Origin: a virus
Taxonomy: Duplodnaviria; Heunggongvirae; Uroviricota; Caudoviricetes
IMG/VR virus record: IMGVR_UViG_3300015608_002795
Span: 1-64,000 of that record
Direction: 5' to 3' (one strand)
DNA length: 64,000 nt
Part shown: positions 1 to 64,000 of the stretch, in pieces
How positions within the stretch are numbered: position 1 is the first letter of the stretch
How the letters are laid out: each line of letters opens with the position of its first letter
Notes under the pieces: generated by a model
Database searches by the model: none
Seen by the model: only the letters and a program-made list of their open reading frames with translations
Told to the model about the DNA's origin: nothing
Made by a program: the position numbers and the translations under genes

Positions 1-217
1 GTCATTAATTTGTTTTACCTTTGAAAAAAAGTAAAATATGATAGTAGTTTAGGTATGTGGGTTATCAATGGTCATTCACTACAAAGAACTGATGTTGATG
101 GTAAAACATTCTATGATAAAAAGAGTGCGGATGATTTTAAGAAAACCATTGATAACCAAGATTTTTACTTCTACCATGATAATAAGTAATTTTATTACCA
201 CTAACGACTGAGAATAT

Positions 218-493
218 GTGTTCGTTTTAATGACACATATTCTTTGTTATATTCAGTTTTTTACTTTGATTAAAAAATATAAAAATATGAAACAGATTAA
301 TAAAACATTTGGAGTGTTTGAAACAAAAACATCAACTTGGAATAATGGAACAAGAAGTTTTTTTGGAGATTTGATACAAGATGGATTCACTTCTATTGAA
401 GATGCGGAGTCGTTTTTAATAGAAAGGTTGAACAAAATTTCTGATGAAAATATCAGATGTTTCATATTACCTATTTATCAAAGTAAAAATTGA
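218..493 (+). CDS. hypothetical protein (91 aa)
   Basis: intact ORF in six-frame track; no recognisable motif. Confidence 0.35.
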   Translation: MFVLMTHILCYIQFFTLIKKYKNMKQINKTFGVFETKTSTWNNGTRSFFGDLIQDGFTSIEDAESFLIERLNKISDENIRCFILPIYQSKN

Positions 494-754
494 ATATAAC
501 GGCTGGGTGTATATGTAGTGATTTACACTAAACTATATTAAAAGAAATGAATATAATTATTAACAGACAAGGTTGATTAAATGTAAGAAAAAATCAGGTT
601 GGATACAACATAAAGGATGGAGACAAAAAATAAACAAACCTTAACTTTATTTTTATTGAATATAACGGTTGCAAATATGAGAAGTAAATTTTTCCTATAA
701 AAAATAGACAAATCAAAATTTATTTCTTATATTTGTTGTTATACACAGTATTTT

Positions 755-1009
755 TTGTGGTGGAAAATTATTAAAAATATGAAGCATATAAAAACAAAAC
801 AGGAATTAGAAAAGGAATCACTTTTACTTTATGGTGGTAATAATAAACAAAATCCACCATTTAATGTAGGTGATAAACTAAAACAGATATGGAGAGTTGA
901 TGACGACAATAATCTTATAAAAGATGGTAGAGAAATGGTGGAGTTTGTTGGTATGAAAGGTGATATGATGTTATTGAAGCAAAACCGCAGATTCGGGTTC
1001 GAGTCCTGA
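755..1009 (+). CDS. hypothetical protein (84 aa); 3' end overlaps a tRNA-like T-arm fragment
   Basis: ORF preceded by TAtaTTTG promoter-like motif at 731-738; C-terminus encodes 'GGTTCGAGTCC'. Confidence 0.3.
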   Translation: MWWKIIKNMKHIKTKQELEKESLLLYGGNNKQNPPFNVGDKLKQIWRVDDDNNLIKDGREMVEFVGMKGDMMLLKQNRRFGFES

Positions 1010-1066
1010 CAAGCGTACAAATAGGAATACACCCAACAGGGAATTATAAATTTAATATATAATAAT

Positions 1067-1858
1067 ATGATAATTTATAGTTTATCCTCAAGTGAAGATC
1101 CTAATAATGTAAGGTATATAGGAAAAACAAATGATATTAAAAAAAGACTAAAAAGGCATCTTTCGAAATATAATTTGATTCCAGATACGCATAAAAATAG
1201 ATGGATAAAATCCGAAATATCAAAGGGAAATAAAATAATTATCACTGAGATATATCGAATAGTAGATGATGAAAAGTGGCAAGATGTTGAAATTTATTGG
1301 ATTGATAAATATAAAAAGGAAGGATATAAACTAACAAATTCAACAAATGGAGGAGACGGAGGTGTTTTCACAAAAGAGATGTTAGAAAAAAGAAGTGAAA
1401 GTATTAGAAATAAAAATATTAAAAATAAATTAGAGGAAATTGAAAAATATAAAATAAGAGAAATAGATAGTGTGTGGTATGGGGATAGAATTTGTATTTC
1501 GTGTAAGAAAACAATAACACATAAATCTAAAGGATTAAATCAGATTATTTATTTAATAAGGAAGTTGATAAATAAAAAATGTCTTAGTTGTAAATCATTT
1601 GATAGAAAACTTACAAGTGAAGAAAAAGAAAAAATATCTCTATCTAAAAAAAATATATCAGAGGAAACTAGAAAAAAATTGTCCATAATACATAAAGGTA
1701 AGTTTATATCAGAGGAAACTAAAAGAAAGATATCAAATTCATTAACTGGTAAAAAATTATCAGATGAAACTAGAAAAAAAATGTCAAATGCTAAAAAAAG
1801 AAAAAAATATAAAATACCTAGTGGGGATTCAGCCGACAGGGAAGCTAACAATAGGTAA
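1067..1858 (+). CDS. GIY-YIG family homing endonuclease
   Basis: N-terminal 'IIYSLSSSED..VRYIGKTNDIKKRLKRH' GIY-YIG motif; repeated NUMOD-like 'KKLSxETRKK' modules. Confidence 0.85.
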   Translation: MIIYSLSSSEDPNNVRYIGKTNDIKKRLKRHLSKYNLIPDTHKNRWIKSEISKGNKIIITEIYRIVDDEKWQDVEIYWIDKYKKEGYKLTNSTNGGDGGVFTKEMLEKRSESIRNKNIKNKLEEIEKYKIREIDSVWYGDRICISCKKTITHKSKGLNQIIYLIRKLINKKCLSCKSFDRKLTSEEKEKISLSKKNISEETRKKLSIIHKGKFISEETKRKISNSLTGKKLSDETRKKMSNAKKRKKYKIPSGDSADREANNR

Positions 1859-2531
1859 CTACCTAGGTTGTTTAAAGAAAGGCCTAAGGCTTCAAGAGGA
1901 AGGGCATGATGTTACCTTCTTGATAGCAAACTACCATTCTCTAACAACTGATAGTTATACTGATGTAACTGAACAGGAATTAATTAAATTAGGTTGTAAG
2001 AATATAAAAAGACAAACTCCTGAATATACTGAGTTGTTTTTCAAATTATGTTGTAAGCTAAACTTAGGAACATTACTGAAAATGCCTCAATATAAAGACA
2101 AAAAGGAAAATGTAGAATTTGACTTGGGATTGATGTTATATCCTGTATTAATGGCAGCTGATATCATCATTAACGACCCAGATGTAGTAATTGTTGGTAA
2201 AGACCAAATAGCTCACTTAGACCTATGTAATGATATTTCTAAGAGATTTAATGGTAAGTATTACAATTATGAATTAGGTGATGTAGATAAGATTATGTCA
2301 TTGATTGACCCAACAAAAAAGATGTCAAAATCTTTGGGAGAAAGACATGTTCTTTATATTTTTGATGAAAACTATGAAGCAAAAATAAAAAAGGCAAACG
2401 CCAACGAAGAAGGTCTCGAAAATCTTAAAAAGATTGGATTAGGAGTCGGAGTCGATGTTGATAAATATGAAATGAATTCTGATTTAAAGAAGGCTATTTC
2501 AGACAAAATGAATGAAATTTTTAACAAGTAA
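1764..2531 (+). CDS. truncated tryptophanyl-tRNA synthetase-like protein (HIGH motif degenerate as TIGN, KMSKS intact, no C-terminal anticodon-binding domain)
   Basis: 'GIQPTGKLTIGNYLG' aligns to the TrpRS 'GIQPSGxLHLGNYLG' signature; 'KMSKS' present; only ~70 aa after KMSKS; alternative start ATG at 1788. Confidence 0.7.
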   Translation: MKLEKKCQMLKKEKNIKYLVGIQPTGKLTIGNYLGCLKKGLRLQEEGHDVTFLIANYHSLTTDSYTDVTEQELIKLGCKNIKRQTPEYTELFFKLCCKLNLGTLLKMPQYKDKKENVEFDLGLMLYPVLMAADIIINDPDVVIVGKDQIAHLDLCNDISKRFNGKYYNYELGDVDKIMSLIDPTKKMSKSLGERHVLYIFDENYEAKIKKANANEEGLENLKKIGLGVGVDVDKYEMNSDLKKAISDKMNEIFNK

Positions 2532-2611
2532 TAAAATGACAACAATTAAAAACATAAAAAAATCTAAAAAACGAATAAAAATGATTCGATAGATAAGCTA
2601 TTGCCTTAACT

Positions 2612-2647
2612 AACCCGAATCATTGTAAATGGTTCGGGTTTTTTATT
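2612..2647 (+). terminator. intrinsic terminator (AACCCGAA..TTCGGGTT + T-run)
   Basis: perfect 8-bp stem followed by TTTTTTATTT directly after the TrpRS-like stop. Confidence 0.6.
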
Positions 2648-2652
2648 TATAC

Positions 2653-2744
2653 GCGTCGGTTCGCTTAGTTGGCCTAAAGCATCAGACTTTTAATCTGAAG
2701 AGATAATGTTCTCAACCGTGGGTTCGAATCCCACCCGGCGTACA
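2653..2744 (+). tRNA. tRNA, class-II architecture (long variable arm GAGA/TCTC), anticodon loop CTTTTAA (UUU), A73
   Basis: hand fold: acceptor GCGTCGG/CCGGCGT (2 GU), anticodon stem TCAGA/TCTGA, T-arm GTGGG-TTCGAAT-CCCAC. Confidence 0.5.
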
Positions 2745-2750
2745 AAAAAC

Positions 2751-2838
2751 TCCTTCGTATCCGTAGCTGGTCGAACGGTCCTGACTCTTAATCAGATGTG
2801 AGAAATCACCACCGTGGGTTCGAATCCCACCGAAGGAA
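2751..2838 (+). tRNA. tRNA, class-II architecture, anticodon loop CTCTTAA (CUU), A73
   Basis: acceptor TCCTTCG/CGAAGGA perfect; variable arm GTGA-GAAA-TCAC; T-arm GTGGG-TTCGAAT-CCCAC. Confidence 0.5.
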
Positions 2839-2842
2839 CTAA

Positions 2843-2915
2843 CCTCTTGTAGCAAACTGGCAGTAGGCAACGGTCTTTTAAACCGTGGGGCCGGGTTCGA
2901 TTCCCGGCGGGAGGA
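2843..2915 (+). tRNA. tRNA-Lys (UUU), canonical 73 nt
   Basis: acceptor CCTCTTG/CGGGAGG; anticodon stem ACGGT/ACCGT with loop CTTTTAA; T-arm CCGGG-TTCGATT-CCCGG. Confidence 0.65.
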
Positions 2916-2942
2916 CAAATTTTAACTCAATGGGTAGAGTAA

Positions 2943-3704
2943 ATGATTATATATATTATTATGAATAAGGAAACACTATTAAAATATATATCTGATAATT
3001 TGTCTACTCGTGAAATCGCCAAATATGAAGGGGTGACACAATCTAAAGTTAAATATTGGATAAAAAAATATGAAATAAAAACAAAATATTCGGCTTTTGG
3101 TAAGGGAATATCACCAAAAAGAGAAAAACAAGAATTTAATATAGAAGATATAGCTATAAAAAAAGATAGAGTATATAACTATTTATATGGACTATATTTA
3201 GGCGATGGATGCTTATATAAAAGAAAGGATAGAAATGTATCAACAATAACATTTTCTTTAGATAAAAAATATCCAAATATAATTAAGCAGTGTGAGTCGT
3301 ATTTACATGATTTATTTGGTAAATTTCCATATATTTATCATAGAAAAAATTCTAATTCCGTTGATGTGAAATATACATCTATTATAGTCGATAAACTTTT
3401 TTTAAAATACGGAAGTGGGAAAAAACACATGAATGGTATTTATTTACCTAAAATATTAGTAGATAATATTCACTACGATTGTTTATTAAAAGGGTTGTTC
3501 CATTCTGATGGTTCTTATTATTTTAATAATAGATCAGGCACTTATTGTTATAGTTTTACTAATAAAAGTATTGATATACTAAATATTTTTTCAAGATGTC
3601 TAAATTTTTATGATGTAAAGCATAGTTTATCAAAAGATCATATAATGATTCAATCGAATAAGGAAGTCAAAAAATTATATAAAATATTGGAACAAAAAAA
3701 TTAA
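2943..3704 (+). CDS. LAGLIDADG family homing endonuclease
   Basis: two LAGLIDADG motifs 'LYGLYLGDGC' and 'LKGLFHSDGS'; N-terminal HTH 'LSTREIAKYEGVTQSKVKYW'. Confidence 0.85.
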   Translation: MIIYIIMNKETLLKYISDNLSTREIAKYEGVTQSKVKYWIKKYEIKTKYSAFGKGISPKREKQEFNIEDIAIKKDRVYNYLYGLYLGDGCLYKRKDRNVSTITFSLDKKYPNIIKQCESYLHDLFGKFPYIYHRKNSNSVDVKYTSIIVDKLFLKYGSGKKHMNGIYLPKILVDNIHYDCLLKGLFHSDGSYYFNNRSGTYCYSFTNKSIDILNIFSRCLNFYDVKHSLSKDHIMIQSNKEVKKLYKILEQKN

Positions 3705-3709
3705 AAATT

Positions 3710-3946
3710 ATGGAAACGCTAACAACAATAAGAGAAAGATTAGAAACACATTATGAAGGTGTTTATAGAAAGATATGGGTTCAAGGCAGTGCTCGTCATG
3801 GTCAAAATGATATTTTATTAACTCTATTTCCTTCAAATAGTGACGGATACAAAATTGTATCTATGAGAAAGCTAAGAAATATTTCATTTGAAGAAGTGTT
3901 TACAGTACTACAAAGAGAATTAAGTATTACAAATATATTAGAGTAA
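3710..3946 (+). CDS. hypothetical protein (78 aa)
   Basis: intact ORF, tightly packed after the preceding gene. Confidence 0.4.
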   Translation: METLTTIRERLETHYEGVYRKIWVQGSARHGQNDILLTLFPSNSDGYKIVSMRKLRNISFEEVFTVLQRELSITNILE

Positions 3947-3961
3947 TTTAATATATAATGG

Positions 3962-4975
3962 ATGAGGTATATCAAAAAATATGAATCTTATAATAAACTT
4001 GATGAAATATTAGATATATTTATTGACTTTGAAGAAGAAGGATATGTAGTTAATAGTTTTGAGTTAAAAATAGTTGAGGATAGGGATGATTGGGGTGGAA
4101 ATTTTATATCCGAAAAGTTAAGACATGTTTATGGTAAAAAGTTTATAAACTATCATAAAGATGTAATTATGAGTAAAGGAGAAAAAACATATAAAGCTAA
4201 AGATGCTATTATTGTTAGAATATCAAAAACAAATTATATAAAAGATTTAACGGATAGAAAAATACATTGGAAAAAATTAGACTCTGAAATGTCTAAAAAA
4301 ACAGATGTTATAAAAAATAGATCTGAGTTTTTAAACTTAAGTTTATATGGGGTCATGGCTGAATGGTATCAACTTGGAAAGGCAGTACATGATGATTTTC
4401 GAGGTGAACCATATTTTGGATATGATGTTATTAATGATTGTTATACATTTGCATTTTATCCATCCGAAAAAGTACTTGAAAAATTTTATAATCCACCGTC
4501 TGAAATAAAAGAAAAATTACATTCTATTGTAAATGATCTATTATCTAAACACGAAGGTGGTAAGCCATTTTTTGACGCATTGGATGATGCTATTAAGGAT
4601 GTTTATAATGAAGATATGATTCTTGCTTTATTAAAGGGCAATTCAAATGAATGGATAGCAGCATCTGGTGGATTTGGAGATAGGGTCTATAACCTATGGA
4701 AAAGGGGAAAATTTAGGTGTAAAGGAATAGTTGTCTTCAATGGTAAAATGATGACAAATAAAACCGGAGTAAACAATTGGTATCCACCAGATTTCGATTT
4801 ATCAAACAAGGATTATGTATATGTAGATGATTCTTATTTTTCTGGTGGAACTGCAAGAAAAATAAATGGATTTTTATCTGAACACAATTCAAAAATTAAA
4901 CACGTATCTGTTATATATGATGGATCAAAGGAAAAAAGTAAACTAGTTAAATCATTTTTTAGATACTACAAATGA
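3962..4975 (+). CDS. phosphoribosyltransferase-fold protein (PRPP-binding motif)
   Basis: 'YVYVDDSYFSGGTARKI' matches the type-I PRTase / Prs PRPP-binding loop (hydrophobic-DD-x-x-TGGT). Confidence 0.5.
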   Translation: MRYIKKYESYNKLDEILDIFIDFEEEGYVVNSFELKIVEDRDDWGGNFISEKLRHVYGKKFINYHKDVIMSKGEKTYKAKDAIIVRISKTNYIKDLTDRKIHWKKLDSEMSKKTDVIKNRSEFLNLSLYGVMAEWYQLGKAVHDDFRGEPYFGYDVINDCYTFAFYPSEKVLEKFYNPPSEIKEKLHSIVNDLLSKHEGGKPFFDALDDAIKDVYNEDMILALLKGNSNEWIAASGGFGDRVYNLWKRGKFRCKGIVVFNGKMMTNKTGVNNWYPPDFDLSNKDYVYVDDSYFSGGTARKINGFLSEHNSKIKHVSVIYDGSKEKSKLVKSFFRYYK

Positions 4976-5024
4976 AACACATAAAATTTAATCAAACAAC
5001 TCTTTATAGACCAATTAATGGTCA

Positions 5025-5309
5025 GTGATTTCTTTAAAGCATATGTCATCGCTTGATTTTAATGGAGAGCTTGGATCTATACATATAAAATTATTAGAGG
5101 ATGATGATACATATATTTTAATTTCACTAGGATATAATCATGATATGAAATTTGATATGATGACGTGGACAGATCTTGAAATATGTAAAAATGGAATTCG
5201 TGGGAAAGCATCATGGATGAGACAAGTGAGTCATGGATTAGAAGGATCTTTATTTGATAAAGTAGCAAATTATCTAACAGATAATGAATTAGTTGGCCCT
5301 ATTATTTAA
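5025..5309 (+). CDS. hypothetical protein (94 aa)
   Basis: intact ORF. Confidence 0.35.
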   Translation: MISLKHMSSLDFNGELGSIHIKLLEDDDTYILISLGYNHDMKFDMMTWTDLEICKNGIRGKASWMRQVSHGLEGSLFDKVANYLTDNELVGPII

Positions 5310-5314
5310 ATAAT

Positions 5315-5345
5315 TTTGGTGGGAATAAAAAAAATCGTATCTTTG
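5315..5345 (+). promoter_or_regulatory. Bacteroidetes-type sigma-A promoter (-33 TTTG / -7 TATCTTTG)
   Basis: 'TTTGGTGGG..(20 nt)..CGTATCTTTGTG' read in sequence; motif recurs before most transcription units. Confidence 0.55.
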
Positions 5346-5473
5346 TGAAAACAAAGGAATAAAAATATAATATATACAATTATGAAAATGGTTAATACAA
5401 ATACAAGTTCGTCACGTAGTTCTAACAGCTCGAAAATTCGAAGTTGATTGTATTCTATTGCTATACAATATTG

Positions 5474-5507
5474 AACCTCGAATTTAATTCGAGGTTTTTT
5501 GTTTTAT
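5474..5507 (+). terminator. intrinsic terminator
   Basis: AACCTCGAA-TTTAA-TTCGAGGTT stem-loop followed by TTTTTGTTTTAT. Confidence 0.6.
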
Positions 5508-5580
5508 GGTTCCATCGTCCAACTGGATAGGACATGACCCTGCGAAGGTTAAGATATGAGTTCGAATCTCATTGGGACTT
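5508..5580 (+). tRNA. tRNA-Arg (GCG?)
   Basis: acceptor GGTTCCA/TGGGACT; D-stem GTCC/GGAC; anticodon loop CTGCGAA; T-arm ATGAG-TTCGAAT-CTCAT. Confidence 0.55.
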
Positions 5581-5586
5581 CAAATT

Positions 5587-5675
5587 GGTGAGTTAAGCAG
5601 CTACATTGGAGTGGCGACCAGCTTTGAAACCTGGGTTTCGTTAAATCGGATGGGGGTCGGGTCCTCAGCTCACCG
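5587..5675 (+). tRNA. tRNA, class II, Ser(UGA)-like with C31:C39 mismatch and atypical T-loop GTCGGGT
   Basis: acceptor GGTGAGT/GCTCACC; anticodon region CCAGC-TTTGAAA-CCTGG; variable arm TTCG/CGGA. Confidence 0.4.
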
Positions 5676-5679
5676 CAAT

Positions 5680-5767
5680 GGAGGGATGGCAGAGTTGGTC
5701 TATTGCACCTGACTTGAAATCAGGAGGTCGGGCAACCGATCCGTGGGTTCGAATCCTACTCCCTCCT
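5680..5767 (+). tRNA. tRNA-Ser (UGA)
   Basis: acceptor GGAGGGA/TCCCTCC perfect; anticodon stem CCTGA/TCAGG with loop CTTGAAA; long variable arm; T-arm GTGGG-TTCGAAT-CCTAC. Confidence 0.65.
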
Positions 5768-5772
5768 CAAAT

Positions 5773-5845
5773 GTTCTTGTAGCTCAACGGTTAGAGTTTT
5801 CCGCTTCGAACGGAAAGGATGTAGGTTCGAATCCTACCAAGAATT
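5773..5845 (+). tRNA. tRNA-Arg (UCG)
   Basis: acceptor GTTCTTG/CAAGAAT; anticodon stem TTCCG/CGGAA with loop CTTCGAA; T-arm GTAGG-TTCGAAT-CCTAC. Confidence 0.65.
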
Positions 5846-5894
5846 CAAAAAAATTGAACTCACATTTTAATATATAGTGAAAATATGAGTTCAA

Positions 5895-6467
5895 ATGAAA
5901 TACACAGTATATAAAATAACAAATTTAATAAACGGTAAAATTTATATCGGAGTTCATAAAACAGAAAATTTAGACGATGGATATATGGGATCTGGTAAAA
6001 ATATAAAAAGAGCTATTGACAAATATGGAATTCAAAATTTTAAAAAAGAATATATTAAAATATTTGACAATCAAGAAGATATGTTTAAAATGGAGTCTGA
6101 GTTGGTAAATGAATTATTTTTATCTAGTCGTGAGAATTATAATATAATGAAAGGAGGTCATGGAGGATTTGAACATATAAATAAAAATTGTTGGAATAAA
6201 GAAAGTAGAAAAAATCATCTACAAAAAATATATCATTTGGTTTCAGCTGAAAAAAGAAAGGATATCGGTGCATATATGGGTAAAAACTTTGGGGGTAGTA
6301 ATAGATTAAGAGAGGATGTAATAAATTATAGATTAAAAATACTCGAAACAGTTGATATGTCTAAATATGGTTGGGTAGAAAAAGCTAGTAAATTATTAAA
6401 TATAACACATACACAAGTTAGGAGATTTGTAAATAAATATTATAAAGGAGAATATTATAGAAGATAA
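5895..6467 (+). CDS. GIY-YIG family homing endonuclease
   Basis: 'KYTVYKITNLINGKIYIGVHKT..GYMGSGKNIKRAIDKYG' GIY-YIG core. Confidence 0.8.
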   Translation: MKYTVYKITNLINGKIYIGVHKTENLDDGYMGSGKNIKRAIDKYGIQNFKKEYIKIFDNQEDMFKMESELVNELFLSSRENYNIMKGGHGGFEHINKNCWNKESRKNHLQKIYHLVSAEKRKDIGAYMGKNFGGSNRLREDVINYRLKILETVDMSKYGWVEKASKLLNITHTQVRRFVNKYYKGEYYRR

Positions 6468-6553
6468 GGAGAGTAAAGTAGCCAGGGTGCTACCACCGCC
6501 TGCTAAGCGAGTGGATCGGGTAACTGATTACGTTTCGAGTACGTTGCTCTCCG
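6468..6553 (+). tRNA. tRNA-Ser (GCU)-like, class II, anticodon stem with bulged A
   Basis: acceptor GGAGAGT/GCTCTCC; D-stem GTAGC/GCTAC; anticodon loop CTGCTAA; T-arm ACGT-TTCGAGT-ACGT. Confidence 0.5.
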
Positions 6554-6557
6554 CCAT

Positions 6558-6646
6558 GGTAAAATACCCAAGAGGATGTAAGGGGCTTGCTTGGAAAGCA
6601 AGTAGGTCGGGAAACTGGCGCATGAGTTCGAATCTCATTTTTACCG
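6558..6646 (+). tRNA. tRNA-Ser (GGA)
   Basis: acceptor GGTAAAA/TTTTACC perfect; anticodon stem CTTGC/GCAAG with loop TTGGAAA; long variable arm; T-arm ATGAG-TTCGAAT-CTCAT. Confidence 0.6.
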
Positions 6647-6660
6647 CAAAAATTAAAATT

Positions 6661-6858
6661 ATGATTTTAGAAGAAAATATAAATGGATTAGTTTTTGTTG
6701 AACAAAGGACTTTTTATATCTATAAATCAGAAGAAGATAGAAAAAAAGGAAACTATTCCTTCGTAACTTCTGATGAAAGTTTATTTTTAACTCACAAGGA
6801 AAATTTAAGAAATAAATTGTCAGTTATAAGGGATGAAAAGATAGATAAAGTTTTATGA
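6661..6858 (+). CDS. hypothetical protein (65 aa; track ORF 6487-6858 trimmed to the first ATG downstream of the tRNAs)
   Basis: upstream part of the track ORF is occupied by two tRNA genes. Confidence 0.35.
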   Translation: MILEENINGLVFVEQRTFYIYKSEEDRKKGNYSFVTSDESLFLTHKENLRNKLSVIRDEKIDKVL

Positions 6859-7145
6859 TAATAGGAAATTGTCCAATATGTGATAGAGAAATGTGGGATG
6901 ATAACTCATCTGACCGGCATCATTTTTATCCAAAATGCAAAGGCGGAAAAGAAACAGAATGGGTGCATAGAGTATGTCATAGAAAAATACATTCTATTTT
7001 TACTGAAAATGAGTTAGCTAAAACATATAATAATGCTGAGTTAATTAGAGAGCATCCCGAAATTATTAAATTCGTAAAATGGGTTTCTAAAAAAGAGCCT
7101 GATTTTTATGACAAAACTATAACACATAATAGAAAAAGGAGATAA
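6855..7145 (+). CDS. HNH endonuclease
   Basis: 'CPICDREM..DRHHFYPKCKGGKETEWVHRVCHRKIH' Zn-finger plus HNH signature. Confidence 0.8.
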   Translation: MIIGNCPICDREMWDDNSSDRHHFYPKCKGGKETEWVHRVCHRKIHSIFTENELAKTYNNAELIREHPEIIKFVKWVSKKEPDFYDKTITHNRKRR

Positions 7146-7147
7146 AT

Positions 7148-7597
7148 ATGAATCTTAAAGATTATCAAGAGCATCTTAAAAGGATGAAAGAAGATCCGGA
7201 ATATAAAATGAATTATATTAAGAAAATGAAAGAACAACAGAAGGAAGATTTTCTTAAAATAAAACCATTTGTAAATGCAGAAGATATACCAGATCTACCA
7301 AAGGTAGATGCAAAAGAGTGGAAAGAATACTTTGTTCCGATTCTTATTGAAAAAGGGGCTATTCCTAAAGTAGATTTAATAGATGGTGAGTGGTATTATG
7401 GAGACCACAGAAGATGTAATGTAGCTAAATGGAATGAAAAAGATAATCAATTTGATTATTTAAGATATAAATTTGGATATTTCTGGGATAATTGCAATCA
7501 CTTTGAAGATGATGATGGATATGCATTATTTGTTCCTATAAGAAAAGCAAATAAAGAAGAAATAGAAGAACAAGAAAAAATTAAAAATAACCTATGA
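7148..7597 (+). CDS. hypothetical protein (149 aa)
   Basis: ORF translationally coupled to neighbours (ATGA overlap). Confidence 0.5.
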   Translation: MNLKDYQEHLKRMKEDPEYKMNYIKKMKEQQKEDFLKIKPFVNAEDIPDLPKVDAKEWKEYFVPILIEKGAIPKVDLIDGEWYYGDHRRCNVAKWNEKDNQFDYLRYKFGYFWDNCNHFEDDDGYALFVPIRKANKEEIEEQEKIKNNL

Positions 7598-8055
7598 AAA
7601 AATATTACCAAACAGACGAATTGCAAAAAATGATTGACTGGGATAATATCATGAAAATGAATAGATATGCTGGTGGTCATGACGATCAAATGATTGGATT
7701 GTTTAAAGACTCTACTTTAATAGCTCATTGGAATGAAAATGACTATCAAGGTATGGTGGCTACATGTGTAATGTTGTCTAATGGTAAATTTGCTATCTAT
7801 AATGATTATTATGGATCTTGTTCAGGATGTGATTCATGGGAAGGAGCTGATGATGATTCTGTTAGATCTATGTGTATTAATTTGTCTAATGGTGCTTATG
7901 TTTTTGAAAATATAAATGATGTTGTTTTATTTTTACATGATGAAAATAAAGATGGATATTCTTGGAATGGAAATGCTTCTTCTAATTTATTATCAGAAAT
8001 ACTTAAGAATATACAGATTCTTAGGGATATAAAAATTGAAAAGATTATTCAATAA
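7594..8055 (+). CDS. hypothetical protein (153 aa)
   Basis: overlapping start/stop with the preceding ORF. Confidence 0.5.
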   Translation: MKKYYQTDELQKMIDWDNIMKMNRYAGGHDDQMIGLFKDSTLIAHWNENDYQGMVATCVMLSNGKFAIYNDYYGSCSGCDSWEGADDDSVRSMCINLSNGAYVFENINDVVLFLHDENKDGYSWNGNASSNLLSEILKNIQILRDIKIEKIIQ

Positions 8056-8443
8056 TTATTTGAATTGACTTGAATTTTGGATTTTCTAAAGCTTTTCCAG
8101 ACGGGTCATATCTATCTCCAGTTAAAGGTATTTCGTATTCGATAGGAAATTCTGTTTCATCAGAAAATTGTAATCTTCTGTTTCTTGAAATTATTTTATC
8201 TTTAACCGGCTCAATTAAAATAGTATCAATTTCGTGAGCATATACCTTTTTAGCCACTTGCTTATTCAACCATTTATAAGATTTATTTACTAGTGATGTG
8301 AAATATTCTTGAGTATATGTAACATATAAAGGTTTATCATAGTTACTATTTAATGCGAAAGCTGATAAATATACTAACTTTGATGGATCAGTATTTTTTA
8401 ACTTTATATCACCTATAATATTTTCTGCTTTCATTTGTGACAT
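8045..8443 (-). CDS. hypothetical protein (132 aa)
   Basis: first ORF of a three-gene minus-strand block. Confidence 0.5.
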   Translation of the reverse strand: MSQMKAENIIGDIKLKNTDPSKLVYLSAFALNSNYDKPLYVTYTQEYFTSLVNKSYKWLNKQVAKKVYAHEIDTILIEPVKDKIISRNRRLQFSDETEFPIEYEIPLTGDRYDPSGKALENPKFKSIQIIIE

Positions 8444-9642
8444 TTTACTATCATCATAAGAATATTTAATTCCAAAAATATTAAAGAAATATTATTATTA
8501 AAACTCCTATTAATTATATTTTTAACATCTGTCATATTAATTTTTTCACCCAATACCATATTACAATATGCCGCAACTAACTTTTTGGTATTATTTATTC
8601 GTCCTTTACCACAATAGTATAAAATAGGTTCAACAAGTAGTGGATCCTGTTCGATATAATTAATATATTGATTAGGGTTTCCTATTTTGATTTCATGATT
8701 CCATCTTTTATAATTCTTTAATAATATATCTGTGTTTGAAAATATATTTTTAGGTGGTATATCTGATATTATTATCAAGTCATAACAATCATTTAATAAC
8801 TTTATAACTTTATTATAACTTTCACCTAATTCAGATTTGTATGCATCAAATTCTTCTATTTCTAATGGGTGACCAATATGATTTTTTAATTTTCGGAACA
8901 TTTCTATAAAAACTTCCGTTAAGTTATAGTAGTTTATGTTTCTACGTCGGGTTCTTCGACCATTAGTTGCCACTGCTGTTAATGGTGTTTCAGATAATTT
9001 AGATGATGCGATAGATAATATTTTTCTAAATATATCGTCATATTTAATAATATTATTTGATTGAACAAAATCTAATAGATCATATGATGAGGTTTTAGTA
9101 GATAGATTAGAAATGTCAGGCTTTGGGACTACATTTATTACATCAAGATCAACTCCATTTTTTTCTAATAATTCTTTTGTATATGGTATAACTGATTTAT
9201 CAAAAACATCATGTGCATAAGATATCATGTTTTGACTATTTAACGTAAATCCAATTTTAAAATCACTCTCGAACCTATCTTTTGTATAGTCAAATAATAC
9301 AAATTGAGCGCCTTTAGATGTATAATTTTTAAATGTGTATGCACTAGAAACAATACACCATGACGTATCAGATCCAATTAATGATATAGATTCATGTGTA
9401 TATGTTCTAACTATTAATATATTTTCATTTTCGAAAACTAATTTTAAATCATTACTAAGTAATGCCTTAACATCATCTTTTTCAAATGATTTAGTTTTAC
9501 TACTTAGAAATCTTTCTATAGCATCCATTAATTCATACTCATCTTTATACCTCGATATTTTAGTCATAAATGGTTTATAATCAACATCATATAACTTACT
9601 TATTGATTGCTTCCAATCCGATCTCAATTCACTACCCACCAT
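8431..9642 (-). CDS. hypothetical protein (403 aa)
   Basis: long intact minus-strand ORF. Confidence 0.55.
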   Translation of the reverse strand: MVGSELRSDWKQSISKLYDVDYKPFMTKISRYKDEYELMDAIERFLSSKTKSFEKDDVKALLSNDLKLVFENENILIVRTYTHESISLIGSDTSWCIVSSAYTFKNYTSKGAQFVLFDYTKDRFESDFKIGFTLNSQNMISYAHDVFDKSVIPYTKELLEKNGVDLDVINVVPKPDISNLSTKTSSYDLLDFVQSNNIIKYDDIFRKILSIASSKLSETPLTAVATNGRRTRRRNINYYNLTEVFIEMFRKLKNHIGHPLEIEEFDAYKSELGESYNKVIKLLNDCYDLIIISDIPPKNIFSNTDILLKNYKRWNHEIKIGNPNQYINYIEQDPLLVEPILYYCGKGRINNTKKLVAAYCNMVLGEKINMTDVKNIINRSFNNNISLIFLELNILMMIVKCHK

Positions 9643-9988
9643 AAAAGAGGTCTTTTTGTTCTTTTGGAAATTGGTTAAAAATATTTTTAAATTTATACCC
9701 AGTTTGTAATTTAGCTATTTCATCAAGAATTTTTTCATACTTATCAAAATCATCAACATTTATCCTAATGTTTTTTCTTTTTAAGTCTATAACATTATTA
9801 TAAAGTGTGATCAATTCATTATATGGAACATTACTAAATAATAATTCAGTAAATTTTCCCATATACCCCATCGCATTTTCGTCAGTTAGGAATTTTTTTA
9901 ACTTTTCATAATCATCAAGCTTAGATTTTAGTATAGCTCTTGATTTATTTAAATTTTCAAATACAAACTCGTTATATCTTTTAATCAT
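9632..9988 (-). CDS. hypothetical protein (118 aa)
   Basis: overlaps the start of the 403-aa ORF by 11 nt (coupled). Confidence 0.5.
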   Translation of the reverse strand: MIKRYNEFVFENLNKSRAILKSKLDDYEKLKKFLTDENAMGYMGKFTELLFSNVPYNELITLYNNVIDLKRKNIRINVDDFDKYEKILDEIAKLQTGYKFKNIFNQFPKEQKDLFYGG

Positions 9989-10025
9989 TTTTAAAAATTA
10001 ATTTCATAATTATATATTAAAAAAA

Positions 10026-10056
10026 TTTGGTGGTAAAAAAATACATCGTATCTTTG
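10026..10056 (+). promoter_or_regulatory. Bacteroidetes-type promoter (TTTGGTGG..CGTATCTTTGTG)
   Basis: same motif and spacing as at 5315; sits 40 nt upstream of the SPFH gene. Confidence 0.55.
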
Positions 10057-10095
10057 TGTTTCATTTATTAAAATTTTTAAACAAAACAAAAAAGT

Positions 10096-11988
10096 ATGGA
10101 CTATTTAAGTTATTTAACGTCGCCGTGGGCAATCGGCATCGCTTCTGTTCTCTTTGTGCTATTTACATGGAAATGGATTCTAAGAGTATTATGTGGTATG
10201 GTGTTGATCCCCGAAGACAAAATTGGTCTTGTGACCAAAAAGTTCGTTCTATTTGGAGCAAATAAATCGCTTCCTGATGGACGAATTATCGCATTAAATG
10301 GAGAGGCTGGATACCAAGCAGACCCTCTCGCACCTGGACTTTATTTCGGGTATTGGATTTGGCAATATGATATTACTCTACAGGGATTTACAAAAATTCC
10401 TCAAGGTCAAATCGGACTTGTAATCGCAAAAGATGGTAATGAGTTACCAGCAGGTAGTATCCTCGCAAACGCAGTATCATGTGACAACTTCCAAGATGCT
10501 CGAAAATTCTTAACATCAGGTGGTAAAAAAGGTAAACAAGTTAGTTACATCAACACAGGTGTTTATCGTATTAACACATTGTTGTTTGATGTTATACCAG
10601 CTGAGATTCAAACTATTGAAGATGGTCAAGTAGGTGTAATAACTACACTCGATGGTGTTCCTCTTCAACAAGGCCAAATCGCGGGTAAAGATGTTCCAGG
10701 TCATAACAACTTCCAAGATTTTGATGTCTTTTTAAGTGGTGGTGGACAAAGAGGTCTACAAACTCAAGTAGTTCTTGCGGGTTCTTACGCTATCAACCCA
10801 TGGGCAGTTACAATTGAAAAAGTGCCAATGACTGAAGTTGGTATTGGTAATGTTGGTATCGTTATCTCCTATGTAGGTGATGAAGGTGTTGACACATCTG
10901 GTCAAGAATTCAAACACGGTAACATCGTAGGCAAGGGCCAAAAAGGTGTTTGGAAAGATCCTTTAGATCCGGGTAAATATCCTATCAACCCATATACACA
11001 CAAAATTCAAGTTGTACCAACAACTAACCTTGTGTTGAACTGGGCGGACGCAAGAACCGAGTCTCACAACTTAGATAAAAATCTAAGCACAATTACCGTT
11101 CGTTCTAAAGACGGTTTCCAATTTAACTTGGATGTATCTCAAATCATTCATATTCCTTCAACAGAAGCTCCTAAAGTAATTGCTCGTTTCGGTAGCATTC
11201 AAAACCTTGTATCTCAAGTTCTTGAACCTACTATTGGTAACTACTTCCGTAACTCAGCTCAAGATTCTGATGTTATTGCCTTCTTAAGTTCTCGTAAAGA
11301 ACGTCAAGATGCAGCAAAAGGACGTATCTCTGAAGTATTAAAAGAGTATAATGTATCTGCAGTGGATACTCTTATCGGTGACATCACACCTCCTGGTGAT
11401 TTGATGAAAACCCTTACTGATCGTAAAATTGCATCAGAGGAAGAAAAGACTTATGAAACTCAGATGAACGCTCAAAAAGTTAAGCAAACTCTTGAAAAAG
11501 AAACTGCGTTAGCTAATAAGCAAAAGGAAATCGTAGATGCTCAGCAATCAGTTCAAATCGCTGAACGTAGAGCTGAAGCTTTTGTTAAAGAAGCAGAAGG
11601 TAAAGCGAAATCAGTTAAACTTAACGCAGGTGCTGAAGCCGAAGCTACTAAACTACGTGCTGAAGCAAAAGCTTACGAAACTGAACAAGTGGGTAAGGCT
11701 GAAGCAACTAAGATTGAAAGCATTGGTAACGCAACTGCTGAAGCTTATAGAAAACAAGTTGAAGCTATGGGTAGTGATAACTTCTCCAAATTCAAAATCA
11801 CTGAAGAAATCGGAAAGAATGGTATCAAAATCATTCCTGAAGTTCTTATCACTGGTGGTGAAAATGGTGGTCCTATCTCTGGATTACTTGGATTGGAACT
11901 CCTTAAAAAGATTCAATCAGACAGTTCTACTGAAATGAAAACTGAATCGAAAGATGAAGTTAAAACAGTAGTATCAGATAAGAAATAA
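10096..11988 (+). CDS. SPFH/band-7 (flotillin-like) membrane protein
   Basis: N-terminal TM helix; SPFH-like core; C-terminal alanine/glutamate-rich coiled coil 'AEAKAYETEQVGKAEATKIES..' typical of flotillins. Confidence 0.75.
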   Translation: MDYLSYLTSPWAIGIASVLFVLFTWKWILRVLCGMVLIPEDKIGLVTKKFVLFGANKSLPDGRIIALNGEAGYQADPLAPGLYFGYWIWQYDITLQGFTKIPQGQIGLVIAKDGNELPAGSILANAVSCDNFQDARKFLTSGGKKGKQVSYINTGVYRINTLLFDVIPAEIQTIEDGQVGVITTLDGVPLQQGQIAGKDVPGHNNFQDFDVFLSGGGQRGLQTQVVLAGSYAINPWAVTIEKVPMTEVGIGNVGIVISYVGDEGVDTSGQEFKHGNIVGKGQKGVWKDPLDPGKYPINPYTHKIQVVPTTNLVLNWADARTESHNLDKNLSTITVRSKDGFQFNLDVSQIIHIPSTEAPKVIARFGSIQNLVSQVLEPTIGNYFRNSAQDSDVIAFLSSRKERQDAAKGRISEVLKEYNVSAVDTLIGDITPPGDLMKTLTDRKIASEEEKTYETQMNAQKVKQTLEKETALANKQKEIVDAQQSVQIAERRAEAFVKEAEGKAKSVKLNAGAEAEATKLRAEAKAYETEQVGKAEATKIESIGNATAEAYRKQVEAMGSDNFSKFKITEEIGKNGIKIIPEVLITGGENGGPISGLLGLELLKKIQSDSSTEMKTESKDEVKTVVSDKK

Positions 11989-12010
11989 TCCTTGTCCGTC
12001 TAAAATAGAA

Positions 12011-12042
12011 GGTTGGTTCAGAAATGAGCCAACTTTTTTTAT
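12011..12042 (+). terminator. intrinsic terminator
   Basis: GGTTGGTTCA-GAAA-TGAGCCAAC hairpin followed by TTTTTTTAT after the SPFH stop. Confidence 0.55.
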
Positions 12043-12062
12043 ATATAGACTATAAAATAAAA

Positions 12063-12093
12063 TTTGTCAACTTAATAAAAAGTTGTATATTTG
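12063..12093 (+). promoter_or_regulatory. Bacteroidetes-type promoter (TTTG..TATATTTG)
   Basis: 'TTTGTCAACTTAATAAAAAGTTGTATATTTGTAG'; followed by a 10-codon mini-ORF and a hairpin terminator at 12184-12209. Confidence 0.45.
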
Positions 12094-12209
12094 TAGTATG
12101 AAAAAAGAACAATTAACATTTTTGAAGTAAAGTCATAGACCTTATTGATATCGTCAGCGGAATTAGACTGCTGTATATCATTTAACCCAGTCTTTGACTG
12201 GGTTTTTTA

Positions 12210-12470
12210 TTGCTAAAAATTAATAAGATTAAAATGAAAATAAGTAAAGGAGATAAGGTCAAAATGAGTGAAAAGTTAAAATCAATTTTGACATCAAATG
12301 GGTGTGAAGATCACGCAATTGAATTTGGAAATTGTATAGGCATCGTTGAGGAAAGGGTATTCCCAGATATTGATGAGGCACCAGAAGTTAATGTTAGGTG
12401 GTTACCATCAGGTCTTAGATATGCCTACTTTCCTAATGAATTAAAAAAAGTTAAAGGTTATGAAAGTTAA
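12210..12470 (+). CDS. hypothetical protein (86 aa)
   Basis: intact ORF. Confidence 0.4.
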   Translation: MLKINKIKMKISKGDKVKMSEKLKSILTSNGCEDHAIEFGNCIGIVEERVFPDIDEAPEVNVRWLPSGLRYAYFPNELKKVKGYES

Positions 12471-12666
12471 AGATACAAATTGGATGAATGATAAAATCCA
12501 AGATATAAAAAAGAGAAAAAGAAAGCTCGAATTACTTCAAGATCCTGAAATGAAAAAAAGAATAAAAAAGGACTTGAAACGTGAATATCGTTCTGTAAAA
12601 AGGGGAGAACGCAATCAAAATAATATATATATGAAAAAAGAAATTGATGAATTCTATAGAAAATAA
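12460..12666 (+). CDS. hypothetical basic protein (68 aa)
   Basis: Lys/Arg-rich ORF. Confidence 0.3.
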   Translation: MKVKDTNWMNDKIQDIKKRKRKLELLQDPEMKKRIKKDLKREYRSVKRGERNQNNIYMKKEIDEFYRK

Positions 12667-13366
12667 CTTTTATGTATATGTACATATAAACAAAAATACT
12701 GATTTGCCATTTTATGTAGGATTTGGCCGAAAAAATAGAATACTTGATAAAGGAAGAAGGAGTGCTGAATGGAACGATATTGTTAGTCAATATGGATATT
12801 ATTTTGGTACACTTAAACACAATATGACGAGAGAAGAAGCCAATTTATTTGAAAAGAAATGTATAAAATTTTTTATTGAAATTGGATTCAATCTTGTTAA
12901 TAAAATCAATGGTGGGAGTGGAAATTCTAAAAGAAAGCCATATAGTGAAGAATATAAAAAAATATTATCAGAAAGAGGGAAAAAATATTGGAAATCTTTA
13001 TCCAAAGAAGAAATTGATAAATTTTCACAAAAAATGTCATCTATATTAAAAGGTAAAAAGAAGCCAAAGAGAACAAAAGAGCATTGTAAAAATCTATCAA
13101 TATCACATAAAGGACAAAAAGCATGGAACAAAGGGTTGATACTAAATTATTCAGATGATATAAAATCAAGAATGTCTGATCATTCTAAAAAGAAAGTTAT
13201 AATATTCGACTTAAATGATAATAAAATTGGTGAATTTGATTCAATATCAAATGCAGCAAAAAAAATTGGACTGACCCCCAATAAGGTTAGTAAAATTCTA
13301 ACAGGAAGAATCAAAAAGAGTGAATATAAAATTTTTTATTTAAATGAATTTGGTGAACAAAAATGA
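12644..13366 (+). CDS. GIY-YIG homing endonuclease with NUMOD3 repeats
   Basis: 'NFYVYVHINKNTDLPFYVGFGRKNR..GRRSAEWNDIV' and 'KNLSISHKGQKAWNKG'. Confidence 0.8.
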   Translation: MMNSIENNFYVYVHINKNTDLPFYVGFGRKNRILDKGRRSAEWNDIVSQYGYYFGTLKHNMTREEANLFEKKCIKFFIEIGFNLVNKINGGSGNSKRKPYSEEYKKILSERGKKYWKSLSKEEIDKFSQKMSSILKGKKKPKRTKEHCKNLSISHKGQKAWNKGLILNYSDDIKSRMSDHSKKKVIIFDLNDNKIGEFDSISNAAKKIGLTPNKVSKILTGRIKKSEYKIFYLNEFGEQK

Positions 13367-13614
13367 ATAAAAAAGTAAAAATAGTAAGAGGTAAGTCTCC
13401 TTATATAGCAGATGCTAAAAGCGTTTTAAGTGTTAGGTCTACTTATGATTCTGTGGATTTAAAATTTACCTTTAATTGTGAAAATAGAAAATTATCCATT
13501 ATAGATGAATATAGAAGAAGTCAAGATTATCTATATGGTAAAGAATATCGTGTAGAATACATGGTAGATTTACAATTAGTTAGAGAAGAACAAATTAAAA
13601 AATTATTAAAATGA
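13363..13614 (+). CDS. hypothetical protein (83 aa)
   Basis: coupled ORF. Confidence 0.4.
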   Translation: MNKKVKIVRGKSPYIADAKSVLSVRSTYDSVDLKFTFNCENRKLSIIDEYRRSQDYLYGKEYRVEYMVDLQLVREEQIKKLLK

Positions 13615-14270
13615 AAAGCTATCCTAAAATAGAACATTATAACAAAGGTCCATTTGGCCTGAACTGCTATGCCTTCTATAAGTACGATGGATCTAATTTC
13701 CGAGCAGAATGGAGTAGGAAAAGGGGTTGGTATAAATATGGAACAAGAAATGTAATGGTTGATAAAAACACCCCTATGTTTGGAGATGCAATTGATATAT
13801 TTCTTAATAAATATGGAGAAGATTTAGATGATGTTTTTAGAAAAGAGTACAAAAGGGTTGATAGCTTTGTTGTATTTGGTGAATTTTTTGGTGAACATTC
13901 ATTCGCCGGAAAACATGTAGATGAAGATAAAAAAGATATCATTCTTTTTGATGTAAATCAATTCAAAAGAGGTTTTTTACCTCCTACTGAATTCATTGAT
14001 AATTTTGGGCATTTAGATATACCAAAAATCGTATATAAAGGCATTTACGACGAAGAATTAGTTGATAGAGTTAAATCTAATCAACTTAGTTTAGAAGAAG
14101 GAGTTATCTGCAAAGGCACCATTAAAACAAAATCAGAAGGTGAAGTTGTATGGATGACAAAAATTAAAACAATAGAATGGGTCAATAAAGTTAAATTATT
14201 ATATGGTGAAAAAGCTTTATTGGAAGAATTTAATAACGATTCTAAAATACTGAATGAATATGAATACTAA
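13611..14270 (+). CDS. nucleotidyltransferase (ligase)-like protein, KxDG motif 'KYDGSN'
   Basis: covalent-NMP-ligase motif I near the N-terminus; paired with the downstream ligase-like ORF. Confidence 0.55.
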   Translation: MKSYPKIEHYNKGPFGLNCYAFYKYDGSNFRAEWSRKRGWYKYGTRNVMVDKNTPMFGDAIDIFLNKYGEDLDDVFRKEYKRVDSFVVFGEFFGEHSFAGKHVDEDKKDIILFDVNQFKRGFLPPTEFIDNFGHLDIPKIVYKGIYDEELVDRVKSNQLSLEEGVICKGTIKTKSEGEVVWMTKIKTIEWVNKVKLLYGEKALLEEFNNDSKILNEYEY

Positions 14271-14973
14271 GAAAAGAATATTTAATTTAAGAGGAATAGC
14301 ACCAGACTATCCGAGAATACCTCATTTGGATAAAAATATATCTAAAATGACACATGATGATATTCTCTCTGATAATGCTATTGTCTATCCGATCGAAGGA
14401 TATGTTCAAGAAAAAATAGACGGAGCAAATTTAGGAGTGTCTTGGTATAAAAATGGTCCTATTGTTAGAAATAGAAGTAACATTTTAAAGAAAGGTTATT
14501 CGAAAATTCATACACCATCCAAAGAGCAATTTAAATCTACCTGGAATTGGGTACATGACAATAGAAAAGACATTCAACTTATTTCAGAAATAGTAATGTC
14601 TGAAATAACAATCTATGGAGAATGGATGGTTGCACAGCACTCAATTGCATATAACGGGTTGCCTGATTGGTTTATCGCATATGATATTTGGGTTGTTGAG
14701 GATAATAAGTTTTTATCTCCGGCTAAAGTAGATGAATTATTATCCAAAACTGATATATCTTATATCAAACCATACAAAGCAACTTTAAATAGTGTTTCTG
14801 ATGTTATTAGATGGGCTGAAATGAGGTCTGACTATACAAATGGCGTCAGAGAAGGTATAGTAATTAAGACCGTAGAAGGTGATTTTGTAAAAGATACTTA
14901 CAAAGTGGTAAATAAACACTTTGATAGAAGAGAGAATTTTAATGATAAATTAATTAAAAATAAATTAAAATAA
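14254..14973 (+). CDS. RNA ligase-like protein, motif I 'KIDGANLGV'
   Basis: KxDGxN lysine-adenylylation motif; size and context fit phage Rnl-type enzymes. Confidence 0.6.
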   Translation: MNMNTKKRIFNLRGIAPDYPRIPHLDKNISKMTHDDILSDNAIVYPIEGYVQEKIDGANLGVSWYKNGPIVRNRSNILKKGYSKIHTPSKEQFKSTWNWVHDNRKDIQLISEIVMSEITIYGEWMVAQHSIAYNGLPDWFIAYDIWVVEDNKFLSPAKVDELLSKTDISYIKPYKATLNSVSDVIRWAEMRSDYTNGVREGIVIKTVEGDFVKDTYKVVNKHFDRRENFNDKLIKNKLK

Positions 14974-15056
14974 AAAGAGTCAATAAAACTCGTATATTTG
15001 TAATATAGTGTCCGATATCTACAAGTGAAGAATTAGAATTATAAATTAATTAAAAA

Positions 15057-15419
15057 ATGATAAAGAACTTACAAGGAAAAGAATTAGAACAATTTAAAGA
15101 TAACTTTAAAATTATAAGTTATTGGGCACCAACCATATTCACATCACCAATAGACAATCAAAAATATGCCATTGCAATAGGATCCCCTTGGATTCCTATT
15201 CCACATGCAATGACTCTACAAGAGGTAAGTGAAAGGTGGATTAAAAAAGAACTTAAGAAACCAGAAATCATTCAAAGAGTTCCTTCTAAAAGAGGAAAAG
15301 GAAAATACACGGTGACCTTTGATAAATCTTGGAAGTGTACTTGTTCTGGATATAAATTCAAAAGAAATTGTAGTCATATTGATGATGTAAAATCAAAACT
15401 AAAACTCAAATTGAAATAA
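15057..15419 (+). CDS. SWIM zinc-finger protein
   Basis: 'WKCTCSGYKFKRNCSHIDDV' CxC..CxH SWIM signature. Confidence 0.5.
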   Translation: MIKNLQGKELEQFKDNFKIISYWAPTIFTSPIDNQKYAIAIGSPWIPIPHAMTLQEVSERWIKKELKKPEIIQRVPSKRGKGKYTVTFDKSWKCTCSGYKFKRNCSHIDDVKSKLKLKLK

Positions 15420-15420
15420 A

Positions 15421-15909
15421 ATGCATTGTGTAAATTTAATACTAATTAGAAAAGCCGAATTAAGGAATTCGAAAATTTCATCTATAATTGATGGTGGTGA
15501 TTTTCCAAAATCAGATATTCCATATATAATTTTACCACAAGATATTATAGCATTTCCAACTCTGGAAAAAGCAGACGTGTGTAAAAATTTTGGTGGTGGA
15601 GTCACCTTCATAGCAATTAATACTGACTATTTTGGCTTATCCAACAGGTATGGACCTGGCGATCAGTCTGCTAGTTTAAATGAAACCATTATCTATGGTG
15701 ATAATTTTCATTATAAGACAATTAAAGTAAATCACGAGTTTAATGCTATTGATAAAATTTTATCAGAATATGGTGTTATTCGGGAAAATGGACAAGATGA
15801 ATTTGATTCGATACATTTAGGTAGGTATAGAAGTAATGAAGAATATATTAAAAAATATAAAAAAATAAAACTCATTAATCAAATCCTTGTTACAACTCCA
15901 AAGTTCTAA
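15421..15909 (+). CDS. hypothetical protein (162 aa)
   Basis: intact ORF. Confidence 0.45.
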   Translation: MHCVNLILIRKAELRNSKISSIIDGGDFPKSDIPYIILPQDIIAFPTLEKADVCKNFGGGVTFIAINTDYFGLSNRYGPGDQSASLNETIIYGDNFHYKTIKVNHEFNAIDKILSEYGVIRENGQDEFDSIHLGRYRSNEEYIKKYKKIKLINQILVTTPKF

Positions 15910-16376
15910 CCAATGTGAATAGTAATATCTTGTGGTGCTGGTTTATTTCCACCAAAAAATGGTCTAAGTAAATATTGAAAAAGCTTTTTATTGGAATGGT
16001 CAATTGAAACTGTAATATTATTTACGGTGAATTGATAATTACTATCGCCAATCTCTATAGTATAATTATAGATTTCATTAATATTGACAGATGTTATAAA
16101 CTCCACAGTACGAATAGACTTTACATAACAATAGGCATATACATCTACTCGATCTTTTTGATTATTGTATACCCATCCAAATCTAATACTATCAGCCCAT
16201 ATATGGGGTAACCATCCAATTCCTACTAATTTATTTATATCATAATTATCATCGTCTTTAAAATCATATTTACAGGAATCATCAAATTTAATAGGCCATG
16301 TAAATAATCTTTTACCAAACCAAAGTTTGATTTTTAGCTGTGAGTAGTGATTTCCCTTTTTAATTTTAAATATCAT
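15906..16376 (-). CDS. hypothetical protein (156 aa)
   Basis: minus-strand block. Confidence 0.5.
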   Translation of the reverse strand: MIFKIKKGNHYSQLKIKLWFGKRLFTWPIKFDDSCKYDFKDDDNYDINKLVGIGWLPHIWADSIRFGWVYNNQKDRVDVYAYCYVKSIRTVEFITSVNINEIYNYTIEIGDSNYQFTVNNITVSIDHSNKKLFQYLLRPFFGGNKPAPQDITIHIG

Positions 16377-16378
16377 AA

Positions 16379-16999
16379 CTATTTTAAATATTGTCTTATA
16401 TTATATCCAAGTCTCTCTTCGAGAGAGCCAATTGTTTCGTCAGTTACAGTAGCTTCTGATTCACTATTCTCAAACCAAAGACAATATATAATTACTTTTT
16501 TTGATAGTGAATAGACCACTTTCCAACAATGCTCTGGAACATATACTCCATTTCCTATTGTTTTATTATATTGATTTCCACCACCAATTATTAACAGTGA
16601 ATCATTTTGTGATACTTTTCTTATAATAAATTCGTACATTTTCCAGACTCCCCGATTTAAATTTTGTGTTTGTGGTATTACATTATAAAATCTAAAAGTA
16701 GATTCTGCTGATTCACAATCAAGTGCAAAATCTTCAAAATTAGCAATGTGTCCTTGATCATACCCTGACTTATAATAGTCATCTGAGGTTGCTGATGATT
16801 TAAGACCCCCTGTTTTAAAAGACATGCCTTTTCTACTACAAGGGCCGCCTCCTTTATAAAGTTTATAAGACACATATATAGGTTGTTTCAGTTCATAATT
16901 GTAATAAGATTTGTAAATACCAGCGTTTATGACTGTATCGATTTTTTGTGCGTAACAAAAAGCAGGAATTAATAGGAATAAAAATATAATATATTTCAT
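16379..16999 (-). CDS. secreted DNA/RNA non-specific endonuclease (signal peptide, 'GYDQGHI' motif)
   Basis: N-terminus 'MKYIIFLFLLIPAFCYAQ' is signal-peptide-like; 'SGYDQGHIANFEDF' matches the Serratia-nuclease DRGH active-site motif. Confidence 0.65.
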   Translation of the reverse strand: MKYIIFLFLLIPAFCYAQKIDTVINAGIYKSYYNYELKQPIYVSYKLYKGGGPCSRKGMSFKTGGLKSSATSDDYYKSGYDQGHIANFEDFALDCESAESTFRFYNVIPQTQNLNRGVWKMYEFIIRKVSQNDSLLIIGGGNQYNKTIGNGVYVPEHCWKVVYSLSKKVIIYCLWFENSESEATVTDETIGSLEERLGYNIRQYLK

Positions 17000-17003
17000 T
17001 AAC

Positions 17004-17363
17004 TTAGTTTATTTTCATGTCTGTAACTATTTGTATTTTAATTCCTAATTTACTACCCTCGATTTCCATATCGGACCATTTTGTTTCGGAGTAATTAATA
17101 TTTTGGTTATCAAATGATACCGGTTGAGGACCATTCATTCGACGATACCTTTCTTCTTGTATTCTTCTTTGTTCTGTTTCTTGATTTCTAATCATATCTT
17201 CAAAAGATTGTGGATTTTGATAAGGGTTTGGGGTAGGTGAAGGAGTATGGTTTTGTTTGTACCCATATTTTGCTAATAGATAATCCGCCTCTGATTGATC
17301 AATATCAGGATTTGCGGAAGTAACTTGTTGATTGTCTATTATTCTAACTTCTGGTCTTTGCAT
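17004..17363 (-). CDS. hypothetical protein (119 aa), Pro/Gln-rich
   Basis: intact ORF. Confidence 0.45.
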   Translation of the reverse strand: MQRPEVRIIDNQQVTSANPDIDQSEADYLLAKYGYKQNHTPSPTPNPYQNPQSFEDMIRNQETEQRRIQEERYRRMNGPQPVSFDNQNINYSETKWSDMEIEGSKLGIKIQIVTDMKIN

Positions 17364-17365
17364 AT

Positions 17366-17698
17366 TTAATTTTTACATTTTTTAATAATACTAGAAACGG
17401 CAGATTTTATCTTGCCTAATTCTGTATATTTAAATTCATCTACAAATTTTTCACCTTTTGCTTTTACACCAACATAATCATTACGAAACATAACTTGAGC
17501 AACTACATCACCACGAAATAAAATTTCTAAATCGTTGCCAACTTCCTTGGTTTCTAATCTTTGTGATTTAACATGATTTTTAATTTGAATTTTAAAATCA
17601 ACCTTTTTATCAGCATCCCATACTTTCTTAGGATATAATTTTTTGGTGTCTTTGAAGGTCTTTCCTTCAAAAAGTTTAAAATTTATAATGTGTTTCAT
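17366..17698 (-). CDS. hypothetical protein (110 aa)
   Basis: intact ORF. Confidence 0.45.
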   Translation of the reverse strand: MKHIINFKLFEGKTFKDTKKLYPKKVWDADKKVDFKIQIKNHVKSQRLETKEVGNDLEILFRGDVVAQVMFRNDYVGVKAKGEKFVDEFKYTELGKIKSAVSSIIKKCKN

Positions 17699-17777
17699 AA
17701 TCTACTTTTATATTTTAAGTATATATTAAAATAATTTTTATTTATATATGGGAGTGAAACGGAATAATATATAATAT

Positions 17778-18497
17778 ATGAACAATAAAAGAAAATTGAA
17801 TAAGATTTTAATCTTTGCAAAAAAATTGCGTGGAATAAATATATTGGGTGGATCCTGTAAAAGATGTGGCGAGACAAACATACATAAATTATGCTTTCAT
17901 CATATAAACCCAGAAGAAAAGGAAGACACATTTAATAATTTAAAATATAATAGATGGACAATTATTAAAAATGAAATTGATAAGTGTGAGGTGTTGTGCC
18001 ATAACTGTCATACTGAACTGCACTATCTTGATAAATCAGCGAGGTATTCAAAAAAAGAAAAAAATAAACATATCTATCTGGAATATAAAGGTATAGATAA
18101 ATGTGAAATTTGTGGATATAAATCTTGTATAGATTCTCTACAATTTCATCATCTGTTAAATAAAAAAATAGAATTTAGAAACATCCAAACCACTTTTAAT
18201 TCAATTATAGATTTGACAAATAATATAAGGGAAGAATTAGATGTTTGTAAGGTTATTTGTAATAATTGCCATGTAGAACTACACACAGACACTATTTTTT
18301 TTAACAACAATCTTAGAATAATTATTGATAAGTCAATCAATATGAGAGAAAATTCAAAAAGCATAGATGAAGATAAAGTTAAAGAAATGATGAATAATAA
18401 TTTAAGTATAAAAGAAATGATGAGTATTTTAAGTTGTAAAAAAAGTGCAATTTATGATTGTGTCAAAAAAATAAGAAAAGATAAAACAAAGGAATAA
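17778..18497 (+). CDS. HNH endonuclease with duplicated HNH Zn-finger modules
   Basis: 'CKRCGETNIHKLCFHHINP..CHNCHTELH' and 'CEICGYKSC..HHLLNK..CNNCHVELH'. Confidence 0.75.
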   Translation: MNNKRKLNKILIFAKKLRGINILGGSCKRCGETNIHKLCFHHINPEEKEDTFNNLKYNRWTIIKNEIDKCEVLCHNCHTELHYLDKSARYSKKEKNKHIYLEYKGIDKCEICGYKSCIDSLQFHHLLNKKIEFRNIQTTFNSIIDLTNNIREELDVCKVICNNCHVELHTDTIFFNNNLRIIIDKSINMRENSKSIDEDKVKEMMNNNLSIKEMMSILSCKKSAIYDCVKKIRKDKTKE

Positions 18498-18521
18498 TTT
18501 TTTTATATATACATTTACATT

Positions 18522-18594
<73 letters not shown>

Positions 18595-18606
18595 CAAAAA
18601 ATTAAA

Positions 18607-18638
18607 TTTGGTGAACAAAAAGATACTTCGTATCTTTG
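18607..18638 (+). promoter_or_regulatory. Bacteroidetes-type promoter (TTTGGTG..CGTATCTTTGTA)
   Basis: drives a 30-codon mini-ORF (18657-18749) and the downstream tRNA cluster; hairpin terminator at 18771-18804. Confidence 0.5.
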
Positions 18639-18813
18639 TATTCAAATATTAAAGAAATGAACAAGAATTTAGAAATATCAGTTACTATCTCTTATGAGGG
18701 ATATTATTATGAGGAGGAAACTCGCTCAGTAGGACTGGCATTTCTATAATGAAGATAGAAGATGTTTTAAAAAGCCGGTTCCTACAAAGAATCGGCTTTT
18801 TTTATGCGAATTT

Positions 18814-18896
18814 GGGTAGGTATGCAAGTGGTTAAAGCAAACGGTCTGTAAAACCGTCCTCTTCGGAGTTCGTGGGTTCAACTCCCACCTTACCCA
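18814..18896 (+). tRNA. tRNA-Tyr (GUA), class II
   Basis: acceptor GGGTAGG/CTTACCC; anticodon stem ACGGT/ACCGT with loop CTGTAAA; long variable arm; T-arm GTGGG-TTCAACT-CCCAC. Confidence 0.65.
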
Positions 18897-18902
18897 CACT
18901 TG

Positions 18903-18980
18903 GGAGTATAACGCCAGCGGCACGTAAGCCGCCCCTAATCAAACAGGCGTACGGACGGTAAGTATGGTTCAAATCCTGCT
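18903..18980 (+). tRNA. tRNA-like element, non-canonical fold (acceptor GGGAGTA/TACTCCC, internal GCGGC/GCCGC hairpin, T-loop-like GGTTCAAATCC)
   Basis: terminal stems and a T-loop motif present but no cloverleaf fits; possible pseudo-tRNA. Confidence 0.25.
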
Positions 18981-18992
18981 ACTCCCACAAAT

Positions 18993-19063
18993 GGTCTTGT
19001 CGGCTAATGGTAGGCTTCGTGGTTTTCACCCACGAGACGCGGGTTCGAATCCCGTCGAGACTA
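18993..19063 (+). tRNA. tRNA-Glu (UUC)
   Basis: acceptor GGTCTTG/CGAGACT; anticodon stem CGTGG/CCACG with loop TTTTCAC; T-arm GCGGG-TTCGAAT-CCCGT. Confidence 0.6.
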
Positions 19064-19068
19064 CAAAT

Positions 19069-19140
19069 GGTCCCGTCGTCTAATGGTTAGGACGTATCCC
19101 TTTCACGGATAAAATGCGAGTTCGATTCTCGTCGGGACTA
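19069..19140 (+). tRNA. tRNA-Glu (UUC), paralogue
   Basis: acceptor GGTCCCG/CGGGACT; anticodon stem TATCC/GGATA with loop CTTTCAC; T-arm GCGAG-TTCGATT-CTCGT. Confidence 0.6.
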
Positions 19141-19152
19141 CAAAGATTAAAT

Positions 19153-19228
19153 GCTGCCGTCGACTAGTGGTTTATGTCGCAAGACTTTCAATCTTGTGAG
19201 CCGAAGGGCTCTCGCGGGTTCGAATCCC
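19153..19228 (+). tRNA. tRNA, class-II architecture (variable arm GAGCC/GGCTC), anticodon loop CTTTCAA (UUC), A73, 3-bp D-stem
   Basis: acceptor GCTGCCG/CGGCAGT; anticodon stem CAAGA/TCTTG perfect; T-arm GCGGG-TTCGAAT-CCCGT. Confidence 0.55.
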
Positions 19229-19412
19229 GTCGGCAGTACAAAAGTAGTTATCAAAATATCCATTCGGTCAATGGTGACAGGCAATAGACCCTGATACTCC
19301 ATAATGAACGAGTAAAGCTACCTCAAAAGACGTTTTGAGACGCATCGCTTCCGATAGATAACTCACAAGTACTATTATATCATCCATTATGGGGTTTTGG
19401 GTACTTAAATTG

Positions 19413-19504
19413 GGTGGCGTTGCTACATCAGGTCTGTAAAACCTGTCTGCGTTAACAAAATGGTAGCTGGTCTGCAGTTTAGAGGTTCGATTCCTTCGTC
19501 ACCC
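19413..19504 (+). tRNA. tRNA-like, class-II length, GUA-type anticodon hairpin (CAGGT-CTGTAAA-ACCTG), irregular D region
   Basis: acceptor GGGTGGC/GTCACCC; T-arm AGAGG-TTCGATT-CCTTC; about 35 nt between anticodon and T stems. Confidence 0.3.
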
Positions 19505-19508
19505 ACAT

Positions 19509-19590
19509 GGATTGTTAGCAAAGCGGCAAAGTCGGGTGGCTGTAACCCACCTCCCTTCGGGGTCCGTAGGTTCGAGTCCTACACAATCCA
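19509..19590 (+). tRNA. tRNA-Tyr (GUA), class II
   Basis: acceptor GGATTGT/ACAATCC perfect; anticodon stem GGTGG/CCACC with loop CTGTAAC; T-arm GTAGG-TTCGAGT-CCTAC. Confidence 0.6.
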
Positions 19591-19595
19591 CAAAT

Positions 19596-19678
19596 TGGTA
19601 GATGGGCGAGTGGTTAATGCCGACAGTCTGTAAAACTGTTCTCCTTGGAGTTCGGGGGTTCAAATCCCTCTCTACCAA
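19596..19678 (+). tRNA. tRNA-Tyr (GUA), class II, T1:A72
   Basis: acceptor TGGTAGA/TCTACCA; anticodon stem ACAGT/ACTGT with loop CTGTAAA; T-arm GGGGG-TTCAAAT-CCCTC. Confidence 0.6.
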
Positions 19679-19744
19679 CCATACGTTGAAAAACAGCAGA
19701 TTTTTGGTCCGCAATGTTTAATATATAAAATAAAAATATTATAT

Positions 19745-20160
19745 ATGAAACAAAATCACAAGGATAAAATTTCTGATGATATTATTCTAAACTACTATAA
19801 AAATAATAAAACTTTACATGAATCTGCTTCTGAATTATCAATGACTGTTGTAAGTCTATGGAGGAGAGCTAAAAAGTTAAACATAAAATGGTCTGATAAA
19901 AAAAGACCAGCTCATAATAGAATTACTCTACAATAGACGGAAAAAAGCCTGATTATCAAACATTTAAATTAAAAAACCGTTTAATATCTGAAGGAATAAA
20001 AGAAAATAAGTGTGAAGTGTGTGGAATATTTGAGTGGAACAGCAGACCACTAATAATGCAATTAGATCACATAGATGGTAATTCACATAATCACTTACTA
20101 GAGAATTTAAGACTAATTTGTCCAAATTGTCACGCTCAAAGCGAAACATATTGTGGTAAA
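19745..20160 (+). pseudogene. HNH endonuclease split between two frames (HTH ORF 19745-19936, HNH domain 19921-20160)
   Basis: N-terminal HTH ORF ends ITLQ*; the +2 frame continues as '..CEVCGIFEWNSRPLIMQLDHIDGNSHNHLLENLRLICPNCHAQ', homologous to the intact HNH gene at 34131. Confidence 0.55.
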
Positions 20161-20210
20161 AATAAATAAAGTCAATTTTTTTTGTTATATTTACATGAAA
20201 AGTAAATAAA

Positions 20211-20939
20211 ATGGCAACATTCGAACAAAAAGATGTTATAGATACACTAATTGGATTTAAACACTACATTAAAAATACATCATTTTTAGGTGGCAAAGAT
20301 GTTATTAAACAAATATGCACGACTAAAGAATTAAATGACACTCTCGTTTACATTTTTAATCCTGATAAAATCACTTCTATATATAACTCTGATATTGAAA
20401 AATTCAATCGTATAAAATTTGAAAATATTGAAGAGTTTACAAATGAAACATACTTCAATAAAAAATTCCTCTATATAAAAGAATGTAACTATAATCTTAA
20501 AAAAATTGATTGTATATTCACACTAATGGATATAGAACCAAATTTTAGGAACTTATATCACACCTACTATAAACTAAAACATCTAGTATGGAATAGCACC
20601 GATGATATCAAAGATAATTTGATAGAATTTAGTGATGAAGCATACCGATATAATATATCATTGGTATCAATATCCGAACCAGTTGAACATACAGCTTGGA
20701 AAATTGTTGTCAAACAAGATAGAACAGATATTACCTTTCATACTCATATAATTAACACAATTAATCAAATCTCCAAAAGAGTAAATGGATATTGCTCAAT
20801 GAAAATATCTGATAATGCTTACGTATTCTATATACATCATATTAACTCAGATACAATTGCTCCTAATTGGAAATTCAAAAATCTATCACAACCCATATCC
20901 GACTGTATACCTGATTGGTATTATGATGGTGATAAATAA
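20211..20939 (+). CDS. hypothetical protein (242 aa)
   Basis: intact ORF. Confidence 0.5.
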   Translation: MATFEQKDVIDTLIGFKHYIKNTSFLGGKDVIKQICTTKELNDTLVYIFNPDKITSIYNSDIEKFNRIKFENIEEFTNETYFNKKFLYIKECNYNLKKIDCIFTLMDIEPNFRNLYHTYYKLKHLVWNSTDDIKDNLIEFSDEAYRYNISLVSISEPVEHTAWKIVVKQDRTDITFHTHIINTINQISKRVNGYCSMKISDNAYVFYIHHINSDTIAPNWKFKNLSQPISDCIPDWYYDGDK

Positions 20940-20965
20940 TTATAGTATATTTTAATATATACATT

Positions 20966-21442
20966 ATGAAATATTTATCATCATTTAAAATTTTTGAAGG
21001 AAAAAAGGTCACTTGTAAATGTGGTTGGGAATGGAATTTAGAAGAAGGAGGCAAAGATCCATACACCTGTCACAAATGTGGTAAGGTTAATGAGAAAATG
21101 AAGTGGACTAAATTTTTTAAAATTCTATCTTTTAAATATAGTTTTTTTGAAAATGATTATCGAATAATTACAGAAAAGGATCCAGAATTTAATGATTGTA
21201 TCTATGATTGCATTCTTTCAAAATATGAAAAAGATATAGTAGAAATCTATTCAGTAAAAAGGTTATCAGATGGTGAAATATTTACAGTAGGTGATCAACT
21301 ATTACTCGGTGGTGAAGATTATGTAAAAATTGATAAAATTTGGCCGTCATTTGATCAAATGAGAGCAGATAGTGGTAGACTAGGTTTGGCATTAAATAAT
21401 AAATTCCTTACCGTGTGGCATTTCAGCCGTAAAAAAAAATAA
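20966..21442 (+). CDS. hypothetical protein with zinc ribbon (CKCG..CHKCG)
   Basis: 'VTCKCGWEWNLEEGGKDPYTCHKCGKVN'. Confidence 0.5.
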   Translation: MKYLSSFKIFEGKKVTCKCGWEWNLEEGGKDPYTCHKCGKVNEKMKWTKFFKILSFKYSFFENDYRIITEKDPEFNDCIYDCILSKYEKDIVEIYSVKRLSDGEIFTVGDQLLLGGEDYVKIDKIWPSFDQMRADSGRLGLALNNKFLTVWHFSRKKK

Positions 21443-21481
21443 ACAAAAAGGGAAAATAAAAATATAATATATACATTTAAA

Positions 21482-21513
21482 TTTGGTGGTATAAAAAATC
21501 CACCGTATATTTG
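21482..21513 (+). promoter_or_regulatory. Bacteroidetes-type promoter (TTTGGTGG..CGTATATTTGTAA)
   Basis: precedes a non-coding stretch ending in twin terminator hairpins. Confidence 0.5.
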
Positions 21514-21626
21514 TAAAATAAAATTAAAATAAAATGAAACAGATACATAACATATCAGCGAAAATAGGGGGCGGCGCCGGAGCGTCTGTCAGTGGCTGAG
21601 CTATGTTATGATTTAAGATAATATAA

Positions 21627-21686
21627 AACCCAGTCACAAAAATGACTGGGATTTTTTTTACCCAGTCACCAAATGACTGGGTTTTT
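21627..21686 (+). terminator. tandem pair of near-identical terminator hairpins (CCCAGTCA..TGACTGGG, twice)
   Basis: 'AACCCAGTCACAAAAATGACTGGGATTTTTTTT' immediately followed by 'ACCCAGTCACCAAATGACTGGGTTTTT'. Confidence 0.55.
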
Positions 21687-21767
21687 CGATTTCGGCGGGT
21701 ATCGAGCCAAGCTTATACCTTGGATATTCGTAGCGGGAAATGGAAGACGTGGGTTCGAATCCCACCC
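21682..21767 (+). tRNA. tRNA (candidate UAU anticodon hairpin CCAAG-CTTATAC-CTTGG); D region irregular
   Basis: acceptor CGGCGGG/CCCGCCG perfect; T-arm GTGGG-TTCGAAT-CCCAC. Confidence 0.4.
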
Positions 21768-21791
21768 CGCCGACAAAAATAATTTTTAGAA

Positions 21792-22277
21792 ATGAAAATT
21801 TGCACAAATTGTAATAAAGAGAAAAGTGTTAGTGAATTTTATTTTAAAAAGAATAGGAATTCTTATGAATCATCTTGTAAAAAATGTAGACAATTATCAG
21901 TTAAAAATTATTTAGAAAAAAATAACAATCTTAAAAAAATATTTTATACAAGAGTAAGAAATATTTTAAAAAGATCTAATGTAGTAGATATCGATTTAAG
22001 AAACTATCTAATACAATTATGGGAGGAACAAGAAGGAAAATGTTACTATACTGGTATTAAAATGTCTCTAAAGGGATATAGTAAAAATGAAAAAACAGCT
22101 ATGACTGTAGATAGAATTGATCCAAATGGTGGATATACTAGAGGTAATATAGTTCTATGTTGTTCAATTGTTAATAAAATTAAACAAAACTTATCAATTA
22201 ATGAATTATTAGAATGGTGTAATTTAATAAAAATATCAAGCGAGTATCGTATAATGGAAGCGAAAGCTATATTATAG
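21792..22277 (+). CDS. HNH endonuclease
   Basis: 'CTNCNKEKS..SCKKCR' Zn ribbon; 'GKCYYTGIKM..VDRIDPNGGYTRGNIVLCCSIVNKIK' HNH core. Confidence 0.7.
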   Translation: MKICTNCNKEKSVSEFYFKKNRNSYESSCKKCRQLSVKNYLEKNNNLKKIFYTRVRNILKRSNVVDIDLRNYLIQLWEEQEGKCYYTGIKMSLKGYSKNEKTAMTVDRIDPNGGYTRGNIVLCCSIVNKIKQNLSINELLEWCNLIKISSEYRIMEAKAIL

Positions 22278-22339
22278 GTGCCTTCCAAGCATCGGATGTC
22301 GGTTCGATTCCGACTATTCGCTCAAAAAATAAAGTAAAA

Positions 22340-22546
22340 ATGAGTATTTACGCAACAAATTTTATCATAGATGAAGAGACAGGAGAAGCAAAACTTGTTA
22401 AACATCTAAATAAAAAAAGAATTGATCGATGCACGGCTTCAATACCACCAGGTGGCTGGAATAAAAAAGGATCAAAACAAAAAGAAAAAAAATTTTGGAA
22501 TAGAGGCAAAACAAAAGATTTAACAAATTACTCAAAGAATTGTTAA
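22340..22546 (+). CDS. hypothetical small protein (68 aa)
   Basis: intact ORF. Confidence 0.3.
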   Translation: MSIYATNFIIDEETGEAKLVKHLNKKRIDRCTASIPPGGWNKKGSKQKEKKFWNRGKTKDLTNYSKNC

Positions 22547-22695
22547 ATAAAATTGACTAAAATATGGGGGTTGGGACTGCAGCAGGAGTGGTCACTTGAC
22601 TTGCAATCAAGAAATCAGATGGTATCGTCCACCATAACCTCCACCATAGGGTCTGAGGGAGTCCCTTAAACGGATAAATAACGTGTCCCTCTCCA

Positions 22696-22769
22696 GCGGG
22701 TGACGCATAAATGATGGTGCACCAGATTGCCATTCTGGAACAGAGCCGGTTTGATCCCGGTCACCCGCA
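22696..22769 (+). tRNA. tRNA-Gly (GCC)
   Basis: acceptor GCGGGTG/CACCCGC perfect; anticodon stem CCAGA/TCTGG with loop TTGCCAT; T-arm GCCGG-TTTGATC-CCGGT. Confidence 0.65.
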
Positions 22770-22818
22770 CAACCGAAAATAGGGAAACGCTCATAATTAA
22801 TATATAAAAATAAAAATT

Positions 22819-23463
22819 ATGAGATGGTCCCAATTAGAAGTAGAAAATATTATAGAATTAATTAAATGTGGAAAAAGCTATAAAGAAATATCAAGTATTG
22901 TAAATAGAACAGAGTCTAGTATAAGAAACAAAGCAAATGAAATTCAAATTATAACTTCACAATATTATCAAGTTAAAATTGTTAATAAATCTTGCTTAGA
23001 GTGTTCTTCAACTTTTGATTCTTTAGAGTATGAAAATAGAAAATTTTGCTCAAAATCTTGTAGCATAAAACACAATAATAGGTTAAGAAAAAAAAGTAAA
23101 TTTTGTTATAATTGTAAAAATATTTTATCAATAAGACAAAAAAAATTTTGTTGTAGGGAATGTAATAATTCATACAACAAGAATAAAATTTTTGAAAGAA
23201 TATCAAATGGCGACACATCAATATACTTTCAACAATATAAAAAATATTTAATTGAAAAATATGGTGAAAAATGTATGAAATGTGGATGGTCTGAAAGAAA
23301 TCCAATAACAAAAAAAGTTCCTATACAAATGGAACATATAGATGGAAATTCAGAAAATAACAGTATAGAAAATTTAGAATTATTATGTCCAAATTGTCAC
23401 TCATTAACACCAACATTTGGGGCCTTAAATAAAGGCAGAGGAAGAAAAAATAGAAAAAGATAA
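22819..23463 (+). CDS. HNH homing endonuclease (N-terminal HTH, Cys-rich middle, C-terminal HNH)
   Basis: 'MEHIDGNSENNSIENLELLCPNCHSLTPTFG'; paralogue of 32586-33254. Confidence 0.8.
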   Translation: MRWSQLEVENIIELIKCGKSYKEISSIVNRTESSIRNKANEIQIITSQYYQVKIVNKSCLECSSTFDSLEYENRKFCSKSCSIKHNNRLRKKSKFCYNCKNILSIRQKKFCCRECNNSYNKNKIFERISNGDTSIYFQQYKKYLIEKYGEKCMKCGWSERNPITKKVPIQMEHIDGNSENNSIENLELLCPNCHSLTPTFGALNKGRGRKNRKR

Positions 23464-23544
23464 ACCAGGAGAGTAAATCCTATACTGAGAATGTTCCGGG
23501 TGTGGTTGCCTAGTTCGATGGTGTAAGTGTAGGGATCTCCATTT

Positions 23545-23610
23545 GGGGGATTAGCTCAGTTGGCTAGAGCACCTGCCTTGGGTCATCGGTTCGAATCCGA
23601 TATCCTCCAC
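23545..23610 (+). tRNA. truncated tRNA-Pro(UGG)-like gene (3' half of anticodon stem and variable loop missing)
   Basis: GGGGGAT-TA-GCTC-AGTTGGCTA-GAGC-A-CCTGC-CTTGGGT then directly T-arm CATCGG-TTCGAAT-CCGAT and ATCCTCC; 63 nt instead of about 73. Confidence 0.4.
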
Positions 23611-24486
23611 TATGAAAGGAGAAATCATGCGGGACGCATAAACGTCACAGAGGAGTATAAATCTTTCTGTGACTCAAAAGGAATCAAATTCCAAATGGAT
23701 GATAATGTAAAATCCTATGATGATACAACACTATTTTGTCCAGCTGGAATGCAACAGTTTAAGTCTAAGTTTAAAGACTTAAGCTACAAAGGAACAATAT
23801 CAAATATTCAATCTTGTTTAAGGTTGAATGATATAGAAGAAATTGGTGACGGAACACATTTACTCTACTTTAACATGATTGGACTTTTTTCATTCAGAGA
23901 GTTGAGTCTATCAGAAACAATTGATTTTTGGATAGAATTTTTAAATAAAATAGGAATAATTCCTGACTATGTAACAATCCATCCTAATAAATTAAATTGG
24001 GGAGAGTGGTATAAAAAACATAATGTAGAAATAAGAATAGACGAGGAATGTAAATGGACAGATGGTGAAATAGGTGGTTACTGTACTGAGTTTTATAAGA
24101 ATGGTATTGAAATAGGAAATATTGTAAATACCATGGATAATTGTATAGATGTTGGATTTGGATTGGAAAGAATTGAAATGGTATTAAATGGTAAAGGAAA
24201 ATCTAAAGAGGAAACCCTTACACAAACAATACTTAAAATAATTGAAAGTGGATTTAAGCCAACATACAATAAACAAGGTTCTTTATTGCGTAGGTTATTG
24301 AGGATATGTTATTTACAAAATATTGAAATTAATCATCAATATTATTTGGATGAAATAAAAAGGCAGGAAAGGATATTAGAAAAGTGGAATAGGTTAAAGG
24401 ATAAGCATAAAGACAAGTCAAAAGATTGGTGGTGGAATACACATGGAATTGACATAAATCAAATAGAAGATGGAGACATTATATAA
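23560..24486 (+). CDS. alanyl-tRNA synthetase catalytic (aminoacylation) domain only, ~300 aa; start codon unclear
   Basis: 'TTLFCPAGMQQFK', 'RLNDIEEIGDGTHLLYFNMIGLFSF', 'DGEIGGYCTEFY' and 'IDVGFGLERIEMVL' align with AlaRS motifs; no editing or C-Ala domain; the only in-frame ATG lies inside the truncated tRNA. Confidence 0.65.
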   Translation: MARAPALGHRFESDILHYERRNHAGRINVTEEYKSFCDSKGIKFQMDDNVKSYDDTTLFCPAGMQQFKSKFKDLSYKGTISNIQSCLRLNDIEEIGDGTHLLYFNMIGLFSFRELSLSETIDFWIEFLNKIGIIPDYVTIHPNKLNWGEWYKKHNVEIRIDEECKWTDGEIGGYCTEFYKNGIEIGNIVNTMDNCIDVGFGLERIEMVLNGKGKSKEETLTQTILKIIESGFKPTYNKQGSLLRRLLRICYLQNIEINHQYYLDEIKRQERILEKWNRLKDKHKDKSKDWWWNTHGIDINQIEDGDII

Positions 24487-25190
24487 TATAAATAGTTTAG
24501 TTTTTTGGGAAGAAAAAGATATTAGAATAAGAAGATTTATTGAAGATTCGATCAAAGAAGAAATGAAATCTATTCTTCTTTCTCAAAATTCAGCGTGGAA
24601 ATTTTATCAAATTGAAGCACCTTGTTTGATTCCAATTGATTTAATCAATCCGAATTATACGAGTGAAGATATATGGATTCAAGAGGATAAGGAGTTAGTT
24701 TTAAAACCAGAGACTACACCAAGTTCTTACGTATATGCTCAACACCTACTTAATTCTAATAGATGCTTACCACCACTTGTGGTTTGGCAAACATCTAAAT
24801 CATTTAGAAGAGAGCAAGATCAGGTTCTTAAAAACATGAGACTGAAGGAGTTTTATCAACAAGAGTTTCAATGTATATATGCTTCTGATACTTTGAATGA
24901 CTATCAGGAAAAGGTATTAGAACCTTCTAATTGCTTTGCCAGCAAGAATTGTTGAAAGTGATAGATTACCCTCTTATAGTTTAAGAACGATGGATATTGA
25001 AGTTTTTAATGATGATAAATGGATGGAAGTTTGTTCAATATCGAAGAGGACAGATTTTCCACAAAAAGCTAGAATTCATGTAAAAGATAGAGTTATAGAA
25101 AAAGACTTATTAGTACTTGAAATAGCTTTAGGTTCGGATAGGTTATTGTATAATTATTTGGAGAGAACAAAAAAAAGTCGTATATTGTAA
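24470..25190 (+). pseudogene. class-II aaRS-like catalytic core interrupted by a frameshift (ORFs 24470-24955 and 24936-25190)
   Basis: 'LKPETTPSSY..LPPLVVWQTSKSFRREQDQVLKNMRLKEFYQQEF' resembles class-II motif 2; the downstream frame carries the motif-3-like 'EIALGSDRLLY'. Confidence 0.45.
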
Positions 25191-25191
25191 T

Positions 25192-25419
25192 ATGAAATTA
25201 TACAAGGTAACATTTGACGACGGTGGGTGGCACACCAATTTACCAAGTTACACTATTGTAGCAGAAAGTAAAGAAGATGCTATGAAAAAAGCAAGAGAAG
25301 ACACTCACTATAATCAGTGGGACTGTTGGGCTTATGAGTTTAAAATTGAAGGATATGTAATCGAGGTGTATGATGAAAAGTCATATAACCGCGATAAAAA
25401 AATTAAAGAAGTATTATGA
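25192..25419 (+). CDS. hypothetical protein (75 aa)
   Basis: intact ORF. Confidence 0.4.
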   Translation: MKLYKVTFDDGGWHTNLPSYTIVAESKEDAMKKAREDTHYNQWDCWAYEFKIEGYVIEVYDEKSYNRDKKIKEVL

Positions 25420-25637
25420 ACAAGAATGAACTTAAAAAATTTTTATATTTGAATAAACCAGTCGCTGTTTTTCAATATATGAGAAAAGGATCAGCTTATT
25501 ACAAATCAGTAGTTGGTGATGTTGAATTAATTTACAACATTCCATTTGAGGACATGGCAGGAGATGCAGATTTTCTACCAGAAATGGAGGGTAAATTTTT
25601 AGCAAGGTGGGTTGATGAAAGTTTAAGCACTACTTAA
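25416..25637 (+). CDS. hypothetical protein (73 aa)
   Basis: coupled ORF. Confidence 0.4.
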   Translation: MNKNELKKFLYLNKPVAVFQYMRKGSAYYKSVVGDVELIYNIPFEDMAGDADFLPEMEGKFLARWVDESLSTT

Positions 25638-25648
25638 TAAATAAAAAA

Positions 25649-25721
25649 GCGGAAGTAGCTCATTTGGTAGAGCACCGTCCTTCCAAGTCGGGGGTGGCCG
25701 GTTCGAGCCCGGTCTTCCGCT
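25649..25721 (+). tRNA. tRNA-Gly (UCC)
   Basis: acceptor GCGGAAG/CTTCCGC perfect; anticodon stem CCGTC/GTCGG with loop CTTCCAA; T-arm GCCGG-TTCGAGC-CCGGT. Confidence 0.65.
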
Positions 25722-25844
25722 CCAAAACGGATTTGCAACCCGTTATTTTTAAAAACATATCATTTTTCTTTGTCAAAAGGAGGATAAAAAGATTCTCTAG
25801 GAGAACGAATTAATTTAATATATAATGTTAAATTAATTCGTTCT

Positions 25845-26564
25845 GTGATATTACAAGATATATCCAATTTAAAAGTCGTTGATGTAGTTGATGTTATTTG
25901 TGATAATTGTAATCTACAATTCACAAGAACTTTAAAAAATATTAAATCATTTCGCCCAAAGTGGGATGGTAAAGATATTTGTAGAAACTGCTCTTTTATT
26001 TTGTCTGCACATAAAAAGCCACAGTGTAATAAGGAATATTGGAAGGACTCAAATGTTAAATCTAAGCACGGATTATCTATTAAATCAAGTGATATTTATT
26101 ATGAGTCTATAAAAAATAGACCAAGTATATGTGGAAAAGACAATCCAATGTATGGTAAAAAAATGTCAGATACTACTAAAAGTAAAATGTCACTTGCTAG
26201 AACAGGTAAAATAGGTGAGAATGCTACGGCTTGGAAAGGTGGTAAAGTTTCTATCACCAGACTGGTAAAAGGATTTCAAAATAGAAATGGTTGGTATAAA
26301 AAAATATATGAGAGAGATGGATTTAAATGTGTTTATTGTGGTTCTAAAGATAAAATAGAAGCTCATCATAAGATTCCGATTAAAAATATCATAGATTTAC
26401 ACAAGCTCGAATTTAATAATAATGAAGATTTATATAAATTTTTAATATCCTTGGATATAATATTAGACTCTAATTTAGAAAATGGTATTACTTTATGCAG
26501 AGAGTGTCATAAAAAAGAACATATTAATTTTGGTAGTCGCTACCCAATTGTTAAACACCAGTAA
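25845..26564 (+). CDS. HNH homing endonuclease with NUMOD3 repeats
   Basis: 'CGKDNPMYGKKMSDTTKSKMSLARTGK' and 'CVYCGSKDKIEAHHKIP..NGITLCRECHKKEH'; start flanked by a perfect 15-bp inverted repeat. Confidence 0.75.
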   Translation: MILQDISNLKVVDVVDVICDNCNLQFTRTLKNIKSFRPKWDGKDICRNCSFILSAHKKPQCNKEYWKDSNVKSKHGLSIKSSDIYYESIKNRPSICGKDNPMYGKKMSDTTKSKMSLARTGKIGENATAWKGGKVSITRLVKGFQNRNGWYKKIYERDGFKCVYCGSKDKIEAHHKIPIKNIIDLHKLEFNNNEDLYKFLISLDIILDSNLENGITLCRECHKKEHINFGSRYPIVKHQ

Positions 26565-26658
26565 CTCATAACCGGGTTTTATTTATTAGGTTATAAGATT
26601 AAAAATTAGTCAACGTGAGATCGAAAACAAAAAAATAAACAACTGTACTATTATACAG

Positions 26659-27333
26659 GTTGGTGATTTCGGTATTGGGACTACTAGCAGAGATAATTGT
26701 GATAGAATACTTAAAGATTTAAATGATTTTTTAAATCTTTATGATATTACTATGTATGTTATTCGTGGAAATCATGATGATCCATTTTACTTTAAGGGAG
26801 ATCATATTTTTAGTAATCTTAAATTATTACCCGATTATACTCAAATAGAAGTTGATGGTTATAACATCCTTTTTGTTGGTGGTGCAGTTTCTGTAGATAG
26901 AAAAGTAAGCCTATCCAAAATGCAACTTGCAGCTAGTGTGGGAATAAAACAAAATCTATACTGGTTTGATGAGGCATTTGTACTAGATGAAAATAAGTTA
27001 AAGGACATCAAAAATGTTAATATGGTTGTAACACATACTGCTCCTGAATGGTGTTTTCCAGATAATCGAAGCGGATTCAATGATTTTGTTCTTGGTTTTT
27101 CTGATCGTGATGATAGATTGCTTGATGATTTAAAACATGAAAGAGCTATAGTAACTAAAATGTTTAAGATTCTTAAAGAGAATGGAAATAATATTATCAA
27201 ACATTATTATGGACATTTTCATAGAAGTGAAATAACTTTAAATGGATATACTGAACATATTTTACTTGGAGTTGGTGAATTTCAAATGGTTGACCAACCA
27301 ACTGAGCAAGACTATGAAGCATTATTTAACTAG
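26659..27333 (+). CDS. calcineurin-like metallophosphoesterase (no in-frame ATG before the GDxG motif)
   Basis: 'VGDFGIG', 'IRGNHDD', 'VTHTAP' and 'GHFH' motifs; the frame is open from 26590 but the first ATG is at 26752. Confidence 0.65.
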   Translation, partial: VGDFGIGTTSRDNCDRILKDLNDFLNLYDITMYVIRGNHDDPFYFKGDHIFSNLKLLPDYTQIEVDGYNILFVGGAVSVDRKVSLSKMQLAASVGIKQNLYWFDEAFVLDENKLKDIKNVNMVVTHTAPEWCFPDNRSGFNDFVLGFSDRDDRLLDDLKHERAIVTKMFKILKENGNNIIKHYYGHFHRSEITLNGYTEHILLGVGEFQMVDQPTEQDYEALFN

Positions 27334-27342
27334 AAATATAAA

Positions 27343-29274
27343 ATGAAAAAATCTATTTTATTGCTTTGCCTTCTTATTGGGGGCAAAGCTTTTTCACAAG
27401 AGAAAAGTGATACAGGTCAAATTACTCAACTTGATCGAGTAATTGTTATGGGAATTAGAGGTGATAAAAAAACACCAATAACACAAAAGACAATTTCAAA
27501 GAAAGAAATCACACAATTTTATCAAGGGCAGGAAATTCCAATACTGCTAGATAAAACTCCATCTATAACTTCTCAAACCGATGGAGGTCATACACAAGGA
27601 TATACCTATTTTCGAATTAGGGGAATTGATCAAACAAGAGTTAATATGACACTAAACGGAGTTCCTCTAAACGAACCAGAAGATCAAGGTGTTTATACCT
27701 CTAACTATCCAGGGTTCGCTAATGTAATTCAATCGGTTCAAGTTCAAAGGGGTGTAGGAACATCAAGTAATGGTGTTGCCTCATATGGTGGGTCAATTAG
27801 CTTTTTGAGTCAAAGTGGTATTAATAGGGGTTCTGAAATTGATTTAGGGTATGGATCGTTTAATACTAAACGACTTAACTACTCAAATAGTACAGGATTA
27901 AGTAGAAAAAACCTCTCCTTATTTACCAATTTATCATTATACTCAAGTGATGGATATAGGTATAATTCAGGGGGAAAAGGATATTCATTATTTATGAGCG
28001 GAGGTTACTACAAAGATCTTAATATACTTAAGTTTACAGCATTTACTGGTATGTCAACTAATCAAATGGCATGGCTTGCTGTTTCTGAAGATGATATTAA
28101 ATACGATAGAAAAACTAATTATAATAAAGGTGATGCTGATGATAAATTCAACCAAACTTTTGCTCAATTACAATGGACTAAAATTGTAAATAAAAATTCT
28201 AAATTTTCTTCTAATTTATTCTATAATAGGCTTGATGGCTCTTATGATTTACACTTCATATCACCGGGAACAAGAACTTTATTTTTATCATCTAATTTTT
28301 ATGGACTAGTTAGTAATTATTTATATCATAAAAATAGTGTTAAAATTAATATTGGTGCCAGTATATCTGGATATAATAGGAATCACAGCAATGACACTCT
28401 AGGGTACACAAATACTGGATATAAAAGTGAAATTAATATCTTCTCGAAGTTAAATTATGATATTCAAAAAGTAACATTTTTTGGAGACATTCAATATCGT
28501 TATACAGATTTTAAATATCATGGTGATGTTAAGTTAGATAGACTCAAATGGAATTTCTTCAATCCGAAGGCAGGTATTATTTATACAAAAAATAAATTTT
28601 TAAACTATTATTTTTCAGTGGGGACTACAAAAAGAGAGCCAACAAGAACTAACTTATTTAGTGGTGGTGATAATTTAATATCATTAAATAAGATTGATCC
28701 GGAGAAAGTTATTGATTATGAATTGGGTGTGAATTTCAAAGATGATAAATTATCTATTCAGGGCAATTTGTATTATATGAATTTTCGTAATGAAATTACT
28801 CCAATTGGGCCAATGGGTGCAAACAGTCTTCCACTAATGATTAATGTCGATAAGAGTCTTAGAAGTGGTGTGGAAGTTGATTTTACATATATATTTAATG
28901 ATCTTACATTTTATACGAATCTCAATATATCACATAATAAGGTAAATAATAAAGGAAGTGAATTCAAGCCACTCTATACGCCTAATTTTGTTATGAATCA
29001 ATCCATTACATTTAACTATAATCAACTATCATTTGGCATCAATAGTAAGTGCCAAGGAAAATCTTATATTAGTTTTGATAACAACTATTCAATACCATCA
29101 TTTATCATATTTGGTTTCAATATTAGTTACGAACAAAAATCATACACCTTTGTACTACAAGGAAATAATTTAACAGATAATAAATATTATACAAGCGGGT
29201 ATGTTGATTCGAGAGTTAGATATTATACAAATGCATTATCAAACTTTTATCTCACTATTAAAAAGAAATTTTAA
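27343..29274 (+). CDS. TonB-dependent-receptor-like outer-membrane beta-barrel protein (signal peptide, C-terminal Phe)
   Basis: 'MKKSILLLCLLIGGKAFSQ' signal peptide; plug-like N-terminal region; alternating beta-strand pattern with Tyr/Asn/Gly richness; terminal '..KKKF'. Confidence 0.6.
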   Translation: MKKSILLLCLLIGGKAFSQEKSDTGQITQLDRVIVMGIRGDKKTPITQKTISKKEITQFYQGQEIPILLDKTPSITSQTDGGHTQGYTYFRIRGIDQTRVNMTLNGVPLNEPEDQGVYTSNYPGFANVIQSVQVQRGVGTSSNGVASYGGSISFLSQSGINRGSEIDLGYGSFNTKRLNYSNSTGLSRKNLSLFTNLSLYSSDGYRYNSGGKGYSLFMSGGYYKDLNILKFTAFTGMSTNQMAWLAVSEDDIKYDRKTNYNKGDADDKFNQTFAQLQWTKIVNKNSKFSSNLFYNRLDGSYDLHFISPGTRTLFLSSNFYGLVSNYLYHKNSVKINIGASISGYNRNHSNDTLGYTNTGYKSEINIFSKLNYDIQKVTFFGDIQYRYTDFKYHGDVKLDRLKWNFFNPKAGIIYTKNKFLNYYFSVGTTKREPTRTNLFSGGDNLISLNKIDPEKVIDYELGVNFKDDKLSIQGNLYYMNFRNEITPIGPMGANSLPLMINVDKSLRSGVEVDFTYIFNDLTFYTNLNISHNKVNNKGSEFKPLYTPNFVMNQSITFNYNQLSFGINSKCQGKSYISFDNNYSIPSFIIFGFNISYEQKSYTFVLQGNNLTDNKYYTSGYVDSRVRYYTNALSNFYLTIKKKF

Positions 29275-29389
29275 TGTCTTTAATAGAGGTTATAGCGGTT
29301 GCTTTTAGTTTTCTATCAATAGTATATACTGTTAATAAAAGTATTTTGAGTTTTATAAAATAATATATACTTAAAACATATTAAATTTA

Positions 29390-29905
29390 ATGAAACATCT
29401 ACAAAAATTTAACGAAATGGCGATTAGGATAAGAAAAAAAGAAGCAAAAAAGTCTAAGAAAACAGATCCACATTATATACTTAAATATAATTATATGATT
29501 GGTGATGCAAATGGAGATACTAGCGAAAAAGTAAAAATATCAAAGGATAATCCATTTCTTGAAAGATATTATAAACTTCTGAATTCACTAAAACCTACTC
29601 AAGGAACATGGGGGATTATATTAGACCGTGAAACGATATATAAAACATATGAAGAAAAACAAATAACCAAAGATGATTATTATTTTCTTATGAGAATAAT
29701 GTTTGAAGAATATGAAGAAGAGGATATGGAATCTCCTAATCCAAAAGAGCCAAAATTCAAAGTAGATAAGAAGGATGAGAAATATGCTAACGAATTCTTT
29801 GAAGGTGTGAGATCTGAAACAGAATATTCCTTTCTAGTCTTTGAAGGATTAAGTTTGAAGTATGTTGATGAAAATGGAAAGAAACATGATGCTGATGTTG
29901 ATTAA
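29390..29905 (+). CDS. hypothetical acidic protein (171 aa)
   Basis: intact ORF. Confidence 0.5.
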   Translation: MKHLQKFNEMAIRIRKKEAKKSKKTDPHYILKYNYMIGDANGDTSEKVKISKDNPFLERYYKLLNSLKPTQGTWGIILDRETIYKTYEEKQITKDDYYFLMRIMFEEYEEEDMESPNPKEPKFKVDKKDEKYANEFFEGVRSETEYSFLVFEGLSLKYVDENGKKHDADVD

Positions 29906-29908
29906 AAA

Positions 29909-29940
29909 TTTGGTCGAAACAATTAAAATAAATATATTTG
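29909..29940 (+). promoter_or_regulatory. Bacteroidetes-type promoter (TTTGGTCG..TATATTTG)
   Basis: upstream of ORF 30025. Confidence 0.45.
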
Positions 29941-30024
29941 TGTAATAGTCGTTAATCTATTCAAAATTAACTGGTGGCGTTATAGAAGTTCACGATAGTA
30001 TCTTCCTAAAATAAATATTAGGAA

Positions 30025-30240
30025 ATGAAAAAGTTACTAGAGTTAATTGAACAACTCAAAATTGCCGAAAAAGAACAAAAGGAAATTCGACAAATTGTTT
30101 GTAGAAAATCAAAAAGTAAGGATGTACAACAATGGATTAGAATTTGTAAACATTATGGACTATATGAACATAGTGAAAAAATAAAAAGTCTTAAACATAA
30201 GATAAATCAACTTCGATTGAAATATTGGTATTGGAAATAA
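30025..30240 (+). CDS. hypothetical protein (71 aa)
   Basis: intact ORF. Confidence 0.4.
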   Translation: MKKLLELIEQLKIAEKEQKEIRQIVCRKSKSKDVQQWIRICKHYGLYEHSEKIKSLKHKINQLRLKYWYWK

Positions 30241-30253
30241 AAAATCTTAATTT

Positions 30254-30490
30254 ATGATATATAAAAACATTATTGATTTCATTAAGGGAGAAAATTTAGA
30301 AAATGAAATTACTGACCTGACTGGCCGAAAAACAATTAAAGATTTTGAAGATTATTTGGATGACTACTCTGATAGAGATATTGTTGCTTCAGTAGTAAAT
30401 GATCTAGAAAATTCTGGAAAAATAAACGGAATCGTTAAGGTCGGGAGAAATAGGAATTGGAGAAGGCAAACTATTAATCTAAAAAAATAA
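30254..30490 (+). CDS. hypothetical protein (78 aa)
   Basis: intact ORF. Confidence 0.4.
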   Translation: MIYKNIIDFIKGENLENEITDLTGRKTIKDFEDYLDDYSDRDIVASVVNDLENSGKINGIVKVGRNRNWRRQTINLKK

Positions 30491-30521
30491 TTTGGTGGAA
30501 ATAAAAAAAGTTGTATCTTTG
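30491..30521 (+). promoter_or_regulatory. Bacteroidetes-type promoter (TTTGGTGG..TTGTATCTTTGTG)
   Basis: precedes a non-coding leader, the terminator at 30726-30762 and the large tRNA cluster. Confidence 0.5.
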
Positions 30522-30765
30522 TGTAACAAATCCCGAAAAAAGTAAAAAGGGACTTTAAACTTTTAATATATAACTTAATATAATAATTTCAATGAAACTG
30601 AATACAAGAAATATGACAATTATGAATCTCAACGTGGTGAATACGTTATGTATTAGACCTTGTTCGGGTATTGCTATTTCTAATTCAGATGGACTAGATG
30701 GATAAAAAGAATTAAGATAAAAGCAAGACCCGAACTCAAAAAGTTCGGGTTTTTTTGTTTTATAT

Positions 30766-30855
30766 GGCTCTGTGGCGAAATTTCGGTAGCACGCGTCAGG
30801 CTTAAACCCTGATGGACAGAAAAAGTCCGTGTCGGTTCGACCCCGACCAGAGTCA
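30766..30855 (+). tRNA. tRNA-Leu (UAA), class II
   Basis: acceptor GGCTCTG/CAGAGTC; anticodon stem TCAGG/CCTGA with loop CTTAAAC; long variable arm; T-arm GTCGG-TTCGACC-CCGAC. Confidence 0.7.
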
Positions 30856-30861
30856 CAAATT

Positions 30862-30941
30862 GGCCGAGTGGTGGAATGGTAGACACGCTAGTCTAAGAAG
30901 CTAGTACCTTCGGTGTGAGAGTTCGAGTCTCTCCTTGGTCA
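30862..30941 (+). tRNA. tRNA, Leu-like body with anticodon loop CTAAGAA (AAG?)
   Basis: acceptor GGCCGAG/CTTGGTC (2 GU); anticodon stem CTAGT/GCTAG; T-arm GAGAG-TTCGAGT-CTCTC. Confidence 0.45.
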
Positions 30942-30949
30942 CAAAAAAT

Positions 30950-31029
30950 GCTCCCGTAATCGAGTCTGCCTTCTAAGCAGTTAATCGTAACGGATATTGA
31001 AAATGAGGGTTCGAATCCCTCCGGGAGTT
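30950..31029 (+). tRNA. tRNA-like, D-arm apparently absent, UCU anticodon hairpin, long variable region
   Basis: acceptor GCTCCCG/CGGGAGT; anticodon stem TCTGC/GCAGT with loop CTTCTAA; T-arm GAGGG-TTCGAAT-CCCTC; only 8 nt between acceptor and anticodon stem. Confidence 0.35.
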
Positions 31030-31187
31030 CAAATATCGTCAAGATTCTATATCTATGAGAGTTTCTAGGACAATCATAAGATGAAATGGAAGAATTAAAA
31101 ACCACAGAATTTGATTTATAAATATTCTAGAAAGATTTATAAGTTGATGGTGGGTAGTAGGTTCGAATCCTACCTTGATGTCGAAAT

Positions 31188-31258
31188 GGGAATTTAGTTC
31201 AATGGAAGAACAAGGAGCTGTTAACTCTTAGACATCGGATCGTTACCGGTAATTCCCG
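31188..31258 (+). tRNA. tRNA-Asn (GUU)
   Basis: acceptor GGGAATT/AATTCCC perfect; D-stem GTTC/GAAC; anticodon stem AGGAG/CTCTT with loop CTGTTAA; T-loop ATCGTTA. Confidence 0.6.
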
Positions 31259-31289
31259 CAAATAACGAATACATAGTAGAAATACTATG

Positions 31290-31360
31290 TGGGATATACA
31301 TCAGTGGTAGATGGCCCTCGCGAAAGGGGGTAGGCAGTGGTTCGATTCCACTTATCCCAA
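31290..31360 (+). tRNA. tRNA, Phe(GAA)-like with GCGAAAG anticodon loop (C33)
   Basis: acceptor TGGGATA/TATCCCA perfect; D-stem CATC/GATG; T-arm AGTGG-TTCGATT-CCACT; preceded by a perfect 8-bp hairpin ACATAGTA-GAAA-TACTATGT. Confidence 0.45.
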
Positions 31361-31366
31361 CTAAAT

Positions 31367-31439
31367 TGTCAGTTAGCTCATTTGGTAGAGTACCTGTCTG
31401 ATACACAGGAGGTGCCGGGATCGTAACCCGGACTGACAA
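31367..31439 (+). tRNA. tRNA-Ile (GAU)
   Basis: acceptor TGTCAGT/ACTGACA perfect; anticodon stem CCTGT/ACAGG with loop CTGATAC; T-arm CCGGG-ATCGTAA-CCCGG. Confidence 0.65.
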
Positions 31440-31445
31440 CAAAAA

Positions 31446-31526
31446 CGGCGTGTAACCCTCAATCCTGATAAGATTGCTACGGGTAATTGGTAAGTGAAAA
31501 TGCTGGTTCGATTCCAGTCACGCCGA
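31446..31526 (+). tRNA. tRNA-like, D-arm apparently absent, GAU-type hairpin CAATC-CTGATAA-GATTG
   Basis: acceptor CGGCGTG/CACGCCG perfect; T-arm GCTGG-TTCGATT-CCAGT. Confidence 0.35.
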
Positions 31527-31532
31527 CAAATT

Positions 31533-31618
31533 GGGAGATTAGCTCAGCTGGTCAGAGCAAGATCCTGTTAAGATCGAGGCGTGAATAACGATTTCATAGG
31601 TTCGAATCCTATCTCCCG
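31533..31618 (+). tRNA. tRNA, class-II architecture, anticodon loop CTGTTAA (GUU), G73
   Basis: acceptor GGGAGAT/ATCTCCC perfect; D-arm GCTC-AGCTGGTCA-GAGC; 19-nt variable arm (CGT/ACG stem); T-arm ATAGG-TTCGAAT-CCTAT. Confidence 0.5.
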
Positions 31619-31661
31619 CTTATTGAGTGATTTTCGAAAATTATATTTTAATATATAATTT

Positions 31662-32315
31662 ATGGAATCAAAATATATTTGTGAAGAATGTGGTAATGAA
31701 TTTTTTCCATTAAAAAGGAATGTTCAATACTCAAAGCTGAAAGGATTAAATAGAATAAGATTTTGTTCTAAACAATGCTCCGGTAGAAATTCTAAAAAAG
31801 AAATATTACTAGAGTGTGCAAATTGTGGGAAACAAGTCTATAAAAAAAGAAAAGAGAGAAAAAAGAGTAAAAGTGGAAATATTTTTTGTGGTAAGAGCTG
31901 TTCAGCATCTTTTAATAACAGAAATAAGTCTACTGGAACAAGAAGAAGTAAGTTAGAGTTATGGATAGAGAAAGAATTGAAAAGTGAATATAAATTTGAA
32001 ATTATTTTTAATGGAAAAGAAATCATAAATAGTGAATTAGACATTTATATACCAAGCTTAAAATTAGCATTTGAGTTAAATGGTATATTTCACTATGAAC
32101 CTATTTATGGAGAAGAAAAACTTAAAAATATTAAAAATAATGATGATAGAAAATTTCAAGCCTGCTTAGAGAAAAATATAGAACTTTGCATAATAGATAC
32201 GTCAGGTTCTAAAAACTTTAAGTCAGAAAGAGACAAAAAATATTTTAACATCATTAGTAATATAATAAATGCACGGATGGTTCGAGTGGTTGAAGACACT
32301 AGTCTGCAAAACTAG
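31662..32315 (+). CDS. DUF559 / very-short-patch-repair-like endonuclease with N-terminal zinc ribbons (homing-endonuclease-like)
   Basis: 'CEECGNEF..CSKQCSG' and 'CANCGKQV..CGKSC' Zn ribbons; C-terminal 'IYIPSLKLAFELNG..EKNIELCIID' PD-(D/E)xK-like core; 3' end overlaps the next tRNA by about 45 nt. Confidence 0.5.
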   Translation: MESKYICEECGNEFFPLKRNVQYSKLKGLNRIRFCSKQCSGRNSKKEILLECANCGKQVYKKRKERKKSKSGNIFCGKSCSASFNNRNKSTGTRRSKLELWIEKELKSEYKFEIIFNGKEIINSELDIYIPSLKLAFELNGIFHYEPIYGEEKLKNIKNNDDRKFQACLEKNIELCIIDTSGSKNFKSERDKKYFNIISNIINARMVRVVEDTSLQN

Positions 32316-32357
32316 AAGCCGTAAGGTTCATCGTGAGTTCAAATCTCACTCCGTGCT
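32271..32357 (+). tRNA. tRNA with GCA (Cys) anticodon and 17-nt variable arm
   Basis: acceptor GCACGGA/TCCGTGC perfect; anticodon stem CTAGT/ACTAG with loop CTGCAAA; T-arm GTGAG-TTCAAAT-CTCAC. Confidence 0.55.
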
Positions 32358-32362
32358 CATAA

Positions 32363-32448
32363 TGTCTCGTAGCTCAGTGGTTTAAGAGCACCGCCCTTAC
32401 AAGGCGGAGGCGAATAGGATACCGTCAGTTCGATTCTGACCGAGACAA
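32363..32448 (+). tRNA. tRNA-Val (UAC) with 16-nt variable region
   Basis: acceptor TGTCTCG/CGAGACA perfect; anticodon stem CCGCC/GGCGG with loop CTTACAA; T-arm GTCAG-TTCGATT-CTGAC. Confidence 0.6.
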
Positions 32449-32456
32449 CAAAAAAT

Positions 32457-32541
32457 GCCTGGTTCGCATAGTGGACGATTGCACCTGCCTTGTAAGCAGG
32501 ATCTTAAAAAGGCGACGGGGGTTCGAATCCCTCACCAGGCT
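32457..32541 (+). tRNA. tRNA-Thr (UGU) with 16-nt variable region
   Basis: acceptor GCCTGGT/ACCAGGC perfect; anticodon stem CCTGC/GCAGG with loop CTTGTAA; T-arm GGGGG-TTCGAAT-CCCTC. Confidence 0.6.
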
Positions 32542-32585
32542 CAAAGTAGGAAGGCTCATATTTTTAATATATAAAAATAAAAACT

Positions 32586-33254
32586 ATGAGAATTTCAAAA
32601 GAAATATTAATTGAACTAGTTAATAGAGGACTATCAAATAAAAAAATATCAGAGGAATTAAATGTTTCTAGATCAACTATTGTTAGAGAAAAGTCTAAAT
32701 ATAATTTGAATTCAAAGTATTATGAAATTAAAAGTGAAATTAAAAAATGTGAGTTTTGTAATGAAGAATTTAAATCAATAAAGAGTGATAATAGAAAATT
32801 TTGTTCAAGGGAATGCTCTATTAATAGTCAGAAAAAGTCAAATGAATTAAAAATATGTGAGTTTTGTAATGAAGAATTTATAATAAGTGGGAGAAACATA
32901 TCAAAAAATAGAAAATTTTGCTCAACTGATTGTCATAAAAAGTATGTAGAAGATTCAAGATTTAAAAAATTAGAATATAACGGTGGAGTAAGTAACAAGA
33001 CAGCTAGGTTGTACCTAATAAAAAAATTTGGTGAAAAATGTATGAATTGTGGATGGGATAAGAAGAATACAGTTAGTGGAAAATGTCCGATAGAACTAGA
33101 ACATATAGACGGTAACTCAGAAAATAACAACTTAGATAATTTAAAATTACTTTGTCCAAATTGTCACTCATTAACACCAACATATAAATCTTTGAATAAG
33201 GGAAAAGGAAGACATAAAAGAAGAGAAAGGTATAAAGAAGGTAGAAGTTATTAA
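32586..33254 (+). CDS. HNH homing endonuclease (HTH + Cys-rich + HNH), paralogue of 22819-23463
   Basis: 'LEHIDGNSENNNLDNLKLLCPNCHSLTPTYKSLNKGKGR'. Confidence 0.8.
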   Translation: MRISKEILIELVNRGLSNKKISEELNVSRSTIVREKSKYNLNSKYYEIKSEIKKCEFCNEEFKSIKSDNRKFCSRECSINSQKKSNELKICEFCNEEFIISGRNISKNRKFCSTDCHKKYVEDSRFKKLEYNGGVSNKTARLYLIKKFGEKCMNCGWDKKNTVSGKCPIELEHIDGNSENNNLDNLKLLCPNCHSLTPTYKSLNKGKGRHKRRERYKEGRSY

Positions 33255-33255
33255 T

Positions 33256-33328
33256 TGGGGATTAGCTCAAATGGTAGAGCGTTTCTGTGACATGGAAAAG
33301 GTAGTGGGATCGTTACCCACATCCCCAA
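33256..33328 (+). tRNA. tRNA-Val (GAC)?
   Basis: acceptor TGGGGAT/ATCCCCA perfect; anticodon stem TTTCT/GGAAA with loop GTGACAT; T-arm GTGGG-ATCGTTA-CCCAC. Confidence 0.5.
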
Positions 33329-33333
33329 CAAAG

Positions 33334-33378
33334 TAGTGATGGTGATGATGTAACCCCATCATCCGGGTTCATCACTAT
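33334..33378 (+). ncRNA. tRNA-minihelix-like hairpin (7-bp terminal stem AGTGATG/CATCACT enclosing a 7-bp hairpin)
   Basis: AGTGATG-G-TGATGATG-TAACCC-CATCATC-CGGGTT-CATCACT; sits between two tRNA genes. Confidence 0.3.
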
Positions 33379-33451
33379 GTGGGAGTAGCTCAGTTGGTAA
33401 GAGCACCTGCATCGAGGCAGGCGGTCGGTGGTTCAAGTCCATCCTCCCATA
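33379..33451 (+). tRNA. tRNA with 6-nt anticodon loop ATCGAG (Arg UCG-like, one nt short)
   Basis: acceptor GTGGGAG/CTCCCAT; canonical D-arm GCTC-AGTTGGTAA-GAGC; anticodon stem CCTGC/GCAGG perfect but loop only 6 nt; T-arm GGTGG-TTCAAGT-CCATC. Confidence 0.45.
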
Positions 33452-33495
33452 CAAATCTTTAGTCTGATCAACTATTGACTGGATGGTTCGAAACA
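33452..33495 (+). ncRNA. tRNA top-half minihelix (acceptor-like stem TGATCAA/TTGATTA + T-arm GGATG-GTTCGAAA-CATCC)
   Basis: about 43-nt element with a T-loop consensus and a 7-bp terminal stem but no D or anticodon arm. Confidence 0.3.
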
Positions 33496-33496
33496 T

Positions 33497-33569
33497 CCGA
33501 TTGATTATGGTGTAAAGGGCACACCCGACGAGGGAGGTTTAAGGTTCGATTCCTTATTAATCAACAAAA
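33497..33569 (+). tRNA. tRNA-like, irregular anticodon region
   Basis: acceptor TGATTAT/TTAATCA (6 of 7); T-arm TAAGG-TTCGATT-CCTTA; D-stem GTG/CAC. Confidence 0.3.
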
Positions 33570-33570
33570 T

Positions 33571-33642
33571 GCCGTAGTCGTATAATTGGTATTACGCAAC
33601 GTTGGTATCGTTGTAACAGCGGATCGTAACCGCTCTATGGCT
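33571..33642 (+). tRNA. tRNA-Thr (GGU)
   Basis: acceptor GCCGTAG/CTATGGC; anticodon stem CAACG/CGTTG with loop TTGGTAT; T-arm AGCGG-ATCGTAA-CCGCT. Confidence 0.65.
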
Positions 33643-33760
33643 CTATAAGCATGGTAGTAGCCCTTATTTGAATGAAAATTTATCTTGACCGCAAGCAAAA
33701 TAGATAAAGAAGTAAGTAAAAAATAAAAAATCTACCCATCACTTGCGGGTGATGTTTTTT

Positions 33761-33850
33761 GCCCAGATGTTGGAATTTAGGGAGACATCACCGTCTTAGA
33801 AGCGGTGGCGAAATAATAGTAGCGTACGGGTTCGATCCCCGTTCTGGGCA
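33761..33850 (+). tRNA. tRNA-Leu (UAG), class II
   Basis: acceptor GCCCAGA/TCTGGGC perfect; anticodon stem ACCGT/GCGGT with loop CTTAGAA; 19-nt variable arm; T-arm ACGGG-TTCGATC-CCCGT; preceded by the terminator hairpin at 33737-33760. Confidence 0.65.
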
Positions 33851-33858
33851 CGAATAGT

Positions 33859-33992
33859 TTGTATTATGGCGAAGCTGGGATTGATTTCGGGTAAACTCCA
33901 AAATCTTCTACTCAAGAACGAAAACCGCCATCCTGATGTACGAGGTAGATAGTATAAGGGATCATAGGTTCGAGTCCTATTAATACAAACAT
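33859..33992 (+). tRNA. tRNA-like with about 60-nt internal insertion (acceptor TGTATTA .. T-arm ATAGG-TTCGAGT-CCTAT .. TAATACA)
   Basis: perfect 7-bp terminal complementarity and canonical T-arm, but 134 nt end to end. Confidence 0.25.
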
Positions 33993-33994
33993 TA

Positions 33995-34070
33995 TGGCAT
34001 GGCTTAGAGGAAAAGAGCGGTCTCTCATAAGGACTGTCAAGTGGGTTCGAACCCCACGCATGCTACTAAT
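33995..34070 (+). tRNA. tRNA (CAU anticodon hairpin GGTCT-CTCATAA-GGACT); acceptor pairing imperfect
   Basis: T-arm GTGGG-TTCGAAC-CCCAC; D-stem GCT/AGC. Confidence 0.35.
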
Positions 34071-34130
34071 TCGGATTGGAAATTACCACTTCGGACTTTT
34101 AATATATATATAATAAAAATTAAAAAAGAA

Positions 34131-34733
34131 ATGTGTAATTATGGATGGAGTAACGGATTAGACTCCGCAAATGACAATAGAATTAGAAGTAAATATAAAT
34201 ATATAGCACTTTGTGAAAATTCAAATATTCACAGAGGAGTTTTAAGAAATAAAATAATTAAAGAGGGATTAATATTATATAAATGTTCAGAATGTGGAAT
34301 TACCAATGAATGGAATGGGAAAAAAATAATTTTAGAACTGGATCATATAAGCGGTGATAGTACTGATAATAGAATTGAAAATTTAAGATTTTTGTGTCCA
34401 AATTGTCATTCTCAAACACCAACATTTAAAGGTAGAAATAAACCGAAGTCAGAAAAAGAAATAAAAATAAGAAAAGAAAAGAAAAAAAAGGAGAGGAGAA
34501 AAAAAATAAAAAATAAAAAATGCAATAATTGTAGTAAAATGTGTAGCTTTAATGCGGATGTTTGTAGGGACTGTTACAAAATATTACAAAGAAAATATGA
34601 TAGACCAGATGATCAAATATTATTAAGACAGGTTAAAGAATTTGGATATACAAAAACATCAAAAATATATGGAGTTTCTGATAAAACTATTAAAAAATGG
34701 TTTGAGGATTTATCGGATACACCGAAAGATTAA
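34131..34733 (+). CDS. HNH homing endonuclease (track ORF 34041 trimmed to the ATG downstream of the tRNA)
   Basis: 'CSECGITNEWNGKKIILELDHISGDSTDNRIENLRFLCPNCHSQTPTF'; C-terminal HTH-like 'YGVSDKTIKKWF'. Confidence 0.75.
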   Translation: MCNYGWSNGLDSANDNRIRSKYKYIALCENSNIHRGVLRNKIIKEGLILYKCSECGITNEWNGKKIILELDHISGDSTDNRIENLRFLCPNCHSQTPTFKGRNKPKSEKEIKIRKEKKKKERRKKIKNKKCNNCSKMCSFNADVCRDCYKILQRKYDRPDDQILLRQVKEFGYTKTSKIYGVSDKTIKKWFEDLSDTPKD

Positions 34734-34736
34734 AAA

Positions 34737-34819
34737 GGCCCAATGGCGTAACGGTAGCCGCGGCAGGCTCAAACCCTGCTGACCTAAAAGTCGTGTAGGT
34801 TCGACTCCTACTTGGGTCA
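34737..34819 (+). tRNA. tRNA-Leu (CAA), class II
   Basis: acceptor GGCCCAA/TTGGGTC; anticodon stem GCAGG/CCTGC with loop CTCAAAC; long variable arm; T-arm GTAGG-TTCGACT-CCTAC. Confidence 0.7.
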
Positions 34820-35046
34820 CTATGAAAATACACGGTATTGATAAGTCTTTATATAAATTTAGTGCTTTAAAAGATAATAAAAAAGTGGCTACTATAAAAG
34901 TTGTAGCCTATACTAAATTTCAAGCTTATTATGAGTGTGTTAAATATTTTCCAGAACAATGGATACACCTACGAACATATTCGATTTGCGGAAGATGATG
35001 AAGAGTGTGGTCCAATTTTAACAAAAAATGATATTAAAAGAAAGAT

Positions 35047-35658
35047 ATGATATTTAAAGAGTTTCCAAAAATAGCAAGATTATCAAGAGAGATAATCATC
35101 ACTGAAAAAATAGATGGTACTAATTCATCTGTTTTTATTCAAAGTGCTGCTTTGGAAGAGGGCAGTAACCCCGAAATAATTGAGAATGTCAATGGTCTTA
35201 CTGTTAGAGCAGGTAGTAGAACTCGTTGGGTTACACCAACTGATGATAACAAAGGATTTGCTCGTTGGGTAAAAGAAAATGCCGAAGAATTGGTAAAGCT
35301 CGGTGAGGGTCATCACTTTGGTGAATGGTGGGGTAATGGTATTCAAAGGGGATATAATCTACCAAGAGGTGATAAAAGATTTTCGCTATTCAATGCAGGT
35401 AGATGGAGAATAAATTCCTTTGAAGAAAAAGGATTTGAGTGTCCACCAAAATGTTGTTCAGTAGTTCCTGTATTATATACTGGTATTTTCGATACCAATG
35501 CAATACAAGATACTCTTAACGAACTTATTGAGCATGGTAGTTATGCAGCTCCGGGTTTTATGAATCCTGAAGGAATTGTAATTTATCACATTGCTGGTAA
35601 TTTAGGATTTAAAAAAACTATTAAAAATGACGATAGACCAAAATCATTAATAGAATAG
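35047..35658 (+). CDS. ATP-dependent RNA/DNA ligase-like nucleotidyltransferase, motif I 'KIDGTN'
   Basis: 'REIIITEKIDGTNSSVFIQ' lysine-adenylylation motif about 20 aa from the N-terminus (Rnl2/Lig-like arrangement). Confidence 0.6.
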   Translation: MIFKEFPKIARLSREIIITEKIDGTNSSVFIQSAALEEGSNPEIIENVNGLTVRAGSRTRWVTPTDDNKGFARWVKENAEELVKLGEGHHFGEWWGNGIQRGYNLPRGDKRFSLFNAGRWRINSFEEKGFECPPKCCSVVPVLYTGIFDTNAIQDTLNELIEHGSYAAPGFMNPEGIVIYHIAGNLGFKKTIKNDDRPKSLIE

Positions 35659-35683
35659 TTGTATAATTAATATATATATTTTA

Positions 35684-36094
35684 ATGGTAAAGAAGTACTA
35701 CGAATATTATAAATCATCATTTATTCAAATATCTAATAATGATTATCGTTCTCTAATGGGTGAAACTAACGAGTATGGATATCTTATTAATCTAAATAGG
35801 ATTTCAAATTTTGATGAAAGAGATACTATACTGATAAAATCATTAGGATTTGATATTGCTTTTTCTGATATCGATAGTCAAAAAAGCAACTACCGTAAAT
35901 CATCTATACTTTTTAAAAAGGGTGAGGTTGTTCCGACACTTATAATAACTAAAATCGAGGATGAATATTTTATCGTAAATGTTATATTGAAAAATGATAA
36001 AAAAAGATCTTATTTTGATCCAGCATATATAAATGAATATTATAAGTGCGACCAAATAGATGGATTAATATCCTGTTTAAAAGATATTTTATGA
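35684..36094 (+). CDS. hypothetical protein (136 aa)
   Basis: intact ORF. Confidence 0.45.
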   Translation: MVKKYYEYYKSSFIQISNNDYRSLMGETNEYGYLINLNRISNFDERDTILIKSLGFDIAFSDIDSQKSNYRKSSILFKKGEVVPTLIITKIEDEYFIVNVILKNDKKRSYFDPAYINEYYKCDQIDGLISCLKDIL

Positions 36095-36957
36095 TTCAGA
36101 TTAGAATTGATAATGATGCAAATTATAAGTCTATTTTTTTCAATGGTAAAACCATAAGACAAAAAATAAACGGAAATATTCCAATTACCTCACCAAAATT
36201 TGCAGAAATAGAGGATGTTGCTATAAACAGTAAATGTTTTGCTAATTGTAATTATTGTTATGTGTCTGCTCTATCATCTGGAGAAAATTTTGATAATATT
36301 GTGGAGAAATCTATAGACGTTTGGGGATCCGTTAGTCAAAATAGTCGACCATTTCAAATTGCTATAGGAGGTGCTGGTGAACCAACTCTACATCCACAAT
36401 TTATAGACTTCATAAAATCTGTTAAGGACTTAGGAATAACACCTAATTATACAACAAATGGTATGCATTTATCTTCTGATATATTAGAATCCACAGAAAA
36501 ATATTGCGGGGGTGTGGCACTTAGTTATCATCCGCATATAAAAAAAGTATTTGATATTGCAATAAAAAAGTTAAAATCTATTAAAACAAAACTCAATATT
36601 CATATAATATTGGGAACTGATCAATCATTAATTGATGTAAAAAATTTGTACGAAATACATAAAGATGATATTGAATATTTTGTGATACTACCATATCAAG
36701 CATCAGGAAGAGGAAAGGAAATAGAAACTTCTTTAGTATGGAATAATTTTTTTAATTTTATATACTCACTACCAGAAAGATATCAATCCAAGTTTGCATT
36801 TGGTGCCTTATTTTATAAGTGGATTAATGAAAATGATATCAAATTAGATATAGATATATATGAGCCAGAAATATATTCTGGATATAGAATAATGGATGAC
36901 TCATATAAAACACTAAGAATATCAAGTTATAATACAAATCCTAAAAATAATATATAA
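36091..36957 (+). CDS. radical SAM enzyme (CxxxCxxC)
   Basis: 'CFANCNYCYV' cluster-binding motif about 50 aa from the ATG at 36091. Confidence 0.6.
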   Translation: MIQIRIDNDANYKSIFFNGKTIRQKINGNIPITSPKFAEIEDVAINSKCFANCNYCYVSALSSGENFDNIVEKSIDVWGSVSQNSRPFQIAIGGAGEPTLHPQFIDFIKSVKDLGITPNYTTNGMHLSSDILESTEKYCGGVALSYHPHIKKVFDIAIKKLKSIKTKLNIHIILGTDQSLIDVKNLYEIHKDDIEYFVILPYQASGRGKEIETSLVWNNFFNFIYSLPERYQSKFAFGALFYKWINENDIKLDIDIYEPEIYSGYRIMDDSYKTLRISSYNTNPKNNI

Positions 36958-36961
36958 ATCT

Positions 36962-37420
36962 ATGAAGAAAATATTTGAATTTAATGTAGATAATACAATA
37001 GATATAATAACGAATTCATCTTCTGAACTATTTGTTCTAAAGGGAAAGACTAAAGAAATAGTAGAAGAGATGATCAGAGAAGTCTATCCGTCATTTGAAG
37101 ATGAGTACAAGCTAGTAACAATAGAAGAGTGTGATGAGGATGATTTATCTACATATATAAACAGTGTCTTTTTAAAATATGATAGTGATGATTTTGCTAT
37201 GTGTAAAAAACTAAATGTCCGACCAAATATCTTATACAAAAATTTTGGAATGTATGGTATTGAAAATTATTGGAGCGGAGAATATTCTAAAGAGGGTAGA
37301 GAAATTTTACTAAATAATATTCCAAAGAATACCTATTTATTATTCTCCTTAGATGAAAATCCTAATTGGGATATGCAGGAGCGTTTAATGACTATTGCAT
37401 CTAGATATCATCTTGGATAA
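36962..37420 (+). CDS. hypothetical protein (152 aa)
   Basis: coupled to the radical SAM gene. Confidence 0.5.
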   Translation: MKKIFEFNVDNTIDIITNSSSELFVLKGKTKEIVEEMIREVYPSFEDEYKLVTIEECDEDDLSTYINSVFLKYDSDDFAMCKKLNVRPNILYKNFGMYGIENYWSGEYSKEGREILLNNIPKNTYLLFSLDENPNWDMQERLMTIASRYHLG

Positions 37421-37422
37421 TT

Positions 37423-37453
37423 TTTGGAATATAAAAAAAATATAGTATATTTG
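37423..37453 (+). promoter_or_regulatory. Bacteroidetes-type promoter (TTTGGAAT..TAGTATATTTGTAA)
   Basis: followed by the terminator hairpin at 37537-37566 and then the ArgRS-like gene. Confidence 0.5.
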
Positions 37454-37588
37454 TAATATGAAATTAATGGTAAATAATAGGAATAGAGAAACAGATTCAG
37501 TCTGATTGGATATTCCTTGCTAAAAAATAACAAGATAACCCGTCAGAAATGACGGGTTTTTTTGTGCTAAAAATTAAAAATTAAAAAA

Positions 37589-38758
37589 ATGAAAATTGAT
37601 ATAAACAAAATAAAAATAACACCAGAAAAACTTGGATTTAATTTCTGCCAATTTGGTGAATTAACAGAAGAAGTAAAATCTTGGGTTGATTTTTGGAAAT
37701 TTAAAACAGAAAAATCAGGACCATTTACTAACATAATAGTTGGTGATATAGATTTTGAATTAATATTCAATGAATCAGTCAGTTACGACTATGTAGATGG
37801 ATTTAGTCCTAACCTAAATAAACATCTTCATGTTGGACATTTATCAAATCTTGTTATTGCAAATGCAATGCAGAAATTGGGAATAGGAAAAGAGTTCATT
37901 GCAATATTAGGTGATACCTTAGATGGTGAGGTAAATAAGTCAGATGCACTTTCATCATACCAAAAATATTGTCAAGAATTCAATTATAAAGTAGATAAAA
38001 TTTTTTACGCTTCTGACATGAAATTAAAGGATGATATTTTAAAAGAGGGAGAAGGTGACTACTTAGGATCAAAAGTATTTGATTTAGGTGATGAAAAAAT
38101 AGTTGGAATAAAGAGTTCTGGATTAACATCTTACTTTTATCAAGATGTTGCCTTAGCTCAACACTTAAATTCATCGACTCTTTATCTGACTGGTTTTGAA
38201 CAGGATAATCACTTCAAATCATTAAAGAAGCTATTTCCATCGACAAACCATATAGGTTTAGGATTAGTTCTTCTAAATGGTAAGAAAATGTCAAGTAGTG
38301 AAGGTAATATCATTCTATTAAAAGATTTTATAAACCAACTATTAGAAATGTTTAATGATATAAAATTGGTTTATAATATTTTAGCTGGTCAAATTTTAAA
38401 ATCAGCACCAGGTAGTAGTAAATCAATTGATATGAAACTAATTAGTAATCCTAAATTATCACTTGGGTTATATTTAAGTTACACTATGGCACATATTAAA
38501 AGTTGTGGAGTAGAAACAAAAAAAATTAAAAATTATGTATCAGAGGAATTACAATTTGCAGAACTAAAATCAAAAGTAAATTTAAGTCCTAATTTATTAT
38601 TTGAATCTCTAGTAAAACACTGTAAGTCAATTAATAAGTTATATGAGACACATTATATAAAAAACAACAAAGAAAATATAGAACTTTTCTCTACACTAAT
38701 CTCTGATTTAGAGTTAGGAATGAGTAAATTAGGTATGTTTTCCATTGATAAAGTATAA
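37589..38758 (+). CDS. class-I aminoacyl-tRNA-synthetase-like catalytic core (ArgRS-like: 'LHVGHLSN' HIGH and 'KMSSS'), no anticodon-binding domain
   Basis: 'FSPNLNKHLHVGHLSNLVIANAMQKLG' resembles the ArgRS/CysRS HIGH region; 'KMSSSEGN' is KMSKS-like; 389 aa versus more than 550 aa for a full ArgRS. Confidence 0.55.
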   Translation: MKIDINKIKITPEKLGFNFCQFGELTEEVKSWVDFWKFKTEKSGPFTNIIVGDIDFELIFNESVSYDYVDGFSPNLNKHLHVGHLSNLVIANAMQKLGIGKEFIAILGDTLDGEVNKSDALSSYQKYCQEFNYKVDKIFYASDMKLKDDILKEGEGDYLGSKVFDLGDEKIVGIKSSGLTSYFYQDVALAQHLNSSTLYLTGFEQDNHFKSLKKLFPSTNHIGLGLVLLNGKKMSSSEGNIILLKDFINQLLEMFNDIKLVYNILAGQILKSAPGSSKSIDMKLISNPKLSLGLYLSYTMAHIKSCGVETKKIKNYVSEELQFAELKSKVNLSPNLLFESLVKHCKSINKLYETHYIKNNKENIELFSTLISDLELGMSKLGMFSIDKV

Positions 38759-38847
38759 AAATTAAAATTATGAAAGGTTGGATAAAGTCAATAAGACAAT
38801 CAAAAGGATCGTAACTTAACGGAAAAATCACAAAAAATCTAACTATT

Positions 38848-38922
38848 GATAAATATCACTGTAGTTCAACTGAATAGAATTGAGGTTTCCTAAACTTCGG
38901 ATGTGGGTTTGATTCCCACCAG
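38848..38922 (+). tRNA. tRNA-like (acceptor ATCACTG/CAGTGAT perfect, T-arm GTGGG-TTTGATT-CCCAC, aberrant anticodon region)
   Basis: lies at the 3' end of the minus-strand HNH gene. Confidence 0.3.
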
Positions 38923-39630
38923 TGATTCATAATATTTAATCCATTTCCTTATGGAGTTATCACTAACCCCATATTTTCTACCCGTGCCACAGTACCCTAA
39001 TCTTTTCACATCATCTAATATTACATCATAATTTGGCCTTTTTACTTTTCTTGTTTGTGATTTATCTTGTTTATTAAAACATTTTAAGCACATTTTAGAG
39101 TGTTTTAATATTTTCATACCACAAACACAATATGTATTTTTTTTATTTAATTTATTAAATAAATATTCATCATAATCAAAATCAAAAATATTTAAATTCT
39201 CCTTATTTATATTTTCTATTATTGTTTTTATGATGTCTTTATTAAAGCAAACAGAAAAATGTATTTCGTATAATTTCCAGTTTGATTTTTCTATTATATC
39301 ATGCCTATTTTGATAATAGGCTTTCAAATTACCATTTTTTTCATAATGTTGGTTACCATTTATTTCTATTCCAACTTTTTTATTAGGAAAGGCAATATCT
39401 ATTGAAAAATGTCTATCAGTAAGTGGTGTAAATTCTTCAACATATAAAATATTCATTTCATATAGAGCTTCTTTGAATTTATTACAAGGTATTGATTTGA
39501 ATTTTTCTTTTGATTTCCAGTTATGTTTGTCGGGGTTATTTTTATAAAATTCTTTTCTTGAGTTTGATATTTTTAATTTTGTAGATTCTGATATTTTTTT
39601 ACCACGCTTTGTTAGTCCAATATTTCCCAA
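38890..39630 (-). CDS. HNH-family homing endonuclease-like protein; separate HTH mini-ORF upstream in another frame (39639-39719, minus strand)
   Basis: C-terminal HTH 'YGVSDNSIRKWIKYY' as in the 34131 HNH; the upstream 26-codon ORF 'MNEIVIKLRKSGKSIREIAIDIGVFA' is an HTH. Confidence 0.6.
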   Translation of the reverse strand: MGNIGLTKRGKKISESTKLKISNSRKEFYKNNPDKHNWKSKEKFKSIPCNKFKEALYEMNILYVEEFTPLTDRHFSIDIAFPNKKVGIEINGNQHYEKNGNLKAYYQNRHDIIEKSNWKLYEIHFSVCFNKDIIKTIIENINKENLNIFDFDYDEYLFNKLNKKNTYCVCGMKILKHSKMCLKCFNKQDKSQTRKVKRPNYDVILDDVKRLGYCGTGRKYGVSDNSIRKWIKYYESLVGIKPTSEV

Positions 39631-39828
39631 TCCATTTTCTACGCAAATACTCCTATATCAATGGCAATTTCACGAATAGACTTCCCACTTTTTCTCAATT
39701 TAATTACGATTTCATTCATGTATTATATATTAAATATTCGAACCTACATATATGATTTTTTTATATACTAATTAAGGTATGTTCGAATCACTCCGGGACT
39801 TCTTAAAAAATTTTTAATATATACTCCT

Positions 39829-40428
39829 ATGGATAAAGTCTTTTCTATAAAAGAATTCATCGGGAGTCAAGTTTATAATGGTGAATTATTAGATATTAAA
39901 ATCTTTAAACAAAGTGATGATTCTCTTTGTGGTCCGGCATCTATAAAAATGATACTTGATTTTTATGGAAACAATATTACCGAATCTGAAATTGCAAAAT
40001 TATGTAATCATACTTATGAATTAGGAACTGATGATGTTCATATGAAACAAGCATGTGAATCTCTTGGGTATGAAGTTTTCATTAAAAATGAATCTACATT
40101 TGATGATATAAATAATTTTCTTAGAAAGGGAATACCAGTTATTGTAGATTGGTTCGCAGGTGTTAAATTAGATGATGAAGATGTATCTGAAGGATTTGTA
40201 TATGATACAAAATTACCAACCGATGTAGGTGTTCCAAATGGTCACTCTTCTATAGTTGTTGGATTAGATGATGCTTATATTTATTTAATAGATCCTGAAA
40301 TTGCTGAAATTAGGAAAATAAGAAAAGAAGATTTTATCAGGGTGTGGTTTGATTTTAGAAATCCATACATTATGAACTGGGAAGAAATGATTTTAAGACA
40401 AATTTTTGTTATTTTACCAAACAAATAG
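39829..40428 (+). CDS. C39-like papain-fold cysteine peptidase
   Basis: 'QSDDSLCGPASIKMILDFYG' matches the peptidase-C39 catalytic Cys region; a conserved His lies downstream. Confidence 0.55.
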   Translation: MDKVFSIKEFIGSQVYNGELLDIKIFKQSDDSLCGPASIKMILDFYGNNITESEIAKLCNHTYELGTDDVHMKQACESLGYEVFIKNESTFDDINNFLRKGIPVIVDWFAGVKLDDEDVSEGFVYDTKLPTDVGVPNGHSSIVVGLDDAYIYLIDPEIAEIRKIRKEDFIRVWFDFRNPYIMNWEEMILRQIFVILPNK

Positions 40429-40485
40429 TATATTTGTATTTATGAACGTCACCAGACGGGAAATCCGAAGTAAAAACCTACTTGA

Positions 40486-40851
40486 TTAAGTATCTCCGTA
40501 GTGATCGATACAGGAATATATCAAAACCTCGGATTCACTAACTTTATATTCTAATCTTACTTTCTTATTTATTCTCTTCGAACATCTACCATCACCTTTT
40601 AAATGTTCTGACCTTCCTAGCCCAGCACTTTGTGGTCTCCACAATTCGGGATTTCTAGCCATATCATTTATCAACGAAACTACTTTTTTATAATCATTTT
40701 TATTTAATTGAAGCATCTCATTAAATTCCTCAAATGCTTTTTTAGTAAAGGAAATTTTCCTCTCGACCTTCTTACTAGGATCAGAGTTATTAGATATATG
40801 AGCATGCATTCTATAGCTCTCATTCACAAAATTTTCGAATCTTGTAATCAT
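40486..40851 (-). CDS. hypothetical protein (121 aa)
   Basis: intact ORF. Confidence 0.45.
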   Translation of the reverse strand: MITRFENFVNESYRMHAHISNNSDPSKKVERKISFTKKAFEEFNEMLQLNKNDYKKVVSLINDMARNPELWRPQSAGLGRSEHLKGDGRCSKRINKKVRLEYKVSESEVLIYSCIDHYGDT

Positions 40852-40861
40852 ACTTTATATA

Positions 40862-43135
40862 TTATAAATTTTCCTTATTAATTTCACCTCTTATTATACT
40901 AGTATCAGCCTGATTTAATGGATAATTAGGTAGTGTTAGCCTCATATTTGCATTATCTGCGAATATTAAGTACCTATAATCCTCTCCAATTATTGCTTGA
41001 TTTAATAATTTACTATGTTCTGACTCAGGAACAATATCATTAAACAATCTAATATTCGTAATCTTCATATCAGACCCTAATATTGTAGCATTTGTATTTT
41101 CCAATTCAAAATTAACTATTGTTAAATCATTCTCTTGTGAATATACTTTCTTTAGTATGGTAGAATCTATTGAAGAAGCATCTGATTCAACATCAGTATT
41201 TCTTTTATAAATCCATTGGTTTATTTTTCGTTGTCTTTGATCAACATTCACAAGATATGAGTACCACGTTCCTTCCTGTAAAGCGTTAGCATTTCCAGTA
41301 ACTCCTATAGCAAAATTATAACTATCTGTATTTAATGTAAATGATATCACATCAGATTCTAGATTTATTTTAAATCCTAAACTATTTGTATCATCATAAT
41401 ATTTTATGAAATTATAACTATCATTAACGGTATAGTTATTTATATTAAACCATAACATGAAGCTAAAATTATCAGACACTTTGAAATAATCTCTGAAGTT
41501 TCTATATGTAACACCAGTAGATTGATAAGTAATACTATTTAAATCATAATTGGACTTACTAATAATGTTAGTAGAGTTTTCAATTAACTCTTTATCAATA
41601 TCAACAAGAATTTCAGTTCTTAGAACATCTCTTGTAAGTGGTCTAAATTGTTCCTTGTTAGCGACATCTTTCTTATCTAGAGAATTTTCAAGTCCAAATA
41701 GTTCATCAATAGTAGAATTCTTAGTAAGTTCTTTAACTTTATCAGTGATTGTCTGATTAACACCAATAATATTGGATTTTTGTACATATTTTTTAAGCAT
41801 AACCTTATAGTATAAAGCAGAGTTGTTAAAATTTCTAAATTGTTGAGCATGCTCTACTTGAAACATTCTGTTTAAATTACAAAACCACAAAAAATCTTCT
41901 TTACTTGGTCTTTTTTCAACCCCAAATGCCTTTTTAAACATTTCTTTTGGTATGTGAACTTCAAAACTATCAAATAAAGAAAGGTCAAATTGATTCATTG
42001 CTATTTGATTATCAGGAAAATTATTTCCATCAACCGCTATTTTCATCATCTCACTACACACATAATTGTATAATTGATATTCGTGGAAGGTAAAATCTAT
42101 TCCTTTCTTATCAGGATCGGTTAGAAAATAAACTACATCGTGTCCAAACATTTGGGTCGAATCATTACTTAATTGATTAAGTAAATTTACTGCCTGTGTT
42201 TGTTGATATGGTTGAAATAATTTCGATATATCATCAGGGGTTAATGGTTTTAATGGACTAGCATCACAACTAGATCCATCTAAAAGACCGCTTGTAGAGT
42301 TAGAATCACTAGCTGTTCCACCAACAATGCCTAACATTAGACAACTACAATTTTCTCTGACACCATATAAATTTGTTTTTTGTGCATCAAGTGTAACGTT
42401 TTGGAAGTCACCAATTAAATTAATATCAAATATTTTAACAATTGATGATCCACTATATTCTATTAAATATTCAATTTGAAAAAATCTTACTGGATTTATT
42501 CTAACAGTTGATATATTTTCTTTAGTTAATGGTTCCCATTGTGATACAGTTCTACCATAATCCTGTGAGAATCTATACTTTATATTAGCATTGGTAATAT
42601 CACCACTTGATAGAATTTCTATATCATCAATTTTAAAGACCTTATAAATATAAGGTGGCTTAATAACAATAGATGTATTTGTAGTATTTAAGGTGATAAT
42701 ACTCTCACCATCGGTTATACTTCTAGCAACTGCCCCATTTAATGTATAATCGAGAAGTTTAATAGTTCCAATGTCAGATGTCCCTGCTCTTTCCCATTTT
42801 ATATCGATATACATCGGATCTTTTGGATCAACTGTTTGAAAATTAAGTATGGTACTATTCAATTCAGACCATCCAGTCCATGTTGTATTATTCCTTGATA
42901 TTCTATAATATGTATTTAGGTATCTAGAATTGCTTGTTCCAGAAGAATTATAATCAAAGGTTTTGAATTTCTCAATATCTGATAAGTTTAATATTGATTG
43001 TATATAGGTATCACCAATACCCACAAACTGCGGTTCTTCTCCTGTTGCAAATGTTTCAGTTATTGAAATAACTCCAGTAAGTGTGTTTTTATCTACAGAA
43101 TACATAATATGATATATATTAAAAATGTATTTCAC
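40862..43135 (-). CDS. large hypothetical protein (757 aa), probable virion structural or receptor-binding protein
   Basis: long Asn/Ser/Thr/Tyr-rich beta-rich sequence typical of tail fibre/lectin-like proteins; promoter-like TATATTTG just upstream on the minus side. Confidence 0.55.
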   Translation of the reverse strand: MKYIFNIYHIMYSVDKNTLTGVISITETFATGEEPQFVGIGDTYIQSILNLSDIEKFKTFDYNSSGTSNSRYLNTYYRISRNNTTWTGWSELNSTILNFQTVDPKDPMYIDIKWERAGTSDIGTIKLLDYTLNGAVARSITDGESIITLNTTNTSIVIKPPYIYKVFKIDDIEILSSGDITNANIKYRFSQDYGRTVSQWEPLTKENISTVRINPVRFFQIEYLIEYSGSSIVKIFDINLIGDFQNVTLDAQKTNLYGVRENCSCLMLGIVGGTASDSNSTSGLLDGSSCDASPLKPLTPDDISKLFQPYQQTQAVNLLNQLSNDSTQMFGHDVVYFLTDPDKKGIDFTFHEYQLYNYVCSEMMKIAVDGNNFPDNQIAMNQFDLSLFDSFEVHIPKEMFKKAFGVEKRPSKEDFLWFCNLNRMFQVEHAQQFRNFNNSALYYKVMLKKYVQKSNIIGVNQTITDKVKELTKNSTIDELFGLENSLDKKDVANKEQFRPLTRDVLRTEILVDIDKELIENSTNIISKSNYDLNSITYQSTGVTYRNFRDYFKVSDNFSFMLWFNINNYTVNDSYNFIKYYDDTNSLGFKINLESDVISFTLNTDSYNFAIGVTGNANALQEGTWYSYLVNVDQRQRKINQWIYKRNTDVESDASSIDSTILKKVYSQENDLTIVNFELENTNATILGSDMKITNIRLFNDIVPESEHSKLLNQAIIGEDYRYLIFADNANMRLTLPNYPLNQADTSIIRGEINKENL

Positions 43136-43158
43136 AAAGAATCTGTATATTTGTAATT

Positions 43159-43386
43159 ATGAAGATTTATCCAAAAGAAGATATTAAAAATGGATTTGAT
43201 CAAATCATATGGTATAAAAATAAATCATATGAATGCACACAAATAGAAGAGAATAGAGACCTTTGGGTAGTTACATGTGAACTCATTGCTAATGAATACC
43301 CACTACTTAAAATGAGTGAAATACTTTTACGATTCTATACTATTGAAGATCAAAGAGATATGAGGATAGATGATGTCCTAAAATAA
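43159..43386 (+). CDS. hypothetical protein (75 aa)
   Basis: intact ORF. Confidence 0.4.
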   Translation: MKIYPKEDIKNGFDQIIWYKNKSYECTQIEENRDLWVVTCELIANEYPLLKMSEILLRFYTIEDQRDMRIDDVLK

Positions 43387-43387
43387 T

Positions 43388-43418
43388 TTTGTTTATTCCG
43401 AAAATGTTCGTATATTTG
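43388..43418 (+). promoter_or_regulatory. Bacteroidetes-type promoter (TTTGTTTATTCC..CGTATATTTGTAA)
   Basis: 18 nt upstream of the peptidase gene start. Confidence 0.5.
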
Positions 43419-43435
43419 TAAAAAATTATTGTATA

Positions 43436-44641
43436 ATGAACATAAAAGAAACATTTTTAAGATTGACAAGTAAGACTTATCCACATGGAAGTGAGTCTGA
43501 ACTGTACGATCTATTAATCGACGGATTGGAATTTGACGAGTTTGGTAACAGATACATACAAGTTGGCGAAAGCACCTGTATGTTTACTTCTCACCTGGAT
43601 ACAGCCACATCTGCTAAGACAGATGTTAATCATGTTTTTGAAGGTAATATTATTAAGACAGATGGTACATCAATTTTAGGCGCAGATGATAAGGCAGGTG
43701 TTACTATCATGTTTTATATGATTGAGAATAAAGTGCCTGGTCTATATTATTTCTTCTTAGGTGAAGAGGTTGGTTGTATCGGATCTAAGAAACTATCTAC
43801 TAAATTAAATACTACAAAAGAATATCCATTTGATAAGATCAATAAGGTTATTTCATTTGATAGGCGTGGATATGACTCTGTTATCACCTATCAAGCAAGT
43901 AGCAGATGCTGTTCTGATGAATTCGCTCAAGCTTTAGCAGATGACCTAAATAAGTGTGGTGTAGCTTTTAATTATAAGCCAGATCCAACAGGTATCTATA
44001 CGGACTCTGCTCAATTTACACGAATTTATCCAGAATGTACCAACATTTCAGTTGGATATAAGTCTGAGCACACTTTCTCTGAAAATCAAGATATTGATCA
44101 CTTAGAAGAATTAGGCAAAGCTTGTTTAAACGTTGAATGGGAAAAACTGCCTGTAACAAGAGATCCAAGCAAGTATGAATACAGAAGTTATAGTTATGGA
44201 TACGGTGATTGGGAGTCTGAATGGGAAGATTATTATGGATATGGATCTTATGGAAATAGATCTAGAATGATTTCCAACGCAGCATCCGCATCATCATATA
44301 CACCGCCTGAAAAAGATGAAACTTTACACTTCTATGATGAAGAATACCAATTTGTATCTTCTCTTAAGAAGAATAAGCTTAGTGATAGATTAATTTCTGT
44401 AGATTTTGCACCTGAAAGAATTGATGATGAAAAATCATCCATCATTGAAATACTTGAATCACTTGAAGTAGATTATAAGGCGGTCAAATGGGATGGATTC
44501 AAACTTGTGGTCAAACACAATGAGCCAGCAGATCATACTACAGAATGCTTGAGAGCTGATCTAACTGAATTCTTACCAAATCTTGATTTCTGGAAAAAAG
44601 AAATTGAAGATTATAAAGGAGTTAGTGATAAGATTTATTAA
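43436..44641 (+). CDS. M20/M28/M42-family metallopeptidase-like protein
   Basis: 'HLDTATSAKTDV' and 'GADDKAGVTIM' metal-ligand motifs. Confidence 0.55.
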   Translation: MNIKETFLRLTSKTYPHGSESELYDLLIDGLEFDEFGNRYIQVGESTCMFTSHLDTATSAKTDVNHVFEGNIIKTDGTSILGADDKAGVTIMFYMIENKVPGLYYFFLGEEVGCIGSKKLSTKLNTTKEYPFDKINKVISFDRRGYDSVITYQASSRCCSDEFAQALADDLNKCGVAFNYKPDPTGIYTDSAQFTRIYPECTNISVGYKSEHTFSENQDIDHLEELGKACLNVEWEKLPVTRDPSKYEYRSYSYGYGDWESEWEDYYGYGSYGNRSRMISNAASASSYTPPEKDETLHFYDEEYQFVSSLKKNKLSDRLISVDFAPERIDDEKSSIIEILESLEVDYKAVKWDGFKLVVKHNEPADHTTECLRADLTEFLPNLDFWKKEIEDYKGVSDKIY

Positions 44642-44651
44642 AAATATTAAA

Positions 44652-45116
44652 ATGAAAACATTAGCAATATACGCTGGATCATTTAATCCATTTCACATTG
44701 GTCATTTGAATATTTTGGAAAAGGCAGAAAAAATTTTTGGAAAAGGAAATGTACTAGTTGCCATGGGTGTAAATCCAGCTAAATTGTCGTTAGATGAAGT
44801 AAGAAAAGGAGCCTTAGAAAAAATGTCTCTTTTAGAGAATAAGATTGGAAGAAAGGTTGAAGCCTATTTTTCCTTTCTACATGAGTTTATTGAACAAAAA
44901 GAGAAAGAAGGATACGATGTTGTATTAGTTAGAGGTCTAAGAAATGGTGATGATCTCGCTTATGAAAATAATCAATTGAGTTTCATACATGACTTTAAAC
45001 CTGAGGTTAAATCAGTGTTTATTATGTGTGATAAGCAATATGAACACGTTTCATCTTCTTCTATTCGTCAATTGGAATCTTTTATTCCAGGTAGTGGGTC
45101 CAAATATTTAGTATGA
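44652..45116 (+). CDS. nucleotidyltransferase of the NMNAT/PPAT (cytidylyltransferase-like) family
   Basis: 'IYAGSFNPFHIGHLNIL' is the (H/T)xGH adenylyltransferase signature (GxFxPxHxGH). Confidence 0.65.
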   Translation: MKTLAIYAGSFNPFHIGHLNILEKAEKIFGKGNVLVAMGVNPAKLSLDEVRKGALEKMSLLENKIGRKVEAYFSFLHEFIEQKEKEGYDVVLVRGLRNGDDLAYENNQLSFIHDFKPEVKSVFIMCDKQYEHVSSSSIRQLESFIPGSGSKYLV

Positions 45117-45487
45117 TATTTATTCGTTTTATTTTATTATTATCATCTATCTATATAATATATAGGTCAACACATATGATATTTGATATCATAATTAGTC
45201 ACTCTTCCTATAATAAAGCATTCAAAAGGTATAATGATATTAATAATAAGATTGCAAACTTTTTATACCAATCTGATAATATCAATAAATATAGAAGTCA
45301 AACATCTGAGTATTTAAAAATAACTTATGATAATTTAAAAGAGTTCACTGAAATTGTGTCGATGAAGGATTACACGATGTATTACATTAAATCTTATAAA
45401 GAACTATATGATTTATTTAAAGATATTATACCTGAACTAGTTCAGGAGGAAAGAGAAAAAAAATTAAATAAAATTTTGTTGGTTTAA
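45113..45487 (+). CDS. hypothetical membrane protein (124 aa)
   Basis: hydrophobic N-terminus 'MIFIRFILLLSSIYIIY'. Confidence 0.4.
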   Translation: MIFIRFILLLSSIYIIYRSTHMIFDIIISHSSYNKAFKRYNDINNKIANFLYQSDNINKYRSQTSEYLKITYDNLKEFTEIVSMKDYTMYYIKSYKELYDLFKDIIPELVQEEREKKLNKILLV

Positions 45488-45505
45488 AAAGATTTCGTAT
45501 CTTTG
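45475..45505 (+). promoter_or_regulatory. Bacteroidetes-type promoter (TTTGTTGG..TTCGTATCTTTGTG)
   Basis: followed by a leader, the terminator hairpin at 45676-45713 and the 3' tRNA super-cluster. Confidence 0.5.
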
Positions 45506-45716
45506 TGTAACAAAAGAAAAAATAAACTAAAAGGGACAATTAAAATATAATATATACTATTATGAAATTATTTATTAACATACAAGTTCAGCCGACTCAA
45601 CAACCCGATCAGGATCCTGATAAGGGAAAGGCTATCTGTATGTTATAAACGATTTAAAATTAATTCAAAATAACTACCCATTTAGCCTAAACTAAATGGG
45701 TTTTTTTGTTTTATAT

Positions 45717-45790
45717 CGGGTAGTGTGGACAATTGGGAGTCTCCTCCGTCTGGACCGGAGTGAATGCAGGTTCGAGCCCTGTCTACCCGA
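45717..45790 (+). tRNA. tRNA-Pro (UGG)-like (C33 in loop TCTGGAC)
   Basis: acceptor CGGGTAG/CTACCCG perfect; anticodon stem CTCCG/CGGAG; T-arm GCAGG-TTCGAGC-CCTGT. Confidence 0.5.
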
Positions 45791-45849
45791 CTGATTGAGA
45801 CTGTTATTAATTCATAGACCGCATAAAAGGGAATCATAGAATTAAAAAA

Positions 45850-45924
45850 CGAGAATGTGTTGTAAACCGGTTGCATACTTCCCCTGGAAGGAAGAGGAGT
45901 GGTTCGAATCCAACATTTTCGACA
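45850..45924 (+). tRNA. tRNA-like (UGG hairpin CTTCC-CCTGGAA-GGAAG), weak T-stem
   Basis: acceptor CGAGAAT/ATTTTCG (1 GU); T-loop TTCGAAT present. Confidence 0.3.
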
Positions 45925-45966
45925 GGTCTAGTTAGATTTCTAGCGTGTAATAATAAAAAATCAAAC

Positions 45967-46041
45967 GGTGCCATCCATCATTGGTCAGGGCTACCTCACT
46001 GTCTATGAGTGTAGGTGCGGGTTCGAATCCCGTTGGTACCG
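45967..46041 (+). tRNA. tRNA-Asp (GUC)? (loop CTGTCTA; an alternative register would give CUA)
   Basis: acceptor GGTGCCA/TGGTACC; T-arm GCGGG-TTCGAAT-CCCGT; anticodon stem only 4 bp in either register. Confidence 0.45.
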
Positions 46042-46052
46042 CAAAAAGGAAA

Positions 46053-46123
46053 GGTCTATTAGTTTAATGGTAAAATGTCAGCTTGTCACGCTGATGTCAC
46101 GAGTTCGATTCTCGTATAGACCG
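46053..46123 (+). tRNA. tRNA-Asp (GUC)
   Basis: acceptor GGTCTAT/ATAGACC perfect; anticodon stem TCAGC/GCTGA with loop TTGTCAC; T-arm ACGAG-TTCGATT-CTCGT. Confidence 0.65.
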
Positions 46124-46156
46124 CAACAGGGCTGCGTCTGTATAAAGCAGGCATTG

Positions 46157-46229
46157 GGTCGTTTAGGGGAGAGGTCGTCCCTGCCGGCATGTGGGCCGGA
46201 GAGCGGTGGTTCGAATCCATCAGCGACCG
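46157..46229 (+). tRNA. tRNA-His (GUG)-like with 6-nt anticodon loop ATGTGG and extra 5' G(-1)
   Basis: acceptor GGTCGTT/AGCGACC preceded by G; D-arm GGGG-AGAGGTCGT-CCCT; anticodon stem CCGGC/GCCGG perfect; T-arm GGTGG-TTCGAAT-CCATC. Confidence 0.5.
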
Positions 46230-46284
46230 CGATTCCCTGATGAAGGGACTAGTTAGACTTCTAAGGTTATCAAAAAGTCAGGAT

Positions 46285-46355
46285 TGTTCAATGGTGTAAC
46301 GGTAGCACAACAGGTTTTGGTCCTGTTAGTCGTGGTTCGAATCCACGTTGAATAA
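46285..46355 (+). tRNA. tRNA-Gln (UUG)
   Basis: acceptor TGTTCAA/TTGAATA; D-stem GTG/CAC; anticodon stem ACAGG/CCTGT with loop TTTTGGT; T-arm CGTGG-TTCGAAT-CCACG. Confidence 0.65.
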
Positions 46356-46361
46356 CAAGTT

Positions 46362-46445
46362 GGTCCCGGCGCATAATGGCTGGTGCAGCGGATTGTCACT
46401 CCGTGGATTTAAAAACCGTAGTGGGTTCGATTCCCATCGGGACCG
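46362..46445 (+). tRNA. tRNA with GUC (Asp) anticodon and 16-nt variable region
   Basis: acceptor GGTCCCG/CGGGACC perfect; anticodon stem GCGGA/TCCGT with loop TTGTCAC; T-arm GTGGG-TTCGATT-CCCAT. Confidence 0.55.
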
Positions 46446-46452
46446 CAAATAA

Positions 46453-46529
46453 CGAGATGTTGGGGAGTCCGGTTACCCCGCCTGCTTTGGGAGCAGGAGA
46501 ACTCGCAGGTTCGAATCCTGCCATCTCGA
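46453..46529 (+). tRNA. tRNA-Pro (UGG)
   Basis: acceptor CGAGATG/CATCTCG perfect; D-stem GGGG/CCCC; anticodon stem CCTGC/GCAGG with loop TTTGGGA; T-arm GCAGG-TTCGAAT-CCTGC. Confidence 0.7.
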
Positions 46530-46543
46530 CAAAAATTAAAAAA

Positions 46544-46600
46544 TGAGAATCGTAATATCATATCAGCAACAGCAACAACAAATTGATCGAACAGATTGAT
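46544..46600 (+). CDS. 18-codon mini-ORF with a run of six Gln codons (MRIVISYQQQQQQIDRTD)
   Basis: ATG with upstream A-rich leader; CAG/CAA x6; followed by the terminator at 46621-46659; embedded in a tRNA-Gln-rich array. Confidence 0.3.
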
Positions 46601-46620
46601 AAGGAGTTGTATTGCTAAAC

Positions 46621-46659
46621 TAACCCCACTCAATTTGTTTTGAGTGGGGTTTTTTATTT
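46621..46659 (+). terminator. intrinsic terminator (AACCCCACTCAA..TTGAGTGGGGTT + T-run)
   Basis: 10-bp stem and TTTTTTATTT. Confidence 0.6.
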
Positions 46660-46663
46660 AAAT

Positions 46664-46734
46664 TGTCTCGTGGTGAAGTGGTATCACGGCGGTCTTTGGT
46701 CCCGCAGGTCCTGGTTCAATTCCAGGCGAGATAA
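46664..46734 (+). tRNA. tRNA-Gln (UUG), T31:C39 mismatch
   Basis: acceptor TGTCTCG/CGAGATA; D-stem GTGA/TCAC; loop CTTTGGT; T-arm CCTGG-TTCAATT-CCAGG. Confidence 0.55.
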
Positions 46735-46741
46735 CAAATAT

Positions 46742-46812
46742 TTTAGGGTCATCTAACGGCAGGATGGGAAGCTTTGAACTTTCAAATGCTGGTTCGAATC
46801 CAGCCCCTAAAA
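46742..46812 (+). tRNA. tRNA-Gln (UUG), T1:A72
   Basis: acceptor TTTAGGG/CCCTAAA perfect; anticodon stem GGAAG/CTTTC with loop CTTTGAA; T-arm GCTGG-TTCGAAT-CCAGC. Confidence 0.55.
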
Positions 46813-46817
46813 CACAT

Positions 46818-46899
46818 TGAGATGTAGCGTAATGGTAACGCATCCGCCTTTGAAGCGGTGGAAGAAATTCCCCTGTAGGTTCGACCCCTACCATCTCAA
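46818..46899 (+). tRNA. tRNA with UUG (Gln) anticodon and 15-nt variable arm (GGAA/TTCC)
   Basis: acceptor TGAGATG/CATCTCA perfect; D-arm GCG-TAATGGTAA-CGC; loop CTTTGAA; T-arm GTAGG-TTCGACC-CCTAC. Confidence 0.5.
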
Positions 46900-46902
46900 C
46901 AT

Positions 46903-46976
46903 TGCTCTATTGTATATGGGTTTGATTACGTCTGTCTTTGAAGCAGAAGAGCTTGGTTCGAGTCCAAGTGGAGCAA
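46903..46976 (+). tRNA. tRNA-Gln (UUG)
   Basis: acceptor TGCTCTA/TGGAGCA; anticodon stem TCTGT/GCAGA with loop CTTTGAA; T-arm CTTGG-TTCGAGT-CCAAG. Confidence 0.55.
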
Positions 46977-46982
46977 CTAAAT

Positions 46983-47055
46983 TGACTTGTCGTATAACGG
47001 TTAATTACACTCGCCTCTGAAGCGAAAAATATTGGTTCGAGTCCAATCAAGTTAA
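46983..47055 (+). tRNA. tRNA-Gln (CUG)
   Basis: acceptor TGACTTG/CAAGTTA; D-stem GTA/TAC; anticodon stem CTCGC/GCGAA with loop CTCTGAA; T-arm ATTGG-TTCGAGT-CCAAT. Confidence 0.6.
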
Positions 47056-47065
47056 CATTTTAGTT

Positions 47066-47305
47066 TTGATATATATAGTAAAGATGAAAAAATATTATGT
47101 AGATCAAAAGGTTTTGTTAAGAAAAAATTTATTACTAGGTCAAGTCGTTAGAATACTACCTAATGGTAATCTTTTGGTTTCATTTTATGAAAATAACATC
47201 TTTAAATATGAAGTTGTAACTGATGATGCTGAAATTGTTGAGGAAAAAGAATATGAAGTTATACGTCATAGGATCAACACTATCAATAAATTACTTGGAG
47301 ATTAA
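47066..47305 (+). CDS. hypothetical protein (79 aa)
   Basis: intact ORF. Confidence 0.4.
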   Translation: MIYIVKMKKYYVDQKVLLRKNLLLGQVVRILPNGNLLVSFYENNIFKYEVVTDDAEIVEEKEYEVIRHRINTINKLLGD

Positions 47306-47369
47306 AAATTCATATCCTTTATCATATTTCTAATGTTGGTAGGTTTTTAAGTGTATCATAAATTATATA

Positions 47370-47750
47370 TTAAATTCCTAAATCATTAAGTCTTTTTTGT
47401 CTTGTTTCTTCCTCACCACATTCTTCCTTATAAAAAATATAATATTTTTCTATAGCATCTGCAATTAATATATCAAACATTTTTAAAAATTCATAACCCT
47501 CATCAACCGTCTCATTTATTCTTTTTATTGAAAAATAGAATTTCTTTTGAAATAACTCCTTATCATTATAGCAAACATCATTATTTTCGGTATATGAAAC
47601 GTCTAGCTTTAACCCATTATTAGTCAATTTAATGGAGGCATCTAGCAATTCAGAATAGCTTTTACATTGAATAGTAATTGGTGCAAATTGGTAAATATCA
47701 TACTTAACATTTTTAATGATAACCATACTATATTGATTTTTTAATAACAT
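47370..47750 (-). CDS. hypothetical protein (126 aa)
   Basis: isolated minus-strand ORF. Confidence 0.45.
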   Translation of the reverse strand: MLLKNQYSMVIIKNVKYDIYQFAPITIQCKSYSELLDASIKLTNNGLKLDVSYTENNDVCYNDKELFQKKFYFSIKRINETVDEGYEFLKMFDILIADAIEKYYIFYKEECGEEETRQKRLNDLGI

Positions 47751-47812
47751 GTAACATCATGATATATATACTAATACATATATATAAAAATCAACTTCTT
47801 AATATATAAAAT

Positions 47813-48262
47813 ATGAATATAGGATTATATAAAATATCATTTAACACTGATATACCTTACCTAAACGATATATATGGGTTATTAACTGATATAGAAAAGG
47901 AAAGAATACAATCGTTCTCTATTTTATCATCATTTTATTACAACTCTAATAATAAGTATATTGGATATTTAATCATTCCACATAATGAAATGAAAGAGTA
48001 TGAAAATATTCTAAATAACAATTTAATTCCTTACCTTTGTGAAGACTATAGTGATTTAGTTATAAATAATGAAATAAATTTAGAACTCGATTTAGAATAT
48101 TATATTGATTTTTATAATTATATTGATTATGATAACTTTTTATTTGAATTGAATTCGTGGATATTAAAAAATTTAAATTTGGATTCTATTTTAGACAGAA
48201 TCAATTTATACGGAGTTGAAACTTTAAGACCTATAGATAAAGAATATTTAAAATCAGTCTAA
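47813..48262 (+). CDS. hypothetical protein (149 aa)
   Basis: intact ORF. Confidence 0.45.
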   Translation: MNIGLYKISFNTDIPYLNDIYGLLTDIEKERIQSFSILSSFYYNSNNKYIGYLIIPHNEMKEYENILNNNLIPYLCEDYSDLVINNEINLELDLEYYIDFYNYIDYDNFLFELNSWILKNLNLDSILDRINLYGVETLRPIDKEYLKSV

Positions 48263-48296
48263 AACATTTTATCTATTCACCAATAAAATTAAGAGA

Positions 48297-48629
48297 ATGA
48301 CAATTGTTTTAAATAAAATTTACCCGAAATTAGATTTAAGGAGACTAATAGTTAATAGGATTAATGTTTTAGTCTATACTTATAAAAGGGAATTAGATAT
48401 TGAATCTATTTACTTCAATACACCAATTGATGGAATAAAATTCTATAAATTATTCCCTCATTATACAGAAACAGATTTTGTCTCGGATTGGTTTTCAAAA
48501 AGAATTAGTGGTAGTACCCTATTAAAAATTTTAGATTGTTTAAAAAATCGAGATTTTTATGGTTATTGTAGAACTACAACAAACCAACTTGTAAAAATCA
48601 CACCTAGAAAAAAAATTAAAAATGTTTAA
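48297..48629 (+). CDS. hypothetical protein (110 aa)
   Basis: intact ORF. Confidence 0.4.
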   Translation: MTIVLNKIYPKLDLRRLIVNRINVLVYTYKRELDIESIYFNTPIDGIKFYKLFPHYTETDFVSDWFSKRISGSTLLKILDCLKNRDFYGYCRTTTNQLVKITPRKKIKNV

Positions 48630-49338
48630 AAAAGATTATAAATATAGTATAAATTACGAAACAGAAGGAAACACTGATTGCAAAAATCATGGATGTGATG
48701 ATGAAGGAATATGCCGTTGTTTTCGCATAACAAATGTTGTAATAAGAGATATTGATGTTCTATACATATCAAATTCTATTTTTAGTGAAATATTTAACAC
48801 AAAATCCACGCAATATAAGAGGGATAATAAATTAAATCAAATTTTGTACGGATTTAATCAAGAAATTGATCTTTACTGTATAGATAGAATATTGAGGATT
48901 AATAAATTATGGGATCCAGAAAATTGGGATCCTCATTGGAGTAGTGGGTACTATGGTGATGAAGTAGATTCAATAGAAATTTCTGATGTAGTTTATCAAA
49001 AAATATGCACAGATATTGATCATATTTTATCTCTTCCAAATTTAAAAGAAAAAATTGAGTATCTACTAATTCTAGAATATGGATATTTATTAGAAAAAAT
49101 AAAAACACGAAACTATGAAGTTATTGAAGTAAATAAATCAGATATAATTTTTGGACAAGACTTCTATCGAAAAAAAGTTGACAATGAATTAGAGTATTAT
49201 ACGGATAATCATTTCGATTTAATAAAGGGAGTATGTTTATTGGATGATGGTAAATGGAGGGTAATAGATGGATATCATAGATTATTAAGTAGTAAAAAGG
49301 ATAAGGTAAAAATTATAAGTATATATGAAAACAAGTAA
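48622..49338 (+). CDS. protein with C-terminal ParB/sulfiredoxin-like nuclease motif
   Basis: 'WRVIDGYHRLLSS' resembles the ParB-like 'DGHHR' box; Cys/His cluster near the N-terminus. Confidence 0.5.
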   Translation: MFKKDYKYSINYETEGNTDCKNHGCDDEGICRCFRITNVVIRDIDVLYISNSIFSEIFNTKSTQYKRDNKLNQILYGFNQEIDLYCIDRILRINKLWDPENWDPHWSSGYYGDEVDSIEISDVVYQKICTDIDHILSLPNLKEKIEYLLILEYGYLLEKIKTRNYEVIEVNKSDIIFGQDFYRKKVDNELEYYTDNHFDLIKGVCLLDDGKWRVIDGYHRLLSSKKDKVKIISIYENK

Positions 49339-49696
49339 TATTGTGTCAGAGTCAGATATACATTTATATTTAGACTATTTTAAAAAACTAAATGAAGATC
49401 AAATACAAGATGAAATATCATTATGGGAAAATAGAATTCAAAATGATGATTATACACACTATGAATTTTTAACTTTTTTAAAAGTTCTAGAGTTATTAGA
49501 AGTAGATTCTATTAACGATATACAAACAGTTGATTTTTTAAGTAATACAATTGAGGAATTAAAGGATTTGTCTGATTGTACACTAGATAAATATGAAGGA
49601 TCAGAGAGTCAAACAAAGTTATTAGATGATATAAATAAATCATTAACAGAATGTGAATTGTTATATAAATATTACAACGAAAAAATTATTAATTAG
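49325..49696 (+). CDS. hypothetical acidic protein (123 aa)
   Basis: intact ORF. Confidence 0.4.
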   Translation: MKTSNIVSESDIHLYLDYFKKLNEDQIQDEISLWENRIQNDDYTHYEFLTFLKVLELLEVDSINDIQTVDFLSNTIEELKDLSDCTLDKYEGSESQTKLLDDINKSLTECELLYKYYNEKIIN

Positions 49697-50260
49697 ATGG
49701 TATCAAATAGAGAAACAAAGTACAAAGGGCATTTCAAAGTTGATGAATTAACCCTTAAATCCAGAAGTGGGAAAGAAATCAAAAGAGAAGTAATGGTTCG
49801 TAAAGATGCTGTTGCAGCGATTGTTTATGATACTAAAAAAGATAAATTTATTTTTGTCTCACAATGGAGGCCTGGTAGCAATTCTGATATTCTTGAAATT
49901 GTAGCAGGTACATTGGATGTACCTGGTGAGGACCCAAGGGAAGCTATGATAAGAGAAATTGACGAAGAAATTGGATATAAAACAGACTCAATTGTTTTAA
50001 TTGATGAATGTTATATGTCACCAGGCGGTACTACTGAGGTAATTAGTATTTACTATTGTGAAGTGTCAGAACAAACACATGTAGGTGGTGGATTAGAAGA
50101 TGAGGATATTGACATTGTTGTAATGGATTTAAAAGAGGTTCTTTCAACTAGATTTAAAGATGCTAAAACAATTATTGGTGTGAACTACATCAAATATAAT
50201 CAAGGTAAATTTTCAGTAAAATTTATACCTGCTACTAAAAATAATAAAAATGATGATTAA
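49697..50260 (+). CDS. Nudix hydrolase (ADP-ribose pyrophosphatase-like)
   Basis: Nudix box 'GTLDVPGEDPREAMIREIDEEIGY' (Gx5Ex7REUxEExGU). Confidence 0.8.
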   Translation: MVSNRETKYKGHFKVDELTLKSRSGKEIKREVMVRKDAVAAIVYDTKKDKFIFVSQWRPGSNSDILEIVAGTLDVPGEDPREAMIREIDEEIGYKTDSIVLIDECYMSPGGTTEVISIYYCEVSEQTHVGGGLEDEDIDIVVMDLKEVLSTRFKDAKTIIGVNYIKYNQGKFSVKFIPATKNNKNDD

Positions 50261-50957
50261 AGAATATTCTGAATATTCGGGTAAAAGTGTTGATATACTT
50301 GAATCTAATATATCTATTTGTAATAAATTAATTACTGAAGAAATCAGTTCATATCAAAAAAATAGAGAAAAAAGCACAATCGATATATTAGTAGATTCAA
50401 AAAATTTAATCTATGATATTATCAGGTATCCATTTAATATTGACAAAGCTCATTTACTTGCTAAGTATCAATTATTTTCACCATATATGATGAATATGAT
50501 TATATCGTCTGGATATACATCTTTTTTAGAATATATGGGTGGTGTGGGTGTTTTGTCTGAAATCATAAAAGAAAATTTAATTAACTCAAAAGTAACATTT
50601 AATAGTATCAACAATGAGATTTTTCATTTCTCAAAATGGAGGTTTGAGAAAAAAGGATTAGATATATCAACTATAGGATACATTGATAAAGATAAGAATT
50701 ATGATGTTGTTGTATCCGATGGATTTTTACAATATTTAGATTCCCCTGATCAAGAATATTTAGTTCAATCAATGATTGATATTACATCTAAAAATGGTTT
50801 ACTATGTCTACTTGTTGATATCAGTGGAGAAAATCCAGAATCTCCACTAAAGAAAAATGTTGATATCTTAAGAATACATTCTATTCTTGAGCAATCTGAT
50901 ATGGTTTGTATTTATGGAAAAAATACATTTTCATCACTATGGAAGAAAATGATTTAA
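50250..50957 (+). CDS. SAM-dependent methyltransferase-like protein
   Basis: glycine-rich motif I 'FLEYMGGVGVLS' and acidic 'VVVSDGFLQYL'; paralogue of 55479-56195 with a shared C-terminus 'YGKNTFSSxWKK'. Confidence 0.5.
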   Translation: MMIKEYSEYSGKSVDILESNISICNKLITEEISSYQKNREKSTIDILVDSKNLIYDIIRYPFNIDKAHLLAKYQLFSPYMMNMIISSGYTSFLEYMGGVGVLSEIIKENLINSKVTFNSINNEIFHFSKWRFEKKGLDISTIGYIDKDKNYDVVVSDGFLQYLDSPDQEYLVQSMIDITSKNGLLCLLVDISGENPESPLKKNVDILRIHSILEQSDMVCIYGKNTFSSLWKKMI

Positions 50958-51307
50958 AGGAATTACTGGAATATATGAGAGAGGAACTTAAAGATGATCT
51001 GTTTTCTAAGAAATTTTTCGTATCTTTGGTTAAGAATGTTATATTCTATAATGTAAAAAAAGATAAAATATATTCTTTTAAAAAATTATCAGTATTGGGA
51101 TTTTCGATATTAATATCTCAATATAGAACCAAAGAATTTTTCAAAGATGATGATAAATATGATTATATGAGGTTTTTTAAACTAAATTCTAAAGAACTAG
51201 ATTCGGATTCAGTGAAGGGATTTATTATTTTGAAAAATAATATCGAAAATTTAGAATATATAAAGAGTATATCAAGAGATAACAAATTAAAAAAGATAAT
51301 AGAATGA
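50939..51307 (+). CDS. hypothetical protein (about 122 aa from the ATG at 50939)
   Basis: track ORF 50906 overlaps the methyltransferase end; internal ATG chosen. Confidence 0.4.
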   Translation: MEENDLKELLEYMREELKDDLFSKKFFVSLVKNVIFYNVKKDKIYSFKKLSVLGFSILISQYRTKEFFKDDDKYDYMRFFKLNSKELDSDSVKGFIILKNNIENLEYIKSISRDNKLKKIIE

Positions 51308-51795
51308 ATGTAAATAAATTAAAAGAACCTTATGTCCTAATTTTAATTGGACCTCCATTGGTTGGTAAAACAACATGGATAAAAAAGAATTTTGCTAATA
51401 AGGATGTAAAACTAATAAGTCGAGATCAGATAGTTTTAGATGTATATGGTAGTGATGATTATGACGAAGCATTCAAAAATGTTGATCAGAAAAGGGTTAA
51501 TAATGTATTAGAATCAACACTATTAAAAGCCTCGGATAATGGTGAGAATGTTATTGTGGATATGACAAACTTAACTTCTAAAAGAAGAAAACACACACTA
51601 AGTTATTTTGATGATAACTACAGTAAGATTGCGGTTATTTTTCCACCTGTTGATTGGGATGAGATTCAAAAAAGAAATGAAAAAAGGAAAAAAGAAGAAA
51701 ACAAAAATATTCCTGAACACGTATTAAAAACTATGTTATCTTCTTATCAACCAGTTTCACATGAAGAAGGATTCGATAAAGTTGTTTCATTATGA
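51304..51795 (+). CDS. P-loop kinase (polynucleotide-kinase-like kinase domain)
   Basis: Walker A 'LILIGPPLVGKTTWIKK' at the N-terminus and a Walker-B-like 'VIVDMTN'; 163 aa. Confidence 0.6.
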   Translation: MNVNKLKEPYVLILIGPPLVGKTTWIKKNFANKDVKLISRDQIVLDVYGSDDYDEAFKNVDQKRVNNVLESTLLKASDNGENVIVDMTNLTSKRRKHTLSYFDDNYSKIAVIFPPVDWDEIQKRNEKRKKEENKNIPEHVLKTMLSSYQPVSHEEGFDKVVSL

Positions 51796-52322
51796 ATGAA
51801 CTAGAAATATTATATAAAGAAGCTATGGAAAGGCTTGAGTGGCTAGAAAATGAATTAAAACGCCGGCCGTCTGATGTTATTAATGGTAGGATCTTAGAAT
51901 TAAATAATATCATTATTAAAATTCAACAAATATTAATATCAAAGATTAAATAATTATCGTACTTCAGGTGCCTTGTTTGTTATCATATCAGATATAATTT
52001 TCCTAATTAGGAAAACTAAACCCTCAAATTGATCACTTTTAAATAAAAAATTTGGATTTCTATCATAGTTATTAATATTTCTAACTTCTATTAAAAACCA
52101 TTCATCTTTTATTTTCGAAATATCTATTTCCTTTTTTCTAACTTTTAGTCGAATAAGACTATTATATATTTTTTCCAATTTAGAATTAATGTCAAAATTA
52201 TTAATTATATCTTTGATAGTATTAATTTCATCATCAGTGAAATTATCTATATCATAATTGTATATATTATTTTTTGAAATTTGAATAAAAATTTGTATAT
52301 TTAATTACAAAATAATCTAATT

Positions 52323-52940
52323 ATGACTAAGTATGATAAGATGAAAATTTCTCTACGTTATTGGTTATTGGGAATGGCTCAATCAAATCCTGATTATCTG
52401 AAATGTGTTGAGGCTTTAGAATTCGCATCTAAGTTTCATACCGGAAAACGTAAGGATGGTGTAACAAACGAATTTGAGCACCAATTAACAATTACACATT
52501 ACATCAGAAGTCTTATTAACAACTTGGAATATCCATCTGAAACAATTTGTGTTTCATTATTACATGATGTTCCAGAAGATTATGACGTTTCGTTTGATGA
52601 ACTTACTCAAAAATTTGGACCTATTGTAAGTGGATCTACTGAAAAATTAACTAAGTTTTATAGAGGAGTAAAGAAGACTAACGAGGTTTATTTTAGTGGA
52701 ATTGCATCTGACCCAATTGCCTCAATTGGAAAAGGTGGTGATAGGATTCATAATTTACAATCAATTGTTGGAGTTTTTACCAAAACAAAACAAGAGGAAT
52801 ATGTTAAAGAAGCCGAAGATTGGATTTTACCATCATTAAAAGAAGCAAGAAGATTATTTCCTAAACAAGAACTCGCTTATGAAAATATAAAACTTATGAT
52901 GAAATCACAAATAGAATTAATAAAATATACTTGGAATTAA
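52323..52940 (+). CDS. HD-domain phosphohydrolase
   Basis: 'EHQLTITHYIR..LLHDVPEDYD' His..HD..D metal-binding pattern (SpoT/MazG-like HD). Confidence 0.6.
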   Translation: MTKYDKMKISLRYWLLGMAQSNPDYLKCVEALEFASKFHTGKRKDGVTNEFEHQLTITHYIRSLINNLEYPSETICVSLLHDVPEDYDVSFDELTQKFGPIVSGSTEKLTKFYRGVKKTNEVYFSGIASDPIASIGKGGDRIHNLQSIVGVFTKTKQEEYVKEAEDWILPSLKEARRLFPKQELAYENIKLMMKSQIELIKYTWN

Positions 52941-52949
52941 AAATAAACT

Positions 52950-53645
52950 ATGCCGAATTACGTAATTAATACAATCAAAGTTGAAGGTGAACAATCCATT
53001 ATTGATGAATTAATGTTCTCTGTTAAATCAGATGAATCTAATTTTGACTTTGAAAAAATTATTCCATCGCCAGAGTCTATGAAAATAGAGTCTGGTACTA
53101 ATACTGATATCTCCTTAGCTATTTATGAATTTGAAAAAACTGGATCAGATATTAGATTAGTAAATTATCTATCATATCCTTGGGTAAAGACAGAAAATAT
53201 AACAAATACATCCGAACTCTGTGAATACATTAAAAAGTGTAATAGATACAGTAAAGAATTAGGTAGACTTGCCTATGAAAATATAATCCAATATGGATGT
53301 AAAGATTGGTATGAGTGGAATTGTAAATACTGGGGCACAAAATGGAATTCTTCTGATTCTTCATCTTGTGGAAATACTATATCATTTCAGACAGCATGGT
53401 CTACTCCATATCCTGTTATTGAAGAGTTGTCAAAAAAGTACCCTACAATTAGCTTTACTATAAATTATGCAGATGAAGATATTGGTAGTAATTGTGGAAC
53501 TTATAAATTACAAAATGGTAATCTATTAGAAAATATAAAAGGAGATACTGTATTTGCTTGTGAAATGTGGGGATATGATCCCGCAGACTATGATGAAGCT
53601 TATGCGAGAGATAAAAGAATTGATGAAATAATTGAAGAAAAATGA
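52950..53645 (+). CDS. hypothetical protein (231 aa), Cys-rich
   Basis: intact ORF. Confidence 0.5.
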   Translation: MPNYVINTIKVEGEQSIIDELMFSVKSDESNFDFEKIIPSPESMKIESGTNTDISLAIYEFEKTGSDIRLVNYLSYPWVKTENITNTSELCEYIKKCNRYSKELGRLAYENIIQYGCKDWYEWNCKYWGTKWNSSDSSSCGNTISFQTAWSTPYPVIEELSKKYPTISFTINYADEDIGSNCGTYKLQNGNLLENIKGDTVFACEMWGYDPADYDEAYARDKRIDEIIEEK

Positions 53646-54109
53646 TAACACTAATTGCAGCATGTTCGAAAAATAGAGTTATTGGTAAGGATAATCAATT
53701 ACCATGGCATCTGTCCGAGGACTTAAAAAGATTTAAAAAAATTACGACTGATAAGGTTGTTTTAATGGGTCGTAAAACATATGAATCTATTGGAAGACCA
53801 CTTCCAAATAGAACTAATCTTGTCTTAACAAGAGACAGGACATTTGCACCACAAGGTGTTTATGTCTATAATCATTTAGAAGAAGTTTTACCAATATTCA
53901 ATGATATTGTTGTTATTGGTGGTGGTGAAATTTATAAACAAATGATTAAAAGAGCAGATGTTATAGAACTTACTTTAGTTGATAAAGAATTTGATGGAGA
54001 TGCCTATTTTCCAGAAATTGATGATACGTGGGAAGAAGAAAGTAGAGAAACGTTTAATAACGGTGATTTTGATTATCATTTTATAACTTATAAAAGAAAA
54101 TATGCTTAA
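53642..54109 (+). CDS. folA: dihydrofolate reductase
   Basis: 'MITLIAACSKNRVIGKDNQLPWHLSEDLKRFKKIT..VLMGRKTYESIG..NLVLTR' canonical DHFR N-terminal motifs; 155 aa. Confidence 0.85.
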   Translation: MITLIAACSKNRVIGKDNQLPWHLSEDLKRFKKITTDKVVLMGRKTYESIGRPLPNRTNLVLTRDRTFAPQGVYVYNHLEEVLPIFNDIVVIGGGEIYKQMIKRADVIELTLVDKEFDGDAYFPEIDDTWEEESRETFNNGDFDYHFITYKRKYA

Positions 54110-54485
54110 GAGTAAAACATTATATAGTGTAGACCCCAAAGACTATCTTAGAGGTAATATTCAAGTAACACTTAGGGTTATTGGTGTTTTTGATACGAAT
54201 AAGGTACATTGGTCATATTATGCTGTATCTACTACTACATCAGTATCAACTAACACTTTAAATATGACAGATGATATTGGAAGCGGTAAGGGAATAATTT
54301 CTTGTAATACTGATTTTGTAAGTCTACTCTTATTTTATCCGAATTTATACGGTGTTAAATTTGCTGATATGGATTCTGCCAAAAAATACATAGATGATTT
54401 TAAAATAAAATGGGAAACAGGCTCGAATAACACGATCCAAGAAGTTCGTGATCAAAAATTAAAAGAACTAACAGATGAAAGCTAA
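54102..54485 (+). CDS. hypothetical protein (127 aa)
   Basis: coupled ORF. Confidence 0.45.
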   Translation: MLKSKTLYSVDPKDYLRGNIQVTLRVIGVFDTNKVHWSYYAVSTTTSVSTNTLNMTDDIGSGKGIISCNTDFVSLLLFYPNLYGVKFADMDSAKKYIDDFKIKWETGSNNTIQEVRDQKLKELTDES

Positions 54486-55482
54486 TATATGGTTTCTCAT
54501 GCCATCAACTGATGCTCCAACTGGTGGTATAAATAACTGCTATAGATTATGTCAAATAGCAGACGAATTGGGGATAAAAGCAAGGGTATTAAGTGAATAT
54601 CCATATGATTTTTGTGATCCAACTGATCTAATAAAGTATTGGGTAGAAATACCAAATGTTGGATTTAGATATGATAAGTATAATCTACCTTGTATTCAAG
54701 AAGGTGATATCGTCGTTTTACCTGAAATTTACGGATGGAGACCACACTTTGATGTTCCTGTTAGAAGAGTTACATATTTACAAAACTGGGCTCTAATGAG
54801 TGAACACTCTTGGGAAAATCACTATTGGACATATAACAATTGGACACATTTATCATATTGTATAGAGGCAGCTCATTATGAGAGATATCAACATCGAACA
54901 AGATTACCAATTGATAGACCAGTAGATTGGCCAGATACTGCTATGATGGTGGGAAAGAAAAAATTAAAATGGACATCCGTTACACCTTATTTCGACTTTG
55001 AAAATTATTCAACCGGGATCAATGACCCAAATAAAATATTAATGCTGCCTAGAAAAATGGGTAATACAATGGATATTTTTAAAAAGGCGTTTGGTGATAA
55101 ACTTGTGGTAGTAGATAATGTAACACCAAAAGAACTACGAGATATCTACAAGGATGTAGGCACTCTTATTATACCTTCTCCAGCTGAAGGATTATCATTT
55201 CCTATGGTGGAAGCCTTGTTATCCGGATGTTGTGTTGTATCTTGGGAATGTGGAGCACCTGAGGAATATCTAATTCATGGAGTTACATCTATGATGGCTG
55301 AGTTCGGTGATATACATGGATTAATAAATCACACTAAATATTTAGTTAGTAATCCGGATGAAATGAAAAAAATGTCGGAACAAGGAAGAAACTTAGTAAC
55401 CAAATTATATACAAAAGAAAAGACAAAGAATGAAATGTATATTGCTTATTATTCATCATTAAAAATCAATCCAGAGTTATGA
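54475..55482 (+). CDS. glycosyltransferase, GT1-like (GT-B)
   Basis: C-terminal 'PSPAEGLSFPMVEALLSGCCVVS' fits the GT4/GT1 'EGFGLxxxEAMAxGxPVI' nucleotide-sugar binding motif. Confidence 0.55.
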   Translation: MKANIWFLMPSTDAPTGGINNCYRLCQIADELGIKARVLSEYPYDFCDPTDLIKYWVEIPNVGFRYDKYNLPCIQEGDIVVLPEIYGWRPHFDVPVRRVTYLQNWALMSEHSWENHYWTYNNWTHLSYCIEAAHYERYQHRTRLPIDRPVDWPDTAMMVGKKKLKWTSVTPYFDFENYSTGINDPNKILMLPRKMGNTMDIFKKAFGDKLVVVDNVTPKELRDIYKDVGTLIIPSPAEGLSFPMVEALLSGCCVVSWECGAPEEYLIHGVTSMMAEFGDIHGLINHTKYLVSNPDEMKKMSEQGRNLVTKLYTKEKTKNEMYIAYYSSLKINPEL

Positions 55483-56195
55483 TAGGAGAATTTAGAAATA
55501 GCCAAATGATAAATGATTATGTGGAGTTTAGTGGTGAGAACATGACTAACTTAGTCAATAAACTATCAAATTATCAATTGATAAACAAAACCGAGTTTCA
55601 TAAATATCAGAATAGTTTTGACTTTTATGAGGAATCTGATACATATATTTATGACCTATTATCCAATAATACAAGTAAAGATAAATTAATTAGTAAGATT
55701 AATTTATTTTCACCATTCTTATTTAAGACAGTTATTAATCCAAATTATAAATCATTTTTAGAATTTGGTGGTGGATTAGGATTATTCTGTGAGATTATTA
55801 AAATGATGAGGCCAGATATGTCAGTTAATTACGCAGATATAAAATCAAAAATATCAGATTTTGCTAAATGGCGATTTGAAAAAAGAAATATTGATGTTAA
55901 TCAAATAATCATACCACAAAATGATTTTGAATTTCCTCAAAAATATGATGTTATTTTTACAGATGCTGTAATAGAACATTTAGAAGAAGAACAACAAGTA
56001 AGGTATATGCAAAAATTAGCATCTTATGTAAGTAACAATGGGGTTTTAATACCACTTATTGATCTTACCGGAAAGGAAGAAATTATGCCAATGCATAATG
56101 ATGTTAATATTATAAATTTACATAACGTTTTAGAAAATTCTGGAATGTATTGTTTATATGGAAAAAATACTTTTTCATCAATATGGAAAAAATAA
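55479..56195 (+). CDS. SAM-dependent methyltransferase-like protein (paralogue of 50250-50957)
   Basis: 'FLEFGGGLGLFC' motif I; C-terminus 'CLYGKNTFSSIWKK' nearly identical to the paralogue. Confidence 0.5.
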   Translation: MIGEFRNSQMINDYVEFSGENMTNLVNKLSNYQLINKTEFHKYQNSFDFYEESDTYIYDLLSNNTSKDKLISKINLFSPFLFKTVINPNYKSFLEFGGGLGLFCEIIKMMRPDMSVNYADIKSKISDFAKWRFEKRNIDVNQIIIPQNDFEFPQKYDVIFTDAVIEHLEEEQQVRYMQKLASYVSNNGVLIPLIDLTGKEEIMPMHNDVNIINLHNVLENSGMYCLYGKNTFSSIWKK

Positions 56196-56202
56196 AAATA
56201 AT

Positions 56203-56922
56203 ATGAGAGAACAATTAATAAGAGTATTTACCGATACAGTAAGTCATATAGAAAATGGAGAGTATAATAAAGATCTTCATTGTAGTAAGAATAGATTGAG
56301 TTCAATTGAATTGGATTCCGATATAATAAAGAAACCAGGAATTATCACAGTTGAGAATCTTGATTGTATTGAGGTTGCGAGTCGCCTATCAAAAGAAGGA
56401 AAGACATGTATGCTTAATATGGCATCTTATAAGAAGCCGGGTGGTGGAGTTAAAAGTGGAGCAATGGCTCAAGAAGAAGAATTGGCTAGAAGGTCTAATT
56501 TAATGTATGGATTACCACAAGAATTTTATCCATTAAGTATTGATGAATATATTTATACACAAGATGTTACCTTTTTCAAAAATAAATATTATCAGGTAAT
56601 ACCATCATTTGATTGTGATATTATTACAATTGCTGCTATTAATAGAAGTGAATCAACACCAGCTAACTATGAGGAAATCATGGAAGAAAAAATATCTAAT
56701 ATGCTATACATACCATATAAAAATGGATGTAAGAATTTAGTACTTAGTGCATTTGGATGTGGAGTGTTTAAAAATGATCCACACTTTGTATCTGAGTTAT
56801 TTAAGAGTCTTTTGGATAGTGGGTTTTCTTCACTTTATAGTAGAGTATCATTCGCTATATTAAATGATAGAAACTCGGTTGGTAGTAATTATCAAATTTT
56901 TAAAGAAACATTATTGAATTAA
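56203..56922 (+). CDS. DUF2263/bacterial-type poly(ADP-ribose) glycohydrolase-like macrodomain protein
   Basis: 'MASYKKPGGGVKSGAMAQEEELARRS' matches the PARG signature GGG-x6-8-QEE. Confidence 0.6.
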   Translation: MREQLIRVFTDTVSHIENGEYNKDLHCSKNRLSSIELDSDIIKKPGIITVENLDCIEVASRLSKEGKTCMLNMASYKKPGGGVKSGAMAQEEELARRSNLMYGLPQEFYPLSIDEYIYTQDVTFFKNKYYQVIPSFDCDIITIAAINRSESTPANYEEIMEEKISNMLYIPYKNGCKNLVLSAFGCGVFKNDPHFVSELFKSLLDSGFSSLYSRVSFAILNDRNSVGSNYQIFKETLLN

Positions 56923-57069
56923 TCAAATCCCTTATATTAAAGGTAAATATAAACAATTGAATATCAATAAAATTATAAACAAATCAAGCCCTGCTTGAAA
57001 AAAATCTTAAATTTTTTAAAACCTTTGATTTTTCAAGCATATAATACTTAAACAATAAAAACAAATATT

Positions 57070-57345
57070 ATGAACAAATCAGATTTAATTAATCAAGTAG
57101 CATCATCCACTGGCCTAACAAAAACTAAAGCTGGTGAAGTTATTGACTCTATCACAGAATCAATGAAAACAGCATTATCTAATGGTGATAAAGTAACTCT
57201 TGTTGGATTCGGATCATTTTCCGCATCAAAGCGTAAAGCTCGCAAGGGTCGTAATCCAAAAACAGGTCAAGTTATTTCTATCCCTGAAAAAGTGGTTGTT
57301 AAGTTTAAATCAGGTTCTTACTTATCCGAATCTGTAAATGCTTAA
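57070..57345 (+). CDS. hup: HU/IHF-family DNA-binding protein
   Basis: 'MNKSDLINQVA..GLTKTKAGEVID..VTLVGFGSFSASKRKARKGRNPKTGQVISIPEKVVVKFKSG' HU fold with beta-arm RNP motif; 91 aa. Confidence 0.85.
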   Translation: MNKSDLINQVASSTGLTKTKAGEVIDSITESMKTALSNGDKVTLVGFGSFSASKRKARKGRNPKTGQVISIPEKVVVKFKSGSYLSESVNA

Positions 57346-57365
57346 TTTTTCTTAGAAAACTATAA

Positions 57366-57403
57366 AAAAGTCGGTTAATTTTATTTTTAACCGACTTTTT
57401 TAT
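57366..57403 (+). terminator. intrinsic terminator
   Basis: AAAAGTCGGTTAA..TTAACCGACTTTTTTA after the HU-like gene stop. Confidence 0.6.
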
Positions 57404-57447
57404 TTAAGTATCAATTTAATTACTTAATTTTGTAAAAACATCTAAGA

Positions 57448-57954
57448 ATGAAATTAGAAATAGAAAAAAAATTCTTGCTAAAAGCGTTGCCTAATAAAAA
57501 ATATGATGATAAGTATTTAATTGACCAATATTATTGGAAAAATAAAAGTAATATATGGGAAAGAGCAAGAACATATCATTCTGAAATAAGCGGAGATAGT
57601 TATATACATACAATTAAAAAATCTGTCTCCAAAAGTGTAAATATCGAAGATGAGAAAGAACTTACAAAAGATGAATTTGAGATATTTAGAAATAAATGTA
57701 TTAGGGATCCAAATTCTAGATTTATATCTAAGGAACGATACATATATAAATATGGAGATCTAAAATGGGAGGTTGATAATTTTGATAATGGATATAGACT
57801 AATAGTTGCTGAAATAGAAATTCCTAAGAAGAGCTATCGAGTAGTTATACCAGATTATATTTCAGATGTCTTACTCATGGAAGTAACTGGTTTGAAACAA
57901 TTCAGTAATAGGAATTTATCTATTGCTATGAAAGAAGTTAATAAAATACAATAA
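57448..57954 (+). CDS. CYTH-domain (triphosphate tunnel metalloenzyme) protein
   Basis: N-terminal 'MKLEIEKKFLLKALP' is the CYTH 'ExExK' signature; acidic strands downstream. Confidence 0.55.
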   Translation: MKLEIEKKFLLKALPNKKYDDKYLIDQYYWKNKSNIWERARTYHSEISGDSYIHTIKKSVSKSVNIEDEKELTKDEFEIFRNKCIRDPNSRFISKERYIYKYGDLKWEVDNFDNGYRLIVAEIEIPKKSYRVVIPDYISDVLLMEVTGLKQFSNRNLSIAMKEVNKIQ

Positions 57955-57959
57955 ATAAT

Positions 57960-58463
57960 ATGGAAAAATTAGAATTGAGAATGTATGGACTCGTTCCATA
58001 TAATATAAGTCCGATTCAACAAGGTATTCAATTTGGACATGCTGTAGTTGAATATGGGCTAGAATATCACTCTTCACCAATATACCAAGATTGGGCCAAA
58101 AATTGGAAAACATTTATTATATTAAATGGAACTACTACTAATTTAAATCCGGATAGATTAGGTGGTTTAAATAGGCATCTACAGAATTTAAGAGATGCAG
58201 GTGTTTATGTATCTACCTTTCATGAGCCTGATTTAGGAGACCAACTAACAGCATTTGTTTTTATCGTTGATGAAAGGGTATTTAATAGAGAAAAGTATCC
58301 AGATTATAACGGAAATGATCCTGATTTTTTAGACACATCATTGGCTGATGAAAAGTCAGATTATGATGAGTGGAAATTACAATTTAATGATACCGAAGAA
58401 AATATAAATAGGATTCTATTCTTACGTGATTACCTTCATCCTAAGAACATACGAATGGCATAG
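57960..58463 (+). CDS. hypothetical protein (167 aa)
   Basis: intact ORF. Confidence 0.45.
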   Translation: MEKLELRMYGLVPYNISPIQQGIQFGHAVVEYGLEYHSSPIYQDWAKNWKTFIILNGTTTNLNPDRLGGLNRHLQNLRDAGVYVSTFHEPDLGDQLTAFVFIVDERVFNREKYPDYNGNDPDFLDTSLADEKSDYDEWKLQFNDTEENINRILFLRDYLHPKNIRMA

Positions 58464-58514
58464 AACTTTAGAGTAATAAATAAATATAAATAAAAACTAA
58501 TAAAACTAAAAACA

Positions 58515-60632
58515 ATGGATAAATACTTTGAAAAAGAAACACCTGAAGAATTGAAAAAAATCAATGAAGTAAAAATGTCAATTGATGAAGACGATGATGA
58601 TGAGGGTGATAGTAAGTTTAAAGGTGGTAAAAAAAGTGCTGATCCTAAATCAAAGACACCAGTACTTGATACTTTTAGTAGAGACTTAACAAGACAAGCT
58701 CAAGATGGAAAAATTGATCCAATCGTTGGCCGCGAAAAAGAAATTGAAAGAGTCTCACAGATTTTATCAAGAAGAAAGAAAAATAATCCAATACTAATTG
58801 GAGAGCCGGGAGTGGGTAAATCAGCAATTGCTGAAGGACTTGCTTTGAGAATCGGACAAAAGAAAGTTTCCCGTGTTCTCTATAATAAAAGAATTGTGAT
58901 GTTAGACCTAGCTTCTATGGTTGCTGGTACTAAATATCGTGGACAATTCGAGGAAAGGATGAAGGCGCTTATGGCTGAACTGGAAAAAAACCCGGACGTT
59001 ATTCTTTTCATTGATGAAATACACACTATTATTGGTGCGGGTGGAGCATCTGGATCTTTAGATGCCTCTAATATGTTTAAACCAGCACTTGCTCGAGGCG
59101 AAATTCAAATTATCGGCGCTACAACACTTGATGAATATAGAAAGCATATTGAGAAAGATGGAGCTTTAGAAAGAAGATTTCAAAAGGTGGTGGTAGAGCC
59201 TGCTTCGGAAGAAGAAACTTTACAAATTATACAAAATATTAAAGATAAATATGAATCACATCATAACGTAGAATATAGTCTTGAGGCAGTACAAGCTTGT
59301 GTAACACTAACCTCTCGTTATATGACGGATCGATTTCTTCCAGATAAGGCAATTGATGCTTTAGATGAAGCCGGAGCAAGAGTGCATATTTCAAACATTA
59401 TAGTTCCTAAAGAAATTACTGACATTGAATCTAAAATGCTCGAGGTTAAGGAAAAGAAGAATGAGGTAGTTAGAAGTCAACGATATGAAGAGGCTGCTAA
59501 ATTGAGAGATGTTGAAAAACAACTTACAACTAATCTTGAAGAAGCTAGGAGAAAATGGGAAGAAGACCAAAAAAATCACAAACAATTAGTTAGTGAGGAT
59601 AATGTTGCTGAAGTTGTTTCGATGATAAGTGGTATTCCTTTACAAAAAATTAACCAGAAGGAAAATGATAGACTTTCTAAAATGGGATCTGTTCTTACTG
59701 GAAAGGTAATTGGTCAAGATGATGCTGTTTCAAAAGTTGTAAAAGCGATTCAAAGAAGTCGAATTGGATTAAAAGATCCAAATAAACCAATTGGAACCTT
59801 CTTATTCTTAGGTCCGACCGGCGTGGGAAAAACCCAATTAGCTAAGATATTGGCAATATATATGTTTGATTCAGAAGATTCTTTAATTAGAATTGATATG
59901 AGTGAATACATGGAGAAATTTACTGTATCTCGACTGGTAGGAGCTCCTCCAGGATATATTGGTCATGATGAAGGTGGTCAACTAACTGAAAAAATCAGAA
60001 GGAAACCTTATTCAGTAGTCTTATTAGATGAAATTGAAAAAGCACATCCTGATGTATTCAACATCTTACTTCAGGTATTGGACGATGGACAATTGACAGA
60101 TTCGATGGGTCGAAAGGTAAGCTTTAAAAATACTGTCATTATTATGACATCAAATACTGGTTCAAGACAGTTAAAAGACTTTGGAACAGGTATGGGATTT
60201 CTAACTAAAAGTAGAGAAAACAAAGGTGATGAAGAATCTAAAGCAGTTATTGAAAAGCAATTAAAGAAAACATTTGCTCCTGAATTCCTCAATCGTATTG
60301 ATGATATTGTCACATTTAATTCTTTAACAAAAGATAATATTAATAAAATTATTGATATTGAGTTAGAGGGTCTTATTACAAGAGTACAGGGTCTCGAATA
60401 TGAGCTTGAATTAACAAGTGATCTTAGAGACTACATTGTTGATAAAGGATTTGATATTGATTATGGAGCAAGACCTTTAAAGCGAGCTATCCAAAAATAC
60501 ATTGAGGATACTCTAACAGAGGAAATCATATCTAATAATCCAGAAAAGGGAATTAAACTGGTTATGGATTATGATAAAGATGCTGATAAAGTGATTTTCA
60601 AGGAAGAAAAAAAGAAGGCTAAGAAGAAATAA
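58515..60632 (+). CDS. ClpC/ClpA-like two-AAA+ Clp ATPase lacking the N-terminal Clp_N domain
   Basis: Walker A '[15 protein letters not shown]' (D1) and '[12 protein letters not shown]' (D2); UVR-like coiled-coil '[18 protein letters not shown]'; ClpB/C signature '[15 protein letters not shown]'. Confidence 0.85.
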
Positions 60633-60656
60633 TATTGGTATTAAATCAGTAATAGA

Positions 60657-60692
60657 AAAAGAGAAAGTTAAACTTTCTCTTTTTTTGTTTTA
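60657..60692 (+). terminator. intrinsic terminator
   Basis: AAAAGAGAAAGTTAAACTTTCTCTTTTT + TTGTTTTATA after the Clp gene. Confidence 0.6.
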
Positions 60693-60713
60693 TAAACATA
60701 AAAGAGTATCTAT

Positions 60714-61439
60714 ATGAATAGATTTGTATTTATAATACCATTCCGAAATGTAAAAGAGTTTATTAAACAATGTTATGAGTCACTATTGGCTCAAAATAAT
60801 CAAAATTGGATAGCTATATTCTGTGATGATGTGTCTGATGATGGAACCTTAGATGACCTACCAAATGAACCCAGATTCGTTATAAAACGAACTTCTGAGA
60901 GAATAACCGCATTACCAAATATACATTATGGAATAATGGAAAGCAATTTAAATGATGATGATATCATCTGTATTTTAGACGGGGATGATTTCTTATTTAG
61001 AAAAGATGCTATTGATATTATTGATAAATTATATAATGATAACACACTATTAACATATGGTCAATATGCTTGGCCAAATGGATCACCTGGACACTGCATT
61101 GAATATAACCCAACATCATTTGCTAGTCTTAGAAGAGGTGGATATTGGGCATCACATTTAAGAACATTCAAGTATAAACTTTATAAGCAATTATTAGTGG
61201 AAGATCCTAATCTTGATTGCTATAAAGATGCAAATGGAGAATTCTATAAAACTTGTTATGATATAGCTATCATGACACCACTAATGGAAATGGCTGGACT
61301 AGAAAACATTAAATTTAATAATATACCAATTTATTACTATAGACTACACCCCAACAATGACCATTCTTTATATGGAAAATTACAAAAAGATACCGAAAAA
61401 GAGATATTCAATAAGAAACCTTTTAAAAGGGTTTTTTAA
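60714..61439 (+). CDS. glycosyltransferase family 2-like
   Basis: 'FVFIIPFRNVKEFIKQCYESLLAQ..IAIFCDDVSDDGT' GT-A N-terminal DxD-region. Confidence 0.6.
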   Translation: MNRFVFIIPFRNVKEFIKQCYESLLAQNNQNWIAIFCDDVSDDGTLDDLPNEPRFVIKRTSERITALPNIHYGIMESNLNDDDIICILDGDDFLFRKDAIDIIDKLYNDNTLLTYGQYAWPNGSPGHCIEYNPTSFASLRRGGYWASHLRTFKYKLYKQLLVEDPNLDCYKDANGEFYKTCYDIAIMTPLMEMAGLENIKFNNIPIYYYRLHPNNDHSLYGKLQKDTEKEIFNKKPFKRVF

Positions 61440-61455
61440 GAAAAAAAAAGTTAGT

Positions 61456-63067
61456 ATGAAAATAGGGGTTGTTTTTTATCATAAAAATATATCACAATTA
61501 TATCCAAAGAGATGGATAGAGGAGTGTGTTAAGTCTATCTTAGGACAGACTCATCAAGATTTTGCCATATACGAATTGAATTATGGTGATGATAATTTTA
61601 GACTACATAAGGAATTCGAAATAGATAAAGAATATCATTATTATAAAAATCCATTTGATAATCATGCACAAGCCATGAACTTCATTTTAAATAAAGCAAT
61701 TGAAGATGGTTGTGACGCCGTGTTTAATACAAATATGGATGATAACTATAGTTTGAATAGATTTGAAATACAACTTGAGTACATTAATAAAGGATATGAT
61801 ATAATTAGTTCTAACTTTGTTTATATAGATGAAAATAGTGTAGAGATTAGGGAAATGGATTTTTCCAAAATTGATATCGCAGAAAATTTAGAAAAAGATC
61901 ATAATGTAATAGCTCACCCATCTGTTTGTTATTCAAAAAAGTTCTTAGAAGAAAATTTATATATCCCAGAAGAAATTCCAAGAGAGGATTTACTATTATG
62001 GAAAAGAACTGTTAATGATTATAGGTTTCATATATGTGATAAAATTTTACTAAATTATAGAATACACAAAGATCAGGTTTCAAGAAAGAGAGAAGAAGAG
62101 ATATCTGAAACTGATTCTATAATAGAGGTCAAAGAAGCTAGAAAAAAATCAAAAAAACATTCTAAAAAAGTTGGTTTGCTTTTGATTGCTACAAATAAAT
62201 ATATCGAATTCTTAGATGAATTGATATCTACAGCAGATGAATATTTCTTAAAGAATCAAGAAGTCACATATTTTGTTTTTACCAATGAAAAAATAAATTT
62301 GAATACAGATAGAAAGGTGGTTAGGATAGAAACAGAACACAAAAAGTGGCCTTGGATGACTCTAGGAAGATATGAGATATTCCAAAATTCTTCAGATATA
62401 TTATCATCAATGGACTATTTATACTATTGTGATGTTGATATGAGGTTTGTATCAGAAGTAGGTGATGAAGTGTTAGGCGATCTTGTTGGAACTTTACATC
62501 CGGGATATTGGAACAGAGAAGACGGATCCGGAACACCCGAAAGAAATTCCAAATCATTAGCTTATATTCCGGTTGGATCAAAAAATAAATATTATGCTGG
62601 GGGATTTAATGGGGGTACATATAAAAGATTTATGAAAATGTGTTTTAGGCTAGATCATAACATAGAAACAGATCATAGAAACAATATAATAGCAATTTGG
62701 CATGATGAGTCACATTTAAATAAATATTTATTTGAAAACCCACCTACAATATCACTAGATCCAGGATATTGTTATCCAGAGGATAACAAAGCCTTTTTTC
62801 AAGGAAATTCAGATGTTCCATTTAAAGCTAAGTTAATAGCACTCAATAAAGATCACAATCTATATAGAGATATAACAGATAAAAAAGTCGAAAAAAATTT
62901 AGTAGTTCCTACTCAGGAATTTGAAGAAGCACTTAGGATACAAGAAGAAAGAGATAGAATGGAAAAATGGCTGAAATGGAAAAGATCCGAACCAACTTGT
63001 TCAAAATGTGGTGAAAGAAAAGATCCGAAAAGATTTAACTCATGTCCAAAGTGTGGACAGTTTTATT

Positions 63068-63069
<2 letters not shown>
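61456..63069 (+). CDS. fusion glycosyltransferase: N-terminal GT2-like domain + GT6 (ABO/alpha-1,3-Gal-transferase-like) domain + C-terminal zinc ribbon
   Basis: N-terminus 'IGVVFYHKNISQLYPKRWIEECVKSILGQTHQDF'; GT6 motifs 'YFVFTNEK', 'YCDVDMRF', 'GTLHPGYW', 'AIWHDESHLNKYL' (near-identical to the ABO transferase 'WHDESHLNKYLL'); 'CSKCGERKDPKRFNSCPKCGQ'. Confidence 0.75.

Positions 63070-64000
<931 letters not shown>

Follow-up and report, generated by a model that had tools for sequence, protein, structure and literature searches.

Codon-matched leader ORFs and putative transcription attenuators precede tRNA arrays in part of a huge phage genome

The tRNA arrays in the window, i.e. the whole stretch of 64,000 nt analysed here, belong to cassettes in which a promoter is followed by a leader ORF of 17-37 codons, a hairpin with a T-run and, 11-15 nt further on, the tRNA genes, and in units A-G each leader is enriched in codons read by the tRNAs encoded downstream of it. 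This arrangement is best read as phage tRNA operons under the control of classical leader-peptide transcription attenuation, which we regard as probable. If true, the phage would possess a feedback switch by which its tRNAs are produced only when they are short. No description of codon-matched leader attenuation of tRNA operons was found in the literature searched.

The window is a relative of LR756502 (642 kb) and LR745206 (635 kb), which are Mahaphage-clade genomes with predicted Bacteroidetes hosts (Al-Shayeb et al. 2020), and since these are the closest relatives the earlier reading of the DNA as that of a phage infecting Bacteroidota holds. No rRNA or housekeeping operon is present in the window, in agreement with a phage and not a chromosome, and a phage-borne TonB-dependent receptor gene has its relatives almost only in Bacteroidota. 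Together with the sigma-A-like motif described below, these similarities support the Bacteroidota host and the assignment of the window to a huge phage akin to the Mahaphage genomes of 635-642 kb. The initial annotation had counted about 55 tRNAs; there are indeed many, but the number did not stand, with 41 detected by ARAGORN at default settings, 43-47 by Rfam and about 50 by relaxed ARAGORN. Homing endonuclease genes are dense, as had been noted, with LAGLIDADG, GIY-YIG and several HNH types present. A 757-aa ORF thought to be fibre-like is similar instead to 'neck protein' genes from jumbo phages of Bacteroidota, and has no PHROG match. The hairpins with T-runs, described as terminators reused everywhere, do recur, but rather than marking gene ends they are mostly putative attenuators between promoters and tRNA arrays.

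The pattern TTTG-N19-21-TAnnTTTG has 13 matches in the 64,000-nt window compared with 2.33 ± 1.51 in shuffled sequences, none of 100 shuffles reaching 13, and the recurrence noted by the initial annotation is thereby borne out. The ten sites it had located (all class I promoters below except 40405) are exact matches, its description of the extended consensus, aaaTTTGGTGG-N~14-(C)GTATMTTTGTR, holds, and the site at 40405, absent from its list, is an eleventh strong copy. The strong promoters and associated elements are:

5315-5345, + strand, class I promoter with -33 TTTGGTGG and -7 GTATCTTTG; heads unit B, with the leader B ATG 36 nt downstream
5368-5376, + strand, second gene-start motif TAATATATA, 5 nt upstream of the leader B ATG
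10026-10056, + strand, class I promoter, 39 nt upstream of an SPFH/Band 7 gene (10096-11988)
12063-12093, + strand, class I promoter; predicted start site is the ATG of short ORF 12098-12130
12184-12204, + strand, hairpin/T-run downstream of short ORF 12098-12130
18607-18638, + strand, class I promoter, heads unit C
21482-21513, + strand, class I promoter, heads unit D
29909-29940, + strand, class I promoter, 84 nt upstream of ORF 30025-30240
30491-30521, + strand, class I promoter, heads unit E
37423-37453, + strand, class I promoter, heads tentative unit H; predicted start site is the ATG at 37458
40405-40436, + strand, class I promoter toward short ORF 40442-40489, antisense into converging genes
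43388-43418, + strand, class I promoter, 17 nt upstream of an M28 peptidase-like gene (43436-44641); orthologous site kept in LR756502
45475-45505, + strand, class I promoter, heads units F and G
2333-2364, + strand, weak class I match within ORF 1764-2531, 171 nt upstream of leader A; function doubtful

All 11 strong copies are on the + strand with the -7 box wholly within non-coding DNA, which makes up 16.4% of the window (P = 2e-9), and over the whole window all 12 occurrences of GTATMTTTGT are on the + strand. A match at 40238 on the - strand is chance-like, and at 14992 and 43145 the -7 box is present without a -33 TTTG. No promoter motif sites were found in the 47-64 kb part of the window, and E. 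coli-type -35/-10 regions are not enriched in the window (137 matches against 118.5 ± 11.3 expected). In the syntenic parts of LR756502, LR745206 and IMG/VR relatives the motif is enriched 5-10 fold and lies nearly always on the + strand, with 0-1 minus-strand matches per locus; it is retained at equal positions in the modules, including those ahead of units A-F, while the spacers diverge.

Judged from its boxes, the repeated module is a promoter of the type used by the host primary sigma factor. The likeness to the sigma-A consensus claimed earlier is confirmed in that the published one is matched in both boxes and in the distance between them (PMC7366714), with TAnnTTTG at -7 and TTTG near -33 (PMC7366714; PMC9723704), and from this fit we infer the sigma factor. 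Like Bacteroidetes sigma-ABfr promoters, those in the window have a spacing of 19-21 nt and are located just upstream of genes, with 5' leaders that are very short or absent, but they differ in being phage-carried and in their extended and unusually uniform boxes (TTTGGTGG, GTATMTTTGT). In Flavobacterium johnsoniae the -33 TTTG was not found genome-wide (PMC7366714), so a phage factor rather than bare host sigma-A could underlie the very strong TTTGGTGG. Recognition of the motif by a sigma factor of the phage itself, or by a polymerase that the phage has modified, with a chance resemblance to the host consensus, seems unlikely to us: the conservation does exceed the host consensus, genes for a sigma-70 are known from some huge phages (Al-Shayeb et al. 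2020), and the phage-specific gene-start motif TAATATATA coexists with the promoters, but the exact fit to sigma-A stands against it, no sigma factor gene was seen among the part of the window ORFs that was searched, and a minimal consensus is often extended in strong promoters. The motif TAATATATA is found also at 30564, 45548, 21465 and about 26 other places, and is commoner than TTTG/TAnnTTTG; the initial annotation had noted neither this motif nor the leader ORFs that are central to the locus.

Five of the 11 strong promoters head a cassette (units B, C, D, E and F), and two more modules lack an adjacent strong promoter, namely unit A, with the weak intragenic match upstream, and the internal unit G. 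The short gap between terminator and first tRNA in the window leaves no room for a second promoter. The units are:

2536-2592, + strand, leader ORF A, MTTIKNIKKSKKRIKMIR, with 6 Lys AAA codons
2612-2640, + strand, putative attenuator hairpin A and T-run; 5' arm pairs with leader 2579-2589, -11.3 kcal/mol
2653-2916, + strand, array A, tRNA-Lys UUU, CUU, UUU
5382-5447, + strand, leader ORF B, MKMVNTNTSSSRSSNSSKIRS, with 8 Ser codons and 2 Arg codons, CGT and CGA
5473-5497, + strand, putative attenuator hairpin B and T-run; 5' arm pairs with leader 5433-5448
5508-6647, + strand, array B, tRNA-Arg GCG, Ser UGA, Arg UCG, a GIY-YIG endonuclease gene, Ser GCU (detected only at relaxed threshold), Ser GGA
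18657-18749, + strand, leader ORF C, MNKNLEISVTISYEGYYYEEETRSVGLAFL
18771-18799, + strand, putative attenuator hairpin C and T-run; 5' arm pairs with leader 18728-18740, -18.8 kcal/mol
18814-19681, + strand, array C, tRNA-Tyr, Glu x3, Tyr x2
21534-21599, + strand, leader ORF D, MKQIHNISAKIGGGAGASVSG, with ATA x3; GGG, GGC x3, GGA; GCG x2, GCC
21625-21682, + strand, two tandem putative attenuator hairpins D (21625-21654, 21660-21682); leader end AGUGGCUGA (21591-21599) pairs with CCAGUCACA
21693-25724, + strand, operon D, with tRNAs Ile UAU-like, Gly UCC, Ala UGC, Gly GCC, Gly UCC, two HNH genes, an AlaRS-like ORF (23695-24486) and a GlyRS-like ORF (24470-24955)
30592-30705, + strand, leader ORF E, MKLNTRNMTIMNLNVVNTLCIRPCSGIAISNSDGLDG
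30726-30752, + strand, putative attenuator hairpin E and T-run; 5' arm pairs with leader 30665-30675, -13.9 kcal/mol
30766-34820, + strand, array E, Leu x4, Asn x2, Ser CGA, Ile GAU, Cys, Val x2, Thr x2, Met, with interspersed homing endonuclease genes
37458-37505, + strand, tentative leader ORF H, MKLMVNNRNRETDSV, with Arg codons AGG and AGA; LR745206 homolog is MKTMTINNRNRLTDII
37537-37558, + strand, hairpin and T-run H; alternative pairing weak in the window, 8 bp in the LR745206 homolog
37589-38928, + strand, unit H, ArgRS-like gene (37589-38758) and tRNA-Arg CCU (38855-38928)
45562-45648, + strand, leader ORF F, MKLFINIQVQPTQQPDQDPDKGKAICML
45676-45701, + strand, putative attenuator hairpin F and T-run; leader 45628-45639 pairs with 5' arm and loop, -10.2 kcal/mol, p = 0.08
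45717-46530, + strand, array F, tRNA-Pro x3, Asp x3, Gln x1 and one odd tRNA
46543-46599, + strand, leader ORF G, MRIVISYQQQQQQIDRTD, with CAG CAA CAG CAA CAA CAA; internal putative attenuator without its own promoter
46622-46651, + strand, putative attenuator hairpin G and T-run; 5' arm pairs with 46589-46610, spanning the stop codon
46664-47056, + strand, array G, tRNA-Gln UUG x4, Gln CUG

There are seven or eight paralogous copies, and 18 of the 20 amino acids are covered in the window, Met by a single relaxed-threshold tRNA in array E, while His, Phe and Trp are represented in relatives. Some operons, in the window or in relatives, also hold genes resembling the matching aminoacyl-tRNA synthetases (ThrRS-, AlaRS- and ArgRS-like). 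The assignment of unit H, as well as that of the short ORF at 12098, rests on few codons.

The leaders match their arrays closely, for instance a poly-Gln leader before five tRNA-Gln genes and a Tyr/Glu leader before the Tyr/Glu array, with binomial P from 8e-3 to 8e-7 per unit and a Fisher combined P of 6.5e-20 for the window only. The true pairing of leaders and arrays is the single best among 5040 permutations, and when 630 small ORFs are ranked for a leader's own set of amino acids, that leader comes between first and tenth in every case. The match extends to individual codons, the rare Arg codons CGT and CGA of leader B corresponding to tRNA-Arg GCG and UCG, the three ATA of leader D to tRNA-Ile UAU, and the four ATT of leader E to tRNA-Ile GAU. 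Short ORFs are plentiful in AT-rich DNA and leaky phage terminators are frequent, and the ORFs could be meaningless, the hairpins ordinary leaky terminators and the tRNAs products of unregulated read-through; this is very improbable given a combined P of about 1e-19 from the window alone, a match that recurs with other amino-acid sets in at least four genomes, leader ORFs that are intact in every homolog, and a complementarity specific to each unit's own terminator. Slightly less probable still is a translation-independent tRNA sensor that reads codon-like triplets directly, such as a T-box riboswitch. T-boxes do sense tRNAs, control terminators and are known for aminoacyl-tRNA synthetase genes, but the Rfam search of the window gave none even at E <= 0.5, the leaders contain many different codons in one frame from ATG to stop where a T-box has a single specifier codon, and T-boxes seldom occur beyond Firmicutes and related groups.

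In each leader ORF the final 10-40 nt are predicted to base-pair with the 5' arm of the unit's own terminator, at a mean of -13.1 kcal/mol compared with -7.7 for cross-class pairs, and none of 5000 re-pairings was as good as the true ones. The pairing is better than in shuffles (p < 0.05) in 16 of 22 units, and the complementary segment is at the ORF 3' end or across the stop codon in 22 of 22, where homologous units from related genomes are not independent samples. Some pairings in the window are modest (D with p = 0.19, F with p = 0.08, H weak). Truncated transcripts are predicted to fold into the leader/terminator-arm pairing; the minimum-energy folds of full-length transcripts always include the terminator, and RNAalifold on 3-4 homologs recovered terminators only.

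We infer that the leaders are translated and, from the predicted pairings, in which direction they regulate. Given an ample supply of the matching charged tRNAs, the ribosome would reach the stop codon and cover the 3' segment of the leader, the terminator would form and little tRNA would be made. If any of these tRNAs were scarce the ribosome would stall earlier and free the segment, which could then base-pair with the terminator 5' arm and allow RNA polymerase to read through into the tRNA genes. As read-through would depend on stalling, each operon would be turned on when its own products run low, and the trigger might be a codon-usage mismatch with the host or host tRNA-cleaving defences. 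Amino-acid starvation would likewise trip the switch, futilely, which counts against the reading. The leaders might also be translated and regulatory in a non-classical way, efficient translation promoting read-through, or the output being tRNA-precursor processing or stability rather than termination. The direction comes from predicted pairings, some of them weak, and the terminator persists in the full-length folds, but we find this improbable, as all 22 complementary segments are positioned where a terminating ribosome would mask them and the trp, his and thr attenuators share this geometry and likewise have an antiterminator weaker than their terminator.

The proposed classical attenuators share with the trp, his, leu, thr, ilv and pheA attenuators of Proteobacteria a cluster of regulatory codons in a short ORF, an intrinsic terminator ahead of the regulated genes, a terminator 5' arm complementary to the 3' part of the leader, and a leader hairpin formed when the leader is untranslated; leaders for several amino acids are also found in thr (Thr, Ile) and ilv (Ile, Leu, Val). 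They differ in being viral and present in several paralogous copies, and in that the cargo is tRNAs, in some cases joined by synthetase-like genes, instead of biosynthetic enzymes, so the sensed molecule would be the operon's own product. None belongs to an Rfam leader family, the best score being 30 bits to Thr_leader against a threshold of 55. Leader-peptide attenuation has been reported in Flavobacterium (PMC9723704), indicating that such hosts are capable of it. The E. coli pheST attenuator with its pheM leader similarly controls a component of the translation apparatus matched to the leader codons, but it is cellular and concerns a synthetase only and one amino acid, whereas here mainly tRNA genes are controlled. 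T-box riboswitches also sense the supply of specific tRNAs and govern terminator read-through before translation-related genes, but by direct binding of uncharged tRNA at one specifier codon, without translation. Codon-matched leader ORFs with attenuators have not been described, in the literature searched, for the tRNA clusters of T4, T5, KVP40 and the huge phages of Al-Shayeb et al. 2020, which are otherwise alike in having dozens of clustered tRNAs with homing endonuclease genes between them and RNA ligase genes nearby.

In the relatives the codon rule is kept while the tRNA groupings differ. Unit A of the window has a Lys-only leader and a Lys-only array, whereas LR756502, LR745206 and contig L130 have a K/H/F/W leader followed by a His/Phe/Trp/Lys array. 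In the more distant LR756504, MKTIAMIIRMRIIRPKMLG precedes tRNA-Arg UCU, Ile and Met with an ArgRS-like gene (P = 2e-6), and MTTIIRNMNNNINRTRTT... precedes tRNA-Thr, ThrRS (thrS, E = 1e-142), Asn, Thr and Arg. Gln-only arrays are preceded by poly-Gln leaders in three genomes.

The motif TTTG-N19-21-TAnnTTTG occurs 13 times in the window, against 2.33 ± 1.51 expected, and none of 100 dinucleotide-preserving shuffles reaches that count. Every coordinate given for it in the initial annotation is an exact match to the pattern. Aligned on the -7 box, the sites show an extended form, aaaTTTGGTGG and (C)GTATMTTTGTR separated by some 14 nt of A-rich sequence, and the 10-mer GTATMTTTGT is present 12 times on the + strand and 0 times on the - strand of the window. 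A two-block weight-matrix scan, as proposed in that annotation, sets 11 strong sites, here called class I promoters, apart from all other positions in the window. All 11 carry the -7 box TAnnTTTG, spaced by 19 or 20 nt from the TTTG at -33, and in all of them the -7 box is located wholly in non-coding DNA (neither tRNA nor ORF of 60 aa or more), which constitutes 16.4% of the window (P = 2e-9). Each is followed by an ORF or a leader on the same strand. The match at 2333 is weak and intragenic, the one at 40238 (- strand) looks like a chance occurrence, and at 14992 and 43145 there is a -7 box alone; no site of the motif is found between 47 and 64 kb of the window.

Strong promoter sites and promoters before other genes
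5345, 10056, 12093, 18638, 21513, 29940, 30521, 37453, 40436, 43418, 45505: final G of the -7 box in the 11 strong sites (weight-matrix scan)
10096: SPFH gene, preceded by a promoter
30025: small ORF, preceded by a promoter
43436: M28 peptidase-like gene, preceded by a promoter
40405: promoter before a short ORF that reads antisense into converging genes

Matches to E. coli-type -35 and -10 regions are not enriched in the window (137 against 118.5 ± 11.3), and promoters of that type are ruled out on this ground. Both boxes fit the published consensus of the Bacteroides primary sigma factor, TAnnTTTG at -7 and TTTG around -33 (quoted in PMC7366714), and in Flavobacterium psychrophilum the box covers -12 to -5 (PMC9723704). 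In the syntenic parts of related huge phages the motif is 5-10 fold enriched, nearly all matches being on the + strand with 0-1 minus-strand matches per locus; the -33 box reads TTTGG or TTAGG in these relatives, and the class I promoter is retained before the tRNA units A-F. The core interpretation of the initial annotation, a sigma-A-type promoter of Bacteroidota in a phage, is supported, and the recurrent motif is best read as a putative Bacteroidota-type promoter in a huge phage. No paper linking TAnnTTTG to huge phages was found in a literature search, and the motif helps, from sequence alone, to assign huge uncultured phages to hosts in Bacteroidota. Identification of the promoter alone is a modest result, the main cargo being the codon-matched leader cassettes. 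With the -7 box taken to end at -5, as it does in Flavobacterium, the class I sites upstream of 12098, 37458, 40442 and 43159 put the predicted transcript start either on the ATG itself or 1 nt upstream of it, and such mRNAs would be leaderless.

Two genes of the window bear on its affiliation.

40862-43135, - strand: ORF of 757 aa
27343-29274: complete gene for a TonB-dependent receptor, with Pfam Plug and beta-barrel domains

The 757-aa protein shows 55% identity to translated LR756502 (642 kb), 51% to LR745206 (635 kb) and 33% to LR756501 (735 kb). The LR records are huge phages of Al-Shayeb et al. 2020 (PMC7162821), where the genomes above 634 kb are placed in the Mahaphage clade, with predicted replication in Bacteroidetes. 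Weaker matches, in Tenacibaculum and Chryseobacterium jumbo phages, carry the annotation 'neck protein'. The ORF had been described as fibre-like, an identity that is rejected here as similarity and profile searches give it no support and the resemblance is to 'neck protein' genes. The order of the tRNA units is syntenic with LR756502 and LR745206, and by sequence comparison the window shares both protein similarity and gene order with the Mahaphage-clade genomes of more than 630 kb, the terminase and capsid genes being located outside the window. The TonB receptor has 54 relatives in a species-level genome collection, nearly all from Bacteroidota and including Saprospiraceae, Chitinophagaceae, Flammeovirga and Bacteroidales, the Bacteroidota ones being 36-42% identical; in the phage it could alter uptake by the host or block superinfection. 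The best match to it in that collection, with 51% identity, is in a 16.5 kb contig of a binned Deltaproteobacteria MAG (L132, JAJFLM010000305.1), which is probably a mis-binned phage contig. The initial annotation had named rRNA operons and housekeeping genes as signs of a cellular genome; an Rfam scan of the window returns tRNAs only and no rRNA, and a cellular origin is rejected because neither rRNA nor a housekeeping context is present in the window. The homing endonuclease genes reported there were identified as LAGLIDADG, GIY-YIG and HNH genes scattered among the tRNAs. Two short contigs (L124 and L129) from the Ga0154020 sample encode the 757-aa protein at 95-98% identity, indicating that this phage or a very close one occurs in the sample, a possible source of transcript data.

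Downstream of the promoters there is a repeated cassette, consisting of a short leader ORF, a G+C-rich hairpin with a T-run, and then the first tRNA of an array. The hairpins of these putative attenuators have energies of -12 to -20 kcal/mol, and in the window only 11-15 nt separate hairpin and T-run from the first tRNA, which leaves no space for another promoter, so the tRNAs can be transcribed only by read-through of the hairpin. The cassettes were collected by a rule-based scan for a hairpin with a T-run at most 110 nt upstream of a tRNA, and an ATG ORF of 12-60 codons with the nearest stop. Six window units were chosen by this rule, blind to composition, and unit D was added manually, since ARAGORN misses its first tRNA; for several units a shorter ATG start was picked by eye afterwards. 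Calls made by ARAGORN at very low thresholds with the intron option were mostly spurious and were left out. Leader ORFs with start and stop codon are found in the 7 clear units of the window and in 15 or more units of the relatives, and all are intact. The G units have no class I promoter of their own and must therefore be internal attenuators.

Leader and tRNA array of the seven clear units in the window
Unit A: leader MTTIKNIKKSKKRIKMIR; tRNA-Lys x3
Unit B: leader MKMVNTNTSSSRSSNSSKIRS; tRNAs for Arg GCG, Ser UGA, Arg UCG, Ser GCU and Ser GGA
Unit C: leader MNKNLEISVTISYEGYYYEEETRSVGLAFL; tRNAs for Tyr, Glu x3 and Tyr x2
Unit D: leader MKQIHNISAKIGGGAGASVSG; tRNAs for Ile UAU, Gly UCC, Ala UGC, Gly GCC and Gly UCC
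Unit E: leader MKLNTRNMTIMNLNVVNTLCIRPCSGIAISNSDGLDG; tRNAs for Leu, Asn, Ser, Ile, Cys, Val, Thr and Met
Unit F: leader MKLFINIQVQPTQQPDQDPDKGKAICML; tRNAs for Pro, Asp and Gln
Unit G: leader MRIVISYQQQQQQIDRTD; tRNAs for Gln UUG x4 and Gln CUG

The codons of each leader correspond to the tRNAs that follow it. When leader codons readable by the anticodons of the array (standard wobble) are counted against the codon usage of the long ORFs in the window, every window unit is enriched in matched codons, with per-unit P from 8e-3 to 8e-7 and a Fisher combined P of 6.5e-20 for the 7 units. The true pairing of the 7 leaders with the 7 arrays scores best of all 5040 permutations, and at the amino-acid level each leader ranks among the top 1-10 of the 630 small ORFs in the window for its own set. 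The match extends to single codons. Leader B contains CGT and CGA, each making up 7-8% of the Arg codons in window genes, and its array has tRNA-Arg GCG and UCG without UCU. Leader D has ATA three times, with tRNA-Ile UAU in array D, and leader E has ATT four times, with tRNA-Ile GAU in array E; leader D also contains GGC and GGG for Gly and GCG and GCC for Ala, all of them rare. If the regulatory reading is true, the leaders spell out the codons that the phage treats as limiting, for example Gly GGC/GGG in unit D and Arg CGT/CGA in unit B, and for Ile ATA in unit D and ATT in unit E.

Some of the tRNA operons also contain synthetase-like ORFs, all of which score far under the cut-offs of the full-length families.

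23695-24486: AlaRS-like ORF (263 aa)
24470-24955: weakly GlyRS-like ORF (161 aa)
37589-38758: ArgRS-like ORF (389 aa)

The AlaRS-like ORF (alaS, E = 4.5e-18) and the weakly GlyRS-like ORF are part of operon D. The ArgRS-like gene (argS, E = 2e-8) is followed by tRNA-Arg CCU and is located downstream of the leader and hairpin of a further, tentative unit, H.

37423-37453: promoter of unit H
37458: ATG of the unit H ORF, MKLMVNNRNRETDSV
37537-37558: hairpin and T-run of unit H
12098-12130: short ORF of 10 codons (MKKEQLTFLK), starting at the predicted transcript start of the promoter at 12063-12093
12184-12204: hairpin and T-run downstream of the MKKEQLTFLK ORF, ahead of protein-coding genes

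The predicted transcript start of unit H is the A of ATG 37458, and Arg is encoded in the ORF by AGG and AGA. In the window this unit shows a weak alternative pairing; the homologous leader in LR745206, MKTMTINNRNRLTDII, has a clear 8-bp antiterminator formed by AUCUGAUG with CAUCAGAU. Unit H is only tentatively regarded as a further attenuator unit, and the region 12098-12204 may be another. A radical SAM gene (36091-36957), whose best matches include prokaryotic viperin-family models (E = 5e-11, well below cut-off), has unit H on one side and an RNA ligase gene (35047-35658) on the other.

Both LR756502 and LR745206 have these cassettes too, and wherever the arrays differ between genomes the leaders differ in step. 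Unit A has Lys only in the window, and its counterparts MRTINKHKHFSKLNKWFSNHRFEAKAFC (LR756502), MTTNSTHKNFSKSHKWFSNQSFGTESVLSLN (LR745206) and MRAIHKHKNFSKSFKWFSHGFGTEGELPKFKLFL (L130, an independent metagenome contig) are located upstream of His, Phe, Trp and Lys tRNAs, with tRNA-His and tRNA-Phe alone called on the short L130 contig. Poly-Gln leaders precede Gln-only arrays in three genomes, and an F-type unit is present in the IMG/VR contig L004. The more distant LR756504 was found by its ArgRS-like gene, which is 52% identical; here the tRNAs are grouped otherwise and the leaders track the grouping. One leader, MTTIIRNMNNNINRTRTT..., is followed by tRNA-Thr, a true ThrRS gene (thrS, E = 1e-142) and tRNAs for Asn, Thr and Arg. 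A second, internal leader, MKTIAMIIRMRIIRPKMLG, with 10 of 18 codons matched (P = 2e-6), is followed by tRNA-Arg UCU, Ile GAU, Met and the ArgRS-like gene. When all loci were scanned by the rule, the cassette turned up in Mahaphage relatives only. In IMG/VR, the 80 loci related to the RNA ligase and the 29 related to the M28 peptidase come mostly from unrelated or more distant phages, with arrays in L003 and L004 only; the metagenome scan with the 757-aa protein gives 8 short loci of which L130 alone is informative, and the neighbourhoods of its homologues in LR756501 and LR756504 contain no tRNAs. Outside the close relatives, blastn with arrays F and G gives generic tRNA similarity only, and no tRNAs are present in the initial 50 kb of PTm1, a cultured Tenacibaculum phage, where the record lists only CDS features. 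The D-type leader pattern ATAACATATCA-N25-50-GTGGCTGA gives 6 hits in IMG/VR, all by chance, in unrelated contigs without tRNAs.

The full leader transcripts are predicted to fold into a leader hairpin and a terminator, with Z-scores of -3.2 to -5.9. The leader hairpin joins the 5' portion of the ORF, often at AACAUA, to UAUGUU and the stop codon at its 3' end. The final 10-40 nt of each ORF, in many units running across the stop codon, are also complementary to the 5' arm of the unit's own terminator, and this antiterminator pairing beats shuffles at p < 0.05 in 16 of 22 units, being weak for units D, F and H of the window. Leaders pair with their own terminators at a mean of -13.1 kcal/mol, against -7.7 between different unit classes, and in 5000 random re-pairings the observed total is never reached. 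When truncated ahead of the 3' arm, transcripts of units C (-17.8 kcal/mol), G (-12.2) and B (-12.0) adopt the antiterminator fold. Between homologues the pairing is kept while the sequence changes, as in unit C, where AGUAGGACUGGC pairs with GCCGGUUCCUAC in the window and UUAGUCAGAC with GUCUGAUUAA in LR756502; in LR756504 GCUUGGGU pairs with ACCCAAGC. RNAalifold on 3-4 homologues recovers the terminators alone, because the leader parts align poorly. Codon-matched leaders with predicted terminators and antiterminators before tRNA and synthetase-like genes are strongly backed by these sequence statistics and by the comparison across genomes.

We infer that the leaders are translated and that control would run in the following direction. 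A ribosome reaching the stop codon would mask segment 2 and the terminator would form; a ribosome stalled at the matching codons would leave segment 2 free to hold the 5' arm of the terminator, and the polymerase would read on into the tRNAs. Leader-peptide attenuation is reported in Flavobacterium (PMC9723704), indicating that the host phylum is able to run such a device. The layout of 1:2, 2:3 and 3:4 pairings is the same as in the trp, his and thr attenuators, and the phage cassette should work like classical leader-peptide attenuators and the pheST leader. It differs from the classical attenuators in that the leader would sample charged tRNAs that are themselves products of its operon, sometimes encoded together with matching synthetase-like genes, and in being phage-borne and multiplied into 7 or 8 paralogous units. 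None of the window units is a member of the Rfam leader families (Thr, His, Leu, Trp, Phe). The sole match is Thr_leader at 18701-18805, covering leader C and its terminator, with 30.1 bits against a threshold of 55 (E = 0.13), which shows structural resemblance to a classical attenuator and not membership. Rfam likewise detects no T-box or specifier-loop structure of the kind found in T-box riboswitches, and the whole window gives no match to that family at E <= 0.5.

It is still an open question what large phages do with their dozens of tRNA genes and why they have them; the leading proposals are compensation for codon usage and escape from tRNA-cleaving defences of the host. Demand-driven supply of tRNAs, possibly answering depletion of host tRNAs, is in our view a likely function of the cassettes. 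We also lean, with some reserve, towards self-regulating tRNA circuits, in which the leader peptide samples the charged tRNAs of its own operon codon by codon and the phage replaces the limiting ones only. Such limitation could arise after the action of host anticodon nucleases or other tRNA depletion defences, or from the AT-rich codon usage of the phage. If this is true, the phage measures tRNA demand and its tRNA expression is not constitutive, and a textbook mechanism is extended to a new class of target genes; tRNA genes would be a first for leader-peptide attenuation, and the phage would possess its own translational-stress sensor. Control of tRNA genes, operons or arrays by leader peptides or attenuation, or such control in huge phages, was found undescribed in a full-text search of mostly open-access literature; older work on the T5 and T4 tRNA regions may exist. 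The regulatory reading is testable with small constructs in Flavobacterium or Bacteroides, and the cassettes would offer compact, orthogonal, amino-acid-specific sensors for synthetic biology in Bacteroidota.

A second and more frequent gene-start motif, TAATATATA, is found 30 times in the window against 6.4 expected. An ATG ORF start lies within 30 nt of it in 25 of the 30 cases, compared with 20% of random positions; the usual distance is 4-5 nt downstream of the motif, and GGGA(A/C) is often located 10-12 nt upstream.

Examples of TAATATATA sites
1053, 3949, 5368, 17765, 20953, 31649, 36948, 39815, 45548, 47800: + strand
43121, 40864, 17728, 10019: - strand

The motif is used on both strands, including before homing endonuclease genes and the 757-aa neck-like gene, and is retained in LR756502 and LR745206. 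It could act as a promoter specific to the phage, whose mRNAs would be nearly leaderless, or mark the start of translation.

Several tRNA genes are of unusual form. A long variable arm is normally confined to Leu, Ser and Tyr tRNAs; in the window tRNAs for Lys, Glu, Asn, Cys, Val, Thr, Asp and Gln are 83-91 nt long. In the Rfam alignment the variable region of the two long tRNA-Lys genes contains a stem-loop of about 15 nt, and canonical copies of 72-74 nt with the same anticodon adjoin the long tRNAs.

2653-2743, 2751-2839, 19153-19239, 31532-31619, 32271-32542, 46362-46446, 46818-46900: long tRNAs
21693-21773, 31446-31526: odd Ile-like tRNA genes, with the anticodon arm at positions 15-31 and without a normal D arm
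33379-33452, 46157-46230: tRNA-like genes with 6-nt anticodon loops
23545-23609: tRNA-like gene of 65 nt with a shortened anticodon arm

Follow-up and report, generated by a model that had tools for sequence, protein, structure and literature searches.

The window analysed here (the whole stretch of 64,000 nucleotides) comes from a megaphage of the Mahaphage clade and covers about 10% of the presumed genome. Two uncultured phages of 635-642 kb, LR745206 and LR756502, show about 55-65% protein-level identity to it. A tRNA island occupies positions 2653..47056 on the + strand, the strand that also carries the ligase, kinase, phosphoesterase, HD and CYTH genes described below; ARAGORN, Rfam and the gene map place in it tRNA-like genes with homing-endonuclease ORFs between them. 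The window holds 47 such tRNA genes (41 called by ARAGORN and 6 by Rfam only), fewer than the more than 50 counted in an earlier, sequence-only reading of this DNA. By eye, the island region is rich in homing-endonuclease-like ORFs, of which only the one at 12644-13366 was confirmed, as NUMOD.

Seven ORFs had been singled out in that reading as a dispersed RNA-repair toolkit, namely three ligases, a kinase, a phosphoesterase, and an HD and a CYTH phosphohydrolase. All seven were found at or near the places given. Six of the seven family guesses hold, but the pathway assembled from them does not. The three ligase genes lie inside the tRNA island, whereas the kinase, HD and CYTH genes are located just beyond it, and the toolkit genes are scattered likewise in every relative.

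The three ligase genes

The three KxDG proteins all pass the Pfam profile PF09414, RNA_ligase (cutoff 27 bits), with 35.9, 97.1 and 47.5 bits for ligases 1, 2 and 3 (E-values of 1e-8, 2e-27 and 3e-12). They are only ~21-25% identical to one another, and each is a bare nucleotidyltransferase (NTase) domain, with no OB domain in structural comparison. All catalytic ligase motifs, including IV and V, are invariant across relatives. Solved RNA ligases are the best structural or profile matches and DNA ligases come clearly lower; capping enzymes, which together with unrelated nucleotidyltransferases had been named as the case that would overturn the assignment, are absent from the top 50 structural matches (Foldseek). 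Profiles and predicted structures support RNA-ligase-type nucleotidyltransferases, ancient and mutually divergent ATP-dependent homologs that appear to be catalytically intact. The earlier assignment to Rnl1/Rnl2-type ligases was right about the RNA-ligase family and, for two of the proteins, about Rnl2: ligases 1 and 3 are classed as Rnl2-like and ligase 2 as Rnl5-like on these comparisons, and none is of Rnl1 type. A Pnkp (Rnl4)-type identity was rejected by the Pfam and structural matches.

Ligase 1 (13611..14270, 219 aa) consists of the NTase domain only, with motif I at K24-YDG. Its AF2 model (pLDDT 93.5) has T4 Rnl2 (E = 2.6e-8) and TbREL1 as top Foldseek matches, and a profile-level search with its family gave no solved relative detectable by sequence. 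Residues K24, D26, G27, E91, F113, D114, E163, G164, K184 and K186 are invariant in 22 relatives. Ligase 2 (14254..14973, 239 aa) has motif I at K54-IDG and conserves K54, D56, G57, E/D123, D144, E200, G201 and K217. It carries a short conserved N-terminal motif, PDYPRIPHL..S..THDD, and the Rnl5 N-domain is absent. Its family profile reaches NgrRnl at E = 2e-3, and Foldseek with its AF2 model (pLDDT 85) ranks NgrRnl first (E = 1e-7), followed by Rnl3, Trl1, Rnl2 and Rnl1. Distant relatives of ligase 2 in Staphylococcus phages bear the label 'DNA ligase'.

The genes for ligases 1 and 2 overlap by 17 nt. They overlap or lie <1 kb apart in the window, L081, L090, LR745206, LR756502 and L092, and their homolog lists have 24 longest-contig sizes in common, 9 of them <7 kb. 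In six of the seven genomes with DNA, tRNA arrays are found within 10 kb of the pair. Further RNA-repair genes lie close to the pair in relatives: in L090 these are a third ligase and a split CCA-adding enzyme, on a 354-kb contig Rnl1 and cREC, and in L092 a HAD hydrolase. Directly 3' of ligase 2 is a 120-aa ORF (15057..15419) with a CxC..CxH motif, seen by eye, and no match in a Pfam scan; a homolog comes after ligase 2 both in LR756502 (L088) and on the 630-kb contig L090, and L091 and L092 yielded none. From this arrangement, ligases 1 and 2 are predicted to be translationally coupled, and they stand beside tRNA arrays clade-wide. Because they are coupled and kept by tRNA arrays, it is suggested that they cooperate or share related substrates.

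Ligase 3 (35047..35658, 203 aa) is also NTase-only, with motif I at K21-IDG and invariant residues K21, D23, G24, E93, E175, G176 and K189. Its family, labelled 'RNA ligase', is widespread among phages (phrog_548, 115 bits), with relatives at ~45-60% identity on at least 131 IMG/VR contigs and in at least 89 GenBank phages. The only significant solved matches of the family profile are the T4 Rnl2 sequences 1s68 and 2hvq (E ~1e-3). Across 80 viral loci, no linkage of this family to a kinase or phosphatase was seen, and tRNA is present at only 13 of them. One frequent neighbour is a dATP/dGTP diphosphohydrolase, and ThyX lies near ligase 3 homologs in smaller phages.

The kinase, the phosphoesterase remnant and the HD and CYTH proteins

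The stand-alone Pnk-like kinase of the sequence-only reading is borne out. The gene at 51304..51795 encodes 163 aa, without a phosphatase domain, that match AAA_33 at 85 bits (Pfam) and phrog_505 polynucleotide kinase; the best PDB matches are Pnkp1 (4xrp), T4 Pnk (1ltq) and the CthPnkp kinase (4gp7). These matches support a polynucleotide-kinase homolog, putatively acting on 5'-OH ends, and they rule out a dNMP kinase. The Walker A motif is at residues 16-23 (GPPLVGKT) and not at residue 7 as had been noted. Residues K22, T23, D41, R95 and R128 are conserved, and the equivalent of T4 Pnk R38 is presumably missing. Kinase relatives are found within genuine RNA-repair cassettes of other phages: in XacN1, Hen1 (Hen1_N, 200 bits) and a PNKP_ligase protein come after the ortholog, and in RpAliso and Thrax5 (Ruegeria and Bacillus phages) Rnl1-type ligases abut the relatives. 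Co-occurrence of the kinase with ligases 1 and 2 is imperfect: in LR756511 both ligases are present but a kinase ortholog could not be detected, and LR756504 encodes the kinase without either ligase.

The metallophosphoesterase, read as 26659-27333, is a fragment of the right family and not an intact enzyme. The calcineurin-type homology at 26650..27333 matches positions 70-261 of the 308 in phrog_1649 and aligns with L082 and L083. It begins at 'IIQVGDFGIG', and motif I (GDIHG) is absent. Position 26659 is GTT, which is no start codon; the first in-frame start is the ATG at 26752, after motif II and directly before GNHD. The full-length megaphage orthologs (L082 and L083; 242 and 259 aa) start M..LYLGDIHG, and compared with them the window copy lacks ~32 N-terminal residues, metal-binding motif I among them. 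No exon 1 was found in the window, and no intron. Directly upstream is an ORF with HNH-like Cys/His motifs, read by eye (25845..26564), preceded by a tRNA-Gly at 25649-25724 (ARAGORN, Rfam). Judged by its sequence, this copy is a 5'-truncated remnant, predicted to be inactive and outside the repair pathway. Both LR745206 and LR756502 encode intact orthologs in addition to ligases 1 and 2 and the kinase; these orthologs are separated from the ligase genes by hundreds of kb and gave no match to RNA-repair phosphoesterase families.

The HD and CYTH proteins had been thought to add end-processing chemistry. In both cases the family stands, while the assigned role at RNA ends does not. The HD protein (52323..52940, 205 aa) matches HD_4 (Pfam) and TIGR00691 spoT_relA, its PDB matches are SpoT/Rel hydrolase domains, small alarmone hydrolases (SAHs) and Mesh1, and it contains LLHDVPED and GGDRIHNL. 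Comparison with the HD domain fused to Pnk in phage Thrax5 showed no similarity. Reading it as a generic RNA-end phosphoesterase was rejected on the TIGR00691 and PDB matches; it is classed as a RelA/SpoT (RSH)-type small alarmone hydrolase outside the repair pathway, which probably breaks down (p)ppGpp or (p)ppApp. A phage SAH has been reported to remove the toxSAS modification, a pyrophosphate on tRNA CCA ends (PMC11245113), and the HD protein could conceivably strip this pyrophosphate off the 3' ends of tRNA.

The CYTH protein (57448..57954, 168 aa) itself had no match in the Pfam scan; 11 of its 30 relatives match PF01928 (CYTH). The profile of its family matches two tunnel enzymes, 2FBL and 3TYP, over the full length of both (E = 2.9e-14), the paired charged residues are invariant in the family, and the N-terminal ExExK motif reads LEIEKKF. 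The gene lies 4-6 kb downstream of the kinase, a position conserved in LR756502 and LR745206. By homology it is assigned as a true triphosphate-tunnel metalloenzyme nearest to inorganic triphosphatases, that is, a predicted tripolyphosphate/NTP-type phosphohydrolase outside the repair pathway.

A proposed partial RNA-repair set and its alternatives

The window does not contain a complete heal-and-seal pathway, because no intact 3'-end-healing enzyme and no Hen1 were found in it; HAD-PNK, cRec, RlaP, RtcB and CCA-adding enzyme genes are likewise absent from the window. We consider a partial repair of RNA breaks the somewhat favoured explanation: three NTase-only ligases and a Pnk-type kinase would probably mend cut RNA, with the phosphoesterase, HD and CYTH proteins outside the pathway. 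The kinase would turn the 5'-OH ends produced by host RNases into 5'-phosphates; each ligase would adenylylate itself at the motif I lysine, pass the AMP to the 5'-phosphate and then join this end to a 3'-OH. The most plausible targets would be nicks in tRNA and other structured or duplex RNA. Healing of 2',3'-cyclic-phosphate or 3'-phosphate ends would be supplied by the host or by the genome beyond the window. The analysis establishes families, folds, motifs, the phosphoesterase truncation and synteny; which substrates are used, whether tRNA is the specific target and whether the genes cooperate is what we infer.

The proposal that separate genes reconstitute the Pnkp/Hen1-type domain set, making the seven one dispersed and complete tRNA heal-and-seal pathway aided by CYTH and HD, is improbable. 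It could draw on the split Pnkp/Hen1 cassette of XacN1, to which the kinase ortholog belongs, on LR745206 and LR756502, which have intact phosphoesterase orthologs besides ligases 1 and 2 and the kinase, and on the proposal that calcineurin-like and HD phosphatases heal RNA ends in a few of the jumbo phages (PMC7824862). However, the window copy of the phosphoesterase has neither motif I nor a start codon ahead of motif III, its intact orthologs are far from the ligases and match none of the RNA-repair families, Hen1 is absent, the ligases are not of PNKP_ligase type, and the HD and CYTH proteins resemble alarmone hydrolases and inorganic triphosphatases.

Somewhat less unlikely is a main role of the ligases in DNA transactions, at RNA 3'-OH/DNA nicks arising in replication, repair or homing-endonuclease damage. 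Rnl2 and Rnl5 need RNA only on the 3'-OH strand and have been proposed to take part in RNA-patched DNA repair (PMC4408790); DraRnl has a radiation phenotype (PMC5397189). The nucleotide-metabolism neighbours of ligase 3 homologs in smaller phages, the few tRNAs at loci of that family, the 'DNA ligase' label and the density of homing-endonuclease-like ORFs point the same way. Against this, RNA ligases are structurally closest, the OB domain is absent, and the ligase 1/2 pair lies beside tRNA arrays and, in relatives, near CCA-adding, Rnl1 or cREC genes. That the KxDG proteins are other covalent nucleotidyltransferases (capping-like, or AMPylating protein or RNA) or inactive binding modules is the least probable reading, and a very improbable one: it fits the lack of the accessory domains that Rnl2/Rnl5 need for steps 1 and 2 (PMC4408790) and of a sequence-detectable solved relative of ligase 1, but all five ligase motifs are invariant, capping enzymes are missing from the top structural matches, and all three proteins exceed the RNA_ligase cutoff. 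For the favoured RNA-repair role, it is important to note that characterised Rnl2/Rnl5 enzymes require a C- or N-terminal domain, missing here, for full nick sealing, and that their isolated NTase domain carries out step 3 only (PMC4408790). Because of this need for an accessory domain, the minimal ligases may be incompetent alone or dependent on further partners. The missing 3'-end healing, the imperfect co-occurrence of kinase and ligases, the tRNA-poor loci of the ligase 3 family, the presumed lack of an R38 equivalent in the kinase and the small visible part of the genome also weigh against this role.

Comparison with known systems

Ligases 1 and 3 have the NTase fold and motifs I, III, IIIa, IV and V in common with T4 Rnl2 and trypanosome REL1, at ~19-20% identity; unlike these, they stop within ~15-35 residues of motif V, without the Rnl2 C-terminal domain. 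For the NTase domain of ligase 2, the best profile and structural match is Rnl5, represented by NgrRnl (Naegleria) and DraRnl (Deinococcus), and a C-terminal appendage is absent from both these enzymes and ligase 2. The Rnl5 family is defined by an N-terminal domain needed for adenylylation and nick sealing (PMC4408790), whereas ligase 2 has only ~46 residues ahead of the NTase core and no predicted folded domain there (AF2).

As a homolog of the T4 Pnk, Pnkp1 and CthPnkp kinase modules, the window kinase differs in standing alone, without a HAD or metallophosphoesterase domain. With T4 Pnk and Rnl1, which counter PrrC, and with Pnkp/Hen1, the predicted system would share the logic of 5'-OH phosphorylation followed by ATP-dependent sealing; it differs in having no Rnl1, Rnl4, Hen1 or intact 3'-phosphatase in the window. 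With its signature of the RSH hydrolase fold, the HD protein resembles the small alarmone hydrolases, a class that includes phage SSU5 PaSpo, Pseudomonas SAH and Mesh1; the structures it matches are those of SAH, SpoT and Mesh1. It differs in that no toxSAS partner is present here. For the CYTH protein, the characterised relatives hydrolyse tripolyphosphate or NTPs and are not known to act on RNA ends; the ExExK motif and paired Arg/Lys/Glu tunnel residues of NeuTTM (2FBL) and CthTTM (3TYP) are conserved in its family.

RNA-repair gene sets of this sort are already known from jumbo phages. Multi-ligase/PNK sets and a general model of RNA repair were described by Iyer, Anantharaman, Krishnan, Burroughs and Aravind in 2021, who cite XacN1 as carrying three Rnl2 paralogs and treat HD-alarmone phosphodiesterases and CYTH triphosphatases apart from repair, in counter-defence or nucleotide roles (PMC7824862). 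Like the window, those sets combine a large tRNA complement with several non-redundant Rnl-family ligases and polynucleotide kinases congruent with the ligases; calcineurin or HD phosphatases occur in a few of those phages (PMC7824862), and the window phosphoesterase is a remnant. The Mahaphage-clade tandem of ligases 1 and 2 is not described there (PMC7824862), and this pair alone is the fresh detail added here.

Family and architecture of the three ligases

All seven genes that the sequence-only reading had combined into a complete, dispersed Pnkp/Hen1-type toolkit for tRNA healing and sealing are present in the window. Three of them encode KxDG proteins on the plus strand (ligase 1, 13611-14270; ligase 2, 14254-14973; ligase 3, 35047-35658), and their proposed RNA-ligase identity is borne out by PF09414 RNA_ligase (Rnl2-like superfamily; gathering cutoff 27 bits), which they match at 35.9, 97.1 and 47.5 bits, respectively. 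At a mutual identity of only about 21-25%, they represent lineages that separated long ago, as opposed to products of recent duplication. The columns of motifs I (KxDG), III, IIIa, IV and V are invariant in the alignments of the three families; for ligases 1 and 2, catalytic positions show either full invariance across the family or conservative replacement, as at motif III of the ligase 2 family, which is E in 19 of the sequences and D in 3.

Single-sequence PDB searches with the ligases and the CYTH protein found nothing, and therefore profiles or structure models were needed for these proteins. Ligase 1, with 447 homolog clusters and no sequence-detectable solved relative, gave an AlphaFold model of pLDDT 93.5, whose best Foldseek matches are T4 Rnl2 (2hvr, 1s68; E = 2.6e-8) and REL1 (1xdn), an editing ligase of trypanosomes. 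The family profile of ligase 2 (309 homolog clusters) has as its closest match NgrRnl, an RNA ligase of Naegleria and the Rnl5 prototype, and its AlphaFold model (pLDDT 85) ranks PDB structures in the order NgrRnl (E = 1e-7), Rnl3, Trl1, Rnl2 and Rnl1, with DNA ligases lower and no capping enzyme in the top 50 structural matches. Many ligase 2 homologs in JGI metagenomes are named 'atypical dual specificity phosphatase' though only PF09414 is present, a label that is probably a propagated mis-annotation. Ligase 3 belongs to a widespread phage family annotated "RNA ligase", found in at least 131 IMG/VR contigs, with relatives at about 45-60% identity in Caulobacter giant phages, mycobacteriophages and Streptomyces phages. 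The significant solved matches of its family profile are two T4 Rnl2 sequences only (1s68, 2hvq), with motifs I and III aligned, and its invariant residues are K21, D23, G24, E93, E175, G176 and K189.

It is important to note that all three proteins are bare nucleotidyltransferase (NTase) domains of about 200-240 aa. Those of ligases 1 and 3 are closest to the Rnl2 family (T4 Rnl2, REL1), but the signature C-terminal domain of that family, which is needed for 3'-OH/5'-PO4 nick sealing, is absent from both; ligase 1 has 33 residues past motif V, in three short helices, and ligase 3 has 14 residues past K189. Ligase 2 is closest in its NTase domain to the Rnl5 family (NgrRnl, DraRnl), with which it shares the lack of a C-terminal appendage, but the N-terminal domain that defines this family (PMC4408790) is missing. 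Its motif I lysine is K54, as against K170 in NgrRnl, and its residues 1-46 are modelled at low to moderate pLDDT with one short helix only. None of the three matches PF09511 RNA_lig_T4_1 of the Rnl1 family (T4 Rnl1, Trl1), whose structures rank beneath Rnl2 and Rnl5 in the structure searches with ligases 1 and 2, or PF16542 of the Pnkp-type (Rnl4) ligases; the CthPnkp ligase appears at rank 32 for the ligase 1 model (E = 0.028). The three are predicted to resemble Rnl2 or Rnl5 enzymes in their active sites, but by domain architecture, lacking the Rnl2 C-terminal and the Rnl5 N-terminal domain, they fall outside both families. Characterised Rnl2 and Rnl5 enzymes depend on these appendages for adenylylation and/or for the complete sealing of nicks, and the isolated NTase domain retains step 3 (PMC4408790).

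The kinase and the candidate end-processing proteins

The stand-alone P-loop kinase proposed at 51304-51795 is confirmed as such by Pfam (AAA_33), but its Walker A motif lies at residues 16-23 and not at residue 7. Its best solved relatives are Capnocytophaga Pnkp1 (4xrp), T4 Pnk (1ltq) and the kinase domain of C. thermocellum Pnkp (4gp7), and it has weak matches to models of PSTK and of bacterial Pnkp, as well as to phrog_505 ("polynucleotide kinase"). The conserved residues K22, T23, D41, R95 and R128 supply the P-loop and the catalytic Asp and Arg; an equivalent of T4 Pnk R38 is presumably lacking. The homology to Pnk and Pnkp speaks against a dNMP kinase, and the protein is best read as a predicted 5'-OH polynucleotide kinase without a phosphatase module.

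Relatives of this kinase stand beside ligases in other phages. In phage XacN1 (AP018399, 103018-106092) an ortholog with 32% identity (ORF199) is followed by Hen1 (ORF198; Hen1_N at 200 bits plus a methyltransferase domain) and then by a PNKP_ligase-domain protein (ORF197), making up a split Pnkp/Hen1 cassette with a stand-alone kinase. The XacN1 record labels these genes 'predicted kinase', 'methyltransferase' and 'metallophosphoesterase', the last being a mislabelled PNKP_ligase-domain protein. A 163-aa kinase gene overlaps an Rnl1-type ligase gene in Ruegeria phage RpAliso, and in Thrax5 an Rnl1-type ligase is followed by a kinase-HD fusion. Around the window kinase, Pfam also identifies an NAD/ADP-ribose-related set, namely a cytidylyltransferase-like (NMNAT-like) protein (44583-45116), a Nudix hydrolase (49697-50260) and a microbial-type PARG/macro protein (56158-56922); kinase relatives in RpAliso adjoin NAD-salvage genes as well.

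The phosphoesterase (26650-27333) does not have the start claimed for it, as position 26659 begins a GTT codon and the first in-frame start is ATG 26752; there is no start codon ahead of motif III. Two full-length megaphage orthologs (259 and 242 aa) open with M..LYLGDIHG...AYIIQVGDFGVG, and the window protein is 43% identical to them from IIQVGDFGIG on, keeping GNHD, THTAP and GHFH, while its GDIHG block is replaced by unrelated sequence. Consequently, the metallophosphoesterase motif set (DxH, GDxxDR, GNHD/E, H, GH) is incomplete, with motifs II-V in frame and motif I absent. Motif I supplies essential metal ligands in the calcineurin-like superfamily, and because it is missing the window protein is most likely an inactive remnant. 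The break lies directly downstream of a tRNA-Gly and of an ORF in which HNH-like Cys/His motifs can be picked out by eye. If the gene were split, its N-terminal exon should lie elsewhere; none was found in the whole window by tblastn with both megaphage N-termini (E up to 100) or by a GDxHG-like regular expression, whose sole match is an unrelated GDIHG inside a glycosyltransferase gene at 55306, and Rfam found no group I/II intron, either at its gathering threshold or with the limit relaxed to E <= 1. With neither exon nor intron found, truncation is preferred, and a reading frame that remains open over the rest of the gene suggests that the disruption is recent. The intact orthologs have no match among curated RNA-repair phosphoesterase families and sit hundreds of kb from the ligases. 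At 27343-29274 the window has a 643-aa ORF whose product carries a signal peptide and resembles, by eye only, a TonB-dependent outer-membrane receptor.

The HD protein (52323-52940) matches HD_4 (PF13328, 36 bits) and TIGR00691, and its PDB matches are SpoT/Rel hydrolase domains, small alarmone hydrolases (SAH) and Mesh1. The signatures HDxxED and DRxHN read LLHDVPED and GGDRIHNL in its sequence, and its family is widespread in jumbo phages. It was considered as the 2',3'-phosphoesterase partner of the kinase and rejected, being of RSH type and without similarity to the HD domain of the Thrax5 Pnk-HD protein. "HD-alarmone PDEases" have been listed as counter-signalling enzymes (Iyer et al. 2021, PMC7824862). 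By analogy, a tRNA-related role is conceivable through a chemistry other than the one first proposed, because a phage SAH has been reported to reverse toxSAS modification of tRNA by stripping the added pyrophosphate from CCA ends (PMC11245113).

The CYTH assignment of 57448-57954 holds at the level of the family, whose profile finds the solved triphosphate tunnel metalloenzymes 2FBL and 3TYP (E = 2.9e-14), although the window protein alone has no Pfam match. The N-terminal ExExK and the paired charged residues of the tunnel strands are present, the invariant residues of the family being E4, E6, R39, R41, K57, E67, K95, E108, E122 and E124. The gene lies 4-6 kb downstream of the kinase, a placement kept in the megaphages LR756502 and LR745206, and phage CYTH and MazG enzymes have been assigned to nucleotide-pool clearing (Iyer et al., PMC7824862).

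Other pathway members were sought as well. Among about 47 ORFs of the window searched with Pfam there was no HAD, 2H, cREC, RtcB, RlaP, CCA-adding enzyme or Hen1, and Hen1_N was not seen among the scanned window ORFs. The kinase neighbour 50250-50957, methyltransferase-like by eye only and without a Pfam match, was rejected as Hen1, having neither Hen1_N nor similarity to XacN1 Hen1. It is a paralog (36% identity) of 55479-56195, which matches Pfam methyltransferase families, and the two, neither of them Hen1-like, flank a kinase-HD-DHFR-glycosyltransferase block.

tRNA genes and the neighbourhoods of the ligases

To our knowledge, the largest viral tRNA complements are those of megaphages, in which the protection of translation from host tRNA-cleaving defences has been inferred from gene content only. 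The window (G+C 30%, genes almost all on the plus strand) has 47 tRNA-like genes, 41 from ARAGORN and 6 from Rfam only, which span 2.6-47 kb and are interspersed with ORFs resembling HNH, GIY-YIG or NUMOD homing endonucleases; Pfam confirms solely the one at 12644-13366 (NUMOD). A search for near-identical DNA returned no close deposited phage, the tRNA genes being the sole matches. Compared by protein, the window comes closest (about 55-65% identity) to four genomes of uncultured megaphages, LR756502 (642 kb), LR745206 (635 kb), LR756511 and LR756504. Genomes above 634 kb make up the Mahaphage clade, with predicted Bacteroidetes hosts, in Al-Shayeb et al. 2020 (PMC7162821), where ligases are unmentioned.

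Several tRNAs in the window, for Lys, Glu, Asn, Cys, Val, Thr, Asp and Gln, have long type-II-like variable arms (83-91 nt; 2653-2743, 2751-2839, 19153-19239, 31532-31619, 32271-32358, 32363-32449, 32457-32542, 46362-46446 and 46818-46900). Each adjoins a normal-length copy of the same anticodon class, and long-arm tRNA-Lys copies also occur in LR745206, LR756502 and a further relative (L092). Such arms are unusual in tRNAs other than Leu, Ser and Tyr, and these copies may be nuclease-evading or decoy tRNAs. ARAGORN also calls tRNA-like genes at 33379-33452 (also 56 bits in Rfam) and 46157-46230, in both of which the 'anticodon' is 2 nt long and left unassigned, and LR756502 has a similar one (L089, a stretch of its DNA, 11102-11175). 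Fragmentary aminoacyl-tRNA-synthetase-like ORFs were identified by Pfam at 23560-25190 and 37589-38758; they include an AlaRS-type N-terminal part (PF01411) and a class II core (PF00587), behind which lies an 84-aa ORF, as well as a protein with weak class I likeness. An Rfam tRNA match (23545-23609) overlaps the start of the first ORF. A DNA/RNA non-specific endonuclease with a signal peptide (PF01223) lies at 16379-16999 on the minus strand.

The genes of ligases 1 and 2 overlap by 17 nt in the window. They also overlap in two relatives (L081 and the 630-kb contig L090), are adjacent in inverted order in LR745206, and are separated by 0.9 kb in LR756502, 1 kb in L092 and 11 kb in LR756511; in L091 and a 354-kb contig they are not within 10 kb. 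The two homolog lists have 24 identical longest-contig sizes in common, nine of them below 7 kb, which serves as a proxy for frequent adjacency. In 6 of the 7 genomes with DNA, tRNA arrays lie no more than 10 kb from the pair, and the small flanking genes are syntenic. Further RNA-repair genes occur close by in relatives. L090 has, 6 kb upstream of the pair, a CCA-adding enzyme (PolyA_pol, 2585-4646 of this stretch of ERZ4201038 NODE_2) split by a NUMOD-type homing endonuclease ORF, as well as a third PF09414-like ligase (13699-14346); the 354-kb contig has an Rnl1 and cREC pair near its ligase homolog, and L092 has a HAD hydrolase near ligases 1 and 2. The ligase 1 family occurs in Lak megaphages and XacN1 as well. 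Because relatives conserve the proximity to tRNA arrays and to further genes of tRNA repair, we infer that the pair is probably tied to tRNA biology.

For ligase 3, linkage to a kinase or phosphatase was found in none of 80 loci of other phages, and a tRNA was present in only 13 of the 80. One frequent neighbour of its homologs is a dATP/dGTP diphosphohydrolase; the commonest neighbour was guessed by eye to be RuvC-like, which Pfam did not confirm.

A probable partial repair capacity and its known counterparts

The best-supported reading is that the window encodes a partial capacity for RNA-break repair, with three intact, minimal predicted RNA ligases and a Pnk-type kinase. A complete toolkit, as had been claimed, overreaches, with a phosphoesterase that is probably dead, and with HD and CYTH proteins that are assigned to separate counter-defence pathways, the HD protein to alarmone signalling and the CYTH protein to nucleotide or polyphosphate hydrolysis. 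Healing of 3' ends would then be supplied elsewhere in the genome of about 0.6 Mb or by the host; alternatively, the ligases might act on 3'-OH/5'-P breaks that require no healing. Some of them, and ligase 3 especially, might possibly serve a DNA-side role, such as the sealing of RNA-OH/pDNA nicks.

The genes of ligases 1 and 2 are translationally coupled and, over the whole Mahaphage clade, stay together near tRNA arrays. This is the basis for a further, rather unlikely proposal, namely that the two form a two-subunit RNA ligase, perhaps with the small 15057-15419 protein, specialised for resealing phage or host tRNAs. Whereas single-chain Rnl2 and Rnl5 enzymes draw their substrate-binding surface from extra domains, here each bare NTase module would supply it. 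We know of no heteromeric organisation described for ATP-dependent RNA ligases.

Relative to the bacterial Pnkp/Hen1 system, the partial set of the window lacks an Rnl4 ligase domain, Hen1 and an intact calcineurin-type 2',3'-phosphoesterase. Among jumbo phages, tRNA provisioning has been described together with combinations of Rnl1, Rnl2 and RtcB ligases, including three Rnl2 paralogs in XacN1 that were read as specialisation, with polynucleotide kinases congruent with the ligases and occasional calcineurin or HD phosphatases (Iyer et al. 2021, PMC7824862). Since such sets were described there, the multi-ligase and kinase set is of a known kind in jumbo phages, and the sole element that we did not find described is the conserved tandem of domain-minimal ligases beside Mahaphage tRNA arrays. 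This tandem is a concrete target for biochemistry, and an abundant ligase pair linked to tRNA genes could help to clarify the physiological roles of the Rnl2 and Rnl5 ligases. In short, the combination of several non-redundant RNA ligases with a Pnk-type kinase, known from other jumbo phages, now extends to the Mahaphage clade.

Follow-up and report, generated by a model that had tools for sequence, protein, structure and literature searches.

The mini-AlaRS-like gene and its 5′ region

The window, the whole 64,000-nucleotide stretch of Caudoviricetes DNA that was analysed (WIN in sequence comparisons), encodes on its plus strand a protein corresponding to the catalytic core, and only the catalytic core, of alanyl-tRNA synthetase (AlaRS). 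The body of this mini-AlaRS-like protein lies in the AlaRS reading frame, designated f0, and runs from a CGC codon after the proposed shift to the stop codon at 24484-24486 (23635-24486; about 282-283 aa). The Pfam tRNA-synt_2c profile matched it at 1.6e-17, covering only profile positions 23-139 of 552, and alignment to the PDB fragment of AlaRS from A. aeolicus (1riq) spanned residues 10-159 and, more weakly, motif 3 (residues 215-249). The class II AlaRS motifs CLR, FxMxGxFSF and IDxGxGLER are conserved and fall among the invariant columns of the family alignment; 987 homologues of the protein were found. Scores against the alaS equivalog TIGR00344 reached 66.4 bits for the window protein and 88 bits for the Rhizobium one, far below the cut-off of 457, and we regard the product only as a putative mini-AlaRS-like enzyme acting on tRNA-Ala. 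PADLOC gave no defence-system match, PHROGs returned only a family with unknown function, and positions 22800-25700 had no megablast match among cultured and deposited phages.

Upstream of the gene, at 23545-23609 on the plus strand, lies a 65-nt remnant of a tRNA-Ala(UGC) gene, which the Rfam tRNA model matched at 46.3 bits and ARAGORN did not call as a tRNA. Its acceptor stem with G3:U70, its D arm and its T arm are all intact, and the anticodon-arm region measures 7 nt, compared with 15 in the Rfam model. With a 9-nt deletion (GCAAGCAGG, inferred letters), most of the anticodon, the remainder of its loop and the 3′ strand of its stem are lost; because this destroys the anticodon arm, the remnant cannot decode. 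An independent contig with 99.9% identity over 1610 nt (L155) carries an intact tRNA-Ala(UGC) at the equivalent place, and a tRNA-Ala lies upstream of the mini-AlaRS-like gene in 14 related loci. The first-pass annotation had described this feature as a truncated tRNA-Pro(UGG). The truncation holds, given the Rfam match and the collapsed arm, but the proline identity does not, given G3:U70 and the tRNA-Ala(UGC) of L155; the apparent UGG anticodon is merely the deletion junction, the 3′ strand of its stem being gone. As judged from these comparisons, the truncation is a lesion private to the lineage of the window genome and unconnected with the expression mechanism. We also considered a conserved "anticodon-less tRNA" serving as a regulatory element or minihelix substrate, and rejected it since the tRNA-Ala of L155 is intact and relatives have a normal tRNA-Ala or none.

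The remnant ends 2 nt upstream of an ATG at 23612 that opens a leader ORF in a second frame, f1 (23612-23641, plus strand). It reads ATG AAA GGA GAA ATC ATG CGG GAC GCA TAA, and MKGEIMRDA*, ending at the TAA at 23639, would be the leader product when no frameshift happens. This first ATG is kept, with AAAGGAGAAA, in L075, L076, L077 and L156, and is present in modified form in L086, L100 and L159. Within the leader, a Shine-Dalgarno (SD)-like AAAGGAG (23615-23621, plus strand) and a 5-nt spacer precede a second ATG at 23627 (ATG CGG GAC GCA TAA, MRDA*), just as the earlier reading of the sequence had it. That reading took MRDA* for the whole of a 4-codon mini-ORF; the four codons are there, but the same-frame ATG 23612, conserved by close relatives, extends it to MKGEIMRDA*. 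The mini-ORF had also been placed in the -1 frame of AlaRS, and the relation is the reverse: it begins 1 nt past an f0 codon boundary, and the AlaRS frame is -1 relative to it. Similarly, position 23560, recorded as the only in-frame ATG, is TTG; f0 is open from 23560 to 24486 and its first in-frame ATG is at 23695. The raw observation was thus partly confirmed, and the window shows the overlap expected of a -1 frameshift cassette, with f1 running from ATG 23612 or 23627 to TAA 23639 and f0 lacking an ATG before 23695.

Conservation of the proposed shift-site core

To place this arrangement in context, we compared 211 homologous loci. A plain in-frame ATG, -29 to -37 codons before the FCPAGMQQFK anchor, was found in 101 of them, and these start codons align exactly with ATA 23638 of the window (MNITEEYKSYC versus INVTEEYKSFC). 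Another 90 loci (79 distinct sequences) have no such ATG; they have a conserved nucleotide core, with an f1 ATG 1-11 codons upstream of it. Plain ATG and core cassette never occurred together in one locus. The first-pass annotation had proposed that a plain ATG in related phages would point to a local mutation here; about half of the homologues do have one, but the closest relatives (L075 and L077, 88-92% identical) have the cassette.

In the window, the core is the 9-nt GCGGGACGC (23629-23637, plus strand), which reads CGG GAC GCA in f1 and GCG GGA CGC in f0 and overlaps the proposed shift site G_GAC_GCA at 23632-23638. An information matrix of 28 distinct sequences gave G C K R R W C G C for positions -4 to +4. 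The three positions making CGC were invariant and the following base was free, and positions -1 and 0 covaried, with GG occurring 24 times and AA 4 times. Start-less loci carry the form G_GAC_GCN or, rarely, A_AAC_GCN or G_GTC_GCN, and all four GCN forms of the Ala codon occur among cassettes. The core draws on the genome's rarest codons in either frame, CGC and CGG each accounting for 3/523 of the window's Arg codons. By our own calculation (3/4^6 per position x 22 positions), the motif (GGAC/AAAC/GGTC)GC in that phase is expected by chance in about 1.6% of loci; it was present in phase in 90 loci, each of which lacks an in-frame ATG where the canonical start would lie, and in 0/101 ATG-type loci. 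This nucleotide-level conservation spans lineages of 31% to about 58% GC with only about 47-60% protein identity. Scanning the window for more sites of the same kind returned only the one core site. The neighbouring GlyRS-like gene is split at 24920-24955; a second programmed shift was rejected there, because the gene has lost 20 nt at the split by comparison with L013, L078 and L081, in each of which it forms a single ORF.

Two further candidate signals were rejected. A 5-bp palindrome around the window core was not found in CTG-type cassettes. An f0-coding signal upstream of the core had been suggested by six differences between the window and L086, all synonymous in f0, but it weakened after L156 and L159 were added; with these two, what is conserved upstream of and in the core is the letters GGAG, AA, GC, GG and CGC, not amino acids.

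The cassettes also delimit where the frame changes. In L078, L080 and L162, f0 is closed by a stop codon just 4-5 codons before the core, and in 57/79 cassettes the f1 stop follows GCN immediately (in 22/79 it comes 1-7 codons further on). Because of these flanking stops, the comparison shows that the frame change, as read from the alignments, must fall within the conserved core. Because relatives have f0 closed so near the core, the open f0 across the tRNA remnant is incidental, and the gene does not start inside the tRNA as had been suggested. A natural in-frame fusion of leader and enzyme occurs in L084/L085, which read MKTKEQSLDALVTEEY; in their sister L080, 2 extra nt are present and leader and enzyme are split.

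Start-less genes are under constraint, with dN/dS of 0.09-0.17 between them. The deepest branches (L066, L010 and L015) have the cassette, and one origin with about 9 losses costs nearly as little as 8 mixed changes. The cassette is present in a GenBank huge phage (LR745206.1) and in cultured Rhizobium, on pRL9 of Rhizobium johnstonii 3841; the start-less arrangement occurs in complete genomes of cultured Rhizobium and in a curated 634,780-bp phage genome. Together, these comparisons show, at the level of sequence, a cassette that is old and under selection.

The proposed -1 frameshift and its alternatives

Downstream of the core, beginning 5 nt past the Ala codon GCA, lies a hairpin (23644-23673, plus strand) in which the arm at 23644-23653 (GTCACAGAGG) pairs with 23664-23673 (TTTCTGTGAC) to form 10 bp around a 10-nt loop. 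In the window it has an MFE of -13.4 kcal/mol (z = -4.31), equalled by 0/200 shuffles. On 14 sequences, 96.4% of cells were paired and 4 pairs had both sides changed; 0/500 shuffles reached the covariation score. Mean fold z was -3.1 in 33 start-less sequences, compared with -0.55 in 66 ATG-type sequences, and a fold of 0 kcal/mol was obtained for the ATG-type sister genes L002 and L088, which have the same encoded peptide. The hairpin is confined to the start-less genes of the window's own AT-rich clade, and there a covariation-backed structure lies within the 5-9 nt downstream of the site that suit a stimulator; it is likely a downstream frameshift stimulator. Most of the GC-rich Rhizobium clade lacks a convincing downstream structure at the right distance, the consensus fold being weak and without covariation, which counts against a frameshift. 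An SD-sequestering helix in that clade (RNAalifold) was rejected as weak (-6 kcal/mol), all its pairs being invariant or showing one-sided changes.

Upstream, the GGAG of the SD-like element ends 10 nt before the shift-site GGAC. The same motif lies exactly 10 nt upstream of GGAC/GGTC in the window, L156, L086, L100 and L159, and 10-12 nt upstream in L013, L015, L094 and L104. AAAGGAG could be a dnaX-type upstream frameshift stimulator, an SD for the second ATG, or both. The absence of GGAG from L003, L078, L080, L082, L087, L160 and L161 counts against the frameshift model. Bacteroidetes ribosomes rely little on SD pairing, which counts against a role for the upstream GGAG. AT-rich huge phages are predicted to infect Bacteroidetes (huge-phage paper).

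We consider it likely, on this comparative evidence, that the mini-AlaRS-like gene is expressed via a programmed -1 ribosomal frameshift near its 5′ end. The suggestion that expression may need a shift from an out-of-frame mini-ORF is strongly supported by the conserved core, the covarying hairpin, the natural in-frame fusion and purifying selection. Ribosomes would start at an out-of-frame AUG, either 23612, conserved in relatives, or 23627 in the same frame, translate a few codons and arrive at G_GAC_GCA. Normal decoding of GCA would lead to termination at the adjoining UAA and release of a 9- or 4-residue peptide. Alternatively, the peptidyl-tRNA on GAC would slip back one base to GGA, bringing CGC (Arg) into the A site and the ribosome into the enzyme frame. 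The predicted product is MKGEIMRD-RINVTEEYK... in the window, and the predicted P-site-slip junction in Rhizobium is MSPRD-R-LIQQYQDFCLSK. Hairpin and GGAG would probably raise slip frequency. The event is probably slippage in the P site, presumably of the tRNA on GAC, prompted by slow decoding of the Ala codon. A sub-variant with the same logic would have a non-cognate tRNA read GCN out of register or as a doublet. Two tRNAs of the window have 6-nt anticodon loops (CG and GU), but doublet decoding by them was rejected, as the cassettes share no in-frame CG- or AC-initial codon.

Several features sit poorly with slippage. A -1 slip from GAC to GGA, or from GUC to GGU, keeps only 2/3 pairs, and the core forms do not make a canonical slippery heptamer X_XXY_YYZ, only A_AAC fitting the single-tRNA tetramer X_XXN. 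The slip model does not account for the conserved GC at -4/-3, and the near-identical L155 has GAC ACA at the site, with Thr in place of Ala. A slow A-site codon generally weighs more in +1 than in -1 shifting (Atkins review). On the other side, where an undersupplied codon comes next, A_AAC matches the documented pattern of X_XXN plus hungry-codon P-site slippage (PMC10861913), and -1 shifting by non-cognate tRNAs in competition with the cognate tRNA is also documented (PMC5009743).

A further, tentative step is that the shift serves as a sensor. Because Ala is the sole always-required in-frame sense codon and the unshifted peptide would be useless, we propose that a shortage of Ala-tRNA(Ala) raises the shift rate: ribosomes might pause at the Ala codon and slip into the enzyme frame, perhaps with competition from Arg-tRNA that reads the overlapping CGC. 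Synthesis of an alanine-activating enzyme would thereby follow demand, varying inversely with the enzyme's own product. This regulatory logic is possible rather than probable.

The alternatives leave more of the data unexplained. Ribosomes could finish the leader and restart in f0 at a near-cognate codon that shares bases with its stop (ATAA for the window, CTGA for Rhizobium and TTGA for L056). The stop directly after GCN in 57 cassettes is far above chance, and the overlapping f0 codon in those cassettes is often ATA, CTG or TTG. In other cassettes, though, it is GTA, CTA or TTA, and the stop ranges from 0 to 7 codons after the core, lying beyond the conserved N-terminal helix in L003 and also beyond it in L004 and L060. 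Reinitiation from the mini-ORF, which the first-pass annotation had offered as an option, fails because the stop position is variable; it also leaves unexplained the invariant RRWCGC core, the -1/0 covariation and the L084 fusion, which retains leader residues. We hold it unlikely.

The GC at both -4/-3 and +3/+4, along with the frequent stop after GCN, would be accounted for by a backward hop in which peptidyl-tRNA-Ala re-pairs 7 nt upstream on an f0 GCK, a net -1 change giving a product ...D-A-G-R-.... However, the upstream GC is missing from 6/79 distinct cassettes (TGTGGACGC four times, CGTGGACGC and GTGGGACGC once each), and the Rhizobium take-off GCC and landing GCG need different wobble pairing. 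Long backward hops are also rare events, and we judge this reading very unlikely.

Alternatively, the gene could need no recoding, starting at a non-AUG codon in f0 or at the internal ATG 23695, with the leader an unrelated upstream ORF. This is how current annotation treats it: PGAP/RefSeq starts the Rhizobium gene WP_028743334.1 from ATC in f0, and gene callers give 255-263-aa products beginning MDDNV, P0001 starting from 23695. Yet no near-cognate f0 codon is conserved, several loci have only AAG, TAT, GAA, AGA, ACA and GTC between the f0 stop and the core, and the f0 sequence upstream of the core is not conserved among Rhizobium. AUA or AUC initiation near 23640, the other earlier proposal, fails on the lack of conservation of the codon there (ATA, ATT, AAT, CTA, TTG, GTA, ACT and others). 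The internal Met is absent in many members; the protein stretch from the core to that Met is conserved, and starting there drops a conserved helix aligned with AlaRS residues 10-30. We consider this highly improbable. The earlier interpretation is in sum partly supported, for its shift and not for its alternatives.

A pseudogene or artefact, the gene start having been lost to a local frameshift mutation or a sequencing error, would fit the nearby lesions (the 9-nt tRNA-Ala deletion, the 20-nt deletion in the GlyRS-like gene and the core SNP in L155), but this most improbable reading is already contradicted by the comparative data, with the same arrangement in 79 distinct sequences, intact ORFs and dN/dS of about 0.1.

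Relation to known systems

G_GAC_GCN, 3-13 codons from the start and with clade-specific stimulators, is apparently an undescribed recoding signal. No aminoacyl-tRNA synthetase gene is named in the accessible part of the 2016 frameshifting catalogue (PMC5009743), frameshifting goes unmentioned in the huge-phage paper, and our literature search found no paper on the mini-AlaRS-like family. Current annotation is wrong for the entire start-less half of the family, in which gene callers trim the N-terminus or run the ORF through a tRNA gene. If the Ala codon is the sensor, the cassette would be a new kind of synthetase feedback and a simple, portable coupling of expression to one tRNA's charging level. 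It would parallel, for an aminoacyl-tRNA, the RF2 (prfB) feedback loop and be the first natural synthetase-like gene controlled by frame choice at a cognate codon, found from huge phages to Rhizobium plasmids. The cassette also bears on the way huge phages adjust the translation genes in their genomes. The frameshift proposal is testable because the cassette is present in LR745206.1 and on pRL9 of the model strain 3841.

The likeness to prfB is extensive. Both have a short 5′ ORF ending at or beside the shift site, a full-length protein that requires the shift (as proposed for the cassette) and some homologues with a shift and others with a plain ORF; part of the mini-AlaRS-like family also has an SD-like element upstream. 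Decoding of the A-site codon depends on the gene's own product in prfB and, as the invariant Ala codon suggests, in the cassette. The prfB event is +1 at CUU_UGA with its SD-like element 3 nt upstream, however, and the cassette, with a -1 shift at G_GAC_GCN, is not of this type. Sensing by the cassette would be indirect, via charged tRNA-Ala, its feedback is putative, and a downstream hairpin is present. The window's layout is closer to that of E. coli dnaX, with an SD-like element about 10 nt upstream, a shift site and a hairpin 5-6 nt downstream. The dnaX site is a tandem-slippage heptamer (A_AAA_AAG) that yields two useful products, whereas the mini-AlaRS site is tetramer-like (X_XYC) plus an Ala codon and its unshifted product is a 4-13-residue peptide.

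In T-box riboswitches, at the thrS operator and in pheST leader-peptide attenuation, with its short leader rich in cognate codons, synthetase expression follows the charging state or the level of the enzyme's own tRNA. These systems act on transcription termination or translation initiation, unlike the reading-frame choice proposed for the mini-AlaRS cassette. Among viral enzymes, the Tupanvirus mini-AlaRS likewise lacks the editing and C-Ala domains; according to the abstract of its description (PMC10036535), it keeps a tRNA-recognition domain and is related to the host's AlaRS, whereas the mini-AlaRS-like proteins are uncharacterised, have about 280 aa, reach 66-88 bits with the alaS model (cut-off 457) and are encoded on Rhizobium plasmids as well. 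The shift step itself most resembles hungry-codon slippage and MS2 non-cognate -1 shifting (PMC10861913 and PMC5009743): A_AAC_GCN fits X_XXN plus an A-site codon, and in those systems, as far as these sources describe them, the cognate tRNA competes with shifting, so that the shift rate reports the supply of one aminoacyl-tRNA. Those are laboratory or error-level events, whereas the mini-AlaRS arrangement appears to be fixed by selection and tied to the matching synthetase-like enzyme.

An AlaRS-like gene behind a tRNA-Ala remnant

The window protein matched the Pfam family tRNA-synt_2c (1.6e-17) and aligned with the A. aeolicus AlaRS catalytic fragment (1riq residues 10-159), with the class II motif residues kept and a weaker motif 3 stretch. 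Against the alaS model it scored only 66 bits (cut-off 457). Together with the catalytic-fragment match, this indicates that the predicted product is not a standard AlaRS and is instead an AlaRS-related catalytic core of ~280 aa, with putative alanine activation. The ORF is open from 23560 to 24486; position 23560, which the first-pass annotation had read as the ATG of this gene, is a TTG, and the first in-frame ATG lies at 23695. The enzyme frame (f0) runs one base behind a leader ORF at 23612-23641 (f1, +1 relative to f0), which directly follows a tRNA remnant: CT ATG AAA GGA GAA ATC ATG CGG GAC GCA TAA.

This remnant (23545-23609) received 46.3 bits from the Rfam tRNA model, with the anticodon-arm part collapsed, and no ARAGORN call. 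It reads GGGGGAT TA GCTC AGTTGGCTA GAGC A CCTGC CTTGGGTC ATCGG TTCGAAT CCGAT ATCCTCC A, with complete D arm, T arm and acceptor stem, the third acceptor pair being G:U. At the same place, 2 nt 5' of the ATG, the independent JGI contig L155 (99.9% identical to window 23580-25189) carries an intact tRNA-Ala(UGC) (...GCACTAGCTTTGCAAGCTAGGGGTCATCGG...), where the window has ...GCACCTGCCTT directly followed by GGGTCATCGG.... By this comparison the remnant derives from a tRNA-Ala(UGC) allele whose stem is CCUGC and from which 9 nt were deleted, presumably the letters GCAAGCAGG. The truncation proposed earlier is thus real, but the gene is not a tRNA-Pro(UGG), since the "UGG anticodon" is only the deletion junction; nor is the truncation tied to the odd gene start, being by the same comparison an unrelated lesion private to the window's lineage. 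In 14 closer-relative loci tRNA-Ala (UGC or GGC) is the tRNA gene directly 5' of the enzyme gene. The 5' half of the tRNA differs between window and L155 at several bases, despite near-identity over the next 1.6 kb. An ORF for an HNH endonuclease with a Myb-like domain (22819-23463) lies between the tRNA genes as an insertion relative to L077, and the lesion may plausibly stem from recombination around it; a second HNH/NUMOD3 ORF is at 25845-26564.

Downstream, a class II (GlyRS-like, PF00587) core gene at 24470-25190 is broken into two ORFs where 20 nt are deleted near 24926. The break is common to the window and L155, and the gene is a single intact ORF in L013, L078 and L081. We rejected this split as a programmed shift, the deletion relative to these three loci being a lesion.

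Distribution and age of the start-less form

A database search with the enzyme returned 987 relatives; many of their gene models begin at an internal Met, and others run upstream across tRNA sequence. Drawing on IMG/VR, metagenomes, GTDB genomes and GenBank, we classified 211 loci by position relative to the invariant FCPAGMQQFK anchor. In 101 loci (ATG-type) an in-frame ATG lies 29-37 codons 5' of the anchor, mostly 32-33 (MNITEEY...). Another 90, representing 79 distinct sequences, lack an in-frame ATG in this interval, and all 90 of these start-less loci contain (G_GAC, A_AAC or G_GTC)_GC in the +1 frame. An f1 start is found 1-11 codons 5' of this core (ATG in 74/79 distinct cassettes, GTG in 4/79, TTG in 1/79). 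No locus among the 211 had both an in-frame ATG and the cassette of f1 start, leader and core. Relatives with a plain ATG, which the first-pass annotation would have taken to imply a local mutation, are thus frequent, but the closest ones, L075 and L077, keep the cassette, identical letter for letter. Across these loci the missing start codon is a trait of the gene family and not local to the window. In one copy, from Rhizobium sp. P44RR-XXIV (L195), a further frame break lies downstream of the cassette, and gene decay or faulty assembly is the probable cause.

Carriers of the cassette are AT-rich phage contigs, among them that of an uncultured phage of 634,780 bp (GenBank LR745206.1), ~45 genomes (Rhizobium, Phyllobacterium, Hoeflea, Caulobacteraceae and others) and some 90 Rhizobium plasmids. 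The huge-phage paper predicts that its genomes above 634 kb infect Bacteroidetes, and does not mention frameshifting. On R. johnstonii 3841 pRL9 (92660-93562; RL_RS26335, "alanine--tRNA ligase-related protein", WP_028743334.1) the RefSeq start is an ATC codon in f0, and an SD-ATG stands out of frame (AAGGAGGTTGCCT ATG TCA CCG CGG GAC GCC TGA); the latter is the predicted real start. Its neighbours are an ABC transporter operon and toxin-antitoxin pairs of the RES-Xre and PIN-Phd types. In a midpoint-rooted NJ tree the cassette sits on the deepest branches, and one origin with ~nine losses costs nearly the same as eight unconstrained changes. Because the same core is unlikely to have arisen repeatedly, we infer that the cassette is ancestral and gave way many times to a plain ATG.

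The point of frame change

An f0 stop lies only 4-5 codons 5' of the core in L078, L080 and LR745206.1; an f1 stop immediately follows GCN in 57/79 cassettes, including that of the window (G_GAC_GCA, 23632-23638); and in L013, L010, L015, L094 and L104 the sole possible f1 start is a GTG directly 5' of GAC. Together, these limits place the frame change within ~NNG GAC GCN and, as read from the frames, show that ribosomes must leave f1 for f0 within the core, a net -1.

Across 28 distinct sequences the letters G C K R R W C G C are kept. All three letters of CGC are fixed (28/28), the position after them takes any base (A 16, C 8, G 3, T 1), and the base 5' of the codon is always the codon's first base (GG 24, AA 4). 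In the long ORFs of the window CGC and CGG each supply 3/523 Arg codons and GAC 14% of Asp codons; such rare usage, set beside the conservation, indicates that the core is held at the nucleotide level against codon habit. L155 has GAC ACA for GAC GCA (L155 ~86-100, window equivalent 23636), one of only two mismatches with the window over 1610 nt. Around the window core (23627-23639) lies a 5-bp palindromic hairpin, AUGCG-GGA-CGCAU, reported by the terminator scan on the minus strand and absent from cassettes with CTG in place of CGG.

Fold prediction placed a hairpin 5 nt after the Ala codon (23644-23653 paired with 23664-23673; MFE -13.4 kcal/mol, z = -4.31), and 0/200 shuffles folded as well; this hairpin is a probable downstream stimulator of the shift. 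For 14 AT-rich-clade sequences 96.4% of cells were paired (slid controls, 32-57%), four pairs changed on both sides (GC/CG/AU, AU/GC, GC/AU), and 0/500 shuffles reached the covariation score. Mean folding z was -3.1 in start-less genes (n=33) versus -0.55 in ATG-type genes (n=66), and an ATG-type sister clade (L002, L088, L091-L095) with nearly the same peptide folded at 0 to -4 kcal/mol. Among GC-rich-clade sequences only L057, L122 and L058 gave a convincing structure at a suitable distance. GGAG stands exactly 10 nt 5' of GGAC/GGTC in the window, L156, L086, L100 and L159 and 10-12 nt 5' in the GTG-start group; the other start-less loci lack it at that spacing. Where present, this element may serve as an upstream stimulator of the shift.

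Termination at the leader stop followed by reinitiation, raised earlier for this mini-ORF, is contradicted by the variable position of that stop and by a fusion variant. In L084/L085 leader and enzyme form one ORF (MKTKEQSLDALVTEEY; ATG AAA ACT AAA GAA CAG TCG CTG GAC GCT TTA GTC ACA GAA GAA), whose predicted product carries the leader residues fused to the enzyme; L080, a sister of the two, keeps this leader, with 2 extra bases and split frames. A -7 back-hop of tRNA-Ala is likewise contradicted, the upstream GC being missing in 6/79 distinct cassettes. Non-AUG or internal initiation in the enzyme frame, the former also proposed at first, conflicts with the closed f0 frames and the conserved N-terminal helix: the residues encoded between the core and the first internal Met are conserved at the protein level and align with AlaRS residues 10-30, and that Met is missing from many family members. 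Together with strong purifying selection (dN/dS 0.09-0.17 in eight measurable start-less pairs), these features rule out internal initiation and a pseudogene; the breadth of distribution and the selection also contradict a sequencing error.

The early suspicion of a frameshift is therefore backed by the conserved core, the bounded frame change, the fusion variant and selection. The window gene is one of a large unrecognised gene set whose expression appears to rely on a conserved -1 frameshift at an Ala codon, and we found no account of this in the searchable literature.

Candidate mechanism and known systems

CGC, which ribosomes would read first once the proposed shift has occurred, has an exact reader among the phage's own tRNAs, tRNA-Arg(GCG) at 5508-5581. 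Two other tRNAs (33379-33452, 56 bits with Rfam, and 46157-46230) have 6-nt anticodon loops, AUCGAG (Arg-like) and AUGUGG (His/Thr-like), with two-base anticodons per ARAGORN. In bacteria, a long extra arm is normally restricted to tRNAs for Leu, Ser and Tyr; the window has tRNAs of 83-91 nt for Lys, Glu, Asn, Cys, Val, Thr, Asp and Gln (2653-2743, 19153-19239, 31532-31619, 32271-32358, 32363-32449, 32457-32542, 46362-46446, 46818-46900), of which Lys(UUU) at 2653-2743 has a long extra arm in the ARAGORN drawing, the others being judged by length only. Five further tRNA genes, missed by ARAGORN and found with Rfam (21693-21773, 22240-22322, 22696-22769, 31446-31526, 45851-45921), have unusual D-arm regions; loop reading gives Gly(UCC) for the second and Gly(GCC) for the third.

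Most likely, peptidyl-tRNA on XYC (GAC, AAC, GUC) would slip to XXY (GGA, AAA, GGU) with GCN in the A site, and CGC (Arg) would be read next. In an alternative that keeps this logic, a non-cognate tRNA might instead read GCN out of register in competition with the cognate tRNA, as described in PMC5009743. Unshifted translation would give a 4-13-residue peptide, and alanine is the one obligatory in-frame sense codon of the leader, which makes feedback the simplest purpose. Tentatively, and with considerable doubt, less Ala-tRNA(Ala) could mean more shifting and hence more of the putative alanine-activating enzyme. Against the slip and feedback model stand the imperfect re-pairing after the slip, the ACA in L155, the conserved GC at -4/-3, which it does not explain, and the statement in a frameshifting review that slow decoding in the A site generally promotes +1 shifts.

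A route in which a single tRNA slips on X_XXN ahead of a hungry codon is documented (PMC10861913); A_AAC fits it fully, and G_GAC and G_GUC partly. The proposed dependence of shifting on Ala-tRNA(Ala) would find its feedback parallel in RF2/prfB.
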